IMG/VR virus record: IMGVR_UViG_3300030376_002336
Coordinates: 1 to 51,694 of that record
Direction: 5' to 3' (one strand)
DNA: 51,694 bases
Source: a virus
Lineage: Duplodnaviria; Caudoviricetes
Below the pieces are notes generated by a model that was given only the letters and a program-made list of their open reading frames with translations, was not told where the DNA came from and made no database searches. Numbering within the stretch: the stretch's first letter is position 1; each line of letters begins with the position of its first letter. Both the position numbers and the translations under genes were made by a program. This document shows positions 1 through 51,694 of this stretch, in pieces.

Positions 1-3000
1 GAAGCAGCAGCAGATGTAGAAGATACTCTTAATAATATGGGTATAGAAGTGGAATTACCACAGACTAATAATACTCCAATGCTTAATGCTTTACTAGAAA
101 GAAAATATAGAAAGTATGCTGCAAGTGCTGCTATAATGGGTGACCCAGTATTATCTTTTGAGAAATGGAGAAATACAGAAGAAGGAATTAATTTGCAAAA
201 TGGTTTTAATGCAGTTAAAAAAATCTGGGCTGCTGGTGGAATGACCAATAATCCTGATACTCAACAACCAGAGTATGTAAGCCCTTTAAGTAGGGAGCAA
301 ATACTATCAGAAAATGGATTTCAAGAATGGTCACAAAGCAGAGAAACAATAGAAAGTCCTGATGTAAAAAGAGTATTAGATCAATTAAATCTTACGCTAG
401 CTGATATATTTATACAGCCAGATGTAGTAGGTGATGAAGGATCTGCAGTATTAGGTGACCAAAAGAAAAAAGTAAAATTAAAAGGATCAACAGCTGCTAT
501 TATTCAAATTGATACAGTAGATATAAATACAGGAGAAGCAGTTACATATTATAAGGTTACTGACTTGCAAGGAAATAATCTTTCTAAACAGTTGTTAGAC
601 TTTTTAACAGCAAAAAACAAGACTCACAGTTTTGGATCTTTTAGAACATTAGGTGCTGCTAAAGATGCATTTAAGATTATAGAAGCTACTGCACCAGACA
701 CAACAGTTTTTCCTTTTGATAATGTAGAAGGTTTGAGTCAAGGGATGATAGTTTATAAAGACAATGAACCATATATCATTTTAAGCAATCCTGGTGAGGC
801 AGCAAGAGGATATTTAAAAGTTATACCAGCTGCATTAAATACACCAAACAAAAAAGAATTAAAGAGCAATACTATTACTTTAAAAGAAGGAGAGTTTAAA
901 GGTGTATATGCTCCACAAAAATTAGACACTACAAGATTAAATGCTAATGTAGCAAGGATAGATGTTAATGAACCTATAACACCATATAAAGCAGTTAATG
1001 AAGGAGAAGGTTCTGGATCAAATGGAACTGCAGAAGCAAGATACAATGTTATTATATCAGCATTATCAAAAGATGATTTAGCAAACTTAGAGTACGTTAT
1101 CACTGTACCTGAGAATAGTGGAGAAGTAAGTACTAGACAATTTAGTATAGTAGGTAAAGATGGTCAAACATATTTGTCACCTAACCCACTTATAAGACTT
1201 GCAACAAGTAAGTATCAAATAGGGATAAGAGTTAAAGATCCAGCTGCACAAGAAAAAATATATCAAGCATTAACAAAAGCTAATCTAGCTCCTAACACTA
1301 ATCCAGGAGGTTTCTTTGCATTCTTAAATAATCAGTATGTTGTAATGGAAGACATGCAGGGTAACCCTGTAGATCCACGTAGTATGACTGAAGAGCAAAT
1401 GCTTAATACTATATATCCAGGCGGTGTACAAAACATGTCTAATAAAGAGCTGTTAGATCTAGTTCATAATAACTTTGCATTAAATGCTTTAATAGTAAAT
1501 GAATTAGACTCATTAAACTTGACAGTTGAAAGTGAGCCATATGTATTTGAAAAAGGCTTTGGTAAGTTTGGACTTAAAGTACAAGGTGGTAGAGTAGCTT
1601 ATCCAAAAGGAGCACAAGCAGCAAGAAGTGTAAATGATTTAATGTTTACTGACTCAGATTTAAATGGTGGTGTTCTTATATATGATATGAAGTATGATGA
1701 GAACACTGGAAAAAGAACTGTTCAAACTGTAACTAATTTAGAAGGTGATGCACAAGCTAGATTAAGAGCAGATGTAAAACAGGGCCTTTTAGAGCAAGGG
1801 TTATACAATCAAATGTTAAATGGTACTGATAGATATTATGTAATTATCAAACTACCTAATGGTACTTATGCACCTGTAAATGTTAAATCTAATAGACTTA
1901 CTACTCTTGAGATAAGTGAATTATATAATGAGGTTATTGAGAGAGCTCAATTAACTTTAAAAGATAATGCTAAAGGAGAAGATGTTTTATTTAATGATAA
2001 ATGGAATGAAGACTTAGGCAATAGATTATTTATAAGTAATAAGCCAGGTTATATTATTGACTTAGAGGTAAGCCCTTATGGTAAACCACAGTTTGTACTA
2101 AAAAAGAAATTAGGCAAAGATAATATTGAAGAGATTGCTAGAGTTGAGTTAGATAAAGATAAAGTAAGAGATAAAGAGTTATCTTCAGATCAAAAGATTC
2201 AGTCTCTTATTAATGACTTTAATAATGATGAAGCGGTAAAAGGAGAAGCAGTAAAAATTTCAGCAGGTAATTTAAGACAATCATTTGCAGATGGTGCACC
2301 AGTAGAAGAAATACTAGCAAAAACCAGCACTTCTGTTTTACCTAATGTTATTGAACAACAAAAATTAAGAGTAACTGCTGATGCAGTAGCTATAGAAGCT
2401 TCAAAACAAATTGCATTTATTAATCCTACAAAACCAGAAGATGTTAAACCTCAACCAAATCCTACTAATGAAGAATTAGGAGATGCAGGTTTAGAAGGGT
2501 TAACAGATGAGGAGTTTGAAGAATTAGTATCTGAAGATTTTGAAAGTGTTAATAATGAATTTTTACAACCTGTAGTTAACAAACTACTAAGAGGTATAGA
2601 TTTAAATACTAGAGAGCAAGCTGTGTTTAAAGCTTTAGAGTCTAAGATAGAGCTATTAGTTTTAAATCAAGGAGGTAGAAATAGTTTGGCAGAAGCAACA
2701 GAAGTTGTAGAGAGCCCTTTACAAAGAGCTAAAGATGAATTAGATCTATATAAAGAAGAATTACTTGAGGGTGTTCCTTTTAAACAACATGCTAAAACAT
2801 TAAAAGCAAGTAAAGAATATCAAAGACTGCTTAAGAATTACAAAGACTTAGCAAGGATTGCTAATAAAATATTAGAATCAAGTAGAACTCCACAAGAAGT
2901 TGAAGACATTGATACATTTATTGATTGGGCAAGAGTTAATTTACCTGATTATATTTCTGTTGAAAGTTTGCAAAACCTACAAGATAACTTCCAAAGTACT

Positions 3001-6000
3001 AACCAGCGTGTGGGTGCCTTTATGTTAAACATGAGTCACATAGGTAATGGTGTTGAGGGAACTATTTTTACAAGTGCCGTTTCACCATTTAAATATCATG
3101 AGGCTTTCCATGGTGTATTTAGAATGTTACTTACTCAAGAAGAGATAGTAAAATACCGTTCTATAGCTAGAAAAGAAGTTAGAGCTAAGCTTAGAGCAGA
3201 AGGTAAAAGCTTTAAAAAAGAATTAGAAATATTCAGAAACTCAGCTAGTACATATACTAATATGACTGAGAAGGAATTACAAAATGAATATTATGAAGAG
3301 TACCTTGCAGATGAGTTTGAGAAGTTTAAGATGGACCCAAAGAGCACTAATGTGGATGCTGAAGTTAAGTCTTTGTTCACTAGATTTATTGAATGGATTA
3401 AATCTTTATTCAATAATGTTGCACAAGACGAGCTTCAAATCTTATTTAAGAACATTGATTCTGGGAAATACCAACAAGCACAAGTAGCTAAAAATGAATT
3501 TACTGCAGCTCTGAATGCTGGCCCTATAGTAGCTAATGCATTATTACCATATAGTAGTGAGCAGGTTCAGGATGCAACAGGTAGAGTAAGAACTGGAGTA
3601 CTATATCTAAATAGTGATATAGCAAACCCTATGATAGGAAGCATGGCTGCAATGTTCTTATCTAGAGTAAGACAAATAGAAGGTGAGTATAATCCTAAAG
3701 AAGTATTAGATACATTAATTGAAGACTTCCAAAACTTATACAATCCTAGAAATCCTTCTAATGAATCATTAACAGAAGAACAACTTGCAGAGTTAGAGTC
3801 TATCCAGGATGCATTTAACATTTATCCAGAAGAAATAACTAAAGCTGTTGTAGCACAATTAAATACTATTGGAACACAAGTTGATGAAGAGCAATTTACA
3901 ATGGATGAGTTTGAAGATTCTACAGGAATTAGAACAACTACTCAATATGGTAAAGATGCATCATTGTCTGGTGGTTTTAATTCTTTATCTACTTTCCTAA
4001 GAGGCTATATAGCTACAACTAACCTTGAAGCTAATGAGCAAGGTGAGGTTATGGATTTATATGGTAACGTTAGTTTAGAGAGTTCTGATCAAAGATTTGA
4101 CAATCAACCATTAATTATTCCGGTAGATGCACAGTATGCATATAACGCATTACTTAAGGCTGTTAAAAATACAGAAGATACTAAACAAATTTTAGAACAG
4201 ATGTATGCATTTGGAGTTGATAACCCACATGCAGGTGCAGTAGTTAATAGAATTTTAAACCAAGCAGGTATAAGTCCTGAGACACTATTAAGTAATGATC
4301 CATTACCAACTAACTTTGTAATGAAAGATCCTGGCTTCTTGCAAGCAGTAATAAAAGGATTCCAAAACTATAGAGTTAACTACATATTTAATGAAAGAGA
4401 TGAATATGGTAATGTAAGAGTATATTCAGCTGCACAAAGAGATGATATAAATGCTCAATTAGATAAATGGAATCAAGCCTTTATAAGCAAGAAGAAAAGA
4501 TTTAATGACCCTAAAGTAGAAAATCAAATAGAAGTATTACTAGACGGGTTAAGTGATTTGCTATCATCTAAAAAGGCAATAACAAATAAACTGCTTTCTA
4601 AAAAAGCTAATCAATATTCTATAGACTTATTTAACTTGACAGGTATTAAGTTAAGTCCTTTATATATACGCTTTAGTGCACTACAAGACAAACCAACATC
4701 TGTACTAAATGTATCTCAAGCTAGTTTAGTTAGAAATAATGCTGATCAAAAAGGTATAAATAGAGTTGGTATTAATCCTACTGCACAAACAGGACAAGAA
4801 TATGTAACTACAGTAGAACAATTAAGACTTGCTATCCAAACAGGTGCAAATATTTTTAGCACACGTAAAGATGGTATGGCTTCTAGATTATATGAATTGT
4901 CACAAAACAATGCTGCATTTGATGAAACTGTAGGTGCTTCAGTATTTAAAAATCCTAATGGTGATTTAGTATACTCACATCAATTACCTACCTATCACTT
5001 AAAACAAATAAAAGCTTTAAATAACTCTAGCACTTTTGATCAGTTAATACTTGATGATCCTTATTTAGCTAATAACTATTTATTAAATAGCTCAGCTTTT
5101 AGAAACATGTCTAATAAAAACATGATAATTGTTTCTAGAGTAGCCGGAAGTAAATTAGGTAGAGAGTTAACATCAGAAGAAGATTTAAATGATTCTATAA
5201 GTGGTATTAAGTCTACCTCAACTTATGGTGACTTTACTGCTCAAGAGTTTGCAATCAATATGATAAACAACTACACTGCTTTCTTTAATACTAAAAGCAA
5301 TAAAGTAGACCGAGTAGTAGATGCAGAAGGTAATGAAGTAGCTATTGCTCCAGTTCTTATTAGAGTAATGGAAGCTTCTAATACTGGAGACACAATAGGA
5401 TTGCCAGTAATTAAAGCTGTTGAGACAGTAAATGGTGAAGTAGTTATAACTGATACAGCAGTTAATATAGTTGTTAATGAAATTGCAACAGAGTTTGACA
5501 GAATAGTAAGAGAAGGATTAGAACTAAATAATGAATCAAGAAATATAATTGCAGGTTATAATCAGAATGAAAATGGTAGAGCATTTAAATTCCAAAATAA
5601 TAGACTTTCTATTTCTGAAAAACTTAAACAAGATCTAATTGCAGTTGCCTTAGAACAAACTAAAGCTGGTGAGACTATAACTTTAGAGAAGGCATTATCT
5701 TTAATAGATAGCAATATGGCTGCTGTCAGAAAAGAAATAAGAGATAATATTGAAATACAATTTGATGAATTCCAGGATACATTAGATGAGTTAAATGTAA
5801 GAGATCAATTATCTAAATATATTAAAGATGGTTTAACAATAGGACAAGGTGTAGCAAGAAAAGAAACTCTTAAGTCTGCACAACTTCTTAATTTAAATTA
5901 TTTAGAAGAACATAATCTTAAACAAATTTTTATTAATGACTATATAAATACAATATCTATAAACCAAGTGTTATTAGGTGATGAAGCAATGTCATTAAAA

Positions 6001-9000
6001 GATCCTATTGATCAAGTTAAAAGAGCTAAGATGCAGAATGCAGCATATTACAATGCATACAGTTCTTTTTCTGCACCACTACTAGGTGTTCAACACAATG
6101 TAGAAGATATATCTTTAATCACTTTTGAAGAGCCACAGGGTGTTTCAAGCATTACTGGTAATCCAATAGATAAAGCGGATGCTCAGATGTATATAACTAC
6201 TAAGGCATTTAGATACATGAGGTTTGGTTTTGGTAAACTAACTGAAGCGGAAGCTAAACTTATTGATGCTATTGAAAGTGGTCAAACATTACCTGAAGGA
6301 ACATATGATTTAGCTAATAAAATATTTGGTAATGAGCAAGCACCTGTAGGACTAGCAGCTGAACAGAAGTTATTAAACTCTAAAAAATTAGTTTATGGAG
6401 ATGGTAAGACATTCTTAAAGATGTCTGCTTTTGTATTAACTCCTCAGTATACTTCAAACTGGGATGCTGTAAGTGAGCAATGGGTTGCTAAACCTAATAG
6501 AGTAGAACTCCATAACTTAAGAGTTAAACTAGAAGCAATAGAAAAAGGCAAAGAAACTATTAGTATAGCTGCTCCTGTTTCTGCATCTAAAATGATGAAA
6601 CAGAGAATTAATAATATTGAACAGCTTAGAAATACTAATGAGTTTACAGAGGGAGTTACAACGCTAGATGCTAGGAACATGGGTCTACAAGTTCTAAACC
6701 CTAGTAACAAACTAGACATTATAGATCCTACACAGATTAAAGAAATCTTAACAGCAGAACAAGATGATAGTGTATTTGTAGAAGGATTGGGTATGACTGT
6801 TGGTGAAATAAGAAAAGCATATAATGATGCTGTGTCAAAAAGAGTAGAGTTAAAGTTTAAAAATAGAAGAAACTTAATATTTACATTAGGTACAGCACTA
6901 GATGAATTAGCAGTTTCAAGTGAGTCAGGAATGATTACTCCTAATCTTGAGGCATTCTTACAATATGCTATGAATAGTCTTAAGGCTTCACAGTCTAATG
7001 AAACACTTATAGATTTCTTTTCATCAACAAACGGAATACAAAACTATGATCTTAATAATCCAATAACAGTAAAGAAGTTTGAGCAATTATTCTTAAGCTA
7101 CTTTAGTAAAGGTACTTTATCAGAAAGAGCACCAGGGGTTTCATTAACATTAGTATCTGACTTTGGCAATAATGTATATAGAAGAGTATATGAAGTAGAT
7201 GCAAATGGAGTACCAGTAAGATCTGAGGTAATTAGAGAAAAAGTATTTGAAAAGAATCCTGAACCTTTAGTTGAACTTGACTCATTAGTTGAAGGAGAAC
7301 ATAATGGTGTGGTTGTATTAGATAGATTAAGAACCGGGTTGATGGAATATACAAACCCTAAAGACAAGAGTACTGCTACAGGTCAGAGATACACAGAATT
7401 CATGATGCCTGCTCATCACAAAGAAGTAATGGAGCTGGTAGAAGATGGCAGCATGTCAATGCCAGAAGCAATAAGTAAATTATTTGGAGTAAGAATTCCT
7501 ACTCAAGATAATCATTCTGCTATAGCTATGAAACTAGTAGACTTTATGCCTGCTTACTATGGATCTAGTGCAATGTTTTCACAAGAACTAGTAGAAGTAT
7601 CAGGAGCAGATTTTGATATTGATAAAGTGTTTGCATTAATAAAAGAGTTTTATGTTAAAGACGGAAAGTTTGTAGAGTATAAACAAGAAGGTAACTATGA
7701 TGAATACTTTAGATACATAAATGAAAGAGTAGTAAAATCAGGAAGTGTTTATGCTGAAGCAGCAAACCTATGGGATGAAGAATCATCTGCATCTAAAACT
7801 CCTATAACTCTTTCTGAAGAGAATAGTGTTACTGATGCTGGGTTAAGTGAAAGAGGTTTACAAGCCTTAAAAGTATTAGGTCTTCCTATAACTAAAGCAC
7901 AGTACAAATTATATGTAGCTAAACACGGTGTTCCTTATGATGCACCACTAAATAATAAACTTGTAGATCTTAAGTATGCTTTAGTATCTAACAAAGGTGT
8001 AACTGAAAACAAAGATGGAGTTCCTATTTCTTATGAGTCAGCAAATACTGATGTATTAAATGATTTATTAGTTGAGTTAGCAAATGAATCACAGTACTTT
8101 AAAGATAAGTTAGAAGAAAATGTATCAGACATTAATAACTTAAACGGTAAGATACTTGCTTTTAAAGCTAATAAAGGTGCATCTATTGGTGCGTTTGTAT
8201 TGCCTAACTTGTATTTAAGTTTATTAACTGAATATAAAGCTACTTTAAAATCTCCAGTTAGAGTTAATGGTAAGTCTTATGCCAAATACGGAGTTACAGT
8301 AATGGAGAGTGGTGATAGAAAACAAGATATTAATTCTTCTTTAGTTACTGCAGCAACAGATAATGCTAAAGACCGTTTAATAGGTAAGTTTGGTTTAAAT
8401 AGAAATGCAGCTTCTGTATTAATGAATATGATTGCTTTAGGTATTCCATTAAAGACGGGAGTATTACTTCTTAATAATCCAAAAATACAAGAGCTTTATG
8501 ATACAGCCATAAACAAAAATGATCAGTTTGATGCAGGTATTATTTCTTTAGTTGATGCTGAGATAGGAGATTCCAAAGATAAAGCTATGGTAACAGATAA
8601 AATGTTATTAGGAGCTATAAATGGTGAAACAGTAAATGAAACAGCTATCTTAAAGTTGTTTAAGAAAGTCTTAGGGATTACTCAATTTACAGGTAACATG
8701 GGAGCTGTAACTGGACTTACTAAAGGATTAGGTAAAAGTATTGTAGATGTAAATACAAAAGCAGAAAGCATTGAGAAACTAATGAGCAAAGAGGCTCCAA
8801 TAGATTTATATAATATTTATAAAGGAAAAACATTCCAGAATACATATTTAAAAATCTTCTATCAAATTAAAGAAAAACTTCTACCTAGCACTTTCTTAAC
8901 AGCTAGTCCAGAGTTTAATAAAATATCCAATGAAGTATTTGCACAACTTGGTGTAGATAGTATAGAGTTTACAGAAGAAGTAAAAGACAAAGTTAGATTA

Positions 9001-10398
9001 GACATTTTATCTTACTTAACTATTAAGGCATATGATAATCATATGATGAATAATAATAGTAGAAAGGTAGCTACACTAAATAATCAGTTGTTATATCCAT
9101 CACAAGATAGTGAGTCTATTGTAGATGTAGCAGAAAGATTATTAGAATGGGCAGAGATTAATGATCCTAACAACTTCTTTATTATGAATTTCTTAGATAT
9201 TACTAAGTCTGATAATATAGATAACTCAAGCGGTTTAAATTTAGCTATGGCTAATACGTTTAGAAACATTAGCTCCTCTCAAAAATTAGATTTAGTAAAT
9301 GACTTTAATAAATTATATACTAATGTGCAGACTAAAGATGATGCACAAGCAGTAATAAATTATATAATGGTTAAAGATGGATTGCAGTTAGGGTATGGTT
9401 CATTATTATCAGCTATAGCACCACAAGTATTAAATGATTATTTAAATGAAGTTGAGTCAGTAAGAAAGACTTTGGAAGGTGAGATAACATTTGATACTAC
9501 ATTTGGTATGACTAGAGATGAATTACTAGAAGAATTTAAGGAAGGATATTTATCATCTAATATCACTGGTCCACTATTAGTAAACTATAGTAGAAGTGAG
9601 ATTCAACAGTTGCCAAAGAATGTACGTTTAAAAGGAAATGTTTTAACTGTTACATATAAATTAGATCAAGAAGTAAAAGATTACATTAGAATTGCTAATG
9701 AATCAGAGCTTGGAGGTACAACATATAAAACATATAAAATAGACCCTGATCAAACAGCATTAAGTAGAACATATAGTGAGATTGAAACTCTTGGTTCTAA
9801 TCAACAAACACCAATTGGTTTTATGTTTAACACTGCAGAATTTAATAGACCTACTTATAAAGATAATAGAGCATATGTAAAAACTAAAAACGGTCAAACT
9901 ACACAAGACAGGTTGATTGATAATATAGGTATTCCTGATGCAAGGCTTGTAGAAGATGCGTTACAAAGTGAAGACAATAATATTGAAGCAACTGATAAGG
10001 GTATAGAAGTTAATGGTATTAATGTAGCAGATACAGATGCTTTATTAAAAGGGTTATTAGATAATAGTCAAGATGTAGAAGATCAGGTTATTGCTGCTAA
10101 TAATCTAGAAGATGTAGAGAACAACTTACCAAATATAGATGTAAATGAGCAAGGGCAATATGCAATATTTTTTGAGGAAGCTACTGATGAATCAGCACAA
10201 TTTCCTTATCTTTCTAATGGTTATGATATGCTAATGAGTAATAACCTTAACAAGCCAATCATGCTTGAAAACAATTTGTTTCCGTTAAGTAAGATGATTG
10301 CAGAATATAATGATAACTTTGTCAAAGATTCATCTAAGACAGAACAAGAAAATCAAGAAGCATTTTTAGATCAATTAAAATGTTTAGGTTTAAAATAA
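1..10398 (+). CDS. Giant virion-packaged RNA polymerase (crAss-like, two-barrel) with zincin-like domain; probably 5'-truncated by the window
   Basis: Catalytic motif SGADFDIDK (DFDID at 7609-7623) preceded by GVRIPTQ. HEAFH (HExxH) at 3097-3111 followed by EEYLADEF. Length over 3450 aa. Frame is open from position 1 (EAAADVEDTLNN before Met at 37). Confidence 0.9.
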   Translation, partial: EAAADVEDTLNNMGIEVELPQTNNTPMLNALLERKYRKYAASAAIMGDPVLSFEKWRNTEEGINLQNGFNAVKKIWAAGGMTNNPDTQQPEYVSPLSREQILSENGFQEWSQSRETIESPDVKRVLDQLNLTLADIFIQPDVVGDEGSAVLGDQKKKVKLKGSTAAIIQIDTVDINTGEAVTYYKVTDLQGNNLSKQLLDFLTAKNKTHSFGSFRTLGAAKDAFKIIEATAPDTTVFPFDNVEGLSQGMIVYKDNEPYIILSNPGEAARGYLKVIPAALNTPNKKELKSNTITLKEGEFKGVYAPQKLDTTRLNANVARIDVNEPITPYKAVNEGEGSGSNGTAEARYNVIISALSKDDLANLEYVITVPENSGEVSTRQFSIVGKDGQTYLSPNPLIRLATSKYQIGIRVKDPAAQEKIYQALTKANLAPNTNPGGFFAFLNNQYVVMEDMQGNPVDPRSMTEEQMLNTIYPGGVQNMSNKELLDLVHNNFALNALIVNELDSLNLTVESEPYVFEKGFGKFGLKVQGGRVAYPKGAQAARSVNDLMFTDSDLNGGVLIYDMKYDENTGKRTVQTVTNLEGDAQARLRADVKQGLLEQGLYNQMLNGTDRYYVIIKLPNGTYAPVNVKSNRLTTLEISELYNEVIERAQLTLKDNAKGEDVLFNDKWNEDLGNRLFISNKPGYIIDLEVSPYGKPQFVLKKKLGKDNIEEIARVELDKDKVRDKELSSDQKIQSLINDFNNDEAVKGEAVKISAGNLRQSFADGAPVEEILAKTSTSVLPNVIEQQKLRVTADAVAIEASKQIAFINPTKPEDVKPQPNPTNEELGDAGLEGLTDEEFEELVSEDFESVNNEFLQPVVNKLLRGIDLNTREQAVFKALESKIELLVLNQGGRNSLAEATEVVESPLQRAKDELDLYKEELLEGVPFKQHAKTLKASKEYQRLLKNYKDLARIANKILESSRTPQEVEDIDTFIDWARVNLPDYISVESLQNLQDNFQSTNQRVGAFMLNMSHIGNGVEGTIFTSAVSPFKYHEAFHGVFRMLLTQEEIVKYRSIARKEVRAKLRAEGKSFKKELEIFRNSASTYTNMTEKELQNEYYEEYLADEFEKFKMDPKSTNVDAEVKSLFTRFIEWIKSLFNNVAQDELQILFKNIDSGKYQQAQVAKNEFTAALNAGPIVANALLPYSSEQVQDATGRVRTGVLYLNSDIANPMIGSMAAMFLSRVRQIEGEYNPKEVLDTLIEDFQNLYNPRNPSNESLTEEQLAELESIQDAFNIYPEEITKAVVAQLNTIGTQVDEEQFTMDEFEDSTGIRTTTQYGKDASLSGGFNSLSTFLRGYIATTNLEANEQGEVMDLYGNVSLESSDQRFDNQPLIIPVDAQYAYNALLKAVKNTEDTKQILEQMYAFGVDNPHAGAVVNRILNQAGISPETLLSNDPLPTNFVMKDPGFLQAVIKGFQNYRVNYIFNERDEYGNVRVYSAAQRDDINAQLDKWNQAFISKKKRFNDPKVENQIEVLLDGLSDLLSSKKAITNKLLSKKANQYSIDLFNLTGIKLSPLYIRFSALQDKPTSVLNVSQASLVRNNADQKGINRVGINPTAQTGQEYVTTVEQLRLAIQTGANIFSTRKDGMASRLYELSQNNAAFDETVGASVFKNPNGDLVYSHQLPTYHLKQIKALNNSSTFDQLILDDPYLANNYLLNSSAFRNMSNKNMIIVSRVAGSKLGRELTSEEDLNDSISGIKSTSTYGDFTAQEFAINMINNYTAFFNTKSNKVDRVVDAEGNEVAIAPVLIRVMEASNTGDTIGLPVIKAVETVNGEVVITDTAVNIVVNEIATEFDRIVREGLELNNESRNIIAGYNQNENGRAFKFQNNRLSISEKLKQDLIAVALEQTKAGETITLEKALSLIDSNMAAVRKEIRDNIEIQFDEFQDTLDELNVRDQLSKYIKDGLTIGQGVARKETLKSAQLLNLNYLEEHNLKQIFINDYINTISINQVLLGDEAMSLKDPIDQVKRAKMQNAAYYNAYSSFSAPLLGVQHNVEDISLITFEEPQGVSSITGNPIDKADAQMYITTKAFRYMRFGFGKLTEAEAKLIDAIESGQTLPEGTYDLANKIFGNEQAPVGLAAEQKLLNSKKLVYGDGKTFLKMSAFVLTPQYTSNWDAVSEQWVAKPNRVELHNLRVKLEAIEKGKETISIAAPVSASKMMKQRINNIEQLRNTNEFTEGVTTLDARNMGLQVLNPSNKLDIIDPTQIKEILTAEQDDSVFVEGLGMTVGEIRKAYNDAVSKRVELKFKNRRNLIFTLGTALDELAVSSESGMITPNLEAFLQYAMNSLKASQSNETLIDFFSSTNGIQNYDLNNPITVKKFEQLFLSYFSKGTLSERAPGVSLTLVSDFGNNVYRRVYEVDANGVPVRSEVIREKVFEKNPEPLVELDSLVEGEHNGVVVLDRLRTGLMEYTNPKDKSTATGQRYTEFMMPAHHKEVMELVEDGSMSMPEAISKLFGVRIPTQDNHSAIAMKLVDFMPAYYGSSAMFSQELVEVSGADFDIDKVFALIKEFYVKDGKFVEYKQEGNYDEYFRYINERVVKSGSVYAEAANLWDEESSASKTPITLSEENSVTDAGLSERGLQALKVLGLPITKAQYKLYVAKHGVPYDAPLNNKLVDLKYALVSNKGVTENKDGVPISYESANTDVLNDLLVELANESQYFKDKLEENVSDINNLNGKILAFKANKGASIGAFVLPNLYLSLLTEYKATLKSPVRVNGKSYAKYGVTVMESGDRKQDINSSLVTAATDNAKDRLIGKFGLNRNAASVLMNMIALGIPLKTGVLLLNNPKIQELYDTAINKNDQFDAGIISLVDAEIGDSKDKAMVTDKMLLGAINGETVNETAILKLFKKVLGITQFTGNMGAVTGLTKGLGKSIVDVNTKAESIEKLMSKEAPIDLYNIYKGKTFQNTYLKIFYQIKEKLLPSTFLTASPEFNKISNEVFAQLGVDSIEFTEEVKDKVRLDILSYLTIKAYDNHMMNNNSRKVATLNNQLLYPSQDSESIVDVAERLLEWAEINDPNNFFIMNFLDITKSDNIDNSSGLNLAMANTFRNISSSQKLDLVNDFNKLYTNVQTKDDAQAVINYIMVKDGLQLGYGSLLSAIAPQVLNDYLNEVESVRKTLEGEITFDTTFGMTRDELLEEFKEGYLSSNITGPLLVNYSRSEIQQLPKNVRLKGNVLTVTYKLDQEVKDYIRIANESELGGTTYKTYKIDPDQTALSRTYSEIETLGSNQQTPIGFMFNTAEFNRPTYKDNRAYVKTKNGQTTQDRLIDNIGIPDARLVEDALQSEDNNIEATDKGIEVNGINVADTDALLKGLLDNSQDVEDQVIAANNLEDVENNLPNIDVNEQGQYAIFFEEATDESAQFPYLSNGYDMLMSNNLNKPIMLENNLFPLSKMIAEYNDNFVKDSSKTEQENQEAFLDQLKCLGLK

Positions 10399-10405
10399 TA
10401 TAGAT

Positions 10406-13400
10406 ATGGCAAGATGTCCAAATAAAAATACTGCAGAGTATAAAGCATTACAAGATGTATTTCAAACAGAAGTACAAACTAATAATGTTATAAATACATG
10501 GCAAGATATTAATAACTCAGATAAATTTCCTACTCCGGTAGAAGCTACTGAAATGATTAAAGAACAAAAAGTAGCTTTTGCATTAAAGCAAAAAGAGTTT
10601 GCTGTTAGTCTATTAGATAATTTGCGTAGAGAAAAAATTGGACATACTTATCAAGGACAGTTTCTTATAAATCATTCTAATCCACAAACCAGAGAGTTTG
10701 ATGCAATGTTTCTAGATGCAAATGTAAAAAGATTATATAGATACTTAAGAATAAACAATATACCAGCAGACACTATTACATTACAAAAAACTCCTATGAC
10801 ATATAGGTTGATTGTTAATGATGATATGTTTACTAACAAAGATATAATTGAGTCATCAAGATCATGGGATACTAATAGATCTAGAGAAGTGGTAATGCAT
10901 TTGAAGAGAATGTTTCCACAAGTTAATGTACAAATGTTAAGTGTATCTAAAGCAGCAGAGATGTTTGCTAACTTCCCAGACTGGAAGAAAAGTAATGTCA
11001 AGTTTAAAGATGTAAAATCTTTCTACGTTGACGGTACTGCATACTTAATTAAAGGTAGAGTTACTGACGAGACAGCAATTGAAGAAATGCTACACCCAAT
11101 TGTAGATGCAATTAAAGTAGATAATGCAGAGTTGTTTAATGGTTTATTAGCAGAAGCTAGTAAATCTTTTCCTGAAATGGTTCAACAAATTAAAGCTGAG
11201 TATAATCAAAACACTAGAAACTTTAGTGATACTGAAAGAGATCTAGAGATTGTTACTCAAGCCCTAACAAGACATTTTAAAAAGGAATATGAAACACAAC
11301 CTACTAAAGGATTCTTAGATAGGGTAAATGAAATGATGGAGTGGTTTATGAATCTTATTGATAATCTAAGTCAATATTTAACTGGTAGACCTTTATCTGT
11401 TAGAGATATAAATCCAAGCGGTAACTTAAGTGATATTGCTAAACTTCTTAATACAGAAGGGATACAGTTTAAATTAGAGAGTAGAGCCAATGGTAAAATA
11501 AGATTTAGTCTTTCTCCTGAAAAGAAAAAACAAGTTGATCAGGCTTTGTCTGAAGCTAATGGTGTTCAAGCGGAAGTAATTAAAAGCTTATTCCATGTAG
11601 CTAACTCATCAGAAGTTGAGGTCAACTCATTATCTGGTAGTAGATTTAAAACTGATGAAGAAATAAACAGAAAAGATACAGGAGATACTATAGTAATTCT
11701 AAATGAAGAAGACCATACATATTATGATATAACTGATGGTGAACAGTATACATCAGTTACTACAGCAATTAAAGGTACACTTAAAAATCAAGAAGATGTA
11801 CAGTTAAATTTAGATATTGGTAATGATGTAGATGCTTTATTAGATGCATTAGTAACTCACCGTAGTGTGGAAGATGTGTTTGATAAAATGAAAATTGTAG
11901 ATCTAGAGACTGCTAAATCTGTTTATAATACACTAGAAACTACATTGTCTAATATAATGCCAGAAGGATCTATAGCACTATCACAAGTTGTAGTGTTTGA
12001 TAAACAAACTAAAATGGCTGGTACAGCTGATTTAGTAATTATAGATAAGAATGGTTTTATTAAAATTGTAGATTTAAAGACTACAAAAAATTCATTGAAG
12101 TCTTTTACTACAGAAGATACAAAGGTGGGCAGAAAGCAAACCAAATACTATGATAAACAATGGGCCCTAAATGAAGATAGTTTATTAAAACAAGCAGGGA
12201 TAGATAAATTATCTACTAGAGGTCAACATAACCTACAAGTAAATATCTATAGAAGAATGTTCCAAAACATGGGCTATGATGTATACCAGGGAGATTATGC
12301 TGCTTCTACTTTTCATTTAGTTGCTGACATTAGTGGTAAAGGAAAGAACCAAAAGTTCAATGGTACTATCAAGTCTGATCAATGGGTAGATCATCCTATA
12401 TCTCAAAACATAGATATGGTAAACATGTTGGTTCCAATTAATCCTGACTCAGCAAAAGCAGATCAGCTTGATGAGTTGACTAAGGATATGGAAGATAAAC
12501 TTATGGATCCTGATATTACTCCAGCTGATGTAATACAAGAGGATGAAAACACAGCTGAAACTGTTACACCAAGACCAGAGCAACCAGCATATGATGCTAT
12601 AAGTGGGGTGCTAAAGGACTATCAATTATCACTGGTAAATAAGATAGATCTATTAGAGGCAAAAGGAATAGCTAAAGCATCTATATTTATAGACAGAACC
12701 AAAGATGAAGCTATAGAGCAACTTGCTTCTACTATTGCTTTTATTAATATTGCTATGTCTGAAGGGCCTATAGCAAGATCAACAGCATACTCTGAGTTAT
12801 TACAAGACTCATTAAGACAAATAAGAAAGTTTAGTAAATATATTCAAGATCCAAAAAACTTTGCTAAGCCAGAATACATCACTTATGTATTAAACTTTGA
12901 TAAATATATAAAGACATTCCAAGGATTACATAGTATAGAATCAACGGCAGAATTAAATGCTACCCAAAGATCTTTAATTCTTTCTTTAAAAATAGAGCTC
13001 AATAAATTAACAGGTGGTAGTACAGAAAATGGTGGTTTAATAAATGATGCAATTGATAGTTATGTAAAAGAAGTTATTAGACTTAAGTCTAGTAGAGATT
13101 TTGGAGGTGAAGGGAGTTACTTTAGTGAGGCAGACTTAGAATTATTATTAAAGGAAGAATATGATATAGCTTCTGCTGATTTATATACTAGAGATATGGC
13201 TACACAAGGTGATACTATTCTAGCCTTAATGGATAAAATATATAAAGCAAAAAAACAAGAACTATTAGATAAAGTTGCAGTAAGAGAAAGCACTATTAAA
13301 GCTGCAGGTAATAAGATAATTAAGCTGACTCCTAATGCTAACCGTAGTACTGCATATAATTACATGTTAGTCTTTGATGAAAATGGAGAGTTTACAGGAA

Positions 13401-16195
13401 ACTATGTTAAAAAGATTGGCCAACAATACTACAACAAACAAGAAGAATTGAGAGGTGTGTTATATGATAATGATGGTACACCATATCAGTATGAAGAAAT
13501 ATTACAGTCTGATCTAGAAGAGTTGATGAAGACTAAGGAAGGACGTGCAAAAATAGAATACAATAAAGATCTTGCAGAAAAGAAAGCTAGGTTTAGTGAA
13601 TTCTTTAGAGCAGAAAGAACAACAGATGGTCAGTATGATACAGGAGAATATCATACATATACTCAAGAGTTTATGGATGCCAGAGATAAAATGGAATATT
13701 ATGTTCCTGGTAAAGATGGAAGTCCGTTTGGTAACTGGTATAGAAAGCCACGTGTGTCTGATGTTGCATATGCCAAATATGAAGCAAAGTATTACAAAGT
13801 AAATGAATATACTAAAGCAGTAAGAGTGGATGGTCAGCCTACTGGAGCTATAGTAGCTGGTCAAACATACCGCTCACCAAAAGTTAAGTATAGAGTAGCA
13901 TTAGAAAAAACAAATCCAGTACAAGGTTTATCTATAGATATGACTAGCTCACAGTACAGGAGTATTATGAACCCTACTGATGCACTAGGAGTAGCACAAA
14001 AAGAGTTCTATCAGCTGTATGTACAGTATTTTGAAGATGAGCTTCTTGCAAAGCTACCACAGAATACAAAAAATAATATGCTAGGTAGAGTTCCTTTAGT
14101 GAGGAATGCTACTATAAATACAATGAAAAAAGAGTCTACTCTTTGGAATAAGCTATATGCTAGAACAGTTAGTAGTAAAGCATGGAATATGTTTAATCAA
14201 ACCTCAACACAAAAGGGTGTAATGGTTGATCCTATATCAGGTTATATAGTAGAGCAAATGCCTATCTTCTATACTGGTAGACCAAAGGTTGATGGTGAGA
14301 TGGAGCAAGTAGAAAAAGAAAAGAAAACTTTACAAGACAAGTTTAAAAAAGGAGAGATAACTCAAAACAAATATGACATAGATATAGCTGCTATTAATGG
14401 TAAGCTAGCTAGACTTAGATCAACTCCTAGTCAAGGAGAAATAAGTACTGACTTAGCAACTAGCTTAATTAAGTTTAGTGCAATGGCAGAAAACTATGAG
14501 ACAATGGGAACCATTGATGATACTTTAAATGCTATGCTTCAAGTAATAGAAAAAAGAGCATATAAACCATCAAAGACATCAGGTCTTGGTTTTGTAGATA
14601 AAGTAAAAGGAGCTGTAGGTATTACACCTAAGAGTAAATATGCTAAGAATGATAACACTATAAGAAGAGCTCAGAAGTGGATGAGCATGGTTTACTATGA
14701 TAATGAAAACATAACCAAAGGTGCAGCAGATAAAATAGCTGAAGGTATTATACAACTATCATCTTTATCCTATGTAGCATTTAACCCTTTTGGTAACTTT
14801 AATAACTACTTGATTGGTAGAGTAAACAATAACATAGAATTACTAGCAGGTAGATTTGTAAGTAGAGAAGCACAGCTAAGAGCAACAAGAGAGTTTAATA
14901 AAAGAGCACTTCCAGATTTAGTTTCAAGAACAGGAGCTGCATTAAAAGATGCAACAGATGTTTTAACATTAGGTAAAATACCAGGTTTAAAGTCTGCTGA
15001 GTATGATCCAAAGAGAGCTAATAGTAAGTATGAGGCTTTTGTTGATATGTTTAGAATGATGGATAAAATGTCTGAGCTACGTGAACAAGGTGCAGATACA
15101 TCAGAAGGTAAGACGTGGTTTGAAAGAGCATCTGAATGGGGTTATGTAATGCAAGATGCAGCAGAATACAATGTACAAACTAAGATGGGTATGGCTGTAT
15201 TAATGGATACCACATTAAAGAATAGTGCAACAGGTGAGACATTATCCTTATATGATGCTTTTACATATGATGCTGCGTCTCATACAAACAAAATTAAAGA
15301 TGGCTATGATACAGTTGTACTTAAGAATGGAAAAGAGACACCTTACACTGATGAGTTTAGATATGAGCTAAGAAATAAAATTAGAGAAATTAACAAACAA
15401 ATCCATGGTAACTATGCTAGAGATGATAGAATGGTTTTACAACAAAGAACACTAGGTAAGCTAGCTGTTCAGTTTAAAAAGTGGGTGGCACCAGCTATTA
15501 GAGCAAGATACCAAAGAGAATACTTTGATGAAAATCTAGGATGGATGGAAGGAAGGTATAGATCAGCTATGCAATTCTTTAATTATATGGGTCAGCAAAT
15601 TAAAAAAGGTAACATGGAGTTTAGTACTTATGGAAAAGGCTTTATGGAAAGTAGAGAAGGATATGATGGTACTGGAGGTAATGCAGATCAGCGTGCACAG
15701 AATAAACTTTATGGGTTTTATAGAACTATGGGTGAGATAGCTATAATGTCAAGTGCATTATTAATAAACTCTATCTTAAGTAATTTGCTAGCAGGTGAGG
15801 GAGATGACACTGACTTAGAGAGAAGAATGAAAAACTTGACTAAGTATCAAGTAAACAGACTGTACAAAGAGATGGTATTATTTATGCCTTGGTTCCCAGA
15901 TGGTGGTAAACAAGTGTTCCAGCAATTTGGTAATCCTGTTGCAGCCACAAGAACTTTTGGTGAGTTATCTGAACTATTAGGAATGACAATGGTGACAGGA
16001 TACAAAGGTTTAAAACTTAAGTCTGGTTTAATTGATGAAGATGAATTCTATTTAGATAGTAGTATAGTATATCAAAGAGGTAAGAAAAGAGGAGAGCTAA
16101 AATTATATAAAAACTTTAAAGATGTTTTCCCTATAGTATATAGTATACAAAAATGGGAGTCATATTTAACTAATGATGATTTCTACATAAAATAA
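10406..16195 (+). CDS. Large virion (ejected) protein with degenerate zincin-like segment and PD-(D/E)xK nuclease domain
   Basis: 1929 aa directly after the vRNAP. EEMLH at 11081-11095. AGTADLVIIDKNGFIKIVDLKT...QHNLQVNIY matches a RecB/Cas4-like nuclease motif set. Confidence 0.75.
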   Translation: MARCPNKNTAEYKALQDVFQTEVQTNNVINTWQDINNSDKFPTPVEATEMIKEQKVAFALKQKEFAVSLLDNLRREKIGHTYQGQFLINHSNPQTREFDAMFLDANVKRLYRYLRINNIPADTITLQKTPMTYRLIVNDDMFTNKDIIESSRSWDTNRSREVVMHLKRMFPQVNVQMLSVSKAAEMFANFPDWKKSNVKFKDVKSFYVDGTAYLIKGRVTDETAIEEMLHPIVDAIKVDNAELFNGLLAEASKSFPEMVQQIKAEYNQNTRNFSDTERDLEIVTQALTRHFKKEYETQPTKGFLDRVNEMMEWFMNLIDNLSQYLTGRPLSVRDINPSGNLSDIAKLLNTEGIQFKLESRANGKIRFSLSPEKKKQVDQALSEANGVQAEVIKSLFHVANSSEVEVNSLSGSRFKTDEEINRKDTGDTIVILNEEDHTYYDITDGEQYTSVTTAIKGTLKNQEDVQLNLDIGNDVDALLDALVTHRSVEDVFDKMKIVDLETAKSVYNTLETTLSNIMPEGSIALSQVVVFDKQTKMAGTADLVIIDKNGFIKIVDLKTTKNSLKSFTTEDTKVGRKQTKYYDKQWALNEDSLLKQAGIDKLSTRGQHNLQVNIYRRMFQNMGYDVYQGDYAASTFHLVADISGKGKNQKFNGTIKSDQWVDHPISQNIDMVNMLVPINPDSAKADQLDELTKDMEDKLMDPDITPADVIQEDENTAETVTPRPEQPAYDAISGVLKDYQLSLVNKIDLLEAKGIAKASIFIDRTKDEAIEQLASTIAFINIAMSEGPIARSTAYSELLQDSLRQIRKFSKYIQDPKNFAKPEYITYVLNFDKYIKTFQGLHSIESTAELNATQRSLILSLKIELNKLTGGSTENGGLINDAIDSYVKEVIRLKSSRDFGGEGSYFSEADLELLLKEEYDIASADLYTRDMATQGDTILALMDKIYKAKKQELLDKVAVRESTIKAAGNKIIKLTPNANRSTAYNYMLVFDENGEFTGNYVKKIGQQYYNKQEELRGVLYDNDGTPYQYEEILQSDLEELMKTKEGRAKIEYNKDLAEKKARFSEFFRAERTTDGQYDTGEYHTYTQEFMDARDKMEYYVPGKDGSPFGNWYRKPRVSDVAYAKYEAKYYKVNEYTKAVRVDGQPTGAIVAGQTYRSPKVKYRVALEKTNPVQGLSIDMTSSQYRSIMNPTDALGVAQKEFYQLYVQYFEDELLAKLPQNTKNNMLGRVPLVRNATINTMKKESTLWNKLYARTVSSKAWNMFNQTSTQKGVMVDPISGYIVEQMPIFYTGRPKVDGEMEQVEKEKKTLQDKFKKGEITQNKYDIDIAAINGKLARLRSTPSQGEISTDLATSLIKFSAMAENYETMGTIDDTLNAMLQVIEKRAYKPSKTSGLGFVDKVKGAVGITPKSKYAKNDNTIRRAQKWMSMVYYDNENITKGAADKIAEGIIQLSSLSYVAFNPFGNFNNYLIGRVNNNIELLAGRFVSREAQLRATREFNKRALPDLVSRTGAALKDATDVLTLGKIPGLKSAEYDPKRANSKYEAFVDMFRMMDKMSELREQGADTSEGKTWFERASEWGYVMQDAAEYNVQTKMGMAVLMDTTLKNSATGETLSLYDAFTYDAASHTNKIKDGYDTVVLKNGKETPYTDEFRYELRNKIREINKQIHGNYARDDRMVLQQRTLGKLAVQFKKWVAPAIRARYQREYFDENLGWMEGRYRSAMQFFNYMGQQIKKGNMEFSTYGKGFMESREGYDGTGGNADQRAQNKLYGFYRTMGEIAIMSSALLINSILSNLLAGEGDDTDLERRMKNLTKYQVNRLYKEMVLFMPWFPDGGKQVFQQFGNPVAATRTFGELSELLGMTMVTGYKGLKLKSGLIDEDEFYLDSSIVYQRGKKRGELKLYKNFKDVFPIVYSIQKWESYLTNDDFYIK

Positions 16196-16246
16196 GGTTA
16201 CCAGTCAAATTTGCAGTAAAATTATTTTTTAGGGTCATTTAGATTG

Positions 16247-16256
16247 TGTATATTAT
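16247..16256 (+). promoter_or_regulatory. Candidate late-promoter motif TGTATATTAT
   Basis: The same 10-mer occurs at 21216-21225 and 21303-21312, each in an intergenic gap before a + strand gene block. Confidence 0.4.
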
Positions 16257-16298
16257 TATATAAACCAGCAACAAATTTGAACAAATTAATTCATATAT

Positions 16299-17552
16299 AT
16301 GAAAAATTACTTAGTATGGCTGGTCTTCATTTTTCTATTACCTACTAATTCTTATAGTCAACTTATATCTGATCCTTTATCAGACAAAGAGACTAAGAAA
16401 CTTAGACAAGGTTTTCAGAGTAAACAATTTTTTAAAGGTCTATACAATGACTTTTTAAAATACGGAACTATTTATGCAGCTGGTGATATAAACAATTCAG
16501 TAGAAGCTGATGAGCCAACTTACTTTGTTAGAACTAATCCCAATGGTTCTTTATATTCTATTCCTGAAGTAATAGATGTTACTGAAAAATTTCCTTTTGA
16601 TTATAGATATGGTTTTGGTATACGTAAACTTGCAAGGTTTGGTTATGAAAGAAAGCCTAGAAACTACTATGATGGTACAGAAGATCAATTGGCTTTTTCT
16701 GCACCAACCTCTGCTCTTAAAGGTTTAGAATATCAATTTCATTTTGAGAGAGAAAGATGGAGAGGTGAGTTATTTCAAAATCATAGATTCTTTTTAAAGC
16801 ATACAGGTAAATATAATATAGTTAAGGTTGAGTCAAGAGAAGTAGGTAAAATTAATTTAGCTTACCAGTCTGCTGAAGCAAGACTAAGATTGCCTTTAGG
16901 TAAGAAAGATAAGTTTAGTATATCAGCTGGTGTAATCTACCGTACTCATGAGCGTGCTTATGGATATAACCCAATTGAAATATGGTTGAATGAGCAGGAT
17001 GAGGATGGCTTTGCAGTAAACCCATGGTACACTTTAGGCTTTGAATATGGTTATGATGACATCTTTTATACAGAGGAAGACCAGAATGGGAACGAAGTAT
17101 CTGATTGGTATTGGATTGATGCTGAAGGAAATAGAGTTGCAGATACAGACTTAGAGTTTAGAGAAACAGTATTTAGAGAGTTGATGCAAAGATTTAATAG
17201 AGAAGCATGGGACTTATTAGATCCTTTTGGTGAGATTGCACCAATTGTAGGAATGGATTTTTATCATTATAAGAGTAATTTTTGGATACATGCATATGCA
17301 AACTATATATTACCTTATCATAAATATATAAAAGGAGATGAAGAAGTATCTTATTTAAATAGAAACAACTGGGGTAAAGGCGGTCTAATCCAAGACTCTG
17401 AACTAGAGCAGTGGAGTGATTACTCTTTTGGTGCAAACTTTGGCTGGAAGATTAATAAAAACCTAGGTGTATTTATAGAAGGAGAATATGCAAAGATGTG
17501 GGATAGTGAACTATTCAATACATCTTTTGGACTTAATTATACAATTAAATAA
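16299..17552 (+). CDS. Secreted, probable outer-membrane beta-barrel protein
   Basis: N-terminal signal peptide (MKNYLVWLVFIFLLPTNSYS-Q), alternating aromatic beta strands, C-terminal FNTSFGLNYTIK resembling a beta-signal. Confidence 0.6.
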   Translation: MKNYLVWLVFIFLLPTNSYSQLISDPLSDKETKKLRQGFQSKQFFKGLYNDFLKYGTIYAAGDINNSVEADEPTYFVRTNPNGSLYSIPEVIDVTEKFPFDYRYGFGIRKLARFGYERKPRNYYDGTEDQLAFSAPTSALKGLEYQFHFERERWRGELFQNHRFFLKHTGKYNIVKVESREVGKINLAYQSAEARLRLPLGKKDKFSISAGVIYRTHERAYGYNPIEIWLNEQDEDGFAVNPWYTLGFEYGYDDIFYTEEDQNGNEVSDWYWIDAEGNRVADTDLEFRETVFRELMQRFNREAWDLLDPFGEIAPIVGMDFYHYKSNFWIHAYANYILPYHKYIKGDEEVSYLNRNNWGKGGLIQDSELEQWSDYSFGANFGWKINKNLGVFIEGEYAKMWDSELFNTSFGLNYTIK

Positions 17553-17561
17553 AAGTAAAAA

Positions 17562-17849
17562 ATGAAAGGAGCACCTCAAATAGGAGAAGATACTAAGGTA
17601 ACTTTAGATTTTAAAACAATTGGAATGATAGTAGGATTTGTGATCTCCCTATCAACTATGTGGTTTACACTTAAAGCAGACATAGCTTTAGCAATGGAAA
17701 GACCAGAACCTACAATAGAACGAGTTGAGTATGATTTAAAAGATGAATTAGTAAGACAAACTATAATGGATACGCAAGAGGATGTAGATCTTATTCTAAG
17801 CAAATTAGAAAAGCTAGAAGAAAGAGTTTACGAATTGAGCAAAAAATAA
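17562..17849 (+). CDS. Single-TM protein with C-terminal coiled coil
   Basis: Hydrophobic stretch IGMIVGFVISLSTMWFTL, heptad-like LSKLEKLEERVYEL. Confidence 0.65.
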   Translation: MKGAPQIGEDTKVTLDFKTIGMIVGFVISLSTMWFTLKADIALAMERPEPTIERVEYDLKDELVRQTIMDTQEDVDLILSKLEKLEERVYELSKK

Positions 17850-17853
17850 TATT

Positions 17854-18270
17854 ATGAAAAGAATCTTATTGTTCATTCTAGCACTGTTTATTACAACAAC
17901 GATACAAGGCCAAGAGTGGCTAAGTGATGATAGTTTTGAAGATGCTATTAGTGGTCAGTCAGGTTTTGATGATAATGAAAACATTGTTGTTGTAGAATTT
18001 TGGGCTGAGTTTAATAAAGACAATGCTTTTTTAGAGTGGGAGAGAGTTGCAAAAATTGATGGTGTAAGATATTACAGAGCCAACATAGCAGTTTGTCCTG
18101 AGCTAAAAGATAAGTTTAGAATTAGAATGGTCCCTACCATACTTATATTTGCTGGAGGGGACGCATTCATAAAATTCAAAGCTAAGGCAGGACTTGATCT
18201 TGTTTGTCCTGTTGATTATCCTAAACTAGTTAGAGCTATAGAAGTAGTTAAAGAAGAAGCAAGCTTCTAA
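17854..18270 (+). CDS. Secreted thioredoxin-fold protein lacking CxxC
   Basis: Signal peptide, VVVEFWAEFN in place of WCxxC, cis-Pro motif RMVPTILIF. Confidence 0.7.
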   Translation: MKRILLFILALFITTTIQGQEWLSDDSFEDAISGQSGFDDNENIVVVEFWAEFNKDNAFLEWERVAKIDGVRYYRANIAVCPELKDKFRIRMVPTILIFAGGDAFIKFKAKAGLDLVCPVDYPKLVRAIEVVKEEASF

Positions 18271-19892
18271 CCTTCACAACTAGAACACTCTAATATATTT
18301 CTTGCAAAGTCTTGAGCACTACTCTTACTAAACTGATAGTATAAAGTTTTAACTCCTTCTTCCCAAGCATATAAATACAACTGATTAATTTGTTTAGCAG
18401 AAACTGATGGGTCAATCATTAAGTTTAATGACTGTGACTGATCAATATACTTCTGTCTTTGTGCTGCTTGCAACACAATCTCTTTTGGAGAGATCTCCAC
18501 AAAAGATTTAAACACAGCTTTAGTTGGAAAGTCAAGGTGTTGTACACTACCATCTTTGCTTAATATAGACTTCCAAGTTTTATCTGTATTTAACCCATGC
18601 TTTTCTAACTCACATTCTAAGAACGGGTTTTTATAGACTGTCTTAGACTTAGCAAGATCCTTAATAAAGTAATTAGACTTGATAGGTTCTATACCCATAG
18701 ACACAGCACCATGTATAAAACTACTAGACTTAGTAGGAGCAATGGCCATAAGAGTGGTATTAGCATAACCTTCTCTTAGACTATTATAACCCCAATCAGT
18801 GTGTAACTTTCTAGAGGCTATTTCACTTCTATCTTTGATGGTTCTAAAGATCTCACTGTTTAAACCTTTAGCTTGTAGTGAGTCAAACTCTATAAGCTTT
18901 GATTGAAATAAACTATGGTATCCAAGAACTCCTAAGCCAATGGCTCTGTGTTTCTCAGCAAAGTTGTATGCTCTCTTCATACCGGGCATAGTTTCAGCTT
19001 TTATAATAAACTCATCCATTACAGCATTTAGAAAATAAACATATGTTTGTATAGCATCTGTTTCTTTGATCTCATCCCAGTGCAAAACATTTATGGACCC
19101 TAGACAACAGACAAAAGAATTATAGCTATCTGTTGGTAATTGGATCTCTGAGCAAAGGTTAGATGCAGTTATTTCTAAACCTATGTCTTTATATGGTGTG
19201 TTCTTATTACTAGTATCTTTAAACATGATATAAGGAAAACCAAACTCAGATCTACGTTGTATAATTTTAGCCCATATCTTACGTTTCTTTCTATCACCAT
19301 CTTTCATTTCTTGCATCCATTCATCACCTACGGTAACTCCATACTGTAAATTTTGTATTGGGTTTCCCTCAGTACCAATATCTAAGAACTCTTCAATATC
19401 TGGGTGTTCAACAGGTAGGTATACTGCACATGCACCACGTCTAGCTTCAGATTGTTTACATACATCAACAACAGTATCATACATTCTAGCATAGTGTATA
19501 GGCCCATCAGCATGACCACCTGTAGATATTACACTACCTCTTGGTCTTATGTTACCCAAGTAAGCACTGGTGCCTCCACCATATTTAGACATCATACCTA
19601 TCTCACGTCCTGCGTTAAGTATACTATCTAGATTGTCATCAATGTTAGAGCCATAGCAACTAATTGGTAATCCTTTTTGTTTTCCAAAGTTTATCCATAC
19701 AGGAGTAGACAAAGAGTAAAACCCTCTTGCCATATAATCCTCAAACTTTTCAGCAAAACCTTTTATGTTTAAGTACTTTTCAGCTTTAATAGCTATGTCT
19801 TTTATTCTTTGCTCTGGTGTTTCTGTTATATATCCTCTTGATAAAAATGTGCGGCTGTCATCATTAAGCCAATAATATTTTTTATATTCCAT
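18267..19892 (-). CDS. nrdA: Ribonucleotide reductase alpha subunit (class I, compact, no ATP cone)
   Basis: PISC, SNLCSEI, APTKSSS, KTLYY and C-terminal ECSSCEG motifs. Confidence 0.96.
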   Translation of the reverse strand: MEYKKYYWLNDDSRTFLSRGYITETPEQRIKDIAIKAEKYLNIKGFAEKFEDYMARGFYSLSTPVWINFGKQKGLPISCYGSNIDDNLDSILNAGREIGMMSKYGGGTSAYLGNIRPRGSVISTGGHADGPIHYARMYDTVVDVCKQSEARRGACAVYLPVEHPDIEEFLDIGTEGNPIQNLQYGVTVGDEWMQEMKDGDRKKRKIWAKIIQRRSEFGFPYIMFKDTSNKNTPYKDIGLEITASNLCSEIQLPTDSYNSFVCCLGSINVLHWDEIKETDAIQTYVYFLNAVMDEFIIKAETMPGMKRAYNFAEKHRAIGLGVLGYHSLFQSKLIEFDSLQAKGLNSEIFRTIKDRSEIASRKLHTDWGYNSLREGYANTTLMAIAPTKSSSFIHGAVSMGIEPIKSNYFIKDLAKSKTVYKNPFLECELEKHGLNTDKTWKSILSKDGSVQHLDFPTKAVFKSFVEISPKEIVLQAAQRQKYIDQSQSLNLMIDPSVSAKQINQLYLYAWEEGVKTLYYQFSKSSAQDFARNILECSSCEG

Positions 19893-19903
19893 GTTGGTTT
19901 GGT

Positions 19904-20881
19904 TTAAAAGAGATCATCTAAAGTGATACTCTTACTTTTTTTATTATAATCTATGCTTTTTTTGTAAAAGAAGTCTCCCTCTTTGGTTCCAGTGATTTCT
20001 ATATCAAACCACTCTACTGACTTTATTAAGTCTTTATCTACATCAAAGATTGGTTTCATACCTATCTTTTCTAATGAGTTATTGAATCTATTCTTAATGA
20101 AGTGACGTATAGTTTTCTTAGATAAAAACTCTAGTTCACCTTTTTCAAATATCCAATCTAGTATTCCACACTCAGCTAAATAAGCTTTCTTGCAAGCTGA
20201 ATCAATTAGATCTTCAAACTCTTCATCAAACCACTCTGGGTTTTCATTCTTAATGATATTTATAATTTCAGCACCAAAGTTACCGTGTATCTCTTCTTCT
20301 TTACTAGTAGCCTCAACAACATTAGATATACCTTTCAGTACATTCTTATCTTTGTTAAAGCTCATCATAATTAAGAATTGACTAAATAAACTTACGTGTT
20401 CTATAAATAGAGAGAACAATAATACAGACTTAGTATACATCTTATTGTCTCTTGATCTAGTACCATCTAAGTACTTTTTTAAGTATTTGATTCTGTTAGC
20501 TATAGCAGGCTCTTCAACTACATTTTTAAATTCATCTTCTAATCCAAGAATTCTTAGTAGTCTTGCATAAGCATCTTTATGTCTTACTTCAGACTCTGCA
20601 AATGTAAATCCTACATCACCTATTTCTGTAATAGGCATGCGTTTATATAGATCTCCCCAAAAAGTTTTTACATTAACTTCTATCTGTGCAATAGCTAACA
20701 TAGTCTTCTTGATAACATCTTTTTCCTTTGAGTTAATATTGATCTTAAAATCTTGTATGTCCTCTGTGAAATTAAATTCTGTATCTATCCAATAAGAATG
20801 TCTTATTGCATCTTTATATTCTAATAATTGTGGGTATTCATAAGGTAGGATATTCACTCTGGGTTTAAAGATGTCTTTCAT
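19904..20881 (-). CDS. nrdB: Ribonucleotide reductase beta subunit, class Id (NrdBi)-like
   Basis: Ferritin-like ligands AQIEVNVK, ESEVRH, IEHVSLF, EEEIH. C-terminal SITLDDLF resembles flavobacterial NrdB. Confidence 0.95.
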   Translation of the reverse strand: MKDIFKPRVNILPYEYPQLLEYKDAIRHSYWIDTEFNFTEDIQDFKININSKEKDVIKKTMLAIAQIEVNVKTFWGDLYKRMPITEIGDVGFTFAESEVRHKDAYARLLRILGLEDEFKNVVEEPAIANRIKYLKKYLDGTRSRDNKMYTKSVLLFSLFIEHVSLFSQFLIMMSFNKDKNVLKGISNVVEATSKEEEIHGNFGAEIINIIKNENPEWFDEEFEDLIDSACKKAYLAECGILDWIFEKGELEFLSKKTIRHFIKNRFNNSLEKIGMKPIFDVDKDLIKSVEWFDIEITGTKEGDFFYKKSIDYNKKSKSITLDDLF

Positions 20882-20901
20882 AATAATAATTTATAAGGGT
20901 T

Positions 20902-20937
20902 AAAAAAGCTGCACATCCACTGAAGAGTTGTGCAGCT
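20902..20937 (-). terminator. Intrinsic-terminator-like hairpin just upstream of nrdB
   Basis: 9-bp stem AGCTGCACA (20907-20915) / TGTGCAGCT (20929-20937), followed by a U run on the minus strand. Confidence 0.7.
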
Positions 20938-20981
20938 ACTTGGTATATATAATGTAAGAAATTTTGGTTAGACAAAAAAGT

Positions 20982-21170
20982 CTATCCTAGTAATTTTACA
21001 TAAGTGATTGTAAAAAATATAAATCCCAATTCAAGGCCACCCATTTGACGGTATTCATCATCACTGCAAAGTACTTCACAGTTAATTATTCTGATGCCAA
21101 ATAAAGTTTCTGTAGGCAATAATTCAAGGCTTACTTTATGCTTGAAATTAAGATGATCTATTTTATTCAT
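20982..21170 (-). CDS. Small hypothetical beta-rich protein
   Basis: 62-aa ORF in the same orientation as nrdBA, with an A-rich upstream region. Confidence 0.6.
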   Translation of the reverse strand: MNKIDHLNFKHKVSLELLPTETLFGIRIINCEVLCSDDEYRQMGGLELGFIFFTITYVKLLG

Positions 21171-21252
21171 ATGATATATGTTTGGTTTAAATGTTTAATT
21201 TAGTGCTTAAAATTTTGTATATTATATACATAACTTCACCATAGCAGCTTTA

Positions 21253-21260
21253 CAAAGATA
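21253..21260 (-). promoter_or_regulatory. Bacteroidota -7 promoter element (TATCTTTG) for the leftward unit
   Basis: Exact TAnnTTTG match in the divergent intergenic region; no clear -33 TTTG. Confidence 0.5.
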
Positions 21261-21302
21261 ACATTTATATGTATCAATGAGTTGGTTAAGTGATACAAAA
21301 TT

Positions 21303-21312
21303 TGTATATTAT
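21303..21312 (+). promoter_or_regulatory. Candidate late-promoter motif TGTATATTAT
   Basis: About 29 nt upstream of the first gene of the + strand block; a second copy lies at 21216-21225. Confidence 0.4.
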
Positions 21313-21340
21313 TTATATAGTGTAAAAAAATAACGTTATT

Positions 21341-21589
21341 ATGTTTAAAAAATTTCTAAATGTACTCTGGACTTACAGTCCACAAGATTATTGGAAAGGT
21401 CTGTGGTCTAAAACTACTATTGATGAAAAAGCTGAAAAGACTTTAGTAGAGATAGTTAAGAGATATAAACTTACTGCTACTGAGTTAGCAGATGTTGGTA
21501 GAGCAATTAAAGAGGTTGGTAATCAACTAGGTGACGTTGGTGGTGCTGTAAAAGGAAAAGCTAGAAAAGGCAGAAAGAAAAATGGCTAG
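21341..21589 (+). CDS. Small hypothetical protein with basic C-terminus
   Basis: 82-aa ORF ending KGKARKGRKKNG. Confidence 0.75.
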   Translation: MFKKFLNVLWTYSPQDYWKGLWSKTTIDEKAEKTLVEIVKRYKLTATELADVGRAIKEVGNQLGDVGGAVKGKARKGRKKNG

Positions 21590-21716
21590 ATTAATAAAGA
21601 CAGCTTATGTGAAACCTACACGTAGAAAGAGGCCAGGAGTCCATTCAAAGACTAAAACCTCAGCGTTGAAGGGTAGTAAAAATTATTTAAAAAAATATAA
21701 AGGACAAGGAAGATGA
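21582..21716 (+). CDS. 44-aa highly basic peptide (not in ORF track)
   Basis: MARLIKTAYVKPTRRKRPGVHSKTKTSALKGSKNYLKKYKGQGR; overlaps neighbours on both sides. Confidence 0.75.
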   Translation: MARLIKTAYVKPTRRKRPGVHSKTKTSALKGSKNYLKKYKGQGR

Positions 21717-21814
21717 GAAATATTTGCATATTTATAAAATGGATTACATTTGGTTATGTTTGTTTAGGGCACTGCCGTAAAGAAGTATGTTGTGAATCTA
21801 AATGTGAAAAGTAA
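21713..21814 (+). CDS. 33-aa Cys-rich peptide (not in ORF track)
   Basis: MRNICIFIKWITFGYVCLGHCRKEVCCESKCEK; ATGA and TAATG translational-coupling overlaps. Confidence 0.6.
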   Translation: MRNICIFIKWITFGYVCLGHCRKEVCCESKCEK

Positions 21815-21957
21815 TGGATTGGACACTTGAGATTGCATTTCATTGGCCGCATAATAGACTAGCTCTAGGATGGGAGTTTATTGATGTAGATGAATCATAT
21901 GATTACAGAACATTAAAAGTATATTTATTTATAGCAACATTAACACTAGACTTTTAA
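21814..21957 (+). CDS. 47-aa beta-rich peptide (not in ORF track)
   Basis: MDWTLEIAFHWPHNRLALGWEFIDVDESYDYRTLKVYLFIATLTLDF; TAATG overlap with the previous ORF. Confidence 0.65.
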   Translation: MDWTLEIAFHWPHNRLALGWEFIDVDESYDYRTLKVYLFIATLTLDF

Positions 21958-21968
21958 TATAGATAATT

Positions 21969-22157
21969 ATGGCTAAGAAAAAAGCAGGTTTAAAGATGGA
22001 AAAGTTGTCTAGACAAAAGGCAAAACTTCTAATGAGAACTGGTGGTGAGCTAGATCAAATGATAATGGGAAGAATCCAGAAGTTCCATAAAGGAGGAAAA
22101 AGAAAACTGGGAGGTGGAACCCATAACACATATAGTGGTAAAAGCAAAAAGAGATGA
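21969..22157 (+). CDS. Small basic protein with xxGG motifs
   Basis: 62 aa, K/R-rich; MRTGG, FHKGG, KLGGG. Confidence 0.7.
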   Translation: MAKKKAGLKMEKLSRQKAKLLMRTGGELDQMIMGRIQKFHKGGKRKLGGGTHNTYSGKSKKR

Positions 22158-23245
22158 ATATCTTAACAGACATACTGAGTTTAATAAGACGTGGTGTATA
22201 TGCTGAGACAGCAGGATCAGAAGATGTTCTTGTTCTTGGTGTAAATGAAGAGCCTGATATGACAGGTGTGGCTTCACCTATACCTTATAAAAGTGTAAAG
22301 CTCATTAAGATAAAAGATTTAAAGGTTGCTGGCTCAAGCTGTGATTATAAGAATTCCCCTACAGTACCTCCAGCAGGAACAGGACAAGTCTATCAAAAGA
22401 CTGAGGTTGATGCAACAACAAAAGCCTGCACTGTGTTCTTCAGATCTCTAAAGTCAATGAGCAGCAACCTTACCTTTGCAACCTCTGCAGATGATAACTT
22501 TATAGAAATCACAACAGAAGGAGAACCAAATACAGCAGCTAATGTAGGTAGTGGTGCAGGAGTATGGAAAGATAAAGTTGGTGAGACACTAAACTTTAAA
22601 AGTCTAGTACAGGGTAGTAATATCACAGTAGGGCAGAGTTCAAATGAAATAACATTAAGTGTTCCTGCAGGAGCTGGATTAAGTTTGACTACAACCGGGA
22701 CATCAGGAGCTGCAACATTAACTAGTGGAGTTTTAAATATCCCTAATTATGCAACAGGTGGAGGTGGTGGTATGACTGACTTCTTAATTGGTGGTGACTC
22801 AGGATCTAATCAAACAGTAAGCAATGGTGATACAGTAGATATTGAAGGGGGTGATGGTATTGCTACTGTAGGTACAGGAGGTCCAAAAGTGGTTGTAAAC
22901 ATGAGTCATTTTTACCAAGCACTTATAGTTAAGTTATCTCAAGGAGGTTCAAATGATCCTTCACAAGTTGTAGTATATAATGACACAGGGAAAACATTAT
23001 CATGGTCTAGGGTATCTGCAGGAAGGTATACAGCAACATGGTCTTCATCAGTTGACACACCTAGAGTTGTAATAAATACTATGCAAGTATTTAAAAACCA
23101 TCCTAATGTAATTAATATAATTGGAGTAACAGCTACTCAGTTTACAGTATGTACTAATGAACTAAGCGGTAGTGGTAGTCCAGCAGCAGACAGTGTGCTA
23201 GAAGATACTCCATTAGAAATAAGAATTTATCCATCAACAATTTAA
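22154..23245 (+). CDS. Tail fibre/spike-like structural protein
   Basis: G/S/T-rich; fibre repeats (NTAANVGSGAGVWKDKVGETLNFKSL, LSLTTTGTSGAATL) partly shared with 25175-29392. Confidence 0.7.
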   Translation: MNILTDILSLIRRGVYAETAGSEDVLVLGVNEEPDMTGVASPIPYKSVKLIKIKDLKVAGSSCDYKNSPTVPPAGTGQVYQKTEVDATTKACTVFFRSLKSMSSNLTFATSADDNFIEITTEGEPNTAANVGSGAGVWKDKVGETLNFKSLVQGSNITVGQSSNEITLSVPAGAGLSLTTTGTSGAATLTSGVLNIPNYATGGGGGMTDFLIGGDSGSNQTVSNGDTVDIEGGDGIATVGTGGPKVVVNMSHFYQALIVKLSQGGSNDPSQVVVYNDTGKTLSWSRVSAGRYTATWSSSVDTPRVVINTMQVFKNHPNVINIIGVTATQFTVCTNELSGSGSPAADSVLEDTPLEIRIYPSTI

Positions 23246-23248
23246 GAC

Positions 23249-23707
23249 ATGAGTGATAAAAAGAAAAAATTTAAAGATACTAAAGTAGGAAAGTTCCTTG
23301 TTGACAAGGTTCCTTCTATTTTAGGTATTGTTGGTGATGTATTACCAGATGCTGGTGTACTAGGTGTTGTTAAAAATTTAATTGACAATGACCCACAATT
23401 ACCAGCTGAAGACAAAGAGAAAGCTATGAAGCTTCTTGAATTAGATATGATTGAAATGCAAGAAGTAAGTAAGCGTTGGGAGAGTGACATGAAATCAGAT
23501 TCATGGTTAAGTAAAAATACAAGACCACTGACTCTAGTTTATTTAACTATAATAACATCTCTTTATATTATACTTGACTCTTTGAATATAGCATTTGATA
23601 TAGATGAGAGTTGGGTAGAATTATTAAAAACATTACTAGTGACAATTTACGTAGCTTATTTTGGTTCACGTGGATTTGAAAAGTATACAACAATTAAAAA
23701 GAATTAA
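23249..23707 (+). CDS. Putative holin (3TM/GTA-holin-like)
   Basis: RWESDMKSDSWLSKNTRP motif, two C-terminal TM helices and YFGSRGFEK. Confidence 0.7.
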   Translation: MSDKKKKFKDTKVGKFLVDKVPSILGIVGDVLPDAGVLGVVKNLIDNDPQLPAEDKEKAMKLLELDMIEMQEVSKRWESDMKSDSWLSKNTRPLTLVYLTIITSLYIILDSLNIAFDIDESWVELLKTLLVTIYVAYFGSRGFEKYTTIKKN

Positions 23708-24037
23708 TATTAACAATTAAAAGTTAGAAAAAATAAAGATGGGAAATAAAAAACGTATGCATAGTTATGCTAAAGCTGGTGGTCTTATGGGCTATACTAA
23801 AGGTGGTAGTGTTTTAGATGAAAAACAATTAGGTGGAATAGCTAAAGTTGTTAAGCCTTTTGTAAAGAAAGCTGCAAATAAAATAAAAAAAATCTATACA
23901 GACTTTAAAGGAACAACTTATGACCCAGACTTATTACAAAATACAGGATATGCTAGAAAAGTAGATCTTGAAAAGGGAATTAAAAATAGAAAACAATCAA
24001 CAGGATCAAATTAATATTAACAATTAAAAATTAGAAA
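23702..24037 (+). repeat. 29-bp direct repeat flanking ORF 23739-24014
   Basis: AATTAATATTAACAATTAAAA[G/A]TTAGAAA at 23702-23730 and 24009-24037 (one mismatch). Confidence 0.85.
23739..24014 (+). CDS. Small basic protein with xxGG motifs
   Basis: 91 aa; YAKAGG, YTKGG, KQLGG. Confidence 0.75.
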   Translation: MGNKKRMHSYAKAGGLMGYTKGGSVLDEKQLGGIAKVVKPFVKKAANKIKKIYTDFKGTTYDPDLLQNTGYARKVDLEKGIKNRKQSTGSN

Positions 24038-24039
24038 TT

Positions 24040-24354
24040 ATGCCTAATAATATGAAAAAAGCAGGAATGTCCTACAAAAAGGGAGGATCAAAAAAAATGC
24101 AAGCAGGAGGTGGATTCACCTATGGTGCAGGAGATGGAGATATAACTCCACAAAAAGCAAACATGGAATCAATGGCTAAAGGTGGAGGCTTAAAAGGTTT
24201 CATGAAAGGCGGAGGTGTCATGGATGGAATGATGGACAAAAAAATGAAATATGGTGGAAACAAAGGAGATATGAGAATGTCTGCTAAGAGAGACTATATG
24301 AAGTATGGTGGTAATAAAGGTGATATAAGAAGATCAGCTAAAAGAGATTACTAG
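24040..24354 (+). CDS. Small M/K/G-rich protein with internal repeats
   Basis: 104 aa; YKKGG, MQAGG, MAKGG, MKGGG, and MKYGG twice. Confidence 0.8.
   Translation: MPNNMKKAGMSYKKGGSKKMQAGGGFTYGAGDGDITPQKANMESMAKGGGLKGFMKGGGVMDGMMDKKMKYGGNKGDMRMSAKRDYMKYGGNKGDIRRSAKRDY
24244..24351 (+). repeat. In-frame 54-bp tandem duplication
   Basis: MKYGGNKGDMRMSAKRDY / MKYGGNKGDIRRSAKRDY, diverged mostly at synonymous sites. Confidence 0.85.
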
Positions 24355-24358
24355 AAAC

Positions 24359-24583
24359 ATGGCTGCTAAGAAAAAACCAGCTTCTAAGAAAAAGAACTGG
24401 ATCAAAGGAGCAATCAAAAAACCTGGTGCTTTAAGAGCTACAGCTAAAAGAGCTGGAGCACTTAAGGCTGATGGTGATATTAAAAAGAGTTGGCTAAGAG
24501 AAAAAGCAAAAGGAAGTGGAAAGACAGCAGAACGTGCTAGATTAGCTTTGACATTAGGTAAAATGAAAAAAAGAAAAAAATAA
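24359..24583 (+). CDS. Small very basic (K/A-rich) putative DNA-binding protein
   Basis: 74 aa; KKNWIKGAIKKPGALR...ARLALTLGKM. Confidence 0.8.
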   Translation: MAAKKKPASKKKNWIKGAIKKPGALRATAKRAGALKADGDIKKSWLREKAKGSGKTAERARLALTLGKMKKRKK

Positions 24584-24587
24584 AATC

Positions 24588-24809
24588 ATGGCAAAAAAAA
24601 TATCATTCCCAATGGGAGACGGCAAAGTAGAGAATGGATATTATAATCCTACTTCTGTGTATCAGAAAACTTTACAAAAAAGAAATGCAAAAAAGGTTGC
24701 TAAGAGACAAAGACTAGCTAAAGCAGGTATCAAGTGTGATATGGATTCTACTAGAGCACCTGAGCCAGTTCAGTCTGCAGCTTTTAAAAATGGATATAGA
24801 AACAGTTAA
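24588..24809 (+). CDS. Small basic hypothetical protein
   Basis: 73-aa ORF in operon context. Confidence 0.7.
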   Translation: MAKKISFPMGDGKVENGYYNPTSVYQKTLQKRNAKKVAKRQRLAKAGIKCDMDSTRAPEPVQSAAFKNGYRNS

Positions 24810-24819
24810 ATAATAAAAC

Positions 24820-25164
24820 ATGGCAACATTAACAGCACAACAAATAACACAGGCAGGTTTAAAACCAACCACAGTAACTCCTGACGCTGGTGGAGACAAG
24901 CTAGCTAATACAGGCGAGCAATTTTTTCATGTAGAAAATGCAAGTGGATCAGCAATAACAGCTACAGTAGTTCCTGTAGTTACTACAGTTGTAGATCCTT
25001 TATTAGGTACATTAAAGAAGGAAAATGCAGTCTTAAGTTTATCAGCAGGAGAAGATGGGTTTTTAGGACCTTTTGAAGTTGATGCTTTTAATGATACCGA
25101 TGGAAATATAACAATAACATGTTCAGCACAGACTAGCATTAAGCTATCTGCACTGTACTTATAA
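24820..25164 (+). CDS. Small beta-sandwich virion protein (putative)
   Basis: 114 aa, T/A/G-rich, directly before the fibre genes. Confidence 0.6.
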   Translation: MATLTAQQITQAGLKPTTVTPDAGGDKLANTGEQFFHVENASGSAITATVVPVVTTVVDPLLGTLKKENAVLSLSAGEDGFLGPFEVDAFNDTDGNITITCSAQTSIKLSALYL

Positions 25165-25174
25165 ATAAAAAACA

Positions 25175-28100
25175 ATGGGCTCATTACTACAAGATGTATT
25201 AGGATTATTCCAAAAGAAAAAATTTACACAACCTATGCCTTACGTACCAAGTAAGGATGATTATTTTGTGTTATCTACTAAAGCTGAAAGCACACTCAAT
25301 GTGATGGCATACCTACCAAAGGTAGAACAAACTCTTATATCAGCTAAACAATTTGCAGATGCTATTTCTGCAGGGACTAATACAACTTATGATTTTGCTA
25401 ATGCTGATCTAGGTGGTAAAACCAATCTTAATCTTACTGGTTCAGATGGTACTGTAGATACAGTAAGCCTTGTTGGAAGTACGGGAGTAACTATTGTAAG
25501 CAATGGATCTGATATTGAGTTTAGTGTATCACCAGGAACATTTGTATCATGTACAGGAAGCAATACTGCAAATGTATTACCTATGTGGGATAGTGGCACT
25601 TGTTCATTAAAAGATAGTGAGTTAGTTTGGGATGGTAGTAATCAATATGAATTACTTAACAATAAGAAATTTAAAGTTGCTTGGTTAAGCATGGCAGGAA
25701 GCCCAGGTGTTATAGATACATCTAATGGTACAGGATCTGTTGGTCAGGTTCTTACAGTAGGTGCTGGTAATACTTTAGAGTGGACTACAAATGGTACTGG
25801 GTCAATGTCTTCATGGAACATAACTGGTGACAATGGTGTATCATCTGCAGTATCAGATGGTAACACAGTAGATATAGCAGGTGGTGCTAAAATGGGCACA
25901 GTAAATATTGCAAGTACAGTAACACTTAATCACGATACTACAAGTAGAACTGATACAACCTCAACAGCTTCACCTTCAGCAGGAGGTACATTCACAGTTA
26001 TAGATAGTGTAACGCAAGATGCTACTGGACACCCAACAGCTGTTAATGTTAAGACGGTAACTCTTCCGTCTGCTATAGCTGATACAAAATATGATTTATC
26101 ATCAGTTCAAAATGGATCAGATGCAGACATAAAGCTTGTTGGTACTGACGGGACAACAGATATAGTTAAGTTAGTAGCTGGTAATAATATTACTTTAACT
26201 GACTCAGGAAGTTCAATTTCAATTGCTGCTTCAGGTGCCGGATCAGGTACTGTAACGGAAGTTAAAGCAGGAGATGGAATTACTGTAACAGGAACAGCAA
26301 CAGTTGATCCTACAGTAAACATAGATTATGTTGGTGCAAACAATGCTATACTTACAGCAGCATCAGCAACCCCGGTAACAACAGACTACATTTGGTTTAG
26401 TGATGGAGATGACCAGACTATTAAGAAAGTTTTAATACAAGATTTACCAAGCCCATACCAATGGACTGCAGCTCCAGCTTCTGGAGGAAGTATAATAGTT
26501 ACTGATAACTTTACACTTAACTTTAATAGTACAACAGGAACTATTACTACTACATCAGCAGCAGGAAATACAATTAATATAAATAGTACTGATAGTGGTG
26601 TGGTTGCTGGCTCTTATACTAATGCAGATATTAGTGTAGATCAATATGGTAGAGTGACTTCAGCTTCAAACGGATCAGCAGGAACTATGCAATCATTTGA
26701 TGTAGGCTCAGACGGAGGTTCAGCACAAACAGTTAGCAATGGTCAAGTATTAACAATATTAGGTGGTACTGGATTGACAGGTAATATGTCTTCTCCAAGA
26801 ACACTTACTATGGATATTAATCAAACAGGTGTAACAGCAGGTACATATACTAATGCAACTATTGAAGTAAATGCACAAGGTCAAATAACTGTTGCAGCTG
26901 ACGGTAGTGTTGGAGTAACTAGTATTGATGTAACAGGTGGTGAAGGTATTGTAACAACTGGTGGTCCTATCACAAGCAGTGGTGCAATTGATGTAGTTTT
27001 AGATCTTACTGAGCTACCATTAATAAGTGTAATGGAAAACCCTTTCCATTTATTTTTAGATGAGGTAGCAACAGGAGTACAATCAAAAATATTAGCATCA
27101 AACTTAAAATTATCTTACTTTGATAATGATTTAACTATAGGCTCTGTTACTTCAGTAGGAGTATCTAGTAATTATTTAACTGTAGGAAATTCACCTATTA
27201 CTAATAGTGGTGTTATGTCAGTAGACGTACCAGTAAGTGGTGTAACTGCAGGTAGCTATACAAATGCTGACATTACAGTAGATGCATATGGTTTTGTAAC
27301 TGCAGCATCAAATGGATCTGGTGGAGGTGGAAACGCTATATCAGTTTCTTCTCAAGCTGCATCCCCACCGTTGACTACACAAGTACAGTCCTTTGACTTT
27401 ATTGGTGGAGGAGTTATTGTTACTGAGCCAACAGCAGATAATATTACAGTTAATATACCAATACAAAGCTATTTGGCTGATCCAGGTATTTCAGTAGATG
27501 AGCCTAACAGAAAAATAGGAATAGATTATTTAGGAGCAAATAACTATATATCTTTAAGAACTACAGTAGCTCCAGCAGATACTGATTTTATAGCATTTGT
27601 AGATGCGGATGATAATAATGTTTATAAAACACAAATAAGAAGTCTACCTGGACAATATTCAGGTTGGACATTCCAAGGAGATACAGGAGGATTAGAAACA
27701 GTAGCTAGTAGTAACACAGTTACTTTTGTTGGTGGTACAGCTCTTGCAACAGCAAGTTCATCTCCAGATACTCTTACAATAAATCATGATGATATAGGAA
27801 CAGCTGGAACATACGCTTATCCTTCACAAATAATTACAAATGCACAAGGTCATGTTACAGGTGTTACAGCCGGAAGTGCACCAACATTTGTTAGTCTAAC
27901 AACTACAGGTACATCAGGTGCAGCTACTTTAGTTGGAGGTGTTCTTAATATACCTCAGTACGCTGGAGGAACAAGTTATGGTGCTGGTCCTGGTATAGTA
28001 CTTAATACTACTACAAATCCAGATCAGTTTGAATTAGACTACAATGGAGCTGACAACTATGTTCTACTTCAAAGTACAAAAACACCAACTAAAGATGATT

Positions 28101-29392
28101 TTGTACCATGGTCAGAAGGTACTGGATCAAAAGATGTATATAAAGCAACTCCAACACAAATTTGTTCTGCAGGGTTTAGTTTAACTTTATCTGGTGATAG
28201 TGGAGCAAATCAAACTCTTGCAAATGGTAATGCTATTAATGTATTAGGAACTACCAATAATATATCAACTGTAACCGGTGCTACTGATAAGGTAACTATT
28301 GATTTAGTTGACACAGCAGTAACAGCAGGTGCTTACACCAATGCAAATATTACCGTTGATGCAAAAGGTAGAATAACTGCAGCAGCTAGTGGTTCAGCAT
28401 TTGGTACAACCTTTAATGTTGATGGAGATAGTGGACCTACTCAAGTAATAGGAAATAATGATACCCTTAAAATTAAAGGTACTGCACCAATAAGTACAAC
28501 AGCTAGCAACACAGATATAATAACAATAACACATGATGCATCCGGTGTGTCTTCTGGTGCTTATGCATATCCTGCCTCAGTATCATTGAGTGCAGAAGGT
28601 CACGTAACAGCTATAACAGCAGGATCTCAACCAGCAACAGGTGTTAGTTTGCTTTTAGGAACAAGTGCAGGGACACCGGTAAGTGCAAGTATATCTGGTG
28701 GAACTTTAAACTTTACATCAAATGTATTTGCTGGAGGAACTAATGTAGGACATGTACCATCATTTGGTTCTGATCCAGGTAACCAAAAGTTCTTCTTAGA
28801 TGCAACAGGAAACTGGAGTCAGCCGGGTGGTTCAGGAGCAAGTTATACTGCAGGATGTGGTATTGATTCAACTGAGTTATCAAACAATAATAAAGTTGAA
28901 GTAGAATATAATGGAAATACAAACGTTGTTAAGTGTGCTGCTACTGCACCAGGTTCTACACCAAATATAGATGATGATACATTAATCTTTAATAATAATG
29001 AAGGTAATCAAGTTTATGAGGTTACTTTTGAAAAAATGTTTGAAAGGTATATTCAACGTGCAACCGTTGCTATGCCTGCAGCTTTCTGTTCATTAACTAC
29101 TGGATCATCTACTTTGAATAACCCAGGTAGATCAAAGATGGGAACATTAGTTGCATCAGCAACTGGAACTGGATCAACAACATTAACTTGGCCTAATGCT
29201 ATGAGTAGTACTAACTATATGGTAGTGGTAACTTCTGAGGATGTAACTAGAGAGTATCATTGTTATACTAGAGGAAAAACAACAACTAGTGTTATTGTAG
29301 GAACTAAACTATTAACTTCAGGTGGTACAGGAGCTGATGTTAATGCACCAGTTAATATAGTGATCTATGATGCAAATATTAATACAATCTAA
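25175..29392 (+). CDS. Long repetitive tail fibre protein
   Basis: 1405 aa; about six GVxAGxYTNAxIxVDxxGxxTxAxxG-type repeats, GDxG..GxT repeats and [IL]DYxGAxN repeats. Confidence 0.85.
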   Translation: MGSLLQDVLGLFQKKKFTQPMPYVPSKDDYFVLSTKAESTLNVMAYLPKVEQTLISAKQFADAISAGTNTTYDFANADLGGKTNLNLTGSDGTVDTVSLVGSTGVTIVSNGSDIEFSVSPGTFVSCTGSNTANVLPMWDSGTCSLKDSELVWDGSNQYELLNNKKFKVAWLSMAGSPGVIDTSNGTGSVGQVLTVGAGNTLEWTTNGTGSMSSWNITGDNGVSSAVSDGNTVDIAGGAKMGTVNIASTVTLNHDTTSRTDTTSTASPSAGGTFTVIDSVTQDATGHPTAVNVKTVTLPSAIADTKYDLSSVQNGSDADIKLVGTDGTTDIVKLVAGNNITLTDSGSSISIAASGAGSGTVTEVKAGDGITVTGTATVDPTVNIDYVGANNAILTAASATPVTTDYIWFSDGDDQTIKKVLIQDLPSPYQWTAAPASGGSIIVTDNFTLNFNSTTGTITTTSAAGNTININSTDSGVVAGSYTNADISVDQYGRVTSASNGSAGTMQSFDVGSDGGSAQTVSNGQVLTILGGTGLTGNMSSPRTLTMDINQTGVTAGTYTNATIEVNAQGQITVAADGSVGVTSIDVTGGEGIVTTGGPITSSGAIDVVLDLTELPLISVMENPFHLFLDEVATGVQSKILASNLKLSYFDNDLTIGSVTSVGVSSNYLTVGNSPITNSGVMSVDVPVSGVTAGSYTNADITVDAYGFVTAASNGSGGGGNAISVSSQAASPPLTTQVQSFDFIGGGVIVTEPTADNITVNIPIQSYLADPGISVDEPNRKIGIDYLGANNYISLRTTVAPADTDFIAFVDADDNNVYKTQIRSLPGQYSGWTFQGDTGGLETVASSNTVTFVGGTALATASSSPDTLTINHDDIGTAGTYAYPSQIITNAQGHVTGVTAGSAPTFVSLTTTGTSGAATLVGGVLNIPQYAGGTSYGAGPGIVLNTTTNPDQFELDYNGADNYVLLQSTKTPTKDDFVPWSEGTGSKDVYKATPTQICSAGFSLTLSGDSGANQTLANGNAINVLGTTNNISTVTGATDKVTIDLVDTAVTAGAYTNANITVDAKGRITAAASGSAFGTTFNVDGDSGPTQVIGNNDTLKIKGTAPISTTASNTDIITITHDASGVSSGAYAYPASVSLSAEGHVTAITAGSQPATGVSLLLGTSAGTPVSASISGGTLNFTSNVFAGGTNVGHVPSFGSDPGNQKFFLDATGNWSQPGGSGASYTAGCGIDSTELSNNNKVEVEYNGNTNVVKCAATAPGSTPNIDDDTLIFNNNEGNQVYEVTFEKMFERYIQRATVAMPAAFCSLTTGSSTLNNPGRSKMGTLVASATGTGSTTLTWPNAMSSTNYMVVVTSEDVTREYHCYTRGKTTTSVIVGTKLLTSGGTGADVNAPVNIVIYDANINTI

Positions 29393-29403
29393 AAAAATAT
29401 AAA

Positions 29404-32400
29404 ATGAGTGTTTATATACAAGAGGTCTTAGGCCTATTAAGAAGAAACAAAAAGAAGATTAAGCTAGACAAAATGAGAGATCATTTTGAGTTTGGTAAGC
29501 TTTATAATACTAGTAAATTAAATACTGGTGCATCTTATAACCCTACAATGGAACCTTTTGTAGTAAAATGGGGAGACTTAGTTTGTCAAGCTACAGAAAA
29601 TCTAACAAGAACTCAACCTGGATCAGGTAAGAAAGGTAAGATTCCTGTTTATACTGACCCAGAAGGAACATGTTCATGGGATACTTTAATGGATTCTATA
29701 ATGACTCAAAACATTATAGGAGATACAATCTCAATTGCAGGTAATCTTTATGTTGATGGTACTATCACAAGTACAGCCTTAACTGATAACCGTGTAGTAA
29801 TAGTAGGACCGGGTGGTATACTAGAAGATGATGCTAACTTAACTATGGATGGTGTTACATTTACAGCAAATGTAGATGTTGTTCATGGTACAGATGTTCC
29901 AGCAGGTACTCCAGCTCAGACAACAACTATAAACTCTAATCTTAAACTAGAAGGTCCTGTTTATGATTCACTTGGTAATATAGGTGGACTAAACAAAGTA
30001 CTTGTTGGTTTAGCAGATGGTAGAGTAAAGTGGCAAGATGATGATGTGGTTGAAGCATTAACATATGGCTCACTATGGCAAGGGGACCCTACTAACTATA
30101 AAGTAGAATTACCTATTGGTACTGTAGATCAGATTCTTATTTCTGATGGTACTACTTTTGCATGGCAAGATAACCCTGCAGCAATTGTAGGTGAGACTTG
30201 TGCTGTATATAGAATTCCTTTATGGACTCCTGACTCAAATACATTAGGTTGTTCATTACTTATTCAAGATGGAAATGATGGCACTCCCGCTACTAAGATT
30301 ACTAATGATGGTCAGTTAGTACAAACAAAAGAATTATTTTTAGATACTGTGGCTAATGATGATACTCTTACTCAAGTACTTGTAAGAGATCCTGCTGCAG
30401 CTAATGTAGTTAAATGGAGAAGTGCTTTAAGCATTGTTCCTGAATTAGGATGGGATGATGTCCCTGTAGCTGGTGGAGTTGCTAACTGGGATGTAGTTAA
30501 ATATAATGGCTACATGGAAGTTAATAGTGCACCTCCTGCCTTTAGAGCTATAAGACCTAATAATATAGTTACTGGTGATGAAGGTTATTTTGTATTTGTA
30601 TGTGAAAGACCAGATGTACCAGAAGACTTTTTAAAATTTACAGGTGTAAATGGTGGAACAGCAACCCGTGTAAGAACTACATGGTCAGGAGATCAAGTAA
30701 ATGGTAATCCATATATTCCATCTACAGCTTCCGGTGGCTTTTGGCAACAAGGAACAGCTGTAAAATTTCACTATATTTTACGTATAGATAGTGGAGGCAA
30801 TCAAATTATATGGTGGGATGCATGTTGTGAAATTAAATCATTAAACATATGTCCTGTTGCAACTGACACAAACTTTACTACACAAGAAGACACGGCAATT
30901 TCTGGTCTTCAGTTACCATCTACAGATGATGGTACAGGTACTCTTACATGGAGCATAGTTACACCACCACCGGCTGGTGATGGAACAGTAACTTTAGATC
31001 CTGCAACCGGTCAGTATTCATTTACACCAGCTGCTAACTTCTTTGGTACAGGTACATTTACTTGGAAAACTAATGATACTTTCTGTGATAGTAATATTGC
31101 AACCGTTACTTATAATGTAACTTCTGTATGTGATGTACCAAGCTTTAGAACTTATGCTGATCCATGTGGTCCTGTTTCTGTAGCACCTGTATATAGTGGT
31201 GTTGTTGGTGGAACATACTTATATGAAGGTCATTACTGTGATCCAGATAATAACTATACAGATGTAACACTTACAGCAGAGTATTCTACAGATGGACAAG
31301 CAACATGGAATGCTGGACTACCGGCTAACTTTACACTTGTTAAAGATCAAATTGGTGGAGCTCCTGCTCCATGGAGATTTACATTTGCTTCTTCTAGTGT
31401 ACCAGCAGGTATCTTAGCATTTAGACTCACATTAAAAGATACTGATGTAACATGTAAAACAGAATATATATTTAATGTAACAGCAGCACTTGATATATTA
31501 AATAAATTTGAACTACAAGTAGATAGTATTGCAACTACAACTGCTTCCAATTCACGTATACCATATGCAACTAATGATAATATAGGTACAAATGGTGCAA
31601 CGGGTGGTACTTGGCAGAGTCCTGCTTTACCAAACGCAACTTCATGGTTAGGTAGTGGAACAGTAGGTGGAGGTACAGGTGCTTTTGTACCAGTAGGAAG
31701 AATGTTAAGTAATATGACTACTGAACCAACTAATGCTGCTTCAACAGGTGTAGCAAGTAATACTTCTGTTTTAAATATATCACCAAGTGGTGGTACATAT
31801 GGAGGTATAGCAGGAGGTGCTACATTCCAACTTTATTTTGTAAATAAAGGTGGTGTAGCCCTAGTATATGCTTTTGCAGATAATATACCAAATGATAATA
31901 ATTGTGAAGTAGGACAAACAATCATATTTAGTGCAGCTACATTAAATGCTGCATTCAGTCCTAGTACAAACTTTACAGGTGATTTAATATATACTATAGC
32001 ACCAGAAGATAAAAACTTTGCACCTTTAGCTACTAGTGCTATACCACTTGCAACAGGAGTTAATTCAGGTCACGGTTGTAATCAAGGTGCTTTTAAAATA
32101 TTTGCATCAATAACAAATTCAGCAGGTGCCGTTGAAACTTATTTAGTTCAAAGAGCATCTACAAGTAATTCACCAACAAACGGAATACATTACTTTAATA
32201 ACCGTTATTCACTTGATACTGTTATTCCAACTCAAGCTTATATTAATTTTCCAAATGGAGATTCTTGGACTAGAGTAAGCAATAACAGTTCTATAGGATC
32301 AAATGGTGCTCCTGGCATTCTTCATGGAGACGATATAGATATGTCTTTCAGAGGTTTTACTAGAAGTATGGCTAATACTATATGGAATTATGCACATGCA

Positions 32401-33024
32401 TATAATCCAAGTTCAACACAAGGTGGTGTAAGTTCTAACTATTCAACTACAGGTGTTATTAGATTAAATCAAACGTTATTAAATAACATTGCAGCTAACA
32501 CTGCTGATGGATTAGTAACATTTAAGTTAGTAGGAGATGCTTGGGTACAAGCTACATCAACTACTGATGCTATAGCAACTGTAACTTCTGTTGATGGTAC
32601 TGGTGCAATTACAGGTATAAACTTAATAAGTGGTGGTAATAGTTATAACTCTTATCAAGGGAGTACAAGTGCTAACTGGAATATTGCTGGAGGTGCTGGA
32701 AGTGGTGCACAAGTAAGAGTTACTATGAGTAGTACTGGAAATGCAAATGTTGTAAGTATAAACTCAATTAATGCTGGAGGTAAAAACTATTCAGTAGGTG
32801 ATAATGTAACACTTAGTGCAGCTAATACTTGGGTAGCACAAACACACGGTGATGCATCTTCATTCAGAATGTTTAAAGAAAATGCAGCAGGTACTAATCA
32901 AGTTGAAATATTTAACGGAGCACCTTGGAATACAGGTGGTACGGGAACTAATACAGCTTTTAGAGCCGGTGATGGTACAGCAGTACAAGTAGACATCTTT
33001 AATGATACAGTAACAATTATTTAA
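29404..33024 (+). CDS. Tail fibre/receptor-binding protein with Ig/cadherin-like domain
   Basis: 1206 aa; PVATD..TTQEDT...YSFTPAANFFGTGTFTWKTND...SNIATVT is a cadherin-like/Big_9-type signature. Confidence 0.75.
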   Translation: MSVYIQEVLGLLRRNKKKIKLDKMRDHFEFGKLYNTSKLNTGASYNPTMEPFVVKWGDLVCQATENLTRTQPGSGKKGKIPVYTDPEGTCSWDTLMDSIMTQNIIGDTISIAGNLYVDGTITSTALTDNRVVIVGPGGILEDDANLTMDGVTFTANVDVVHGTDVPAGTPAQTTTINSNLKLEGPVYDSLGNIGGLNKVLVGLADGRVKWQDDDVVEALTYGSLWQGDPTNYKVELPIGTVDQILISDGTTFAWQDNPAAIVGETCAVYRIPLWTPDSNTLGCSLLIQDGNDGTPATKITNDGQLVQTKELFLDTVANDDTLTQVLVRDPAAANVVKWRSALSIVPELGWDDVPVAGGVANWDVVKYNGYMEVNSAPPAFRAIRPNNIVTGDEGYFVFVCERPDVPEDFLKFTGVNGGTATRVRTTWSGDQVNGNPYIPSTASGGFWQQGTAVKFHYILRIDSGGNQIIWWDACCEIKSLNICPVATDTNFTTQEDTAISGLQLPSTDDGTGTLTWSIVTPPPAGDGTVTLDPATGQYSFTPAANFFGTGTFTWKTNDTFCDSNIATVTYNVTSVCDVPSFRTYADPCGPVSVAPVYSGVVGGTYLYEGHYCDPDNNYTDVTLTAEYSTDGQATWNAGLPANFTLVKDQIGGAPAPWRFTFASSSVPAGILAFRLTLKDTDVTCKTEYIFNVTAALDILNKFELQVDSIATTTASNSRIPYATNDNIGTNGATGGTWQSPALPNATSWLGSGTVGGGTGAFVPVGRMLSNMTTEPTNAASTGVASNTSVLNISPSGGTYGGIAGGATFQLYFVNKGGVALVYAFADNIPNDNNCEVGQTIIFSAATLNAAFSPSTNFTGDLIYTIAPEDKNFAPLATSAIPLATGVNSGHGCNQGAFKIFASITNSAGAVETYLVQRASTSNSPTNGIHYFNNRYSLDTVIPTQAYINFPNGDSWTRVSNNSSIGSNGAPGILHGDDIDMSFRGFTRSMANTIWNYAHAYNPSSTQGGVSSNYSTTGVIRLNQTLLNNIAANTADGLVTFKLVGDAWVQATSTTDAIATVTSVDGTGAITGINLISGGNSYNSYQGSTSANWNIAGGAGSGAQVRVTMSSTGNANVVSINSINAGGKNYSVGDNVTLSAANTWVAQTHGDASSFRMFKENAAGTNQVEIFNGAPWNTGGTGTNTAFRAGDGTAVQVDIFNDTVTII

Positions 33025-33042
33025 TAAATTAAAAATAAAAAA

Positions 33043-33471
33043 ATGGGAGTAAATTATAATACATTTGAATCATCTAGCATTAATGCAGAGTATCCTAAAG
33101 ATATGAGTATGCCAAACCAATATGGTTTTGGAGGATTAAGCGTTCATAAATTCATTTCAGCAGCAACAACTAATAACACTTTTATTAAAAAAGGTGGAGG
33201 TAGTGTATATGGTTTTACATTTTATAACCAGAGTGGTTCACCTCTTTGGGTTAGATTGTTTGATAAAGCCAGTGCTCCGGTTGATGCAGATATATCTATA
33301 ATGTCATTTGTTATTCCAGCAGCAGCTAACGGTGGTACAATAACCATATCTTTACCTGTAGGTATTTCTTTTAAGTCAGGAATTGGCTTTAATGTAACTA
33401 CTGGAGGTAATGATGGTAACGCTGGAGCTACAGCAGCCAATGAAGCATTTGGAAGTATATTCTGGAAGTAA
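33043..33471 (+). CDS. Small beta-sandwich structural protein (putative)
   Basis: 142 aa, beta-rich, follows the fibre genes. Confidence 0.6.
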   Translation: MGVNYNTFESSSINAEYPKDMSMPNQYGFGGLSVHKFISAATTNNTFIKKGGGSVYGFTFYNQSGSPLWVRLFDKASAPVDADISIMSFVIPAAANGGTITISLPVGISFKSGIGFNVTTGGNDGNAGATAANEAFGSIFWK

Positions 33472-33474
33472 TAA

Positions 33475-33789
33475 ATGACAAAAAAAACTTATAGACCTCT
33501 GCCAGAGTATCTATCTATAGGTCCTTCTGACATACATGGTGCGGGTATCTTTGCTAAAGAAGATATTCCTGCAGGTATTGAAATTGGTATTACCCATGTT
33601 TACGATCCAGACTTTGAAGATGATCACATTAGGACACCACTGGGTGGATTCATCAACCACAGTGATAGACCTAATTGTGAAATAAAAGGGGATGAGACAG
33701 ATATAACCAGAAAACTTTTTACTCTACATAAAATAGAACAAGGTAAAGAACTAACAGCTAAGTACAATTGGTATGATCCTATTAGTTAA
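33475..33789 (+). CDS. Minimal SET-domain protein-lysine methyltransferase
   Basis: SET motifs SDIHGAGIFAKEDI, FINHSDRPNC and GKELTAKY. Confidence 0.88.
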   Translation: MTKKTYRPLPEYLSIGPSDIHGAGIFAKEDIPAGIEIGITHVYDPDFEDDHIRTPLGGFINHSDRPNCEIKGDETDITRKLFTLHKIEQGKELTAKYNWYDPIS

Positions 33790-33967
33790 GCTCTTCACTT
33801 TGATGAATTCCTAATAAGGATATTTCTGTTACTAAACCATCTTGTCTTCCATATCTTTTTGCTTGTGATGTGTTATCAGCCATAACAATCATCCATTTTA
33901 TATGTGAAGAAGGATCAGGTCCCATTAGTTTATCCCAAGGTATATACCAGATATTATACTTTTTCAT
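33782..33967 (-). CDS. Small hypothetical protein
   Basis: 61 aa, last gene of the minus block, overlapping both neighbours. Confidence 0.6.
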   Translation of the reverse strand: MKKYNIWYIPWDKLMGPDPSSHIKWMIVMADNTSQAKRYGRQDGLVTEISLLGIHQSEELN

Positions 33968-34343
33968 CTCTTATATAGGCTGATTCAGTTCCACTTATAA
34001 TATCTATAGAAGTTATATGATCTTTTATATCACGATTTCTATTGTATTGTTCAATATATACATCAGCTGCTTCTAGTTCTTTTTCTAGACACGCAAGGGC
34101 ACGCCAAGCAACTTTTGCAGTATGACGAATTCCATCATCATCCATAGTTCCAGCATCTATTAGATGTCTAGCTAATGCATCAAAGTCATCTGTTGACTTT
34201 TCACGATCCCAGTGCAACGGTTTATCTGGGTGGTGTTGTTTATTTCCGGCTAGAGATACTCTAGCAATTTCCATTAGTGCTTTTGGAAAGTATTTTATAA
34301 CGCCAGTAAAGACGGGTCTTGCTTTTCTTTCTTCTTTGTTCAT
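33954..34343 (-). CDS. dATP/dGTP diphosphohydrolase domain protein (DUF5664-like)
   Basis: FPKALMEIARVSLAGNKQH...W...DALARHL...DDDGIRHTAKVAWRALA. Confidence 0.8.
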   Translation of the reverse strand: MNKEERKARPVFTGVIKYFPKALMEIARVSLAGNKQHHPDKPLHWDREKSTDDFDALARHLIDAGTMDDDGIRHTAKVAWRALACLEKELEAADVYIEQYNRNRDIKDHITSIDIISGTESAYIRDEKV

Positions 34344-34346
34344 GTG

Positions 34347-34565
34347 TTACTCTTTTTTAGAGGGAGGGAATTCATAATTTTTTTTATTCAGTTTGTAATC
34401 TATAACAAATCCTATCCCTACAATAACATGCAGGCCTATACTACTTAATATTTCATACAGGTCCTGGTAGTTATGTATTGATAAATGGATATGCCCAACT
34501 ATCCAAAAAGGAATTGCTAGCTGTTGACTAATCCATACAATTGTAAATGTTATAAACTTCTTCAT
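34347..34565 (-). CDS. Small two-TM membrane protein
   Basis: 72 aa with two hydrophobic segments containing His residues. Confidence 0.65.
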   Translation of the reverse strand: MKKFITFTIVWISQQLAIPFWIVGHIHLSIHNYQDLYEILSSIGLHVIVGIGFVIDYKLNKKNYEFPPSKKE

Positions 34566-34575
34566 ATTAAAGGAA

Positions 34576-34629
34576 GGGAGCCAGTGCCAGAGAATGCAAA
34601 AACTCTGACACCGGTTGGTTTATTCTCCC
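34576..34629 (-). promoter_or_regulatory. Structured 5' leader RNA (candidate cis-regulatory element)
   Basis: Outer stem GGGAG/CUCCC and 12-bp inner stem with two G-U pairs that form only on the minus strand. Confidence 0.6.
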
Positions 34630-34656
34630 AGTTATTTACCTATATCTGCTTTACTA

Positions 34657-34688
34657 CAAAGATAGAAACATAAAACGGCTACTACAAA
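34657..34688 (-). promoter_or_regulatory. Consensus Bacteroidota housekeeping promoter
   Basis: TTTG-N20-TATCTTTG on the minus strand. Confidence 0.75.
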
Positions 34689-34705
34689 ATATAAAATTAT
34701 GTTTG

Positions 34706-35596
34706 TCATCTGCCCATGTAAACATCTTGTACTAATCTAGCATGTGTTACATCTTCATCAATCTCAATTGCAAAATCTGTATCAGACATAGAGATACCTA
34801 ACTCAGTGTTATCAGTGTTTAATTCAAAAGAATTTGGATCTAATGAATTAGCATTGACACATTCCACCATCATAAAATCATGGAAGTTCTGTTGGTCCTG
34901 CAGCCAATCTCTAGGATGTGCTTTCTTTAATGCATGCGTAACATGATTATAAAAGGCCCACGCAGACTTATCTGAATCTACACTGTAATCATATGAAGGC
35001 TTATTAAGTTCTGCCTTAACACATGTCATTTGCTGTGAGTCAAGCATATCTTCTTCTACAAACAATCTTCCAATTAACTCAGCTTGACTGCATAATGATA
35101 AGTCAGTCTGTCTAAGCATCTCTTTATCATCTAAGATACGCTTATAATACTTTTCACCATTCTTAATTTGATCCGCCATATGTACTTTAACATCATAGTC
35201 AGCTGATCCTGTATGCTTTCTTTTAAAATTCATCATGTCCCCGGCTACCATGCCGTTGTAACATACCATAACATATGCACCAATAGCACATTGAAATCTT
35301 GTGCTTTTGTCATATGAGTTTGTCCAGGCAAACATCATCCCTAACTCTGTCTCATTCTTGATTTGTTCATCATTAGTTTGACTTGGGTAGATATGATATA
35401 TGCCTTGTGCTACATTGGCATTCATGTTTGCTCTATATATTTCTTTTTGAATTGTAAATCCACTACTAGCTAATAGCTGTAATGTATTGTCTATCACAGA
35501 CTTGTGTGATACTACTGTATAACTCTTACCGTGATTAGGTAAGGGTACATTTTCTAAATAGGACCTTGTGGTCTCTTTTGGTTTTGTATATCCCAT
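34706..35596 (-). CDS. DUF932/DUF945-like protein
   Basis: YTVVSH, NSYDKS...GAYVMVCYNGM...RKHTG, W..YNHVT motifs. Confidence 0.75.
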   Translation of the reverse strand: MGYTKPKETTRSYLENVPLPNHGKSYTVVSHKSVIDNTLQLLASSGFTIQKEIYRANMNANVAQGIYHIYPSQTNDEQIKNETELGMMFAWTNSYDKSTRFQCAIGAYVMVCYNGMVAGDMMNFKRKHTGSADYDVKVHMADQIKNGEKYYKRILDDKEMLRQTDLSLCSQAELIGRLFVEEDMLDSQQMTCVKAELNKPSYDYSVDSDKSAWAFYNHVTHALKKAHPRDWLQDQQNFHDFMMVECVNANSLDPNSFELNTDNTELGISMSDTDFAIEIDEDVTHARLVQDVYMGR

Positions 35597-35616
35597 ATTT
35601 GTAAACTTTTAAAGTG

Positions 35617-35647
35617 TAAAGATAGTAAATTAATTTGACTCAGCAAA
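35617..35647 (-). promoter_or_regulatory. Bacteroidota-type promoter (near-consensus)
   Basis: TTTG-N19-TATCTTTA upstream of 35596. Confidence 0.55.
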
Positions 35648-36481
35648 TTAAAATATATATCTAATTGTATTTAACGGAAAATATATAGAGTATATCTCCT
35701 TGAATTCTCTTAATAAACGTGTCTTATGTATGAGTGGATACCTCATCACACCAGATTTGTTCTTTAATTCATAGGACCGTCTCATTAGCTCTTGTGCTTT
35801 TGGAGAAGCTTTAGCCATTTGATTCCTATGATTGGTTAATGCTATTACCTCACACTTATTTATGCCTGCATATGCATTTACTTCAGAGAATAAATCATTA
35901 TACTCTTCTTTCCAACCCGGATAGAATACTAAAGGACTATAGTTGAGATGAACTTCCCATCCTAACTTCTTAAGCCTATTAACATCTAGTATACGGCTCT
36001 CTATAGCCTGCATCTTGGGTTCTAATATATTAGAATACTTCTGAGGCATAAGACTTACACGCACCCGTGGTGGTTTATTAAAGTGATTTACATCTAACTT
36101 CAATAAGCCCGGATACTTTGTAGCCATAGTACTGTTTAACTGTGGATGATCATCATATCTCTTAAGATAATCTATCAAAGGTTCTGGCATATGTTTTTGC
36201 ATAAGAACTAAATCTGAGTTACATGCAACATCTACCATAGTATATATAGGGTCCTGCTGATCTGGTTCCTTATTAAAGGATTTTTCCCATTCAACAACAG
36301 ACTGAAAAATTTCATCAACGTTTTGATTAACAAAAACCCTTTTACCATTATACCTAGCCATATAACAATAGGTGTTTACACAGCCACCAAAGCATCCGTA
36401 GATTATATTGGGAGCTATGCAATTAGCACTATTGTTATTGGGTTTGGTAATTAAAGTCTTTGTCTTTTGTTTTTTAATCAT
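35648..36481 (-). CDS. splB: Spore photoproduct lyase family radical SAM enzyme
   Basis: GCFGGCVNTYCY cluster motif, DVACNSD (B. subtilis EASCTSD), ATKY, RVRVSL, SPLVFYPGWKEEY. Confidence 0.85.
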   Translation of the reverse strand: MIKKQKTKTLITKPNNNSANCIAPNIIYGCFGGCVNTYCYMARYNGKRVFVNQNVDEIFQSVVEWEKSFNKEPDQQDPIYTMVDVACNSDLVLMQKHMPEPLIDYLKRYDDHPQLNSTMATKYPGLLKLDVNHFNKPPRVRVSLMPQKYSNILEPKMQAIESRILDVNRLKKLGWEVHLNYSPLVFYPGWKEEYNDLFSEVNAYAGINKCEVIALTNHRNQMAKASPKAQELMRRSYELKNKSGVMRYPLIHKTRLLREFKEIYSIYFPLNTIRYIF

Positions 36482-36508
36482 ATTAACTAGGCCATATTAC
36501 AACAAGCA

Positions 36509-38500
36509 TCAGAATAATTTTAACTGGTTAGATGATACTGCAAGTATAGAATTAATCTCTGACTCAATTGCATTCATATAATATATTTTATTTATGTTAT
36601 AGTTTTCCCATTTAGGTTCAACTTCCATTTTATTATATACAGTCTGCAACCAGCGGCCAGATTCTAATTGTATCTCTCTGTTATCATTTTTATTTACCTT
36701 AATGATCTTTACTCCTTCTTTAGAGATATAATATCTATTAATTTTCTGTAGCTCAACTTCACTTAGCTCACCACTCTCTATACTTCTAGCAACCTGCTTC
36801 CAATTACCTTTAGATTTACCACCTATACAGTAATCAAGAATGTTCTTGTTCTGATCTAGATAGTCTTCAGGTAGTATATCATTAACAAAGTATTGATATA
36901 TTGCTTTAGGTATCACTAACTTGGATTTATTCTTATGTAGCTGCAGATCATGAAAGTCAAAACGTCCTTTTAATTTAACAGGAGCAAAGCTAAACTTATC
37001 ATTCTCTACCTTGAATAGGTAATGAGGCTGACTCTTCTTAACTTCTCTAAACTTTGTGATGTCTACATTAATAAATTCATTAACACCAATATAATTATTG
37101 ACATCCGCTAGCACAAGCTTTTGATATGTATCATGTTCTAAATTAAGATTAGTCTTTTCTTCCCACTCTTTACAGATTTGCATATAAGTATCCATATACT
37201 CCCTAGGGATTATAGTTTCTACACCATCTGTATTCTGTAATAGTGCTACAGCACCGGGGATTCTTTCCATTATCTGTTCATACAACATCATCAACGTTAG
37301 CTGACCATTAATTGTAATACGCATACATAACTCAGGATCATAAAAGAAACTCTTTTCATCATTGCTTAGGCCAAAGGTACTGTTAAGTATAATCTTATAA
37401 ACATAGTTCATAGGATTACTCTTTGGTATCTTCTTTCTTTCATCAAAGAACCATTCATATTGATTGCAGAATTCTTCTTTTGGAAAGTGACCTGGAGACC
37501 ACTGGTTCTTTATAGCAAGATTAGGATAAAAACTAGTAACATCTGATGACATTATAACCATATCATCTGTGCTTTCATAAACTCCTTTGCTAGCAGCACC
37601 GTGTACACCACCTAAACCAAAGTGTGTCTTTACACCCTTATAACTAAGGTTGTACTTAAAACTACCCTTAAGATTAGCAGCATTAACTTCAAGTGATTTA
37701 AATCTTTCATGCAGCATCTTAAACTCTGGAGATGTGAAAGATACATAAGGTAATATAATATCCTTTATCTTAATTATATCTCTATAAGTTCTCATACTTC
37801 TAAGATCTCTTTTAGGAATGTTTAATTTCTGCATCAAGTAATAACCAAATAGTTCTTTGCTTATTCTTGGTTCAGATGCACTAAACAAATTTATCCCATA
37901 TGTTTTAGTAAGAGTTTTTCTTAGGCCAATCTGTGACTTAGATCTGTTCATTATCTCTTTAGTAGACTTAACATCATTGATACAATATTCTATAATAGTA
38001 TCTATTTCTTCTTGAGTTTTGATGTTAGTGTCATGATGAATAGGCATATCAAGAATGTTCTGCCAATCCATACTATATTGAATCCACTTGAGACTAGAAC
38101 GTTTAGCAGGATTATCCCAATGATGCAACTTAAATAAATCAATCTGCATTATCTGCATCTTCCACGGTGCATACTCTGCAAACTGTTTATTGTTTGATGC
38201 TTCAATAGTTTTCTGTGCATACTGGTAAATGATTTCTGCAACTTCACAGCCTCCTAGGTCTGACCACATAAAGTGATTATCTAATATATAGTGAGTGACT
38301 TGTGAATCAAAAGCTAATCCATTATAGGATATATGCCACTCTTTGTTTTGTATGTTATCTTCTAGGAACTGTACAAGCTTCTCTAAATCATTTTGTAAAT
38401 CATGTATAACAAAAACTTTGTCTTCTTGACTTTTGTAATGTTCAAACACGCCTACAAAACAATTAGATAAGGTCTCATAATCCATTACCCAATGCCTCAT
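36509..38500 (-). CDS. polB: Family B DNA polymerase
   Basis: Exonuclease motifs DYET, YNGLAFD, YCIND; polymerase motifs DVTSFYP, KIILNSTFG, NTDG. Confidence 0.95.
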   Translation of the reverse strand: MRHWVMDYETLSNCFVGVFEHYKSQEDKVFVIHDLQNDLEKLVQFLEDNIQNKEWHISYNGLAFDSQVTHYILDNHFMWSDLGGCEVAEIIYQYAQKTIEASNNKQFAEYAPWKMQIMQIDLFKLHHWDNPAKRSSLKWIQYSMDWQNILDMPIHHDTNIKTQEEIDTIIEYCINDVKSTKEIMNRSKSQIGLRKTLTKTYGINLFSASEPRISKELFGYYLMQKLNIPKRDLRSMRTYRDIIKIKDIILPYVSFTSPEFKMLHERFKSLEVNAANLKGSFKYNLSYKGVKTHFGLGGVHGAASKGVYESTDDMVIMSSDVTSFYPNLAIKNQWSPGHFPKEEFCNQYEWFFDERKKIPKSNPMNYVYKIILNSTFGLSNDEKSFFYDPELCMRITINGQLTLMMLYEQIMERIPGAVALLQNTDGVETIIPREYMDTYMQICKEWEEKTNLNLEHDTYQKLVLADVNNYIGVNEFINVDITKFREVKKSQPHYLFKVENDKFSFAPVKLKGRFDFHDLQLHKNKSKLVIPKAIYQYFVNDILPEDYLDQNKNILDYCIGGKSKGNWKQVARSIESGELSEVELQKINRYYISKEGVKIIKVNKNDNREIQLESGRWLQTVYNKMEVEPKWENYNINKIYYMNAIESEINSILAVSSNQLKLF

Positions 38501-38631
38501 TTCTTATTGTTTTTTAAATATGTATATAAAGTTCTACTTGTGATACCTAGGGCCTTAGCAGCCTCCTCTATTGTCTTGAATCTTTTTAAAGCAATATTAA
38601 TATGCTTTTCTCTCATTTCTTTTATTGTCAT
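38497..38631 (-). CDS. Stand-alone Fis-type helix-turn-helix protein, 44 aa (not in ORF track)
   Basis: MTIKEMREKHINIALKRFKTIEEAAKALGITSRTLYTYLKNNKK; ATGA overlap with polB. Confidence 0.8.
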   Translation of the reverse strand: MTIKEMREKHINIALKRFKTIEEAAKALGITSRTLYTYLKNNKK

Positions 38632-38649
38632 ATATTTTTTATTAGAGCC

Positions 38650-38682
38650 AAAAAAAGCCTAAATCAATAGGCTTTTCTTTTT
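38650..38682. terminator. Bidirectional-looking intrinsic terminator
   Basis: AAAAGCCTA-aatcaa-TAGGCTTTT with A and T runs on the two sides. Confidence 0.65.
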
Positions 38683-38744
38683 AAATCAGCAAGTAAACAT
38701 TTAATATTAAATGGATGTCTCTTACACACCCTTTTAGATTAGAC

Positions 38745-39164
38745 TTACTGACCAGGTAATATAATTTTAGAAGGTTCAGTCTTCTTAAGATCAACAAAGA
38801 ATTCCTCAACATTAAAGTTATCTGCATTAATTGCAAACATATGAATAAATGTTTCTATGTCAGACCTATCACTAAGATAAAACTCAGAGAAAGTGTCAAC
38901 TAATCTTCTTTCTTCTTTAACAGTTTTACCAGTCTGCATATTAGGTTTCTTTAATCTCATTGGTTGCCCTTCATCATCTAACTTAGGGACCATGTGATAA
39001 GATTGTTTCATCACTTTACTGATGACAGCTAAGATGCCTGATGTTGGATCAAACATAGCTTCTACATATGGTGAGTCATTGCTCACAGGAATTAAAGTAA
39101 ATGATTTAGCATTTCTAAAACTAGAATTTACTAACATCATGTTTTGTCCTATTTGGTTTGCCAT
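38745..39164 (-). CDS. Hypothetical protein
   Basis: 139-aa ORF; TACATTTG -7 box at 39184-39191 upstream. Confidence 0.75.
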   Translation of the reverse strand: MANQIGQNMMLVNSSFRNAKSFTLIPVSNDSPYVEAMFDPTSGILAVISKVMKQSYHMVPKLDDEGQPMRLKKPNMQTGKTVKEERRLVDTFSEFYLSDRSDIETFIHMFAINADNFNVEEFFVDLKKTEPSKIILPGQ

Positions 39165-39174
39165 AATTTTTATT

Positions 39175-39756
39175 TTATTTTGTCAAATGTATGGAATCTT
39201 TTTTTAATAATTGATATAATAATGCATTATTATCAACTAAAGTTTCCTTTTTTATATCAGGAGTTGAGCACAACTCACCAATTCCTTCTAGTACTTCTTT
39301 ACTTACTTGAAAGAATTCAGCATACTCTTCAAAGCTTCCATCAGGTGTAAGAAAAGCATGGATATATTCTCCAGCTTTGTCTGTATCACCAAAGAAATCT
39401 GTTATGAGTATTTTGGCATTTAAACTTAACTGAGAATATTTCCCTTTCATGAATCTTTTATGATCAGGTTTATACCCATTAGATAAATCAAATATGTATG
39501 CAACTTTAGTATCTGAAAGTTCTACAAAATCATAGTACATAGGATGTCTATCTAAATGCTTTCCTGCAAACTCTCTGAAACTTTTTGTGTTCTTAGTTTT
39601 ATATTCTAGAATTAACTTACAATCTTCTGGAGCATATACGCCCTCCCAGCAAACATAAGTTTGCATTGGGACGTACTTAGCCTTCCTTCCTATCCCTAAT
39701 AAAGGATATAGGAAAACCTTACTCTTTTGAAAATAGTCAGTATACACCAAACCCAT
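39175..39756 (-). CDS. Hypothetical protein
   Basis: 193-aa ORF in operon context. Confidence 0.75.
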   Translation of the reverse strand: MGLVYTDYFQKSKVFLYPLLGIGRKAKYVPMQTYVCWEGVYAPEDCKLILEYKTKNTKSFREFAGKHLDRHPMYYDFVELSDTKVAYIFDLSNGYKPDHKRFMKGKYSQLSLNAKILITDFFGDTDKAGEYIHAFLTPDGSFEEYAEFFQVSKEVLEGIGELCSTPDIKKETLVDNNALLYQLLKKDSIHLTK

Positions 39757-39757
39757 A

Positions 39758-40750
39758 CTATAAGGTAACTTTATTTACCAAAAAGTCCATAGGAAGTGAG
39801 TAGTTTCTACTATTATAATGAAATTTTGCAGTGTTTATTACACCTTCTAGACCATTTGTCCATGCATTTATACTTTCATTACTTACATTAAACACATATA
39901 CCTGGTTGTATTTATCTATTACAATAAACTTAAACTCTAGGGTATATTCATCAGCTTTATCTCCTAAGAAATCATATACAAGCTTCATATAAATAGCTGC
40001 TTGTAACCAATAATTATAGAAGTCAACAGTTTCTCTAAAGTCAGCAACTGTTTTACCTGTAGTTTTTAAATCACAGATAGTAGCTACTTTCTTATCATTA
40101 TCTATCTTTAAATAATCTACATAACCATGTAAACCAAAATCTACATCTTTAAGTTCTGATTTAAGATATTTCTCACAGTGTATCTCAATAGGATCAAGAT
40201 CAAAGTCAGTAGTCTCATCAGAAAATAATGACATAACCTCTTCATTATTCTTTAAGTAATTAATACTTTCTGTTACTCTTTGATTTGTATCCTGATCTAT
40301 TACATCAACACTAGGATTTTGTAAGAACTTCCAATAAGTTTCAGCTTCTTCTGTTCTTACCTTAGATAGTCTTGAGTCATCAGCTTTAAGAGATTGGTAT
40401 AGGTTTAAATTCTTAAGTGAATCTAAAATTACAAAATCCTCACAGCTGTCTAAGGTTTCAGCATCTGTATGAAGAGACATGTCTTTTAATACCTTTCTTA
40501 TATTATCACTAGGTAACTTACCCGGTACAATATTAAACTTGGTAGTAAATTGTTCTGGCTCAAACATTAAACAATGTAGAGCTTTCCCTTCAATTAAATG
40601 CTTGTCTGTTCTGATCTCACGATCCTTCAGTATATAGTCCTTGTAAAACAAGGATGGTGAAAATAAAAGTTTATTTAAAGAGGAGTAACTAAAGCAGAAA
40701 TCTTTGTCTGCATAGAATTCCTCCTCTTTATCTTTATTGTTTTTTATCAT
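39758..40750 (-). CDS. PD-(D/E)xK exonuclease (RecE/Cas4-like)
   Basis: FSYSSL, GKALHCL, E...HGYVDYL...ICDLKT, YWLQAAIY. Confidence 0.85.
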   Translation of the reverse strand: MIKNNKDKEEEFYADKDFCFSYSSLNKLLFSPSLFYKDYILKDREIRTDKHLIEGKALHCLMFEPEQFTTKFNIVPGKLPSDNIRKVLKDMSLHTDAETLDSCEDFVILDSLKNLNLYQSLKADDSRLSKVRTEEAETYWKFLQNPSVDVIDQDTNQRVTESINYLKNNEEVMSLFSDETTDFDLDPIEIHCEKYLKSELKDVDFGLHGYVDYLKIDNDKKVATICDLKTTGKTVADFRETVDFYNYWLQAAIYMKLVYDFLGDKADEYTLEFKFIVIDKYNQVYVFNVSNESINAWTNGLEGVINTAKFHYNSRNYSLPMDFLVNKVTL

Positions 40751-40871
40751 TCAGTTTATCTAATTTTTGTTGTAGCTTCTGTATCTGTTTTTTCATATCA
40801 CGTGTCTGTGTTTTTGTTTTATAAAACAGTATAGTGTCTATCAACATTTGTCTATCATCTTTTTTACTCAT
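40734..40871 (-). CDS. 45-aa coiled-coil peptide (not in ORF track)
   Basis: MSKKDDRQMLIDTILFYKTKTQTRDMKKQIQKLQQKLDKLNDKKQ; fills the gap and overlaps both neighbours. Confidence 0.6.
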   Translation of the reverse strand: MSKKDDRQMLIDTILFYKTKTQTRDMKKQIQKLQQKLDKLNDKKQ

Positions 40872-42048
40872 TGTTAATGTTATTAGTTAGGTCTTCTCTT
40901 AAGTAGAGGTCCTCTATATTCACATTAAAATAAGCTTGATCATTATCTGTACCTACGCTAGAAGAGAGAATGTTTTTATAGAGTCTTTCTCTTGTGTAAT
41001 CTATAGCAAACTTAGTTAATTTATCAACAGAAATCAAGTTTTTTATATAATTATTATAAGCATAGATGGAGTTATCTGAACCACCATTTTGAAATATAGA
41101 CATCTTGCTTCTTAGAGCTTTAACATTAACTGTATTCCAATTATTGGTATCCTTCAGCCAGTCATAGTACCAGTAATAAATGATACTAACAACATCATAA
41201 GATTTATTTACATTACAATTTGATAATAGTTCTAGAGCTAATGATCTATTATCTCTATCACTACTACTAATCATAGCAATCATATTATCTAACTCACTAT
41301 TATCAATAACAGCTAAGTCTTCATCAATGATATTAGCAACATCAACATCAAATACTAAGTCTGATGAAGTATTAATTATTTTATGATATGTATCAATCTT
41401 ATCTTGTCCTGTAATTACAACTTGTCTACCTCCATCAGTATCCCTATCAGCGTTATCATCAAGAAATTTTTGAATTAATCTAACTGTGTCAGCTTTAGGA
41501 TCAGAGTTATCATAATGATAATAAGCTCTCTCAATCTGTATTCTAGACTCTTGAGGTATACCGTCTAACATATCTCTACAACGGCCTAAGCTATCTGCTG
41601 TTAACATGTCAGCCTTTTTAAGATAGGCAAGGAATTTATAAAACTGTGAGTATGTTAATGAAGCATACCATTGGGTCTCCATTAATTTTCTCATACCATT
41701 TATAGAAATAATTTCAACATCAGCTCTATCTGCTATTCTGGTAACTTTACAGTTAAATTTATCCTTTAATAAATCTACCTTTTGTCTTGGTAAATCTAGA
41801 TTTGGCCATCTATACAACTTTTTATCTTGTATATTTATTTCTTCTGGCATAGGAGGTAAAACAGAACGTATAAGTTTACTGTCTATTTCCCAACCTGAAG
41901 TACGGCCTATATATAAACCATATTCTTGTAGTTGAAATGCATTAGAAAGTAGTTTGTTAGTGGGTTTATTACCACCAACAATACTTTCTGCATTAGTTAC
42001 AGTAGTTTGGTCTTCTATTTTTATATTTAATTTGAAATACTTAATCAT
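40864..42048 (-). CDS. Hypothetical protein, paralog of 42053-43087 (BRCT-like segment plus shared helical motif)
   Basis: KKLYRWPNLDLPRQKV...KVTRIADRADVEII; IDNSELDNMIAMISSSDRDNRSLALELLSN. Confidence 0.7.
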   Translation of the reverse strand: MIKYFKLNIKIEDQTTVTNAESIVGGNKPTNKLLSNAFQLQEYGLYIGRTSGWEIDSKLIRSVLPPMPEEINIQDKKLYRWPNLDLPRQKVDLLKDKFNCKVTRIADRADVEIISINGMRKLMETQWYASLTYSQFYKFLAYLKKADMLTADSLGRCRDMLDGIPQESRIQIERAYYHYDNSDPKADTVRLIQKFLDDNADRDTDGGRQVVITGQDKIDTYHKIINTSSDLVFDVDVANIIDEDLAVIDNSELDNMIAMISSSDRDNRSLALELLSNCNVNKSYDVVSIIYYWYYDWLKDTNNWNTVNVKALRSKMSIFQNGGSDNSIYAYNNYIKNLISVDKLTKFAIDYTRERLYKNILSSSVGTDNDQAYFNVNIEDLYLREDLTNNINNE

Positions 42049-42052
42049 AATT

Positions 42053-43087
42053 TTATTTTAAATATTGTTGATACTCTTTTTTAACAGCTACTCTAAAGGT
42101 ATAAAGATCTCTGTTCTGTATACTGATTTCTGATCTAACTATAGGCTCTAAATATCTAAAGGTTGTCTTACATAATAAATCACGTTCTTCTAACCATTGT
42201 ATCATGTCTTGTGCAGACTTCCTATAAAATGTAGTAAAGTTAGATTCTTTAAGCCAGTACTGTAGATCCTTATCTCTATTGTCAGCATACTCAAGATTAC
42301 TACAGTCTTGTGCTAGCTGCCATAATAAATGATAGTTCTTAGTATAATCTATATTAGGAACAATCTTTATAGCTAAAGCTTTATCATCATTGTAAGAATT
42401 CAATTGAGTTTTAAGATCAGACAGAAGCTGTTCATCTAAAAGTAACTTTGTTGCTGATGCATGTAATACTGTCTCAGTATCAATAACACTTACATCTGTT
42501 GTATCAATAATATGAGCAAGATTTACTGCCATACCTGTTAGCATCCATACATCTAATAGGTTGTCATTCATATCTACATCATAATATCTTACACGTTCTG
42601 TGATCTGAGGTGTTACTATACACTCTACGCCTGAATCACCTATAGCTTTAAGCACACCTATAGAATCACTATCTCCAAGAGTTGTCTCATAGTTCCATAA
42701 TTTATTCATCATTATGGTAGATGGGATCTTCTCAGCATTATTTAATTTATATGTGCTTATATCATCATGACCAATAATTAAATCTGCTAATTCATAGTCA
42801 TTAGTAACAGTTATACCATGCTCCTTAAGAGCTGCTTTCATTCTATCTTGTGATACATTACACTTTGGTAATATGAAAGCTTTCTTTTTGGTTCTAAAAG
42901 TTTGTCCGTCTTCTGTAGGGACAGTTAATATACTGTGTATCTTGTTATATGTGGTTTCATCTTGACTGATTAATACTTTATCAATACCCATAGAGCTAGA
43001 AACCAACCCGTATAAAGGGTCAGTTTCTAGTCCAAAGTATTTCAGTGCATCATTATCAAAGTCTTGATATACTGATTTTGTTGCCAT
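42053..43087 (-). CDS. Hypothetical protein, paralog of 40864-42048
   Basis: KKAFILPKCNVSQDRM...ITVTNDYELADLII; LDEQLLSDLKTQLNSYNDDKALAIKIVPN. Confidence 0.7.
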   Translation of the reverse strand: MATKSVYQDFDNDALKYFGLETDPLYGLVSSSMGIDKVLISQDETTYNKIHSILTVPTEDGQTFRTKKKAFILPKCNVSQDRMKAALKEHGITVTNDYELADLIIGHDDISTYKLNNAEKIPSTIMMNKLWNYETTLGDSDSIGVLKAIGDSGVECIVTPQITERVRYYDVDMNDNLLDVWMLTGMAVNLAHIIDTTDVSVIDTETVLHASATKLLLDEQLLSDLKTQLNSYNDDKALAIKIVPNIDYTKNYHLLWQLAQDCSNLEYADNRDKDLQYWLKESNFTTFYRKSAQDMIQWLEERDLLCKTTFRYLEPIVRSEISIQNRDLYTFRVAVKKEYQQYLK

Positions 43088-43088
43088 T

Positions 43089-44357
43089 TTATTTCATTGT
43101 CATTTTAATGATGTCTGGATTCATCATCATCTTATTAAACTTCTTTTTATTACCGTTAAAGATTGTTCTTACAATTAAATACTTCAGATCATTAGTAAAA
43201 TAATCTTTTGTACATAGTGCAATCAATCTATCTGTTTGCTTTTGTCCAATAGTATTCTCTTTAGAATATACTACAGAGAAGTTACCAAGTCTAGTTGCTA
43301 ACGTTGCAGCAATATCTGCACGGTAATTATCATCTTTACCAATACAAGATCTAAGCTCACCAAGAATATACGCCTCATTATCATGAGTCAATAAGTCTTT
43401 AGGTGTTACCAGCTTATCAAGCTTGTTATTAATAAAGGTTGTAAACATAGAAGCAAATGCATCACCAACACTACCCTCTCCAATCATTTGGATCATAGAT
43501 AGGTTGTCTTCAAAGTTATCAAAGCTAGATATAGCATTGAAGAACGTTGTTATAGATCTTGCATTTGTTTCTTGAGTTACTAACTCTGGATGGAGCAACA
43601 GGAAGTTAATACATCTAGTGTCAATTCCTGCACCCTCAGCCCATTGTGCCCATACATTAACATCAAACTTCAAGTTAGCGGTTACATATCTAGTCTTCTG
43701 TGCTGAATCAACACTGTTAACCATATAATCTCCGTTGTCTGGGTTTGCTGTCAAAATTATGTGCCAGTCTTTTGGTAATGTCCATGAGATGTAAGATTGT
43801 CTATCAATCAATTCCATAACTGCTTGAATGAATCTTGTATCTGCACGGTTCCAGTCATCTAATAATAGTATACCACCTGACTTTGCATCAGCAATCCATT
43901 CTGGTGCACAGTAAGACATTCTGTTCTTACCAGTCATTTTGTAACCATTCTTTAAGTACTCTTGTACTGCTAATTCATCCACCCACATACCAACTTTTTT
44001 AGTAATGCTTGTGTTAAGATTAGCAAGACTTGCACCAGCTGCTCTTTGAGTTGCTGTAACCATACTCACATCTTTATTAGGTACGTTTACTTTCTTTTCC
44101 TTATACATTTGAAACTGACGTACAGGGAAACCAACTAAGTCACCTAACTCTTCTATCTGAGCTAGATTTAGTTTAACAAATTTCAGATTATTATCTTGTG
44201 CAAGCTCTACAATTGTAGAAGTCTTACCAATACCTGATTCACCTACAACTTCTACTGATACAGAATTTTTACCTTCTTCTTGCAGATACCTATTGTTAGT
44301 GATTATGTGATTTACAAATCCTTTTAGTTCCGTTACATTTAAATTTACTTGTGCCAT
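43089..44357 (-). CDS. MoxR-like AAA+ ATPase
   Basis: Walker A GESGIGKT, GDLVGFP, Walker B LLLDDWNRA, sensor I TANP, DSAQKTR. Confidence 0.9.
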   Translation of the reverse strand: MAQVNLNVTELKGFVNHIITNNRYLQEEGKNSVSVEVVGESGIGKTSTIVELAQDNNLKFVKLNLAQIEELGDLVGFPVRQFQMYKEKKVNVPNKDVSMVTATQRAAGASLANLNTSITKKVGMWVDELAVQEYLKNGYKMTGKNRMSYCAPEWIADAKSGGILLLDDWNRADTRFIQAVMELIDRQSYISWTLPKDWHIILTANPDNGDYMVNSVDSAQKTRYVTANLKFDVNVWAQWAEGAGIDTRCINFLLLHPELVTQETNARSITTFFNAISSFDNFEDNLSMIQMIGEGSVGDAFASMFTTFINNKLDKLVTPKDLLTHDNEAYILGELRSCIGKDDNYRADIAATLATRLGNFSVVYSKENTIGQKQTDRLIALCTKDYFTNDLKYLIVRTIFNGNKKKFNKMMMNPDIIKMTMK

Positions 44358-44366
44358 TTTCTTTTA

Positions 44367-45530
44367 TTAATTTAATTTGATTACTTGTCCTGGTAATTCA
44401 TCATTCATATCAGAGATACTACTAAGTACCCATAAGGTATTATTAGGACAGTTCTCTGGAGAATATGCTTCACCATCTGTTAAATATATTAAGGCAGTAT
44501 ATTGCCCTTTCTTTTCATTGAAATGATCTACTACTGGTTGGAAGCTTGTTCCACCACGACCATGTATTTCCCAATCCACTTTAGGATTAAACTCTTTCAC
44601 GCTGTTCAAGCGGGTATCACATTGTGCTACTGTAATCTTATGACCTGTCTTATGCATATGTGTAAGCTCACTAAAGAATTCTGTTAGCTCTTCATTATTT
44701 ACAGATCCACTTGTGTCAACACCAACAAGAATATGATTCTTAAATTTAATCTTGAGTCCTGGATTAGCTGAGTACCTTTTATTGTACTTACGTCTTAGCT
44801 TCTTAGTATATACTACACTAGAGTTACCAACAAATCTTCTTAGATAACCTTTCCAATCAAACTTTGGTGGTTCAATATGCATTAGTCTACGTATAAGATC
44901 TGCTAACTCTCCTGGTATATTACCCTGCTTCTTAACTGTTTGCTCAGCAGATTCTTTTAACTGATGCTCTATTTGTTTTTGCATTAGTTTTTTATCTGCT
45001 TCAGGTAAATCATCAAACTCTTCCCATGTACCATGACAAAAAGGTGAGTTACCATCCATCTGATTCATAAGACTATCTAATGAAGGAGATGTGCCATCCT
45101 GTTTAGCCTGTTGCAAAAGATCATAATATTCTTTTGTACCTGCTTTTTTAGGAAGATTTAATTCAGGAAAACTACTCAATAACAATCCACCTTCAGGCAA
45201 ATTGCTTTCCAGTATGTACTGGTTTATCTCTAAGTCTGCAGCTATATTAAATAACTTTTTATCTGCATAGAGATCTCTCACAATAAGATGTCCAAAAGCA
45301 ATATGTAATAACTCATGCTTTATTAATCCAAATCTATGAGGCTCACTAAGTTCATTAAAGAACTCAGGATTTATAGTCAATTGTATACCAATGTTGTGTT
45401 TACTTACACCTGCAGTAGGCAGTTGCATGCTATACTTCTTATTGATACCAATTAAAAAGAGCCCGTAAAAGGGCTCAGTAAAAATTAAACTTTTGGTTGT
45501 TCTTGCAACCTGTTCTTGTACATTAATCAT
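44367..45530 (-). CDS. Metallopeptidase-VWA fusion (DUF2201-like)
   Basis: HELLH and NIAADLEINQ; MIDAS motif DTSGS, GRGGTSF, LTDG. Confidence 0.9.
   Translation of the reverse strand: MINVQEQVARTTKSLIFTEPFYGLFLIGINKKYSMQLPTAGVSKHNIGIQLTINPEFFNELSEPHRFGLIKHELLHIAFGHLIVRDLYADKKLFNIAADLEINQYILESNLPEGGLLLSSFPELNLPKKAGTKEYYDLLQQAKQDGTSPSLDSLMNQMDGNSPFCHGTWEEFDDLPEADKKLMQKQIEHQLKESAEQTVKKQGNIPGELADLIRRLMHIEPPKFDWKGYLRRFVGNSSVVYTKKLRRKYNKRYSANPGLKIKFKNHILVGVDTSGSVNNEELTEFFSELTHMHKTGHKITVAQCDTRLNSVKEFNPKVDWEIHGRGGTSFQPVVDHFNEKKGQYTALIYLTDGEAYSPENCPNNTLWVLSSISDMNDELPGQVIKLN
45454..45476 (-). terminator. Intragenic terminator-like hairpin near the 5' end of the VWA gene
   Basis: GAGCCC-ttttac-GGGCTC-TTTTT on the minus strand. 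Confidence 0.45.
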
Positions 45531-45810
45531 CCATTAATTTATCTAAGATTTGTTTATATATATCATTAGCTTGTTCTAATGATAGGAATGTATATAGGGT
45601 TTTGCCAGTCTTACTAACAAGATTCATTTGGACAGCTTCAGCAAAATACTTTCTATCTTTAAACAATAACGCCTTTAGCATCAGTTCATTTAAGATATGT
45701 TTATCTTGATATTGGGTATTATATAGCTCTAGTGCCAAATCTTTATCTTCTTCAGATCCACTAAACATTTCTTTTATTCTAAAAAATTCTTCAATTGATA
45801 TTATCTTCAT
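45523..45810 (-). CDS. Small helical protein sharing a motif with the 40864 and 42053 proteins
   Basis: ISIEEFFRIKEMFSGSEEDKDLALELYN. Confidence 0.7.
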   Translation of the reverse strand: MKIISIEEFFRIKEMFSGSEEDKDLALELYNTQYQDKHILNELMLKALLFKDRKYFAEAVQMNLVSKTGKTLYTFLSLEQANDIYKQILDKLMDD

Positions 45811-46183
45811 CTAATATTAGTTCAATCCATACACCGGGGTTCTTTTTATCATAACTATATTCTTTGAAAGCAGGTATTATAAATTCTGCATTGTCATCTT
45901 CTATCCATCCATATTTGACCATATCATCTTGTACAGTTTGTGCAGGATTGATATAATCAAACTTATGTCTGGTGCCTCTAACAAATTCAAAACTTATTCT
46001 AACAGGAAGCTCTAGATCTTTTATTGCATCTTTAAAATCTTCTGTTAGTTCTGTGTATCTATCTTTAGTAGCTTTTCTGTAATTCATTACAGCCTTGCTA
46101 GCAATAAAATATTTACCAGTCCACCTTCTTCCATTCTTACTACTAGGAACATTACCGGGTATAAACCATCTTCTTTTAACCAT
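45791..46183 (-). CDS. RusA-like Holliday junction resolvase
   Basis: IPGNVPSSKN, DYINPAQTVQDDM...WIEDDN, NPGVWIEL. Confidence 0.75.
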   Translation of the reverse strand: MVKRRWFIPGNVPSSKNGRRWTGKYFIASKAVMNYRKATKDRYTELTEDFKDAIKDLELPVRISFEFVRGTRHKFDYINPAQTVQDDMVKYGWIEDDNAEFIIPAFKEYSYDKKNPGVWIELILDEDNIN

Positions 46184-46185
46184 AA

Positions 46186-47163
46186 CTATTTATTTAAGGT
46201 TTGTTTTAATAATGGTTGTATTGCTTTATGAAACTCTTTAAATCCAACTTGCTTCATAGCATCAGATACATCTTTAGCTATAGGGCAAATTATTCCATCC
46301 AGTTTATAAAGGTTATTATATTTATTTACTGCAGTCTTACCTGCTTCATCATTATCAAAAAGTGTTATTACTTTTTTATACTTTCTCTTTAAGTGTTCTA
46401 TAACATGGGGTTTAATCATAGTATTCTCACTGTCTGGTGCTAATACTTCTATGTTATAACCCATACCTTTTAAACACATTGCATCTTTAAGAGATGAGCA
46501 TATAATTAAATAAGGTTGGTCAAACTTCAATTGATCAAAGCCCTGTAAATAAGGCTTAACTTTATGAAACTTATGCTTCTTGCTATGAGGTTGGTATATT
46601 TTATATACTTCATTATTCTTATCAAAGTATCCATACATATGCTTACTACCAATTCTCAATTTTTTAACTTCATTTGACTCTTCTTTGATTAGGTTATAAT
46701 AATCTATAGGTTTTACATTATATGACTCTAGCATTGTTTTACCAATCCTAAAGGATAACCAATAATCTCTGTCTTCCACGGTCCATTGTCTTTCTTTAAT
46801 GAAATCAACTTCCCATTTAGACTGAGGCTCAAACTTCTGTTCAATATATTCTGATGAACTCACGTACTTGTTGTAATCCCTTACCATTCTCTGCATTGCA
46901 GTAGGAAAATCTAAGCTAAATAATTCTTTAACTAAATCAACCTTATTGCCGCTCTTACCAGTTGAGAAATCCTTAAACTTATATTGCATAACTGTCTTAT
47001 CAACATATATGCAAAAGCTTGGTGTTCTCTCAGTACTATTAAAGATAGAAACAATCTTTAAGTCTTGACCTGTAAGTCTTTCTGGTAGATCTAAATAGTA
47101 TTGAAAAACCCATGTACTTGGTATATCAGATCCTTCTAGTACAAAGTTTTTAGTATTAAACAT
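46186..47163 (-). CDS. dnaG: DnaG-type primase (crAss-like)
   Basis: ERTPSF...FKDFSTG N-terminal domain; TOPRIM SSLKD...LFDNDEAG...KDVSD. Confidence 0.85.
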   Translation of the reverse strand: MFNTKNFVLEGSDIPSTWVFQYYLDLPERLTGQDLKIVSIFNSTERTPSFCIYVDKTVMQYKFKDFSTGKSGNKVDLVKELFSLDFPTAMQRMVRDYNKYVSSSEYIEQKFEPQSKWEVDFIKERQWTVEDRDYWLSFRIGKTMLESYNVKPIDYYNLIKEESNEVKKLRIGSKHMYGYFDKNNEVYKIYQPHSKKHKFHKVKPYLQGFDQLKFDQPYLIICSSLKDAMCLKGMGYNIEVLAPDSENTMIKPHVIEHLKRKYKKVITLFDNDEAGKTAVNKYNNLYKLDGIICPIAKDVSDAMKQVGFKEFHKAIQPLLKQTLNK

Positions 47164-47176
47164 ATAACAAAAATAA

Positions 47177-47219
47177 TAAAAAGATATGGGCCCAGCATTA
47201 CACTGAGCCCACTCTTTTT
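47177..47219 (-). terminator. Intrinsic-terminator-like hairpin between the SSB-like gene and primase
   Basis: TGGGCTCAG-7nt-CTGGGCCCA (one G-U on the minus strand) followed by TATCTTTTT. Confidence 0.7.
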
Positions 47220-47229
47220 AAATTACTAA

Positions 47230-47904
47230 CTACAAATCAAAGTCATCACCTGTTGATCCTGCTGGCTCAAAGCTAGTTGTTGTAGCAACTTCCTTTTTAA
47301 CCATAGGTCTAAAGTGATTAGTGTCATTCTTGTCAAAGGTAAGTAAGTTAGAATTTTCTGTTTCTAAAGCTTCTAACGGTACACCGTTTCTACTTCTCTT
47401 AGGTAAGAACAAATCATTATTTACATAACCTTCTTTGTTTTCCCACTCACGTGCACCTAAGCATGCATTAATATAACCAGTACCTGAACATACTTTTGCA
47501 GCCTTAACCATAAAGTCTTCAATAGTATTTGCTTCAATAGCATCAAGTTCATCTCTTTTATTTACAACCTCTGATAAAAATACCATAGCTTTCAATACTT
47601 CTGTATCTCTACTAATCTCATTACCATTAGCTAAAGTTGCATCCTTAAATGGATACGGAGAGAATCTAACTCTGCCTACTTGACCTTCATAACGTGGTCC
47701 ATTAGGGTTGTTCATATCTTTTAAGAAGCCGTTGAACTCTCCTGTTACTGGTTCACCTTCTATATGTAGTGTAATATTATATGCATCTGCATCATATGGT
47801 GTTTGATCAAAGGTAATAGAGTTGATTTTAACTTTGTGATTACCTGTTCCAATTACTGGTTTAATTCCACCTGATCCGGCAGACATGTCTTTAGTACTTA
47901 ACAT
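47230..47904 (-). CDS. Putative single-stranded DNA-binding protein
   Basis: Beta-rich N-terminus, acidic aromatic tail GDDFDL, position downstream of the AAA_24 ATPase. Confidence 0.6.
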   Translation of the reverse strand: MLSTKDMSAGSGGIKPVIGTGNHKVKINSITFDQTPYDADAYNITLHIEGEPVTGEFNGFLKDMNNPNGPRYEGQVGRVRFSPYPFKDATLANGNEISRDTEVLKAMVFLSEVVNKRDELDAIEANTIEDFMVKAAKVCSGTGYINACLGAREWENKEGYVNNDLFLPKRSRNGVPLEALETENSNLLTFDKNDTNHFRPMVKKEVATTTSFEPAGSTGDDFDL

Positions 47905-47932
47905 AATTTACTTTTTTTATTAATTATTAATT

Positions 47933-48616
47933 TTACTTATTGTATTCTTCAATACAATTCTTTACTAATTGTAAGTCATTTGGAATAAATGATTCCTCAA
48001 ACATACCCATTGGTGATTTACATGTGTTCTCTCCATTGTTTTGAGTTTCAAAACCATATTCAAGTTCACCATCATCATTTTTATTTACTCTTCCAAAGAG
48101 CACAATAGAGAATAGACCTTCTAAAGTTAGAGTATTGTCAATCATTTTACCAATAGTCTTTGCTTTAACTTTTCTATTTCCATTTATATCAGTTGAATCT
48201 TCTGAGTGAGTCAAAAAGATTATAGTTAGATCATCTCTCAAATCTTTAGGAAGCTTAGCAACCATTGCTAAGTTAGCTGCAATTTGAGTAAACTTATCAT
48301 AACCTTTCTCATTAGCTCTATCAAAGTATTCAAAAGAACTCATATACTGCCAGTCATCTACAACAATTGTTTTGATTTCTGTCATTTTATCATTAACATG
48401 CTTCATTGCCTTAATAATACCAGGAGCTGATGCTGCTGATGTTAGATTACCTTTAGGGTTTTCTTTACTAATCTGAGTATACTTACTCTTATAGCCCTTA
48501 AAAGGTAAAGGTTTATTTGCAATGTTAATAATGAAAGTCTCTTTGGGGTCTAATGTTCTAATTGAGGTAGACTTTCCTGTACCTGAATCAGCAATTACTA
48601 ATACGCTCTGTGCCAT
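47933..48616 (-). CDS. AAA_24 / Sak4-like P-loop ATPase
   Basis: ADSGTGKST, IVVDDWQY, FLTH, KTIGKM, TCKSPMGMF. Confidence 0.85.
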   Translation of the reverse strand: MAQSVLVIADSGTGKSTSIRTLDPKETFIINIANKPLPFKGYKSKYTQISKENPKGNLTSAASAPGIIKAMKHVNDKMTEIKTIVVDDWQYMSSFEYFDRANEKGYDKFTQIAANLAMVAKLPKDLRDDLTIIFLTHSEDSTDINGNRKVKAKTIGKMIDNTLTLEGLFSIVLFGRVNKNDDGELEYGFETQNNGENTCKSPMGMFEESFIPNDLQLVKNCIEEYNK

Positions 48617-48618
48617 GT

Positions 48619-49182
48619 TTAACTACTTAATTTATTCATAATATTTCTAATTGATTTGAGTGTTTCATTTAATTCATGTAACGCTTCTGCTACCGGGTTC
48701 TCAATCTTGTCATCAGGATTAGGTAAACTTGGATTAGCAAAGTCTATTACTTTTTGCTCATTATCTATAATGTTTAATCCACCTCCTCTGCTAGTGACAT
48801 CATTAATTACTTTAAGTTCACTAGCTGGTATCAAGTGTCTTTGAAACCCTGAGTTACTAGTTATTAGCTCATACTCATCTTTCCAATGAGGGTTGTATTT
48901 ATGTAAATACAAAGTTCTCTTTGGATCTTCTGAGTCATAATCTATACTAACAAACTCTGTGTATATATCTTTTTCTTTCTCCATTTCACTTGGAAAGAAA
49001 CTGACATGTAGGTCATCCTTACCAGATGGTCTATAAGCCATCTTAGGAATATATAATGCATTAATGATACCTTCTGTTTGAAAGTAATCTTCATGCTCCT
49101 CTCTAAGTTTTGCAACTTTTTTTTTACGTTCTGCTGGTGTTAATCCCATAATTTCTCTATTTATATTTTTTGTATTTATCAT
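48619..49182 (-). CDS. Hypothetical protein
   Basis: 187-aa ORF in the replication operon. Confidence 0.7.
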   Translation of the reverse strand: MINTKNINREIMGLTPAERKKKVAKLREEHEDYFQTEGIINALYIPKMAYRPSGKDDLHVSFFPSEMEKEKDIYTEFVSIDYDSEDPKRTLYLHKYNPHWKDEYELITSNSGFQRHLIPASELKVINDVTSRGGGLNIIDNEQKVIDFANPSLPNPDDKIENPVAEALHELNETLKSIRNIMNKLSS

Positions 49183-50135
49183 CTCCTTTCTTGTTGACCT
49201 GGGGTAGGCATTTCTTCTATCTGCATTTGCTCAAACTTTGCTCTAAAGAATGACATTCTTGCATCACCATTTCTAGCTTTTAAGAAATGAAGAACCAATG
49301 TCCTATCATTTTCTATTATATATCTATCAGGTCCATAGAATCTAATCTTTTGCTTAGCTGGTCTGTTGATACCTACTAACATATCTGCATGCTGTAGCAT
49401 TGCATCTGAGCCAAATATGTCTGACTCAAGTATATAGTTACCATACTTACCATCTATAGCCCTATCCGGGTTATCTATATTTCTATTAAGTTGTGATAAA
49501 GCAATAAACAAACATGGATAATCTCTCTTACACTGTGTAAAGAACTCACCCAACTCAAATAACATATCTAATGTGCTATTCTGATAAGGTGCTCTCTTAA
49601 CTAACATAGTGTGGTCAAGTGTTATCATTGTATTTACTCCTTTATGTATATTCATATAAGCATCTATCTGTTCACGCATTTGGTTTACAGTCATAGGTGT
49701 ACTAATTATATCTACTGGATGTTTAACTCTTTCTTTAGCATACTGATGACATGTGTTTAATGTATCTGTACTTAAAGTAGATCCGGCACTACATAATTCT
49801 TTATAGGTTTTACCGGTTATAGAACTAAACTCTCTAATAGCTGAGGTTCTACCTACCATCTCAAACTGAAACTCTAATACCCTGAACTTATCATTTGGAT
49901 TTAAAGCAAATGATTCTCTTATGATTTGGTCCTTAATAAGTGTTTTACCTGAACCAGGTCTACCACCAATTACAGTTAATGTATTCCACTCTATACCATC
50001 AGTAGCAGCGTCATTAAACTTAGGCCAAGGTGTATATATAGATTTCTCCTCTCCAGTTGATCTCTTAAACATATATTTAAGAGCTTCATTGAAAGCTGCA
50101 TATTGCCCAACCCATGCTTCTGATGTTTTTTTCAT
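49179..50135 (-). CDS. dnaB: DnaB-like replicative helicase (ATPase domain only)
   Basis: GGRPGSGKT, FEM, ITLDH, LSQLNR, KARNG. Confidence 0.9.
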   Translation of the reverse strand: MKKTSEAWVGQYAAFNEALKYMFKRSTGEEKSIYTPWPKFNDAATDGIEWNTLTVIGGRPGSGKTLIKDQIIRESFALNPNDKFRVLEFQFEMVGRTSAIREFSSITGKTYKELCSAGSTLSTDTLNTCHQYAKERVKHPVDIISTPMTVNQMREQIDAYMNIHKGVNTMITLDHTMLVKRAPYQNSTLDMLFELGEFFTQCKRDYPCLFIALSQLNRNIDNPDRAIDGKYGNYILESDIFGSDAMLQHADMLVGINRPAKQKIRFYGPDRYIIENDRTLVLHFLKARNGDARMSFFRAKFEQMQIEEMPTPGQQERR

Positions 50136-50722
50136 ACTACGTTTTCTTTAAAGTGTTCTTCTTCAGTTTCTATTCCATCAATAATCATATCACAATAGTC
50201 TGCCAGAGTTGAATGTTTAACTCTATGCTTATCTTGTTTAGATATAAAGTACTGACTGGTTTGCATATACAGGTATTCTTTATCTCTGTACTCATTAACA
50301 TACATTTTAGTTGCTTTGATTATCTCATCCCAGCTATAGTCATATGTTTCAAAGAACCATCTAAAGTTTTCACCTAATGCTTTGATATTATTTCTTGCAG
50401 GCTTACCGCTTGGTAATTTTTTAGCAGGAAATATTTCCCTATAGGTATGAATCTTATCATTGAAGTTCTTACCCATAAGTTGTATATCTGTTTTCTTTTT
50501 GGCTTTTATAAAATAATTATCAAGCCTAACACAAAAAGCTTTTGCTTCTGGTGTCATTGTATAAAGGCCATCTGCTTTTACAAGCATGCCTAATTTTACT
50601 AAATCTTCTTTATCTTCAGCTTTAATCTTGGGCAATGAAATTCCTTGCTTGATCCCAAATAGGATCAGACATTGGTTTGGAGTCATCTTTCTCTTCAAGA
50701 TTTGCTGGAACAGTTCCCACAT
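50132..50722 (-). CDS. Putative replication initiation protein (N-terminal winged-helix-like)
   Basis: 196 aa directly upstream of DnaB; YREIFP...EIIKATKMYV...YMQTSQYFI. Function is inferred from context. Confidence 0.5.
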   Translation of the reverse strand: MWELFQQILKRKMTPNQCLILFGIKQGISLPKIKAEDKEDLVKLGMLVKADGLYTMTPEAKAFCVRLDNYFIKAKKKTDIQLMGKNFNDKIHTYREIFPAKKLPSGKPARNNIKALGENFRWFFETYDYSWDEIIKATKMYVNEYRDKEYLYMQTSQYFISKQDKHRVKHSTLADYCDMIIDGIETEEEHFKENVV

Positions 50723-51140
50723 ATTCTATTAGTTTTGACATTAATTTATCAAATGTTTCTATAATCTCTCTGTCCTTTGCAAAGAAAGCATTTTCCATCA
50801 TTCTACATGAGTTAATCACTGTTGCGTGATTCTTTCCTATGGATCTAGCTATGCTTGTTTTAGTATGACCATCTTGCCATGCTATATAACACATAGTCTG
50901 TACCCACTTTACATAGTCTCTCTTTCTAAGTCTTGTACCTGAAATCTTTTCTATGTATTTGAACTCTGGGTTGTTCTCATGTATAACTGCTAAAGTAACT
51001 TTATGATACTCATCTAAAGGTATCCTGTATCTTTCTTCTGAGGGAGTAAAAACATAGAGTGTTACACCATGTCTTTTTCTAAAAGCTTTTTTAAATGCTT
51101 CTATCTCTTTTCTCTGTTTAACTTGTTGATTTTGAGACAT
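50622..51140 (-). CDS. Protein with DnaA C-terminal (domain IV) HTH
   Basis: RKRDYVKWVQTMCYIAWQ..TKTSIARSIGKNHATVINSCR matches the DnaA domain IV pattern IG..F.RDHTTV. Confidence 0.75.
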   Translation of the reverse strand: MSQNQQVKQRKEIEAFKKAFRKRHGVTLYVFTPSEERYRIPLDEYHKVTLAVIHENNPEFKYIEKISGTRLRKRDYVKWVQTMCYIAWQDGHTKTSIARSIGKNHATVINSCRMMENAFFAKDREIIETFDKLMSKLIEYVGTVPANLEEKDDSKPMSDPIWDQARNFIAQD

Positions 51141-51163
51141 TTATATTTTGGTTTTATAGGTTA

Positions 51164-51194
51164 TAAATATAAGTAAATTTACCAGTCTATGCAA
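51164..51194 (-). promoter_or_regulatory. Candidate Bacteroidota-type promoter
   Basis: TTG-N20-TATATTTA; shares AATTTAC before the -7 box with the 35617-35647 promoter. Confidence 0.4.
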
Positions 51195-51694
51195 TCTTTT
51201 CCTTGCTTTTTTAGCTCTTCATTTGCTTGGTTAAATACATCTTTACAATCCCATTCTCCACCTCTATATGCAGCTGATGCTGGGTGAGGACATTTAAGGA
51301 TTATACAGTCTGGTAACAAAGTTTGCCATTCTTCTGCTTTCTTTCCCATTAGAATAACAATAGTCTTTTTTTTATGTCTATTTATATTATCAAATAGGTA
51401 TTGAGTAAATGGTTTCCATATGTGATAATGTGAGCCTATCTTATTGATCTCTACAGTAAACGCTGTATTAAGTAACAGCACACCCTGGTTAGACCAACGT
51501 CTTAAGTCACATTCTTCTGGTGTATATATAACTCTACCTGTGTCAGTATAATCACCTATAGTTTGTTTTAGTATGTATTGCAGGGATTTTTCTGCTTTAC
51601 CTTTTCTACTACAACTAAATGCAATACCATCTGCAACTCCAAGCTGCGGGTATGGATCTTGTCCAACTATAATAACTTTAACATCATCATAGGG
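51179..51694 (-). CDS. ung: Family 1 uracil-DNA glycosylase (5'-truncated by window)
   Basis: Frame is open to the window end: VKVIIVGQDPY...GIAFS...WSNQGVLLLN...HPAS. Confidence 0.95.
   Translation of the reverse strand, partial: PYDDVKVIIVGQDPYPQLGVADGIAFSCSRKGKAEKSLQYILKQTIGDYTDTGRVIYTPEECDLRRWSNQGVLLLNTAFTVEINKIGSHYHIWKPFTQYLFDNINRHKKKTIVILMGKKAEEWQTLLPDCIILKCPHPASAAYRGGEWDCKDVFNQANEELKKQGKDCIDW

Follow-up and report, generated by a model that had tools for sequence, protein, structure and literature searches.

As about half of one uncultured crAss-like phage genome, the 51,694-nt stretch of DNA analysed here (the window) raises the question of why a three-letter word, TCG, is missing from one of its strands, and what kind of agent could have removed it. 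The + strand carries no TCG against a Markov expectation of 80.0, and 17 CGA (equivalent to TCG on the - strand) against 81.1; these are the two most depleted trinucleotides in the window. The 0:17 split (binomial p = 1.5e-5) recurs on both sides of the window, with 0 TCG and 12 CGA at positions 1-33800, and 0 and 5 at 33801-51694. A sequence-only reading had claimed that TCG is absent from the + strand, that CG and CGA number roughly 250 and 17, that ACGT and CCGG are common, and that TCGA, GCGC and CGCG are unseen; exact counting bears this out, with 255 CG (O/E 0.18), 17 CGA, 56 ACGT, 34 CCGG and none of the last three words. The ten CGA positions that it had named are all exact, and the remaining seven are 17900, 24915, 25098, 32331, 34126, 34204 and 40620. 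What it understated is the loss of CGA, which is itself purged about 7-fold below the rate of the other CG words (17 vs 124.6), of which the + strand holds 238. GATATC and GGTACC, like GCGC, are absent from the window.

The bias follows the genome strand rather than gene orientation, as that reading had proposed. Measured against 200 synonymous-codon shuffles, the coding strands of + genes contain 0 TCG (55.8 expected, range 41-75) and 12 CGA (95.5 expected), and those of - genes 5 TCG (66.2 expected) and 0 CGA (95.4 expected). On their coding strand the five sites left in - genes appear as TCG; the rule is therefore one of genome strand, and + genes, - genes and intergenic DNA (1 TCG vs 51 CGA in 65 kb) all agree. 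Shuffles and intergenic counts together reject codon usage as the explanation, which had likewise been dismissed from the sequence; the two words are neither similar in number (0 vs 17) nor close to the Markov or shuffled expectation, below which both lie far. Avoidance of mRNA-interferase sites and RNA-level causes in general also fail, because the polarity ignores genes.

The identity of the carrier is suggested by its syntenic relatives, genomes of 101-120 kb in which crAss-type capsid, ring, portal and terminase genes are present. These structural genes lie outside the window and were scored in one relative (G004, syntenic, with a polymerase 79% identical), giving Crass_capsid at E 6e-22, CrAss_Ring_2 at E 7e-10 and a terminase that matches Crassvirales records at 21-26%. 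By the capsid, ring, terminase and portal of its relatives, the window comes from a Crassvirales-like phage. Binning assigns one clade contig to a Flavobacteriales MAG and a second to a Pseudomonadales MAG; a host among the flavobacteria is plausible, and the phage family would suggest an aquatic habitat and a Bacteroidota host. A matching depletion in the host was rejected, as Flavobacteriales loci amounting to about 100 kb have TCGN at O/E 0.57-0.99. The main features of the window are collected below.

Features of the window, with positions in nucleotides from its first letter
Feature	Position	Strand	Remark
Mostly + genes, tail-like and holin genes	37..33789	+	0 TCG, 12 CGA on coding strand
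Two giant ORFs	37-10398 and 10406-16195	+	
Ribonucleotide reductase (RNR) large and small subunit genes	18267..20881	-	
Accessory SET-domain gene (+) and dATP/dGTP diphosphohydrolase-like gene (-)	33475..34343	+ and -	4 of 17 CGA (33603, 34033, 34126, 34204)
Replication block	33954..51481	-	5 TCG, 0 CGA on coding strand; same genome-strand polarity
Spore-photoproduct-lyase-like gene	35648..36481	-	Patchy in clade; unlinked to purge
DNA polymerase	36509..38500	-	Used to find and orient relatives
RusA-like resolvase	45791..46183	-	
DnaG-type primase	46186..47163	-	Candidate trinucleotide reader; CGA spacing misfits
DnaB-like helicase	49179..50135	-	
Uracil-DNA glycosylase, cut by window end	51179..51694	-	

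The window also encodes an exonuclease and Sak4, and relatives carry a small HNH gene about 3-4 kb beyond the uracil-DNA glycosylase, outside the window. The first giant ORF has no Pfam or PHROG match and is labelled, from its size and position, a putative giant virion RNA polymerase. No methyltransferase was found among the ORFs scanned (63 of 86 in G004, and 38 in the window), two conserved uncharacterised proteins gave no usable match in atlas searches, and there were no tRNA genes and no notable repeats. Patchily distributed genes are enriched in surviving sites.

The sequence-only reading had proposed that words be counted against a codon-preserving shuffle, that the count be repeated on the full genome and on relatives, and that a flip of polarity be sought at an origin or terminus. 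The first places TCG and CGA far below expectation. For the second, ten near-complete genomes oriented by their polymerase contain 0-10 TCG (152-249 expected) and 28-72 CGA each, or 53 TCG and 443 CGA in a pooled 1.10 Mb; for the third, no flip appears in 10-kb bins along whole genomes of 101-120 kb. After codon control TCG/CGA is the sole strongly strand-asymmetric 3-mer (log2 -3.45; next -0.28), and it hides no longer motif: all flanks are depleted, and there is no flanking preference within 6 bp. In every one of the 20 clade members compared (genomes or large fragments whose polymerases are at least 63% identical), depletion is deeper on the + strand, the ratio of log depletions (+ vs -) having a median of 1.95 and a range of 1.23-2.77. 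Strict genomes have a CGA log depletion of 1.4-3.0, with 14-72 CGA left per strict genome or near-complete fragment, and 86 TCG remain across 14 of the 16 strict genomes. Four lineages are relaxed (TCG/CGA of 106/148 in G005, 35/98 in G031, 135/212 in G041 and 62/165 in G048) and are nested apart from one another in the tree. A further genome, G042, counts against the reading with 51 TCG and 58 CGA, about half of them in one 10-kb block; it stands outside the set of 20 because it is without the polymerase.

Single loci repeat the polarity: it holds at the polymerase in 69 of 71 cases, at the RNR in 71 of 74 (with 3 ties) and at the HNH gene in 75 of 80. These sets overlap and include near-duplicates; 8 polymerase loci that are distant, and another 6 loci belonging to other phages, were tallied separately. 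Close to the terminase the polarity is weak, a point against the reading: TCG and CGA both become scarce there, and TCG is the rarer at 48 of 80 loci, with 13 reversed and 19 tied. Outgroups at 45-48% identity are nearly symmetric. An assembly artefact or chance is rejected, since the polarity recurs across polymerase, RNR and HNH loci. The purge of a 3-bp word is thus strand-polar and clade-wide; the word is exactly 3 bp, is acted on at the level of DNA, and has one polarity over whole genomes. The same clade genomes also drop restriction-type palindromes, which fits a pressure from the side of the host.

One route to such a deficit would be mutation, in the form of a strand-biased deamination of the C in TCG, whether caused by methylation, UV dimers or a deaminase and whether or not selection against mutational load accompanies it. 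The generally low CG content (O/E 0.18), the slightly C-poor + strand, and the presence of a uracil-DNA glycosylase and a photoproduct-lyase-like gene would all suit this explanation, to which the sequence-only reading had alluded as a UV-dimer hotspot. A deamination hotspot should spare sites at which C-to-T changes the protein, and such sites are not spared. In the + genes of the ten genomes, T stands before Arg-CGN in 11 cases where 387 would be expected; Ser TCG makes up 13 of 11373 TCN codons, with a TCG/TCA ratio of 0.0024 against 0.04-0.075 for the NCG codons of Thr, Pro and Ala; and the synonymous frame NTC|G holds 9 of 8877, so that non-synonymous frames are as depleted as synonymous ones. 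For the word on the - strand, the deficit is 3- to 18-fold in either type of frame. Nor is the cytosine hypermutable: among 75 matched pairs of relatives (84-99.5% identity, with shared sites counted from both partners and sequences that can recur across identity bins), C-to-T differences at synonymous TCG cytosines number 10 of 30 on the + strand (967 of 2507 at other CG) and 31 of 71 on the - strand (857 of 2411). Where C-to-T would be non-synonymous, + TCG is lost through its flanks (the 3-mer differs in 0.50-0.86 vs 0.16-0.47), and the alternative alleles are mixed (TTG 14, TCA 12, CCG 12): the word is lost by any route. TC and TT show no depletion in the window. Depletion regardless of protein change, at a C that is not hypermutable, rejects deamination, which we regard as highly improbable, and supports selection on the DNA word; the clade-wide purge is the work of selection.

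The rates at which sites vanish speak to the strength of that selection. CGA disappears at about twice the rate of control words, where simple genic selection at a log depletion of 2 predicts 2.3-fold. Loss of CGA so near the prediction suggests that each site carries a small cost, and in this model a twofold difference in cost between the strands would be enough for 0 against 17. Against this, + TCG is lost about 2-fold faster than controls, short of the approximately 3.9-fold predicted (small counts).

The analogy drawn by the sequence-only reading with T7 and type III enzymes is a loose one, resting on the single polarity along the genome. The supposedly tolerated orientation is itself purged, and minority sites persist. 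Removal of one orientation only is rejected by the CGA count (17 vs 124.6), and intolerance of inverted pairs by the surviving TCG, which occur in most strict genomes and lie no farther from CGA than control words do (median 1223 bp vs 1160 bp, p = 0.84); a strict type III system fails on both grounds. Depletion affects both strands and is, on a log scale, about twice as deep on the + strand, so the pattern is not that of T7. More broadly, the suggestion of an orientation-dependent defence with a very short core stands as regards a DNA-reading pressure with a 3-bp core, and falls as regards strict orientation dependence.

A graded version of the idea, which we consider rather unlikely, is that a host system hemimethylates the asymmetric CGA/TCG and restricts best at inverted pairs and weakly at single sites, so that the polarity would be a frozen accident. 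MANTIS, a BREX-related system of Pseudomonas with 6-bp hemimethylated sites, supplies the model: the accessible text of bioRxiv 10.64898/2026.09.23.753747 describes a preference for orientation that is graded, and a depletion confined to a single strand in about 40% of virulent phages; unequal depletion of two strands fits the sum of a single-site term and a pair term. Against it stand the 3-bp word without flanking preference, where MANTIS sites have 6 bp, the equal distances just given, and the survey of PMC6286503, in whose available portion type I/III sites display no systematic strand-asymmetric avoidance.

A polarity fixed to the layout of replication could also reflect an intrinsic replication cost, for example if TCG on the lagging template caused mis-priming or pausing, or were cut by the resolvase. 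Primases read template trinucleotides, and the resolvase slot differs between avoiders of TCG and of YCGR: outgroup genomes that avoid YCGR/TCGR have no RusA-like resolvase and carry a GIY-YIG-like ORF instead. This account is distinctly improbable, however, since CGA sites are unevenly spaced and less conserved than control words, the relaxed lineages have the same replisome, and phi14:2 has a resolvase of the RusA-like family, yet 316 TCG vs 312 CGA. Functional primase sites in particular are rejected, because CGA is randomly spaced or clumped, with gaps to 21.7 kb, and poorly conserved.

The agent might instead be carried by the phages themselves. They would encode a strand-specific nickase that damages the DNA of the host at TCG/CGA, and would avoid the word in their own genome, more strongly on the strand that suffers more from a nick. 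The best candidate is the conserved HNH-fold protein of 89-134 aa encoded just outside the window, whose gene all 10 core genomes carry, as do G005, G009, G015, G028, G029, G031, G032 and G033. Its invariant residues are C31, C38, H46, H47, C65, C68 and H69, and its structural model (pLDDT 91) predicts an HNH fold with a zinc site; the top fold matches are all HNH domains, the best being the HNH endonuclease of phage GVE2 (Z 7.1, rmsd 6.1, 80 aligned), a match that, with Z under 8, is only a lead. The canonical His-Asn-His triad is missing, as an invariant Trp61 stands at what we take to be the position where HNH nucleases carry Asn. According to the part of PMC3592412 at hand, phage HNH nicking endonucleases such as N.phiGamma and N.phiE2/GVE2 are strand-specific and read 3-7 bp, several with CG cores. 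A phage-borne cause would explain the constancy of the purge across the clade, the drift of the motif in relatives and the lack of a purge in G049, a phage of another group. Several observations count against it, and we rate it as unlikely: near-identical HNH proteins occur in loci where TCG makes up 0 of 61 (L420) and 10 of 160 (L427) CG words, relaxed genomes keep the gene, the gene does not adjoin the terminase, and CCG loss has arisen convergently in an unrelated phage group. A cut in every infection should, moreover, clear both strands, and CGA persists in every strict genome.

Comparison with other phages bears on all of these readings. The avoided word is a different one in other phages, related or not: CCG, YCGR or CG as a whole. 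G045 is without YCGR (TCGA 2, CCGG 0, TCGG 2, CCGA 1) and keeps TCGT/ACGA (172/161); G033 is low in WCGW; and the distant crAss-like loci L503-L505 show near-complete loss of CCG/CGG. An unrelated rIIA-bearing group, with an RNR copy 84-92% identical to that of the window, has no TCG avoidance and avoids CCG/CGG, of which two separate branches hold 0 and 0. Within that group G049 (RNR 88% identical) contains 280 TCG and 257 CGA with no genome-strand polarity, its small biases following the coding strand; the shared RNR is a weak proxy for a shared host. CG is at O/E 0.03, 0.02 and 0.07 in crAss001, DAC15 and Fpv3, without polarity, and at 0.46-0.58 in phi14:2, ProJPt-Bp1 and cr50_1; for phi14:2 and crAss001 the count covers the first 100 kb.

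We tentatively favour, over both the small HNH protein and a graded orientation-dependent system, a host enzyme that selects against TCG and is likely harsher on the strand left single-stranded by one-way replication. The balance tilts to such an enzyme because unrelated phages converge on one short word and because relaxation has recurred with no change of gene content; G049, and the rarity of the Ssp/BREX-4 marker DUF4007 and of DarT (each in 10 of 301 Flavobacteriales genomes), tilt it back. No gene family tracks strict against relaxed genomes. A three-gene cluster (window 16299-18270) occurs in 11 of the 15 strict genomes and in none of the 4 relaxed ones, two of which are fragments; it was rejected as the purge gene because it also occurs in the undepleted G024. 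The purging agent is most likely host-encoded.

Such an enzyme would read the three-letter word TCG and would hit harder on the strand exposed as single strand by one-way replication, at a small cost per site if log depletions of about 3.8 (+) and 2 (-) are read as population-scaled selection; the cost may scale with how often a lineage meets the enzyme. Its chemistry could be a nick, a base modification or a binding block. The C-poor strand is usually the lagging-strand template, and at fourfold sites free of CG the + strand has a slight shortage of C in 18 of 20 clade genomes. The skew is weak; it is also confounded by gene class, and the genomes share it through common descent. By the usual rule the + strand would be the lagging template of a fork running in the + direction, where an enzyme acting on single strands, or a nick with template-dependent harm, would cost more. 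One inherited polarity fits a replication cause and a historical accident alike.

It is a possible, if doubtful, extension that Bacteroidota carry an undescribed family of anti-phage enzymes reading three-base YCG words on replicating or single-stranded DNA; its targets would be TCG here and CCG, YCGR or CG in other phages. Phage genomes would then preserve, in their strand-polar shortage of a word, a record of the enzyme's target and of the way in which replication runs. In the literature searched (outside which lay subscription journals, REBASE and supplements), there is no report of a strand-polar TCG purge and no enzyme, restriction, defence or other, with TCG/CGA as its target; the phage clade nevertheless bears the footprint of a putative one. 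The accessible text of two marine methylome studies (PMC9516812, PMC8919816; supplementary motif lists aside) gives no TCG/CGA trinucleotide motif, and that of PMC11842806 no TCG motif. The signal amounts to a concrete, assayable specificity (3 bp, with an approximately twofold strand preference) and suggests a route to hidden defences from phage sequence alone. As crAss001 and DAC15, which show a sister pattern, are cultured phages and their Bacteroides hosts are culturable, the question can go to the bench.

Several known systems share single traits with this purge. SspABCD-SspE, a host defence, places a single-strand phosphorothioate at CCA and uses a nicking effector, and so resembles it in having a three-base, one-strand motif; it differs in the motif itself, no TCG motif being reported in the available part of PMC9646914. 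BREX-4 in Parabacteroides makes a T-C phosphorothioate dinucleotide, with no TCG in the accessible text of PMC12914056. The clade's small HNH model folds most like the HNH of GVE2; in PMC3592412, as far as available, N.phiGamma and N.phiE2/GVE2 adjoin terminase/cos and keep the Asn, and none of those listed reads TCG. As with MANTIS, the pressure on phage genomes is unequal between strands and may be graded; unlike MANTIS, there is no distance effect, and no host system was found here. Avoidance of restriction sites by virulent phages is similar in that selection strips a DNA word from a lytic genome, the known cases in the accessible part of PMC6286503 being mostly palindromic type II sites, with no systematic strand asymmetry. 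The closest parallel in polarity is T7, in which all 36 EcoP15I sites (type III restriction) have one orientation according to the portion of PMC12707154 at hand: in both, an asymmetric word keeps a single polarity over a whole phage genome independently of genes. In contrast to T7, the present case concerns a 3-bp word that is depleted in either orientation, with minority sites surviving, and it extends across a clade whose polymerases are as little as 63% identical.

The large subunit of the ribonucleotide reductase (RNR) is 84-92% identical between the clade, that is, the window phage and its relatives, and an otherwise unrelated phage group, and the small subunit is about 92% identical where checked; a recent exchange is likely. 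The three-gene cluster listed in the table is also carried by an unrelated phage, G024. Beside the polymerase, the gene content varies: at the matching place in G004, a syntenic relative, GroEL, MazG and a nucleotide-modification-associated domain replace the genes of the window.

Coordinates and locus entries of the features discussed.
Feature	Position	Strand	Content or entries
RNR large and small subunits	window 18267-20881	-	entries L145, L146, L149-L151, G049-G052
Three-gene cluster	window 16299-18270		417-aa protein with signal-peptide-like start, 95-aa protein, thioredoxin-like protein
Variable block adjoining polymerase	window 33475-36481		SET domain, dATP/dGTP diphosphohydrolase domain, DUF932, spore-photoproduct-lyase-like gene
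Conserved ORF, 134-157 aa	G004:92806-93243 (L164)	opposite to surrounding block	also in nine relatives
Undepleted block	G042:30001-40000 (L540)		26 TCG, 24 CGA
Near-CG-free set	L379-L388, L370-L374		listed with crAss001, DAC15, Fpv3

The conserved ORF lies within a leftward replication/early block. In G042, a genome lacking the polymerase, one 10-kb block is undepleted and the rest depleted; this block may be foreign DNA or a chimera.

Several palindromes are also deficient across the window (1-51694), namely GATATC (0 vs 12.5 expected), GGTACC (0 vs 7.8), GGATCC (1 vs 8.4) and GCGC (0 vs 5.1), and these deficits are ordinary, lineage-dependent restriction-site avoidance.

Other phages have purged other CG-containing words. 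CG itself is nearly missing from both strands of the cultured phages crAss001 (W04; observed/expected 0.03), DAC15 (W05; 0.02) and Fpv3 (W02; 0.07), and just 6 of the 1335 arginine codons of crAss001 are CGN. CCG and CGG are both absent from L566, L572, L573, L581 and L595, and nearly so from L613, these loci representing two branches of one rIIA/rIIB-bearing phage group; the distant crAss-like loci L503-L505 hold 0-2 CCG. WCGW is scarce in the genome G033, and YCGR is almost absent from the 120 kb of G045 (L533-L538; TCGA 2, CCGG 0, TCGG 2, CCGA 1), a word that is the site of E. coli McrA.

Follow-up and report, generated by a model that had tools for sequence, protein, structure and literature searches.

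The two giant cargo proteins encoded next to each other in the DNA studied here each contain a single Cys, located at the ends that face each other, and an intermolecular head-to-tail disulfide probably joins these ends. We consider this bond likely because the same signature corresponds to a real disulfide in the cyanophage A-4L. The window, i.e. the whole stretch of 51,694 nucleotides that was analysed, contains the following features.

1..10398, + strand: 3' part of the RNA polymerase (RNAP)-bearing cargo protein; 5' end beyond the window, stop codon at 10396-10398
10186..10395, + strand: C-terminal helical module ending in Cys, about 60-70 aa (alignment and AlphaFold2 model)
10381-10383, + strand: TGT, sole Cys codon of the RNAP-bearing protein, at position -5 (fifth from the end, ...KCLGLK)
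10406..16195, + strand: third cargo protein, ATG at 10406, 1,929 aa, one Cys, C-terminus without Cys
10406..10600, + strand: N-terminal helical module starting with Cys, about 65 aa (consensus C-x-N-x-N...Y..L...I..WQ...P)
10415-10417, + strand: TGT, sole Cys codon of the third cargo protein, at position +4 (residue 4)

A count of both translations confirmed the claim of the sequence-only reading that each giant has one Cys, at the facing ends (codons starting at 10381 and 10415). The length of 1,929 aa given there for the second of the two proteins stood, whereas the 3,453 aa given for the first was too short: frame 1..10395 (+), open at its 5' end, translates into 3,465 aa with a single Cys. 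The remaining 34 counted genes of the window contain 98 Cys in 10,645 aa (0.92%), so that 49.7 Cys would be expected in the 5,394 aa of the two giants, against the 2 observed (binomial P 3e-19). The suggested purge of Cys apart from the terminal pair is thus borne out in the window. Among those 34 genes, none encodes a Cys within the first 10 residues and two do so within the last 10. The N-terminus of the RNAP-bearing protein, previously unchecked, was read from contig L019, which is 99.1% identical to the window over 2,754 nt and whose ORF begins 1,111 codons further upstream. These extra residues comprise 0 Cys, and the RNAP-bearing protein is therefore about 4,576 aa in all with one Cys, its N-terminal 1,111 aa being taken from L019 and not from the window itself.

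Judged by its sequence, the source phage is crAss-like and not N4-like. The RNAP-bearing protein is a fusion of a gp47-type protein (zincin motif HEAFH) and a crAss-type virion RNA polymerase, and has blastp matches to both gp47 (at its positions 1032-1161) and gp50 of crAss001. The DFDID catalytic motif is located at about 7609-7623 of the window; GADFDIDK (aa 2535-2542) and the upstream RIP align with phi14:2, crAss001 and crAssphage, in agreement with the crAss-like RNAP motif. With tblastn, the protein matched crAss001 gp50 (E 2e-11) and all 60 of 60 matches were crAss-like or unclassified phages; Pfam and PHROGs returned no match for it. The C-terminal half of the third cargo protein is gp49-type, with a blastp match to crAss001 gp49 at positions 1334-1874 and a tblastn match to the same 'RNA-polymerase subunit' (E 4e-25), and the protein also carries a PD-(D/E)XK nuclease-like domain at aa 427-624 and an EEMLH motif that resembles those of zincins. 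The RNAP is consequently fused to a gp47/gp65-type (zincin) protein and followed by a gp49/gp67-type one. The parallel with the N4 virion RNAP drawn earlier holds as an analogy only, as this polymerase belongs to the crAss DFDxD type with one conserved Cys, and not to the Cys-free, T7-like single-subunit type. By analogy with their homologues, both giants are likely virion proteins that the phage injects into its host.

Conservation of the pair was assessed in 130 loci in which the RNAP end is visible, selected solely by the RNAP catalytic motif. Locus L035 was left out (tables 11, 15 and 4 all failed to give a long ORF) and L307, L309 and L319 were dropped (no RNAP ORF). Both Cys are present in 127/130 loci and in 64 of the 67 clusters at 80% identity, which strongly supports the conservation that the sequence-only reading had proposed to check. 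The interior residues of the motif-selected loci contain 16 Cys in 275,584, and in 58 of the 59 clusters whose end is visible, the last cargo protein has no C-terminal Cys. For a comparison of split and fused proteins, length cut-offs were used to class 155 non-redundant loci. The RNAP N-terminal Cys occurs in 47/47 loci where the RNAP starts its own protein versus 4/33 classed as fused, and the C-terminal Cys in 112/115 where the RNAP ends its own protein versus 3/35; Fisher P values for these comparisons are overstated because the loci share descent and the counts are not independent events. All 18 readable loci of named phages obey the rule (three via a downstream in-frame Met). In phi14:2, just four Cys are found in 5,398 aa, at -1/+3 and -2/+3, and the fully fused proteins of L300 (5,642 aa) and L209 (5,622 aa seen) contain 0 Cys. 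By residue number, the phi14:2 Cys are gp65 C1797 with gp66 C3 and gp66 C2179 with gp67 C3; those of crAss001 are gp47 C2339 with gp50 C5 and gp50 C2404 with gp49 C5. As far as these sequences reach, a Cys pair is present at every break between gp47-, RNAP- and gp49-type proteins of Crassvirales, and none at fusions. Gene adjacency fails to explain this rule, since the first cargo gene is on the opposite strand in crAss001, cr128_1, DAC17, IAS and bajarodcaudo virus 1.

Gut phages purge Cys less strictly (39 and 21 Cys in cr272_1, 15 in cr8_1), and non-terminal Cys occur at -32 (L170), -62 (L066), -68 (L232), -72 (L191), -288 (L195) and -398 (L208). Three loci that appeared fused when read under table 15 (L067, L157, L162) have ordinary pairs under table 11, and L096 was rejected as an exception because a GTG start places its Cys at +3. 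In L149, the break lies 180 codons before the end and the final piece carries the Cys. Cys-free breaks inside RNAP genes (L024, L036, L047, L075, L112, L127, L191) look like introns or frameshifts.

Both Cys are part of small helical modules, aligned here in 52 relatives. In the C-terminal module, the Cys is kept in 98% of sequences versus a mean column identity of 21%, and AlphaFold2 predicts five helices (mean pLDDT 89), the last of which (53-65) directly precedes Cys66. In the N-terminal module, C4, N6, Q33 and P42 are invariant, and the predicted structure (mean pLDDT 85) is an extended Cys-bearing arm followed by three helices; its profile also matches the N-terminus of the cr111_1 RNAP protein (E 6e-7). 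Across the relatives' modules the Cys is located at +2 to +8 and -1 to -9. Profiles of both modules revealed no credible relative in the PDB, where the best match, a designed TPR protein (E 2e-4), was taken as a helical look-alike. A profile search found no relic of either module inside fused proteins; seven apparently internal matches proved to be residues 40-64 of N-termini. Co-folding of the two ends gave a score of 0.40 versus 0.00 for the best of three controls, with runs agreeing in at least 97% of contacts and a partner pLDDT of at least 77. This support is weak, because passes at 0.60 or under were reached by 18/157 solved complexes and include both of the passing mismatches (2/215). 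The output is a score without a contact list and hence holds no Cys-Cys distance. Docking of the C-terminal helical module onto its N-terminal counterpart is thus weakly predicted.

In the mechanism that we propose, the disulfide would replace the peptide bond found at this site in fused relatives. Docking would set a 1:1 partnership while the head fills in the reducing cytoplasm, and the bond would form after lysis, in an oxidising setting. During infection, both proteins, about 6,500 residues once joined, would pass through the tail N-terminus first as a single, partly unfolded thread, after which host thiol reductases would release them. All other Cys were likely lost because wrong bonds are thereby avoided. 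Ordered threading may be the purpose of the bond, although we place this at slightly below an even chance. Of the covalent chaining of cargo suggested earlier, the pair and the purge are strongly supported and the bond is likely, but a role of the bond itself in driving packaging is doubtful because phage assembly takes place in the reducing cytoplasm; packaging more likely relies on the docking of the two helical modules. Among the window genes, none was recognised as a CxxC oxidoreductase. A thioredoxin-fold gene (17854-18270) was rejected as catalyst, as it has a signal-peptide-like start, WAEF in place of WCxxC, and a presence in just 3 fetched loci.

Other roles for the Cys were weighed. 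An anchoring role, in which either Cys would link its protein to a second copy of itself or to a portal or scaffold protein and the cargo would not be chained, is unlikely. A single Cys per protein would suffice for this, and crAss001 has symmetric inter-subunit disulfides (gp57 47-47) and disulfides between tail proteins (PMC10172136). However, splits and fusions go along with the gain and loss of the Cys as C-plus-N pairs, the last protein generally ends without one, a fully fused protein needs none, and the A-4L disulfide links two different proteins. Purely non-covalent docking, with the Cys as buried contact residues kept reduced, would fit the anaerobic lifestyle of many hosts and the further conserved residues of both predicted modules, yet is quite unlikely: the Cys is the sole near-invariant residue of the poorly conserved C-terminal module and is kept in distant clades with seemingly unrelated terminal sequences, whereas a mere contact site should accept Ala, Ser or Val.

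A metal ion held by both Cys in a zinc-hook-like clasp would function in the reducing cytoplasm, where packaging occurs, but one Cys per side, with His at most 13% in any column and no acidic column above 79%, makes this very unlikely. Least probable, and only remotely so, is that the Cys serve ligation (thioester or transpeptidation) yielding a true polyprotein, for which the interchange of split and fused forms across the order could speak. Ligation chemistry normally demands a fixed terminal residue, whereas the Cys positions vary and some precede long tails.

New splits in six loci (L098, L109, L016, L190, L210, L220) have Cys at both new ends. One set of new pairs arrived with a mobile cassette encoding a GIY-YIG homing endonuclease; it contains both halves of the clasp and is 92% identical in DNA between two distant phages. 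A joint reading, which we put forward tentatively and as somewhat less probable than its opposite, is that a portable disulfide clasp is the post-translational substitute of Crassvirales for gene fusion, exploited by mobile elements. The RNAP cargo would then be one thread of about 6,000-6,500 residues with an order fixed whatever the gene order, and the GIY-YIG cassette would split an essential cargo gene whose pieces the disulfide rejoins. If true, a clasp-carrying cassette is a route of harmless insertion beside introns and inteins.

The crAss-like phages are among the most abundant gut viruses, and for how they move several megadaltons of protein, correctly ordered, through a narrow tail, PMC10172136 points to packing and to interactions of the cargo. 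The Cys rule names the residues and predicts joined protein partners in any genome. It is also of use in annotation: where a Cys pair flanks a gene break, the proteins likely do end there, whereas a break that lacks the pair is more likely due to an intron or a sequencing error.

Within Crassvirales, the trios crAss001 gp47/gp50/gp49 and phi14:2 gp65/gp66/gp67 (PMC10172136; bioRxiv 2020.03.07.982082; PDB 6VR4) are homologous to the cargo proteins studied here, virion-packed and ejected, and their sequences have the same terminal Cys; unlike in these trios, the first two cargo proteins are fused here. The papers describe fusions, expect cleavage and suggest that ejection order may hinge on cargo interactions. 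Word searches of their text found no mention of the terminal Cys, the Extended Data tables of PMC10172136, whose mass spectrometry of reduced versus untreated virions may bear on the bond, being covered by their captions, and our literature search returned no description of a terminal Cys pair for crAss-like phages. The crAss001 virions contain other inter-subunit disulfides and their maps resolve gp45 fragments and not all cargo proteins (PMC10172136), while phi14:2 gp66 was purified and studied alone in DTT (bioRxiv 2020.03.07.982082), so the polymerase needs no link in vitro.

The giant ejected proteins of N4 (gp50-52) and DEV (gp71-73) show a similar suppression of Cys, attributed to passage through the periplasm (PMC11445570). 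Unlike crAss-like cargo, those of N4 and Schitoviridae have essentially 0 Cys and no conserved terminal pair, and the N4 polymerase is fundamentally distinct from the crAss-like one (PMC13434306).

The closest parallel is the gp27-gp26 pre-ejectosome pair of A-4L (cyanopodophage A4, an Anabaena phage of the Saffermanviridae). Here too, adjacent genes encode giant ejection proteins with the sole Cys at the facing C- and N-terminus: Cys1715 (-3) in gp27 (1,717 aa) and Cys5 (+5) in gp26 (1,114 aa). No homology to this pair was detected by blastp (E 0.01 or better), and module profiles and phmmer gave nothing significant. Unlike the crAss-like trio, A-4L has one pair only and no RNA polymerase, and the consulted passages of its published description (PMC12002296) contain no split-or-fuse rule as found here for Crassvirales. 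They report a disulfide resolved by cryo-EM, which fixes the C-terminal helix of gp27 in a cleft of gp26; the authors describe the bond as stabilising the ring and ejection as a chain reaction (PMC12002296). By this analogy, the likely crAss-like bond would have one precedent, in an unrelated cyanophage.

The window opens on two giant, predicted cargo proteins, listed here with further genes of the window.

1..10395: reading frame of the first giant, open at its 5' end (3,465 aa)
10406..16195: open reading frame of the second giant (1,929 aa)
16299-17552 (+), directly after the cargo genes: protein of 417 aa without any Cys, whose start resembles a signal peptide and whose C-terminus is outer-membrane-like; no match in Pfam or PHROG, but 21 of the fetched loci have a relative
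17854-18270 (+): protein of thioredoxin fold that has WAEF where WCxxC would stand and begins like a signal peptide; present in 3 of the fetched loci
23739-24354 (+): two small ORFs, rich in Lys and Gly, in which K..GG motifs recur; neither matches a family
33475-33789 (+): small protein with a SET domain (Pfam PF00856, E 2e-9)
35648-36481 (-): protein resembling spore photoproduct lyase (PF20903, E 9e-16)

The first giant is a fusion of a gp47-type protein and an RNA polymerase (RNAP), judging by its GADFDIDK motif, the RIP motif upstream of it, a HEAFH motif of zincin type, and matches to crAss001 gp50, crAss001 gp47 and RNAP genes from crAss-like phages. The second contains a PD-(D/E)XK domain and has matches in crAss001 gp49 and in the C-terminal portion of crAssphage gp44. 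According to the available text of the respective sources, these families are virion cargo in crAss001 (PMC10172136) and phi14:2 (bioRxiv 2020.03.07.982082).

Upon translation, a single cysteine was found in each giant, fifth from the C-terminal end in the first and residue 4 in the second. At the Cys usage of the 34 other counted window genes (0.92%; 98 in 10,645 aa), 49.7 would be expected against these 2 (P 3e-19), which upholds the claim of the earlier sequence-only reading that each giant has one Cys, at the facing termini. A Cys occurs within the first 10 residues in 0/34 and within the last 10 in 2/34 of the other genes. As the 5' end of the first giant lies beyond the window, the missing N-terminus was read from L019, a fetched locus of a related phage that is 99.1% identical to the window across 2,754 nt. 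There, the same ORF begins 1,111 codons further upstream and the added stretch is Cys-free. The first protein thus counts about 4,576 aa in full, its N-terminal part taken from L019, with one Cys; the length of 3453 aa initially reported has to be revised. Further upstream, L019 has two smaller genes that resemble cargo genes (942 and 1,081 aa), both without Cys.

The pair was conserved in 15/15 of the first-fetched loci with a visible junction (15 of 16). To avoid choosing loci by the Cys motif, a second search was seeded with the RNAP catalytic core, yielding 133 loci, three of which were left out as the RNAP end was not reached. Both Cys (last 10 residues of the RNAP protein, first 10 of the next giant) were present in 127/130 loci, and in 64/67 after clustering at 80%, so the pair proposed from one sequence is indeed shared by crAss-like RNAP relatives. 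The misses comprise a GTG start that places the Cys at +3 from the N-terminus (L096), a gene break of which the last piece bears the Cys (L149), and a Cys at -62 from the C-terminus, ahead of an inserted gene (L066). Away from their ends, the RNAP proteins of the catalytic-core loci contain 16 Cys among 275,584 residues, and in 58/59 clusters with a visible end the downstream giant has no Cys at its C-terminus.

Across Crassvirales, the pair follows the breaks in the chain of gp47-type protein (A), RNAP and gp49-type protein (C). Each break carries a pair in the named phage loci (19 examined, 18 readable, three of which require a downstream in-frame Met). In phi14:2, Cys are confined to -1 facing +3 and -2 facing +3; in crAss001, gp47 -3 faces gp50 +5 and gp50 -9 faces gp49 +5, with one interior Cys in gp50 and gp47 encoded on the opposite strand. 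RNAP is fused to C in the Intestiviridae, where the sole remaining pair lies between A and RNAP; A is fused to RNAP in the Suoliviridae, Fpv3 and the window, where it lies between RNAP and C. A larger set of 155 non-redundant loci (L037-L329) was sorted, using length cut-offs, into fused and split. Where RNAP starts its own protein, an N-terminal Cys is present in 47/47 loci, versus 4/33 loci counted as fused (6 short pieces were excluded, 2 of which have Cys); where RNAP ends its own protein, a C-terminal Cys is present in 112/115, versus 3/35 counted as fused (2 short pieces were excluded). These counts do not represent independent events as the loci share ancestry. Of the seven Cys-bearing 'fused' cases, six are long proteins that are in fact unfused, each next to a visible neighbour that bears Cys; for the seventh, L325, the upstream partner lies outside the locus. 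No Cys is present in the fully fused proteins, neither in the complete 5,642 aa of L300 nor in the 5,622 aa seen of L209. One locus, L035 (Bohxovirus sp.), matches the RNAP core, yet translation with tables 11, 15 and 4 gave no long ORF for a cargo protein; another recoding or many errors may be the cause.

Additional links also bear Cys at both ends: L109 (167 aa), L190 (1,167 aa), L210 (1,281 aa), L016 (400 aa), L220 (92 and 345 aa) and L098, whose split-off piece of 859 aa carries Cys at +3 and -1 and matches the window's first protein over residues 2894-3139. Insertions were observed as follows.

L016:11086-11989 and L220:7523-8426: shared cassette (906 nt, 92% identity) spanning a Cys-terminated stretch of about 36 codons, a gene of GIY-YIG type (assigned by visual inspection of its N-terminal motif instead of a library scan) and a stretch of about 48 codons that opens with Met-Ser-Cys
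L066:13670-16134, also L191, L195, L208 and L232: second type at cargo junctions, in which the upstream Cys is followed by roughly 60 aa of conserved tail sequence (..KGG.W..VKD.KG.P.H..GGV..), a gene starting E.EG.EL and a new Cys-bearing start; passenger proteins may thereby be hitched onto cargo
L102:13785-14525, L106:13451-13936, L171:8017-8517, L219:8902-9372 and L311:10618-11046: unrelated genes between Cys-bearing ends; that of L102 has a Cys of its own at +4 from its start

The shared cassette interrupts the third cargo gene and contributes both Cys ends. This gene is unsplit in L015, the sister of L016 (RNAP 83% identical), and the two L016 pieces lie before and after roughly residue 370-400 of the third L015 protein. 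L016 and L220 come from distant phages, their polymerases being alignable in two short patches alone (21% and 39%). By sequence, the element looks like a mobile cassette bringing both halves of the clasp; RNA-level splicing may be at work instead.

We conclude that the Cys pair at cargo breaks is genuine and found throughout the order, and that the two Cys probably form a head-to-tail disulfide. Each of the facing ends is a small module. The C-terminal module is conserved at 21% overall, yet has its Cys in 98% of 52 relatives; its fold, predicted with confidence, has five helices, and the Cys comes right after the fifth. In the N-terminal module, predicted as three helices behind an extended arm, C4, N6, Q33 and P42 are invariant. 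The two Cys could alternatively share a metal site, but neither module has a conserved His, which counts against it. Co-folding of both modules scored 0.40, whereas none of 3 controls exceeded 0.00 (contact agreement between runs at least 97%, partner pLDDT at least 77); this support is weak, since no contacts were returned and the 2/215 mismatches that passed both did so at 0.60 or under, as did 18/157 solved complexes. Evidence against the bond includes interior Cys in gut phages (up to 39 in cr272_1) and Cys well inside the C-terminal end, at -32 (L170), -62 (L066), -68 (L232), -72 (L191), -288 (L195) and -398 (L208), as well as the unrelated genes that separate the two partners in some loci (L102, L106, L171, L219 and L311). 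No CxxC catalyst was recognised among the window genes.

The cytoplasm is a reducing environment, in which the modules would dock while the head fills. The predicted disulfide would form after lysis, as presumably do the other disulfides described for crAss001 virions in the available text of PMC10172136. At infection, the chain would pass through the tail from N to C behind channel-forming cargo, a direction that the same text proposes for crAss001 gp45, and cytoplasmic reductases would set the parts free. Ordered threading as the purpose of the bond is given slightly less than an even chance; selection on the pair would be accounted for as well by a fixed stoichiometry or by the stability of the particle.

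Literature coverage excluded most subscription journals, and within it no earlier description was found of the order-wide rule, of a chain of up to four links including the polymerase, or of a clasp-bearing cassette; the words 'Cys' and 'cysteine' have 0 occurrences in the available text of bioRxiv 2020.03.07.982082 (phi14:2) and PMC10136315, respectively. The likening to N4 in the sequence-only reading survives as analogy only: Schitoviridae ejection proteins are likewise nearly without Cys (PMC11445570, available part), whereas their polymerase is described as fundamentally distinct (PMC13434306, available part). A closer parallel is cyanopodophage A4, in which, according to the available text of PMC12002296, a disulfide links gp27 Cys1715 and gp26 Cys5 and the gp27 C-terminal helix sits inside a gp26 cleft. 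In the A4 genome record, these are the sole Cys of gp27 (1,717 aa) and gp26 (1,114 aa), at facing ends as in the crAss-like cargo, to which no homology is detectable. Taken as an analogue, A4 is one solved precedent by which the clasp chemistry is already known, and it raises confidence in the crAss-like bond while lowering its novelty.
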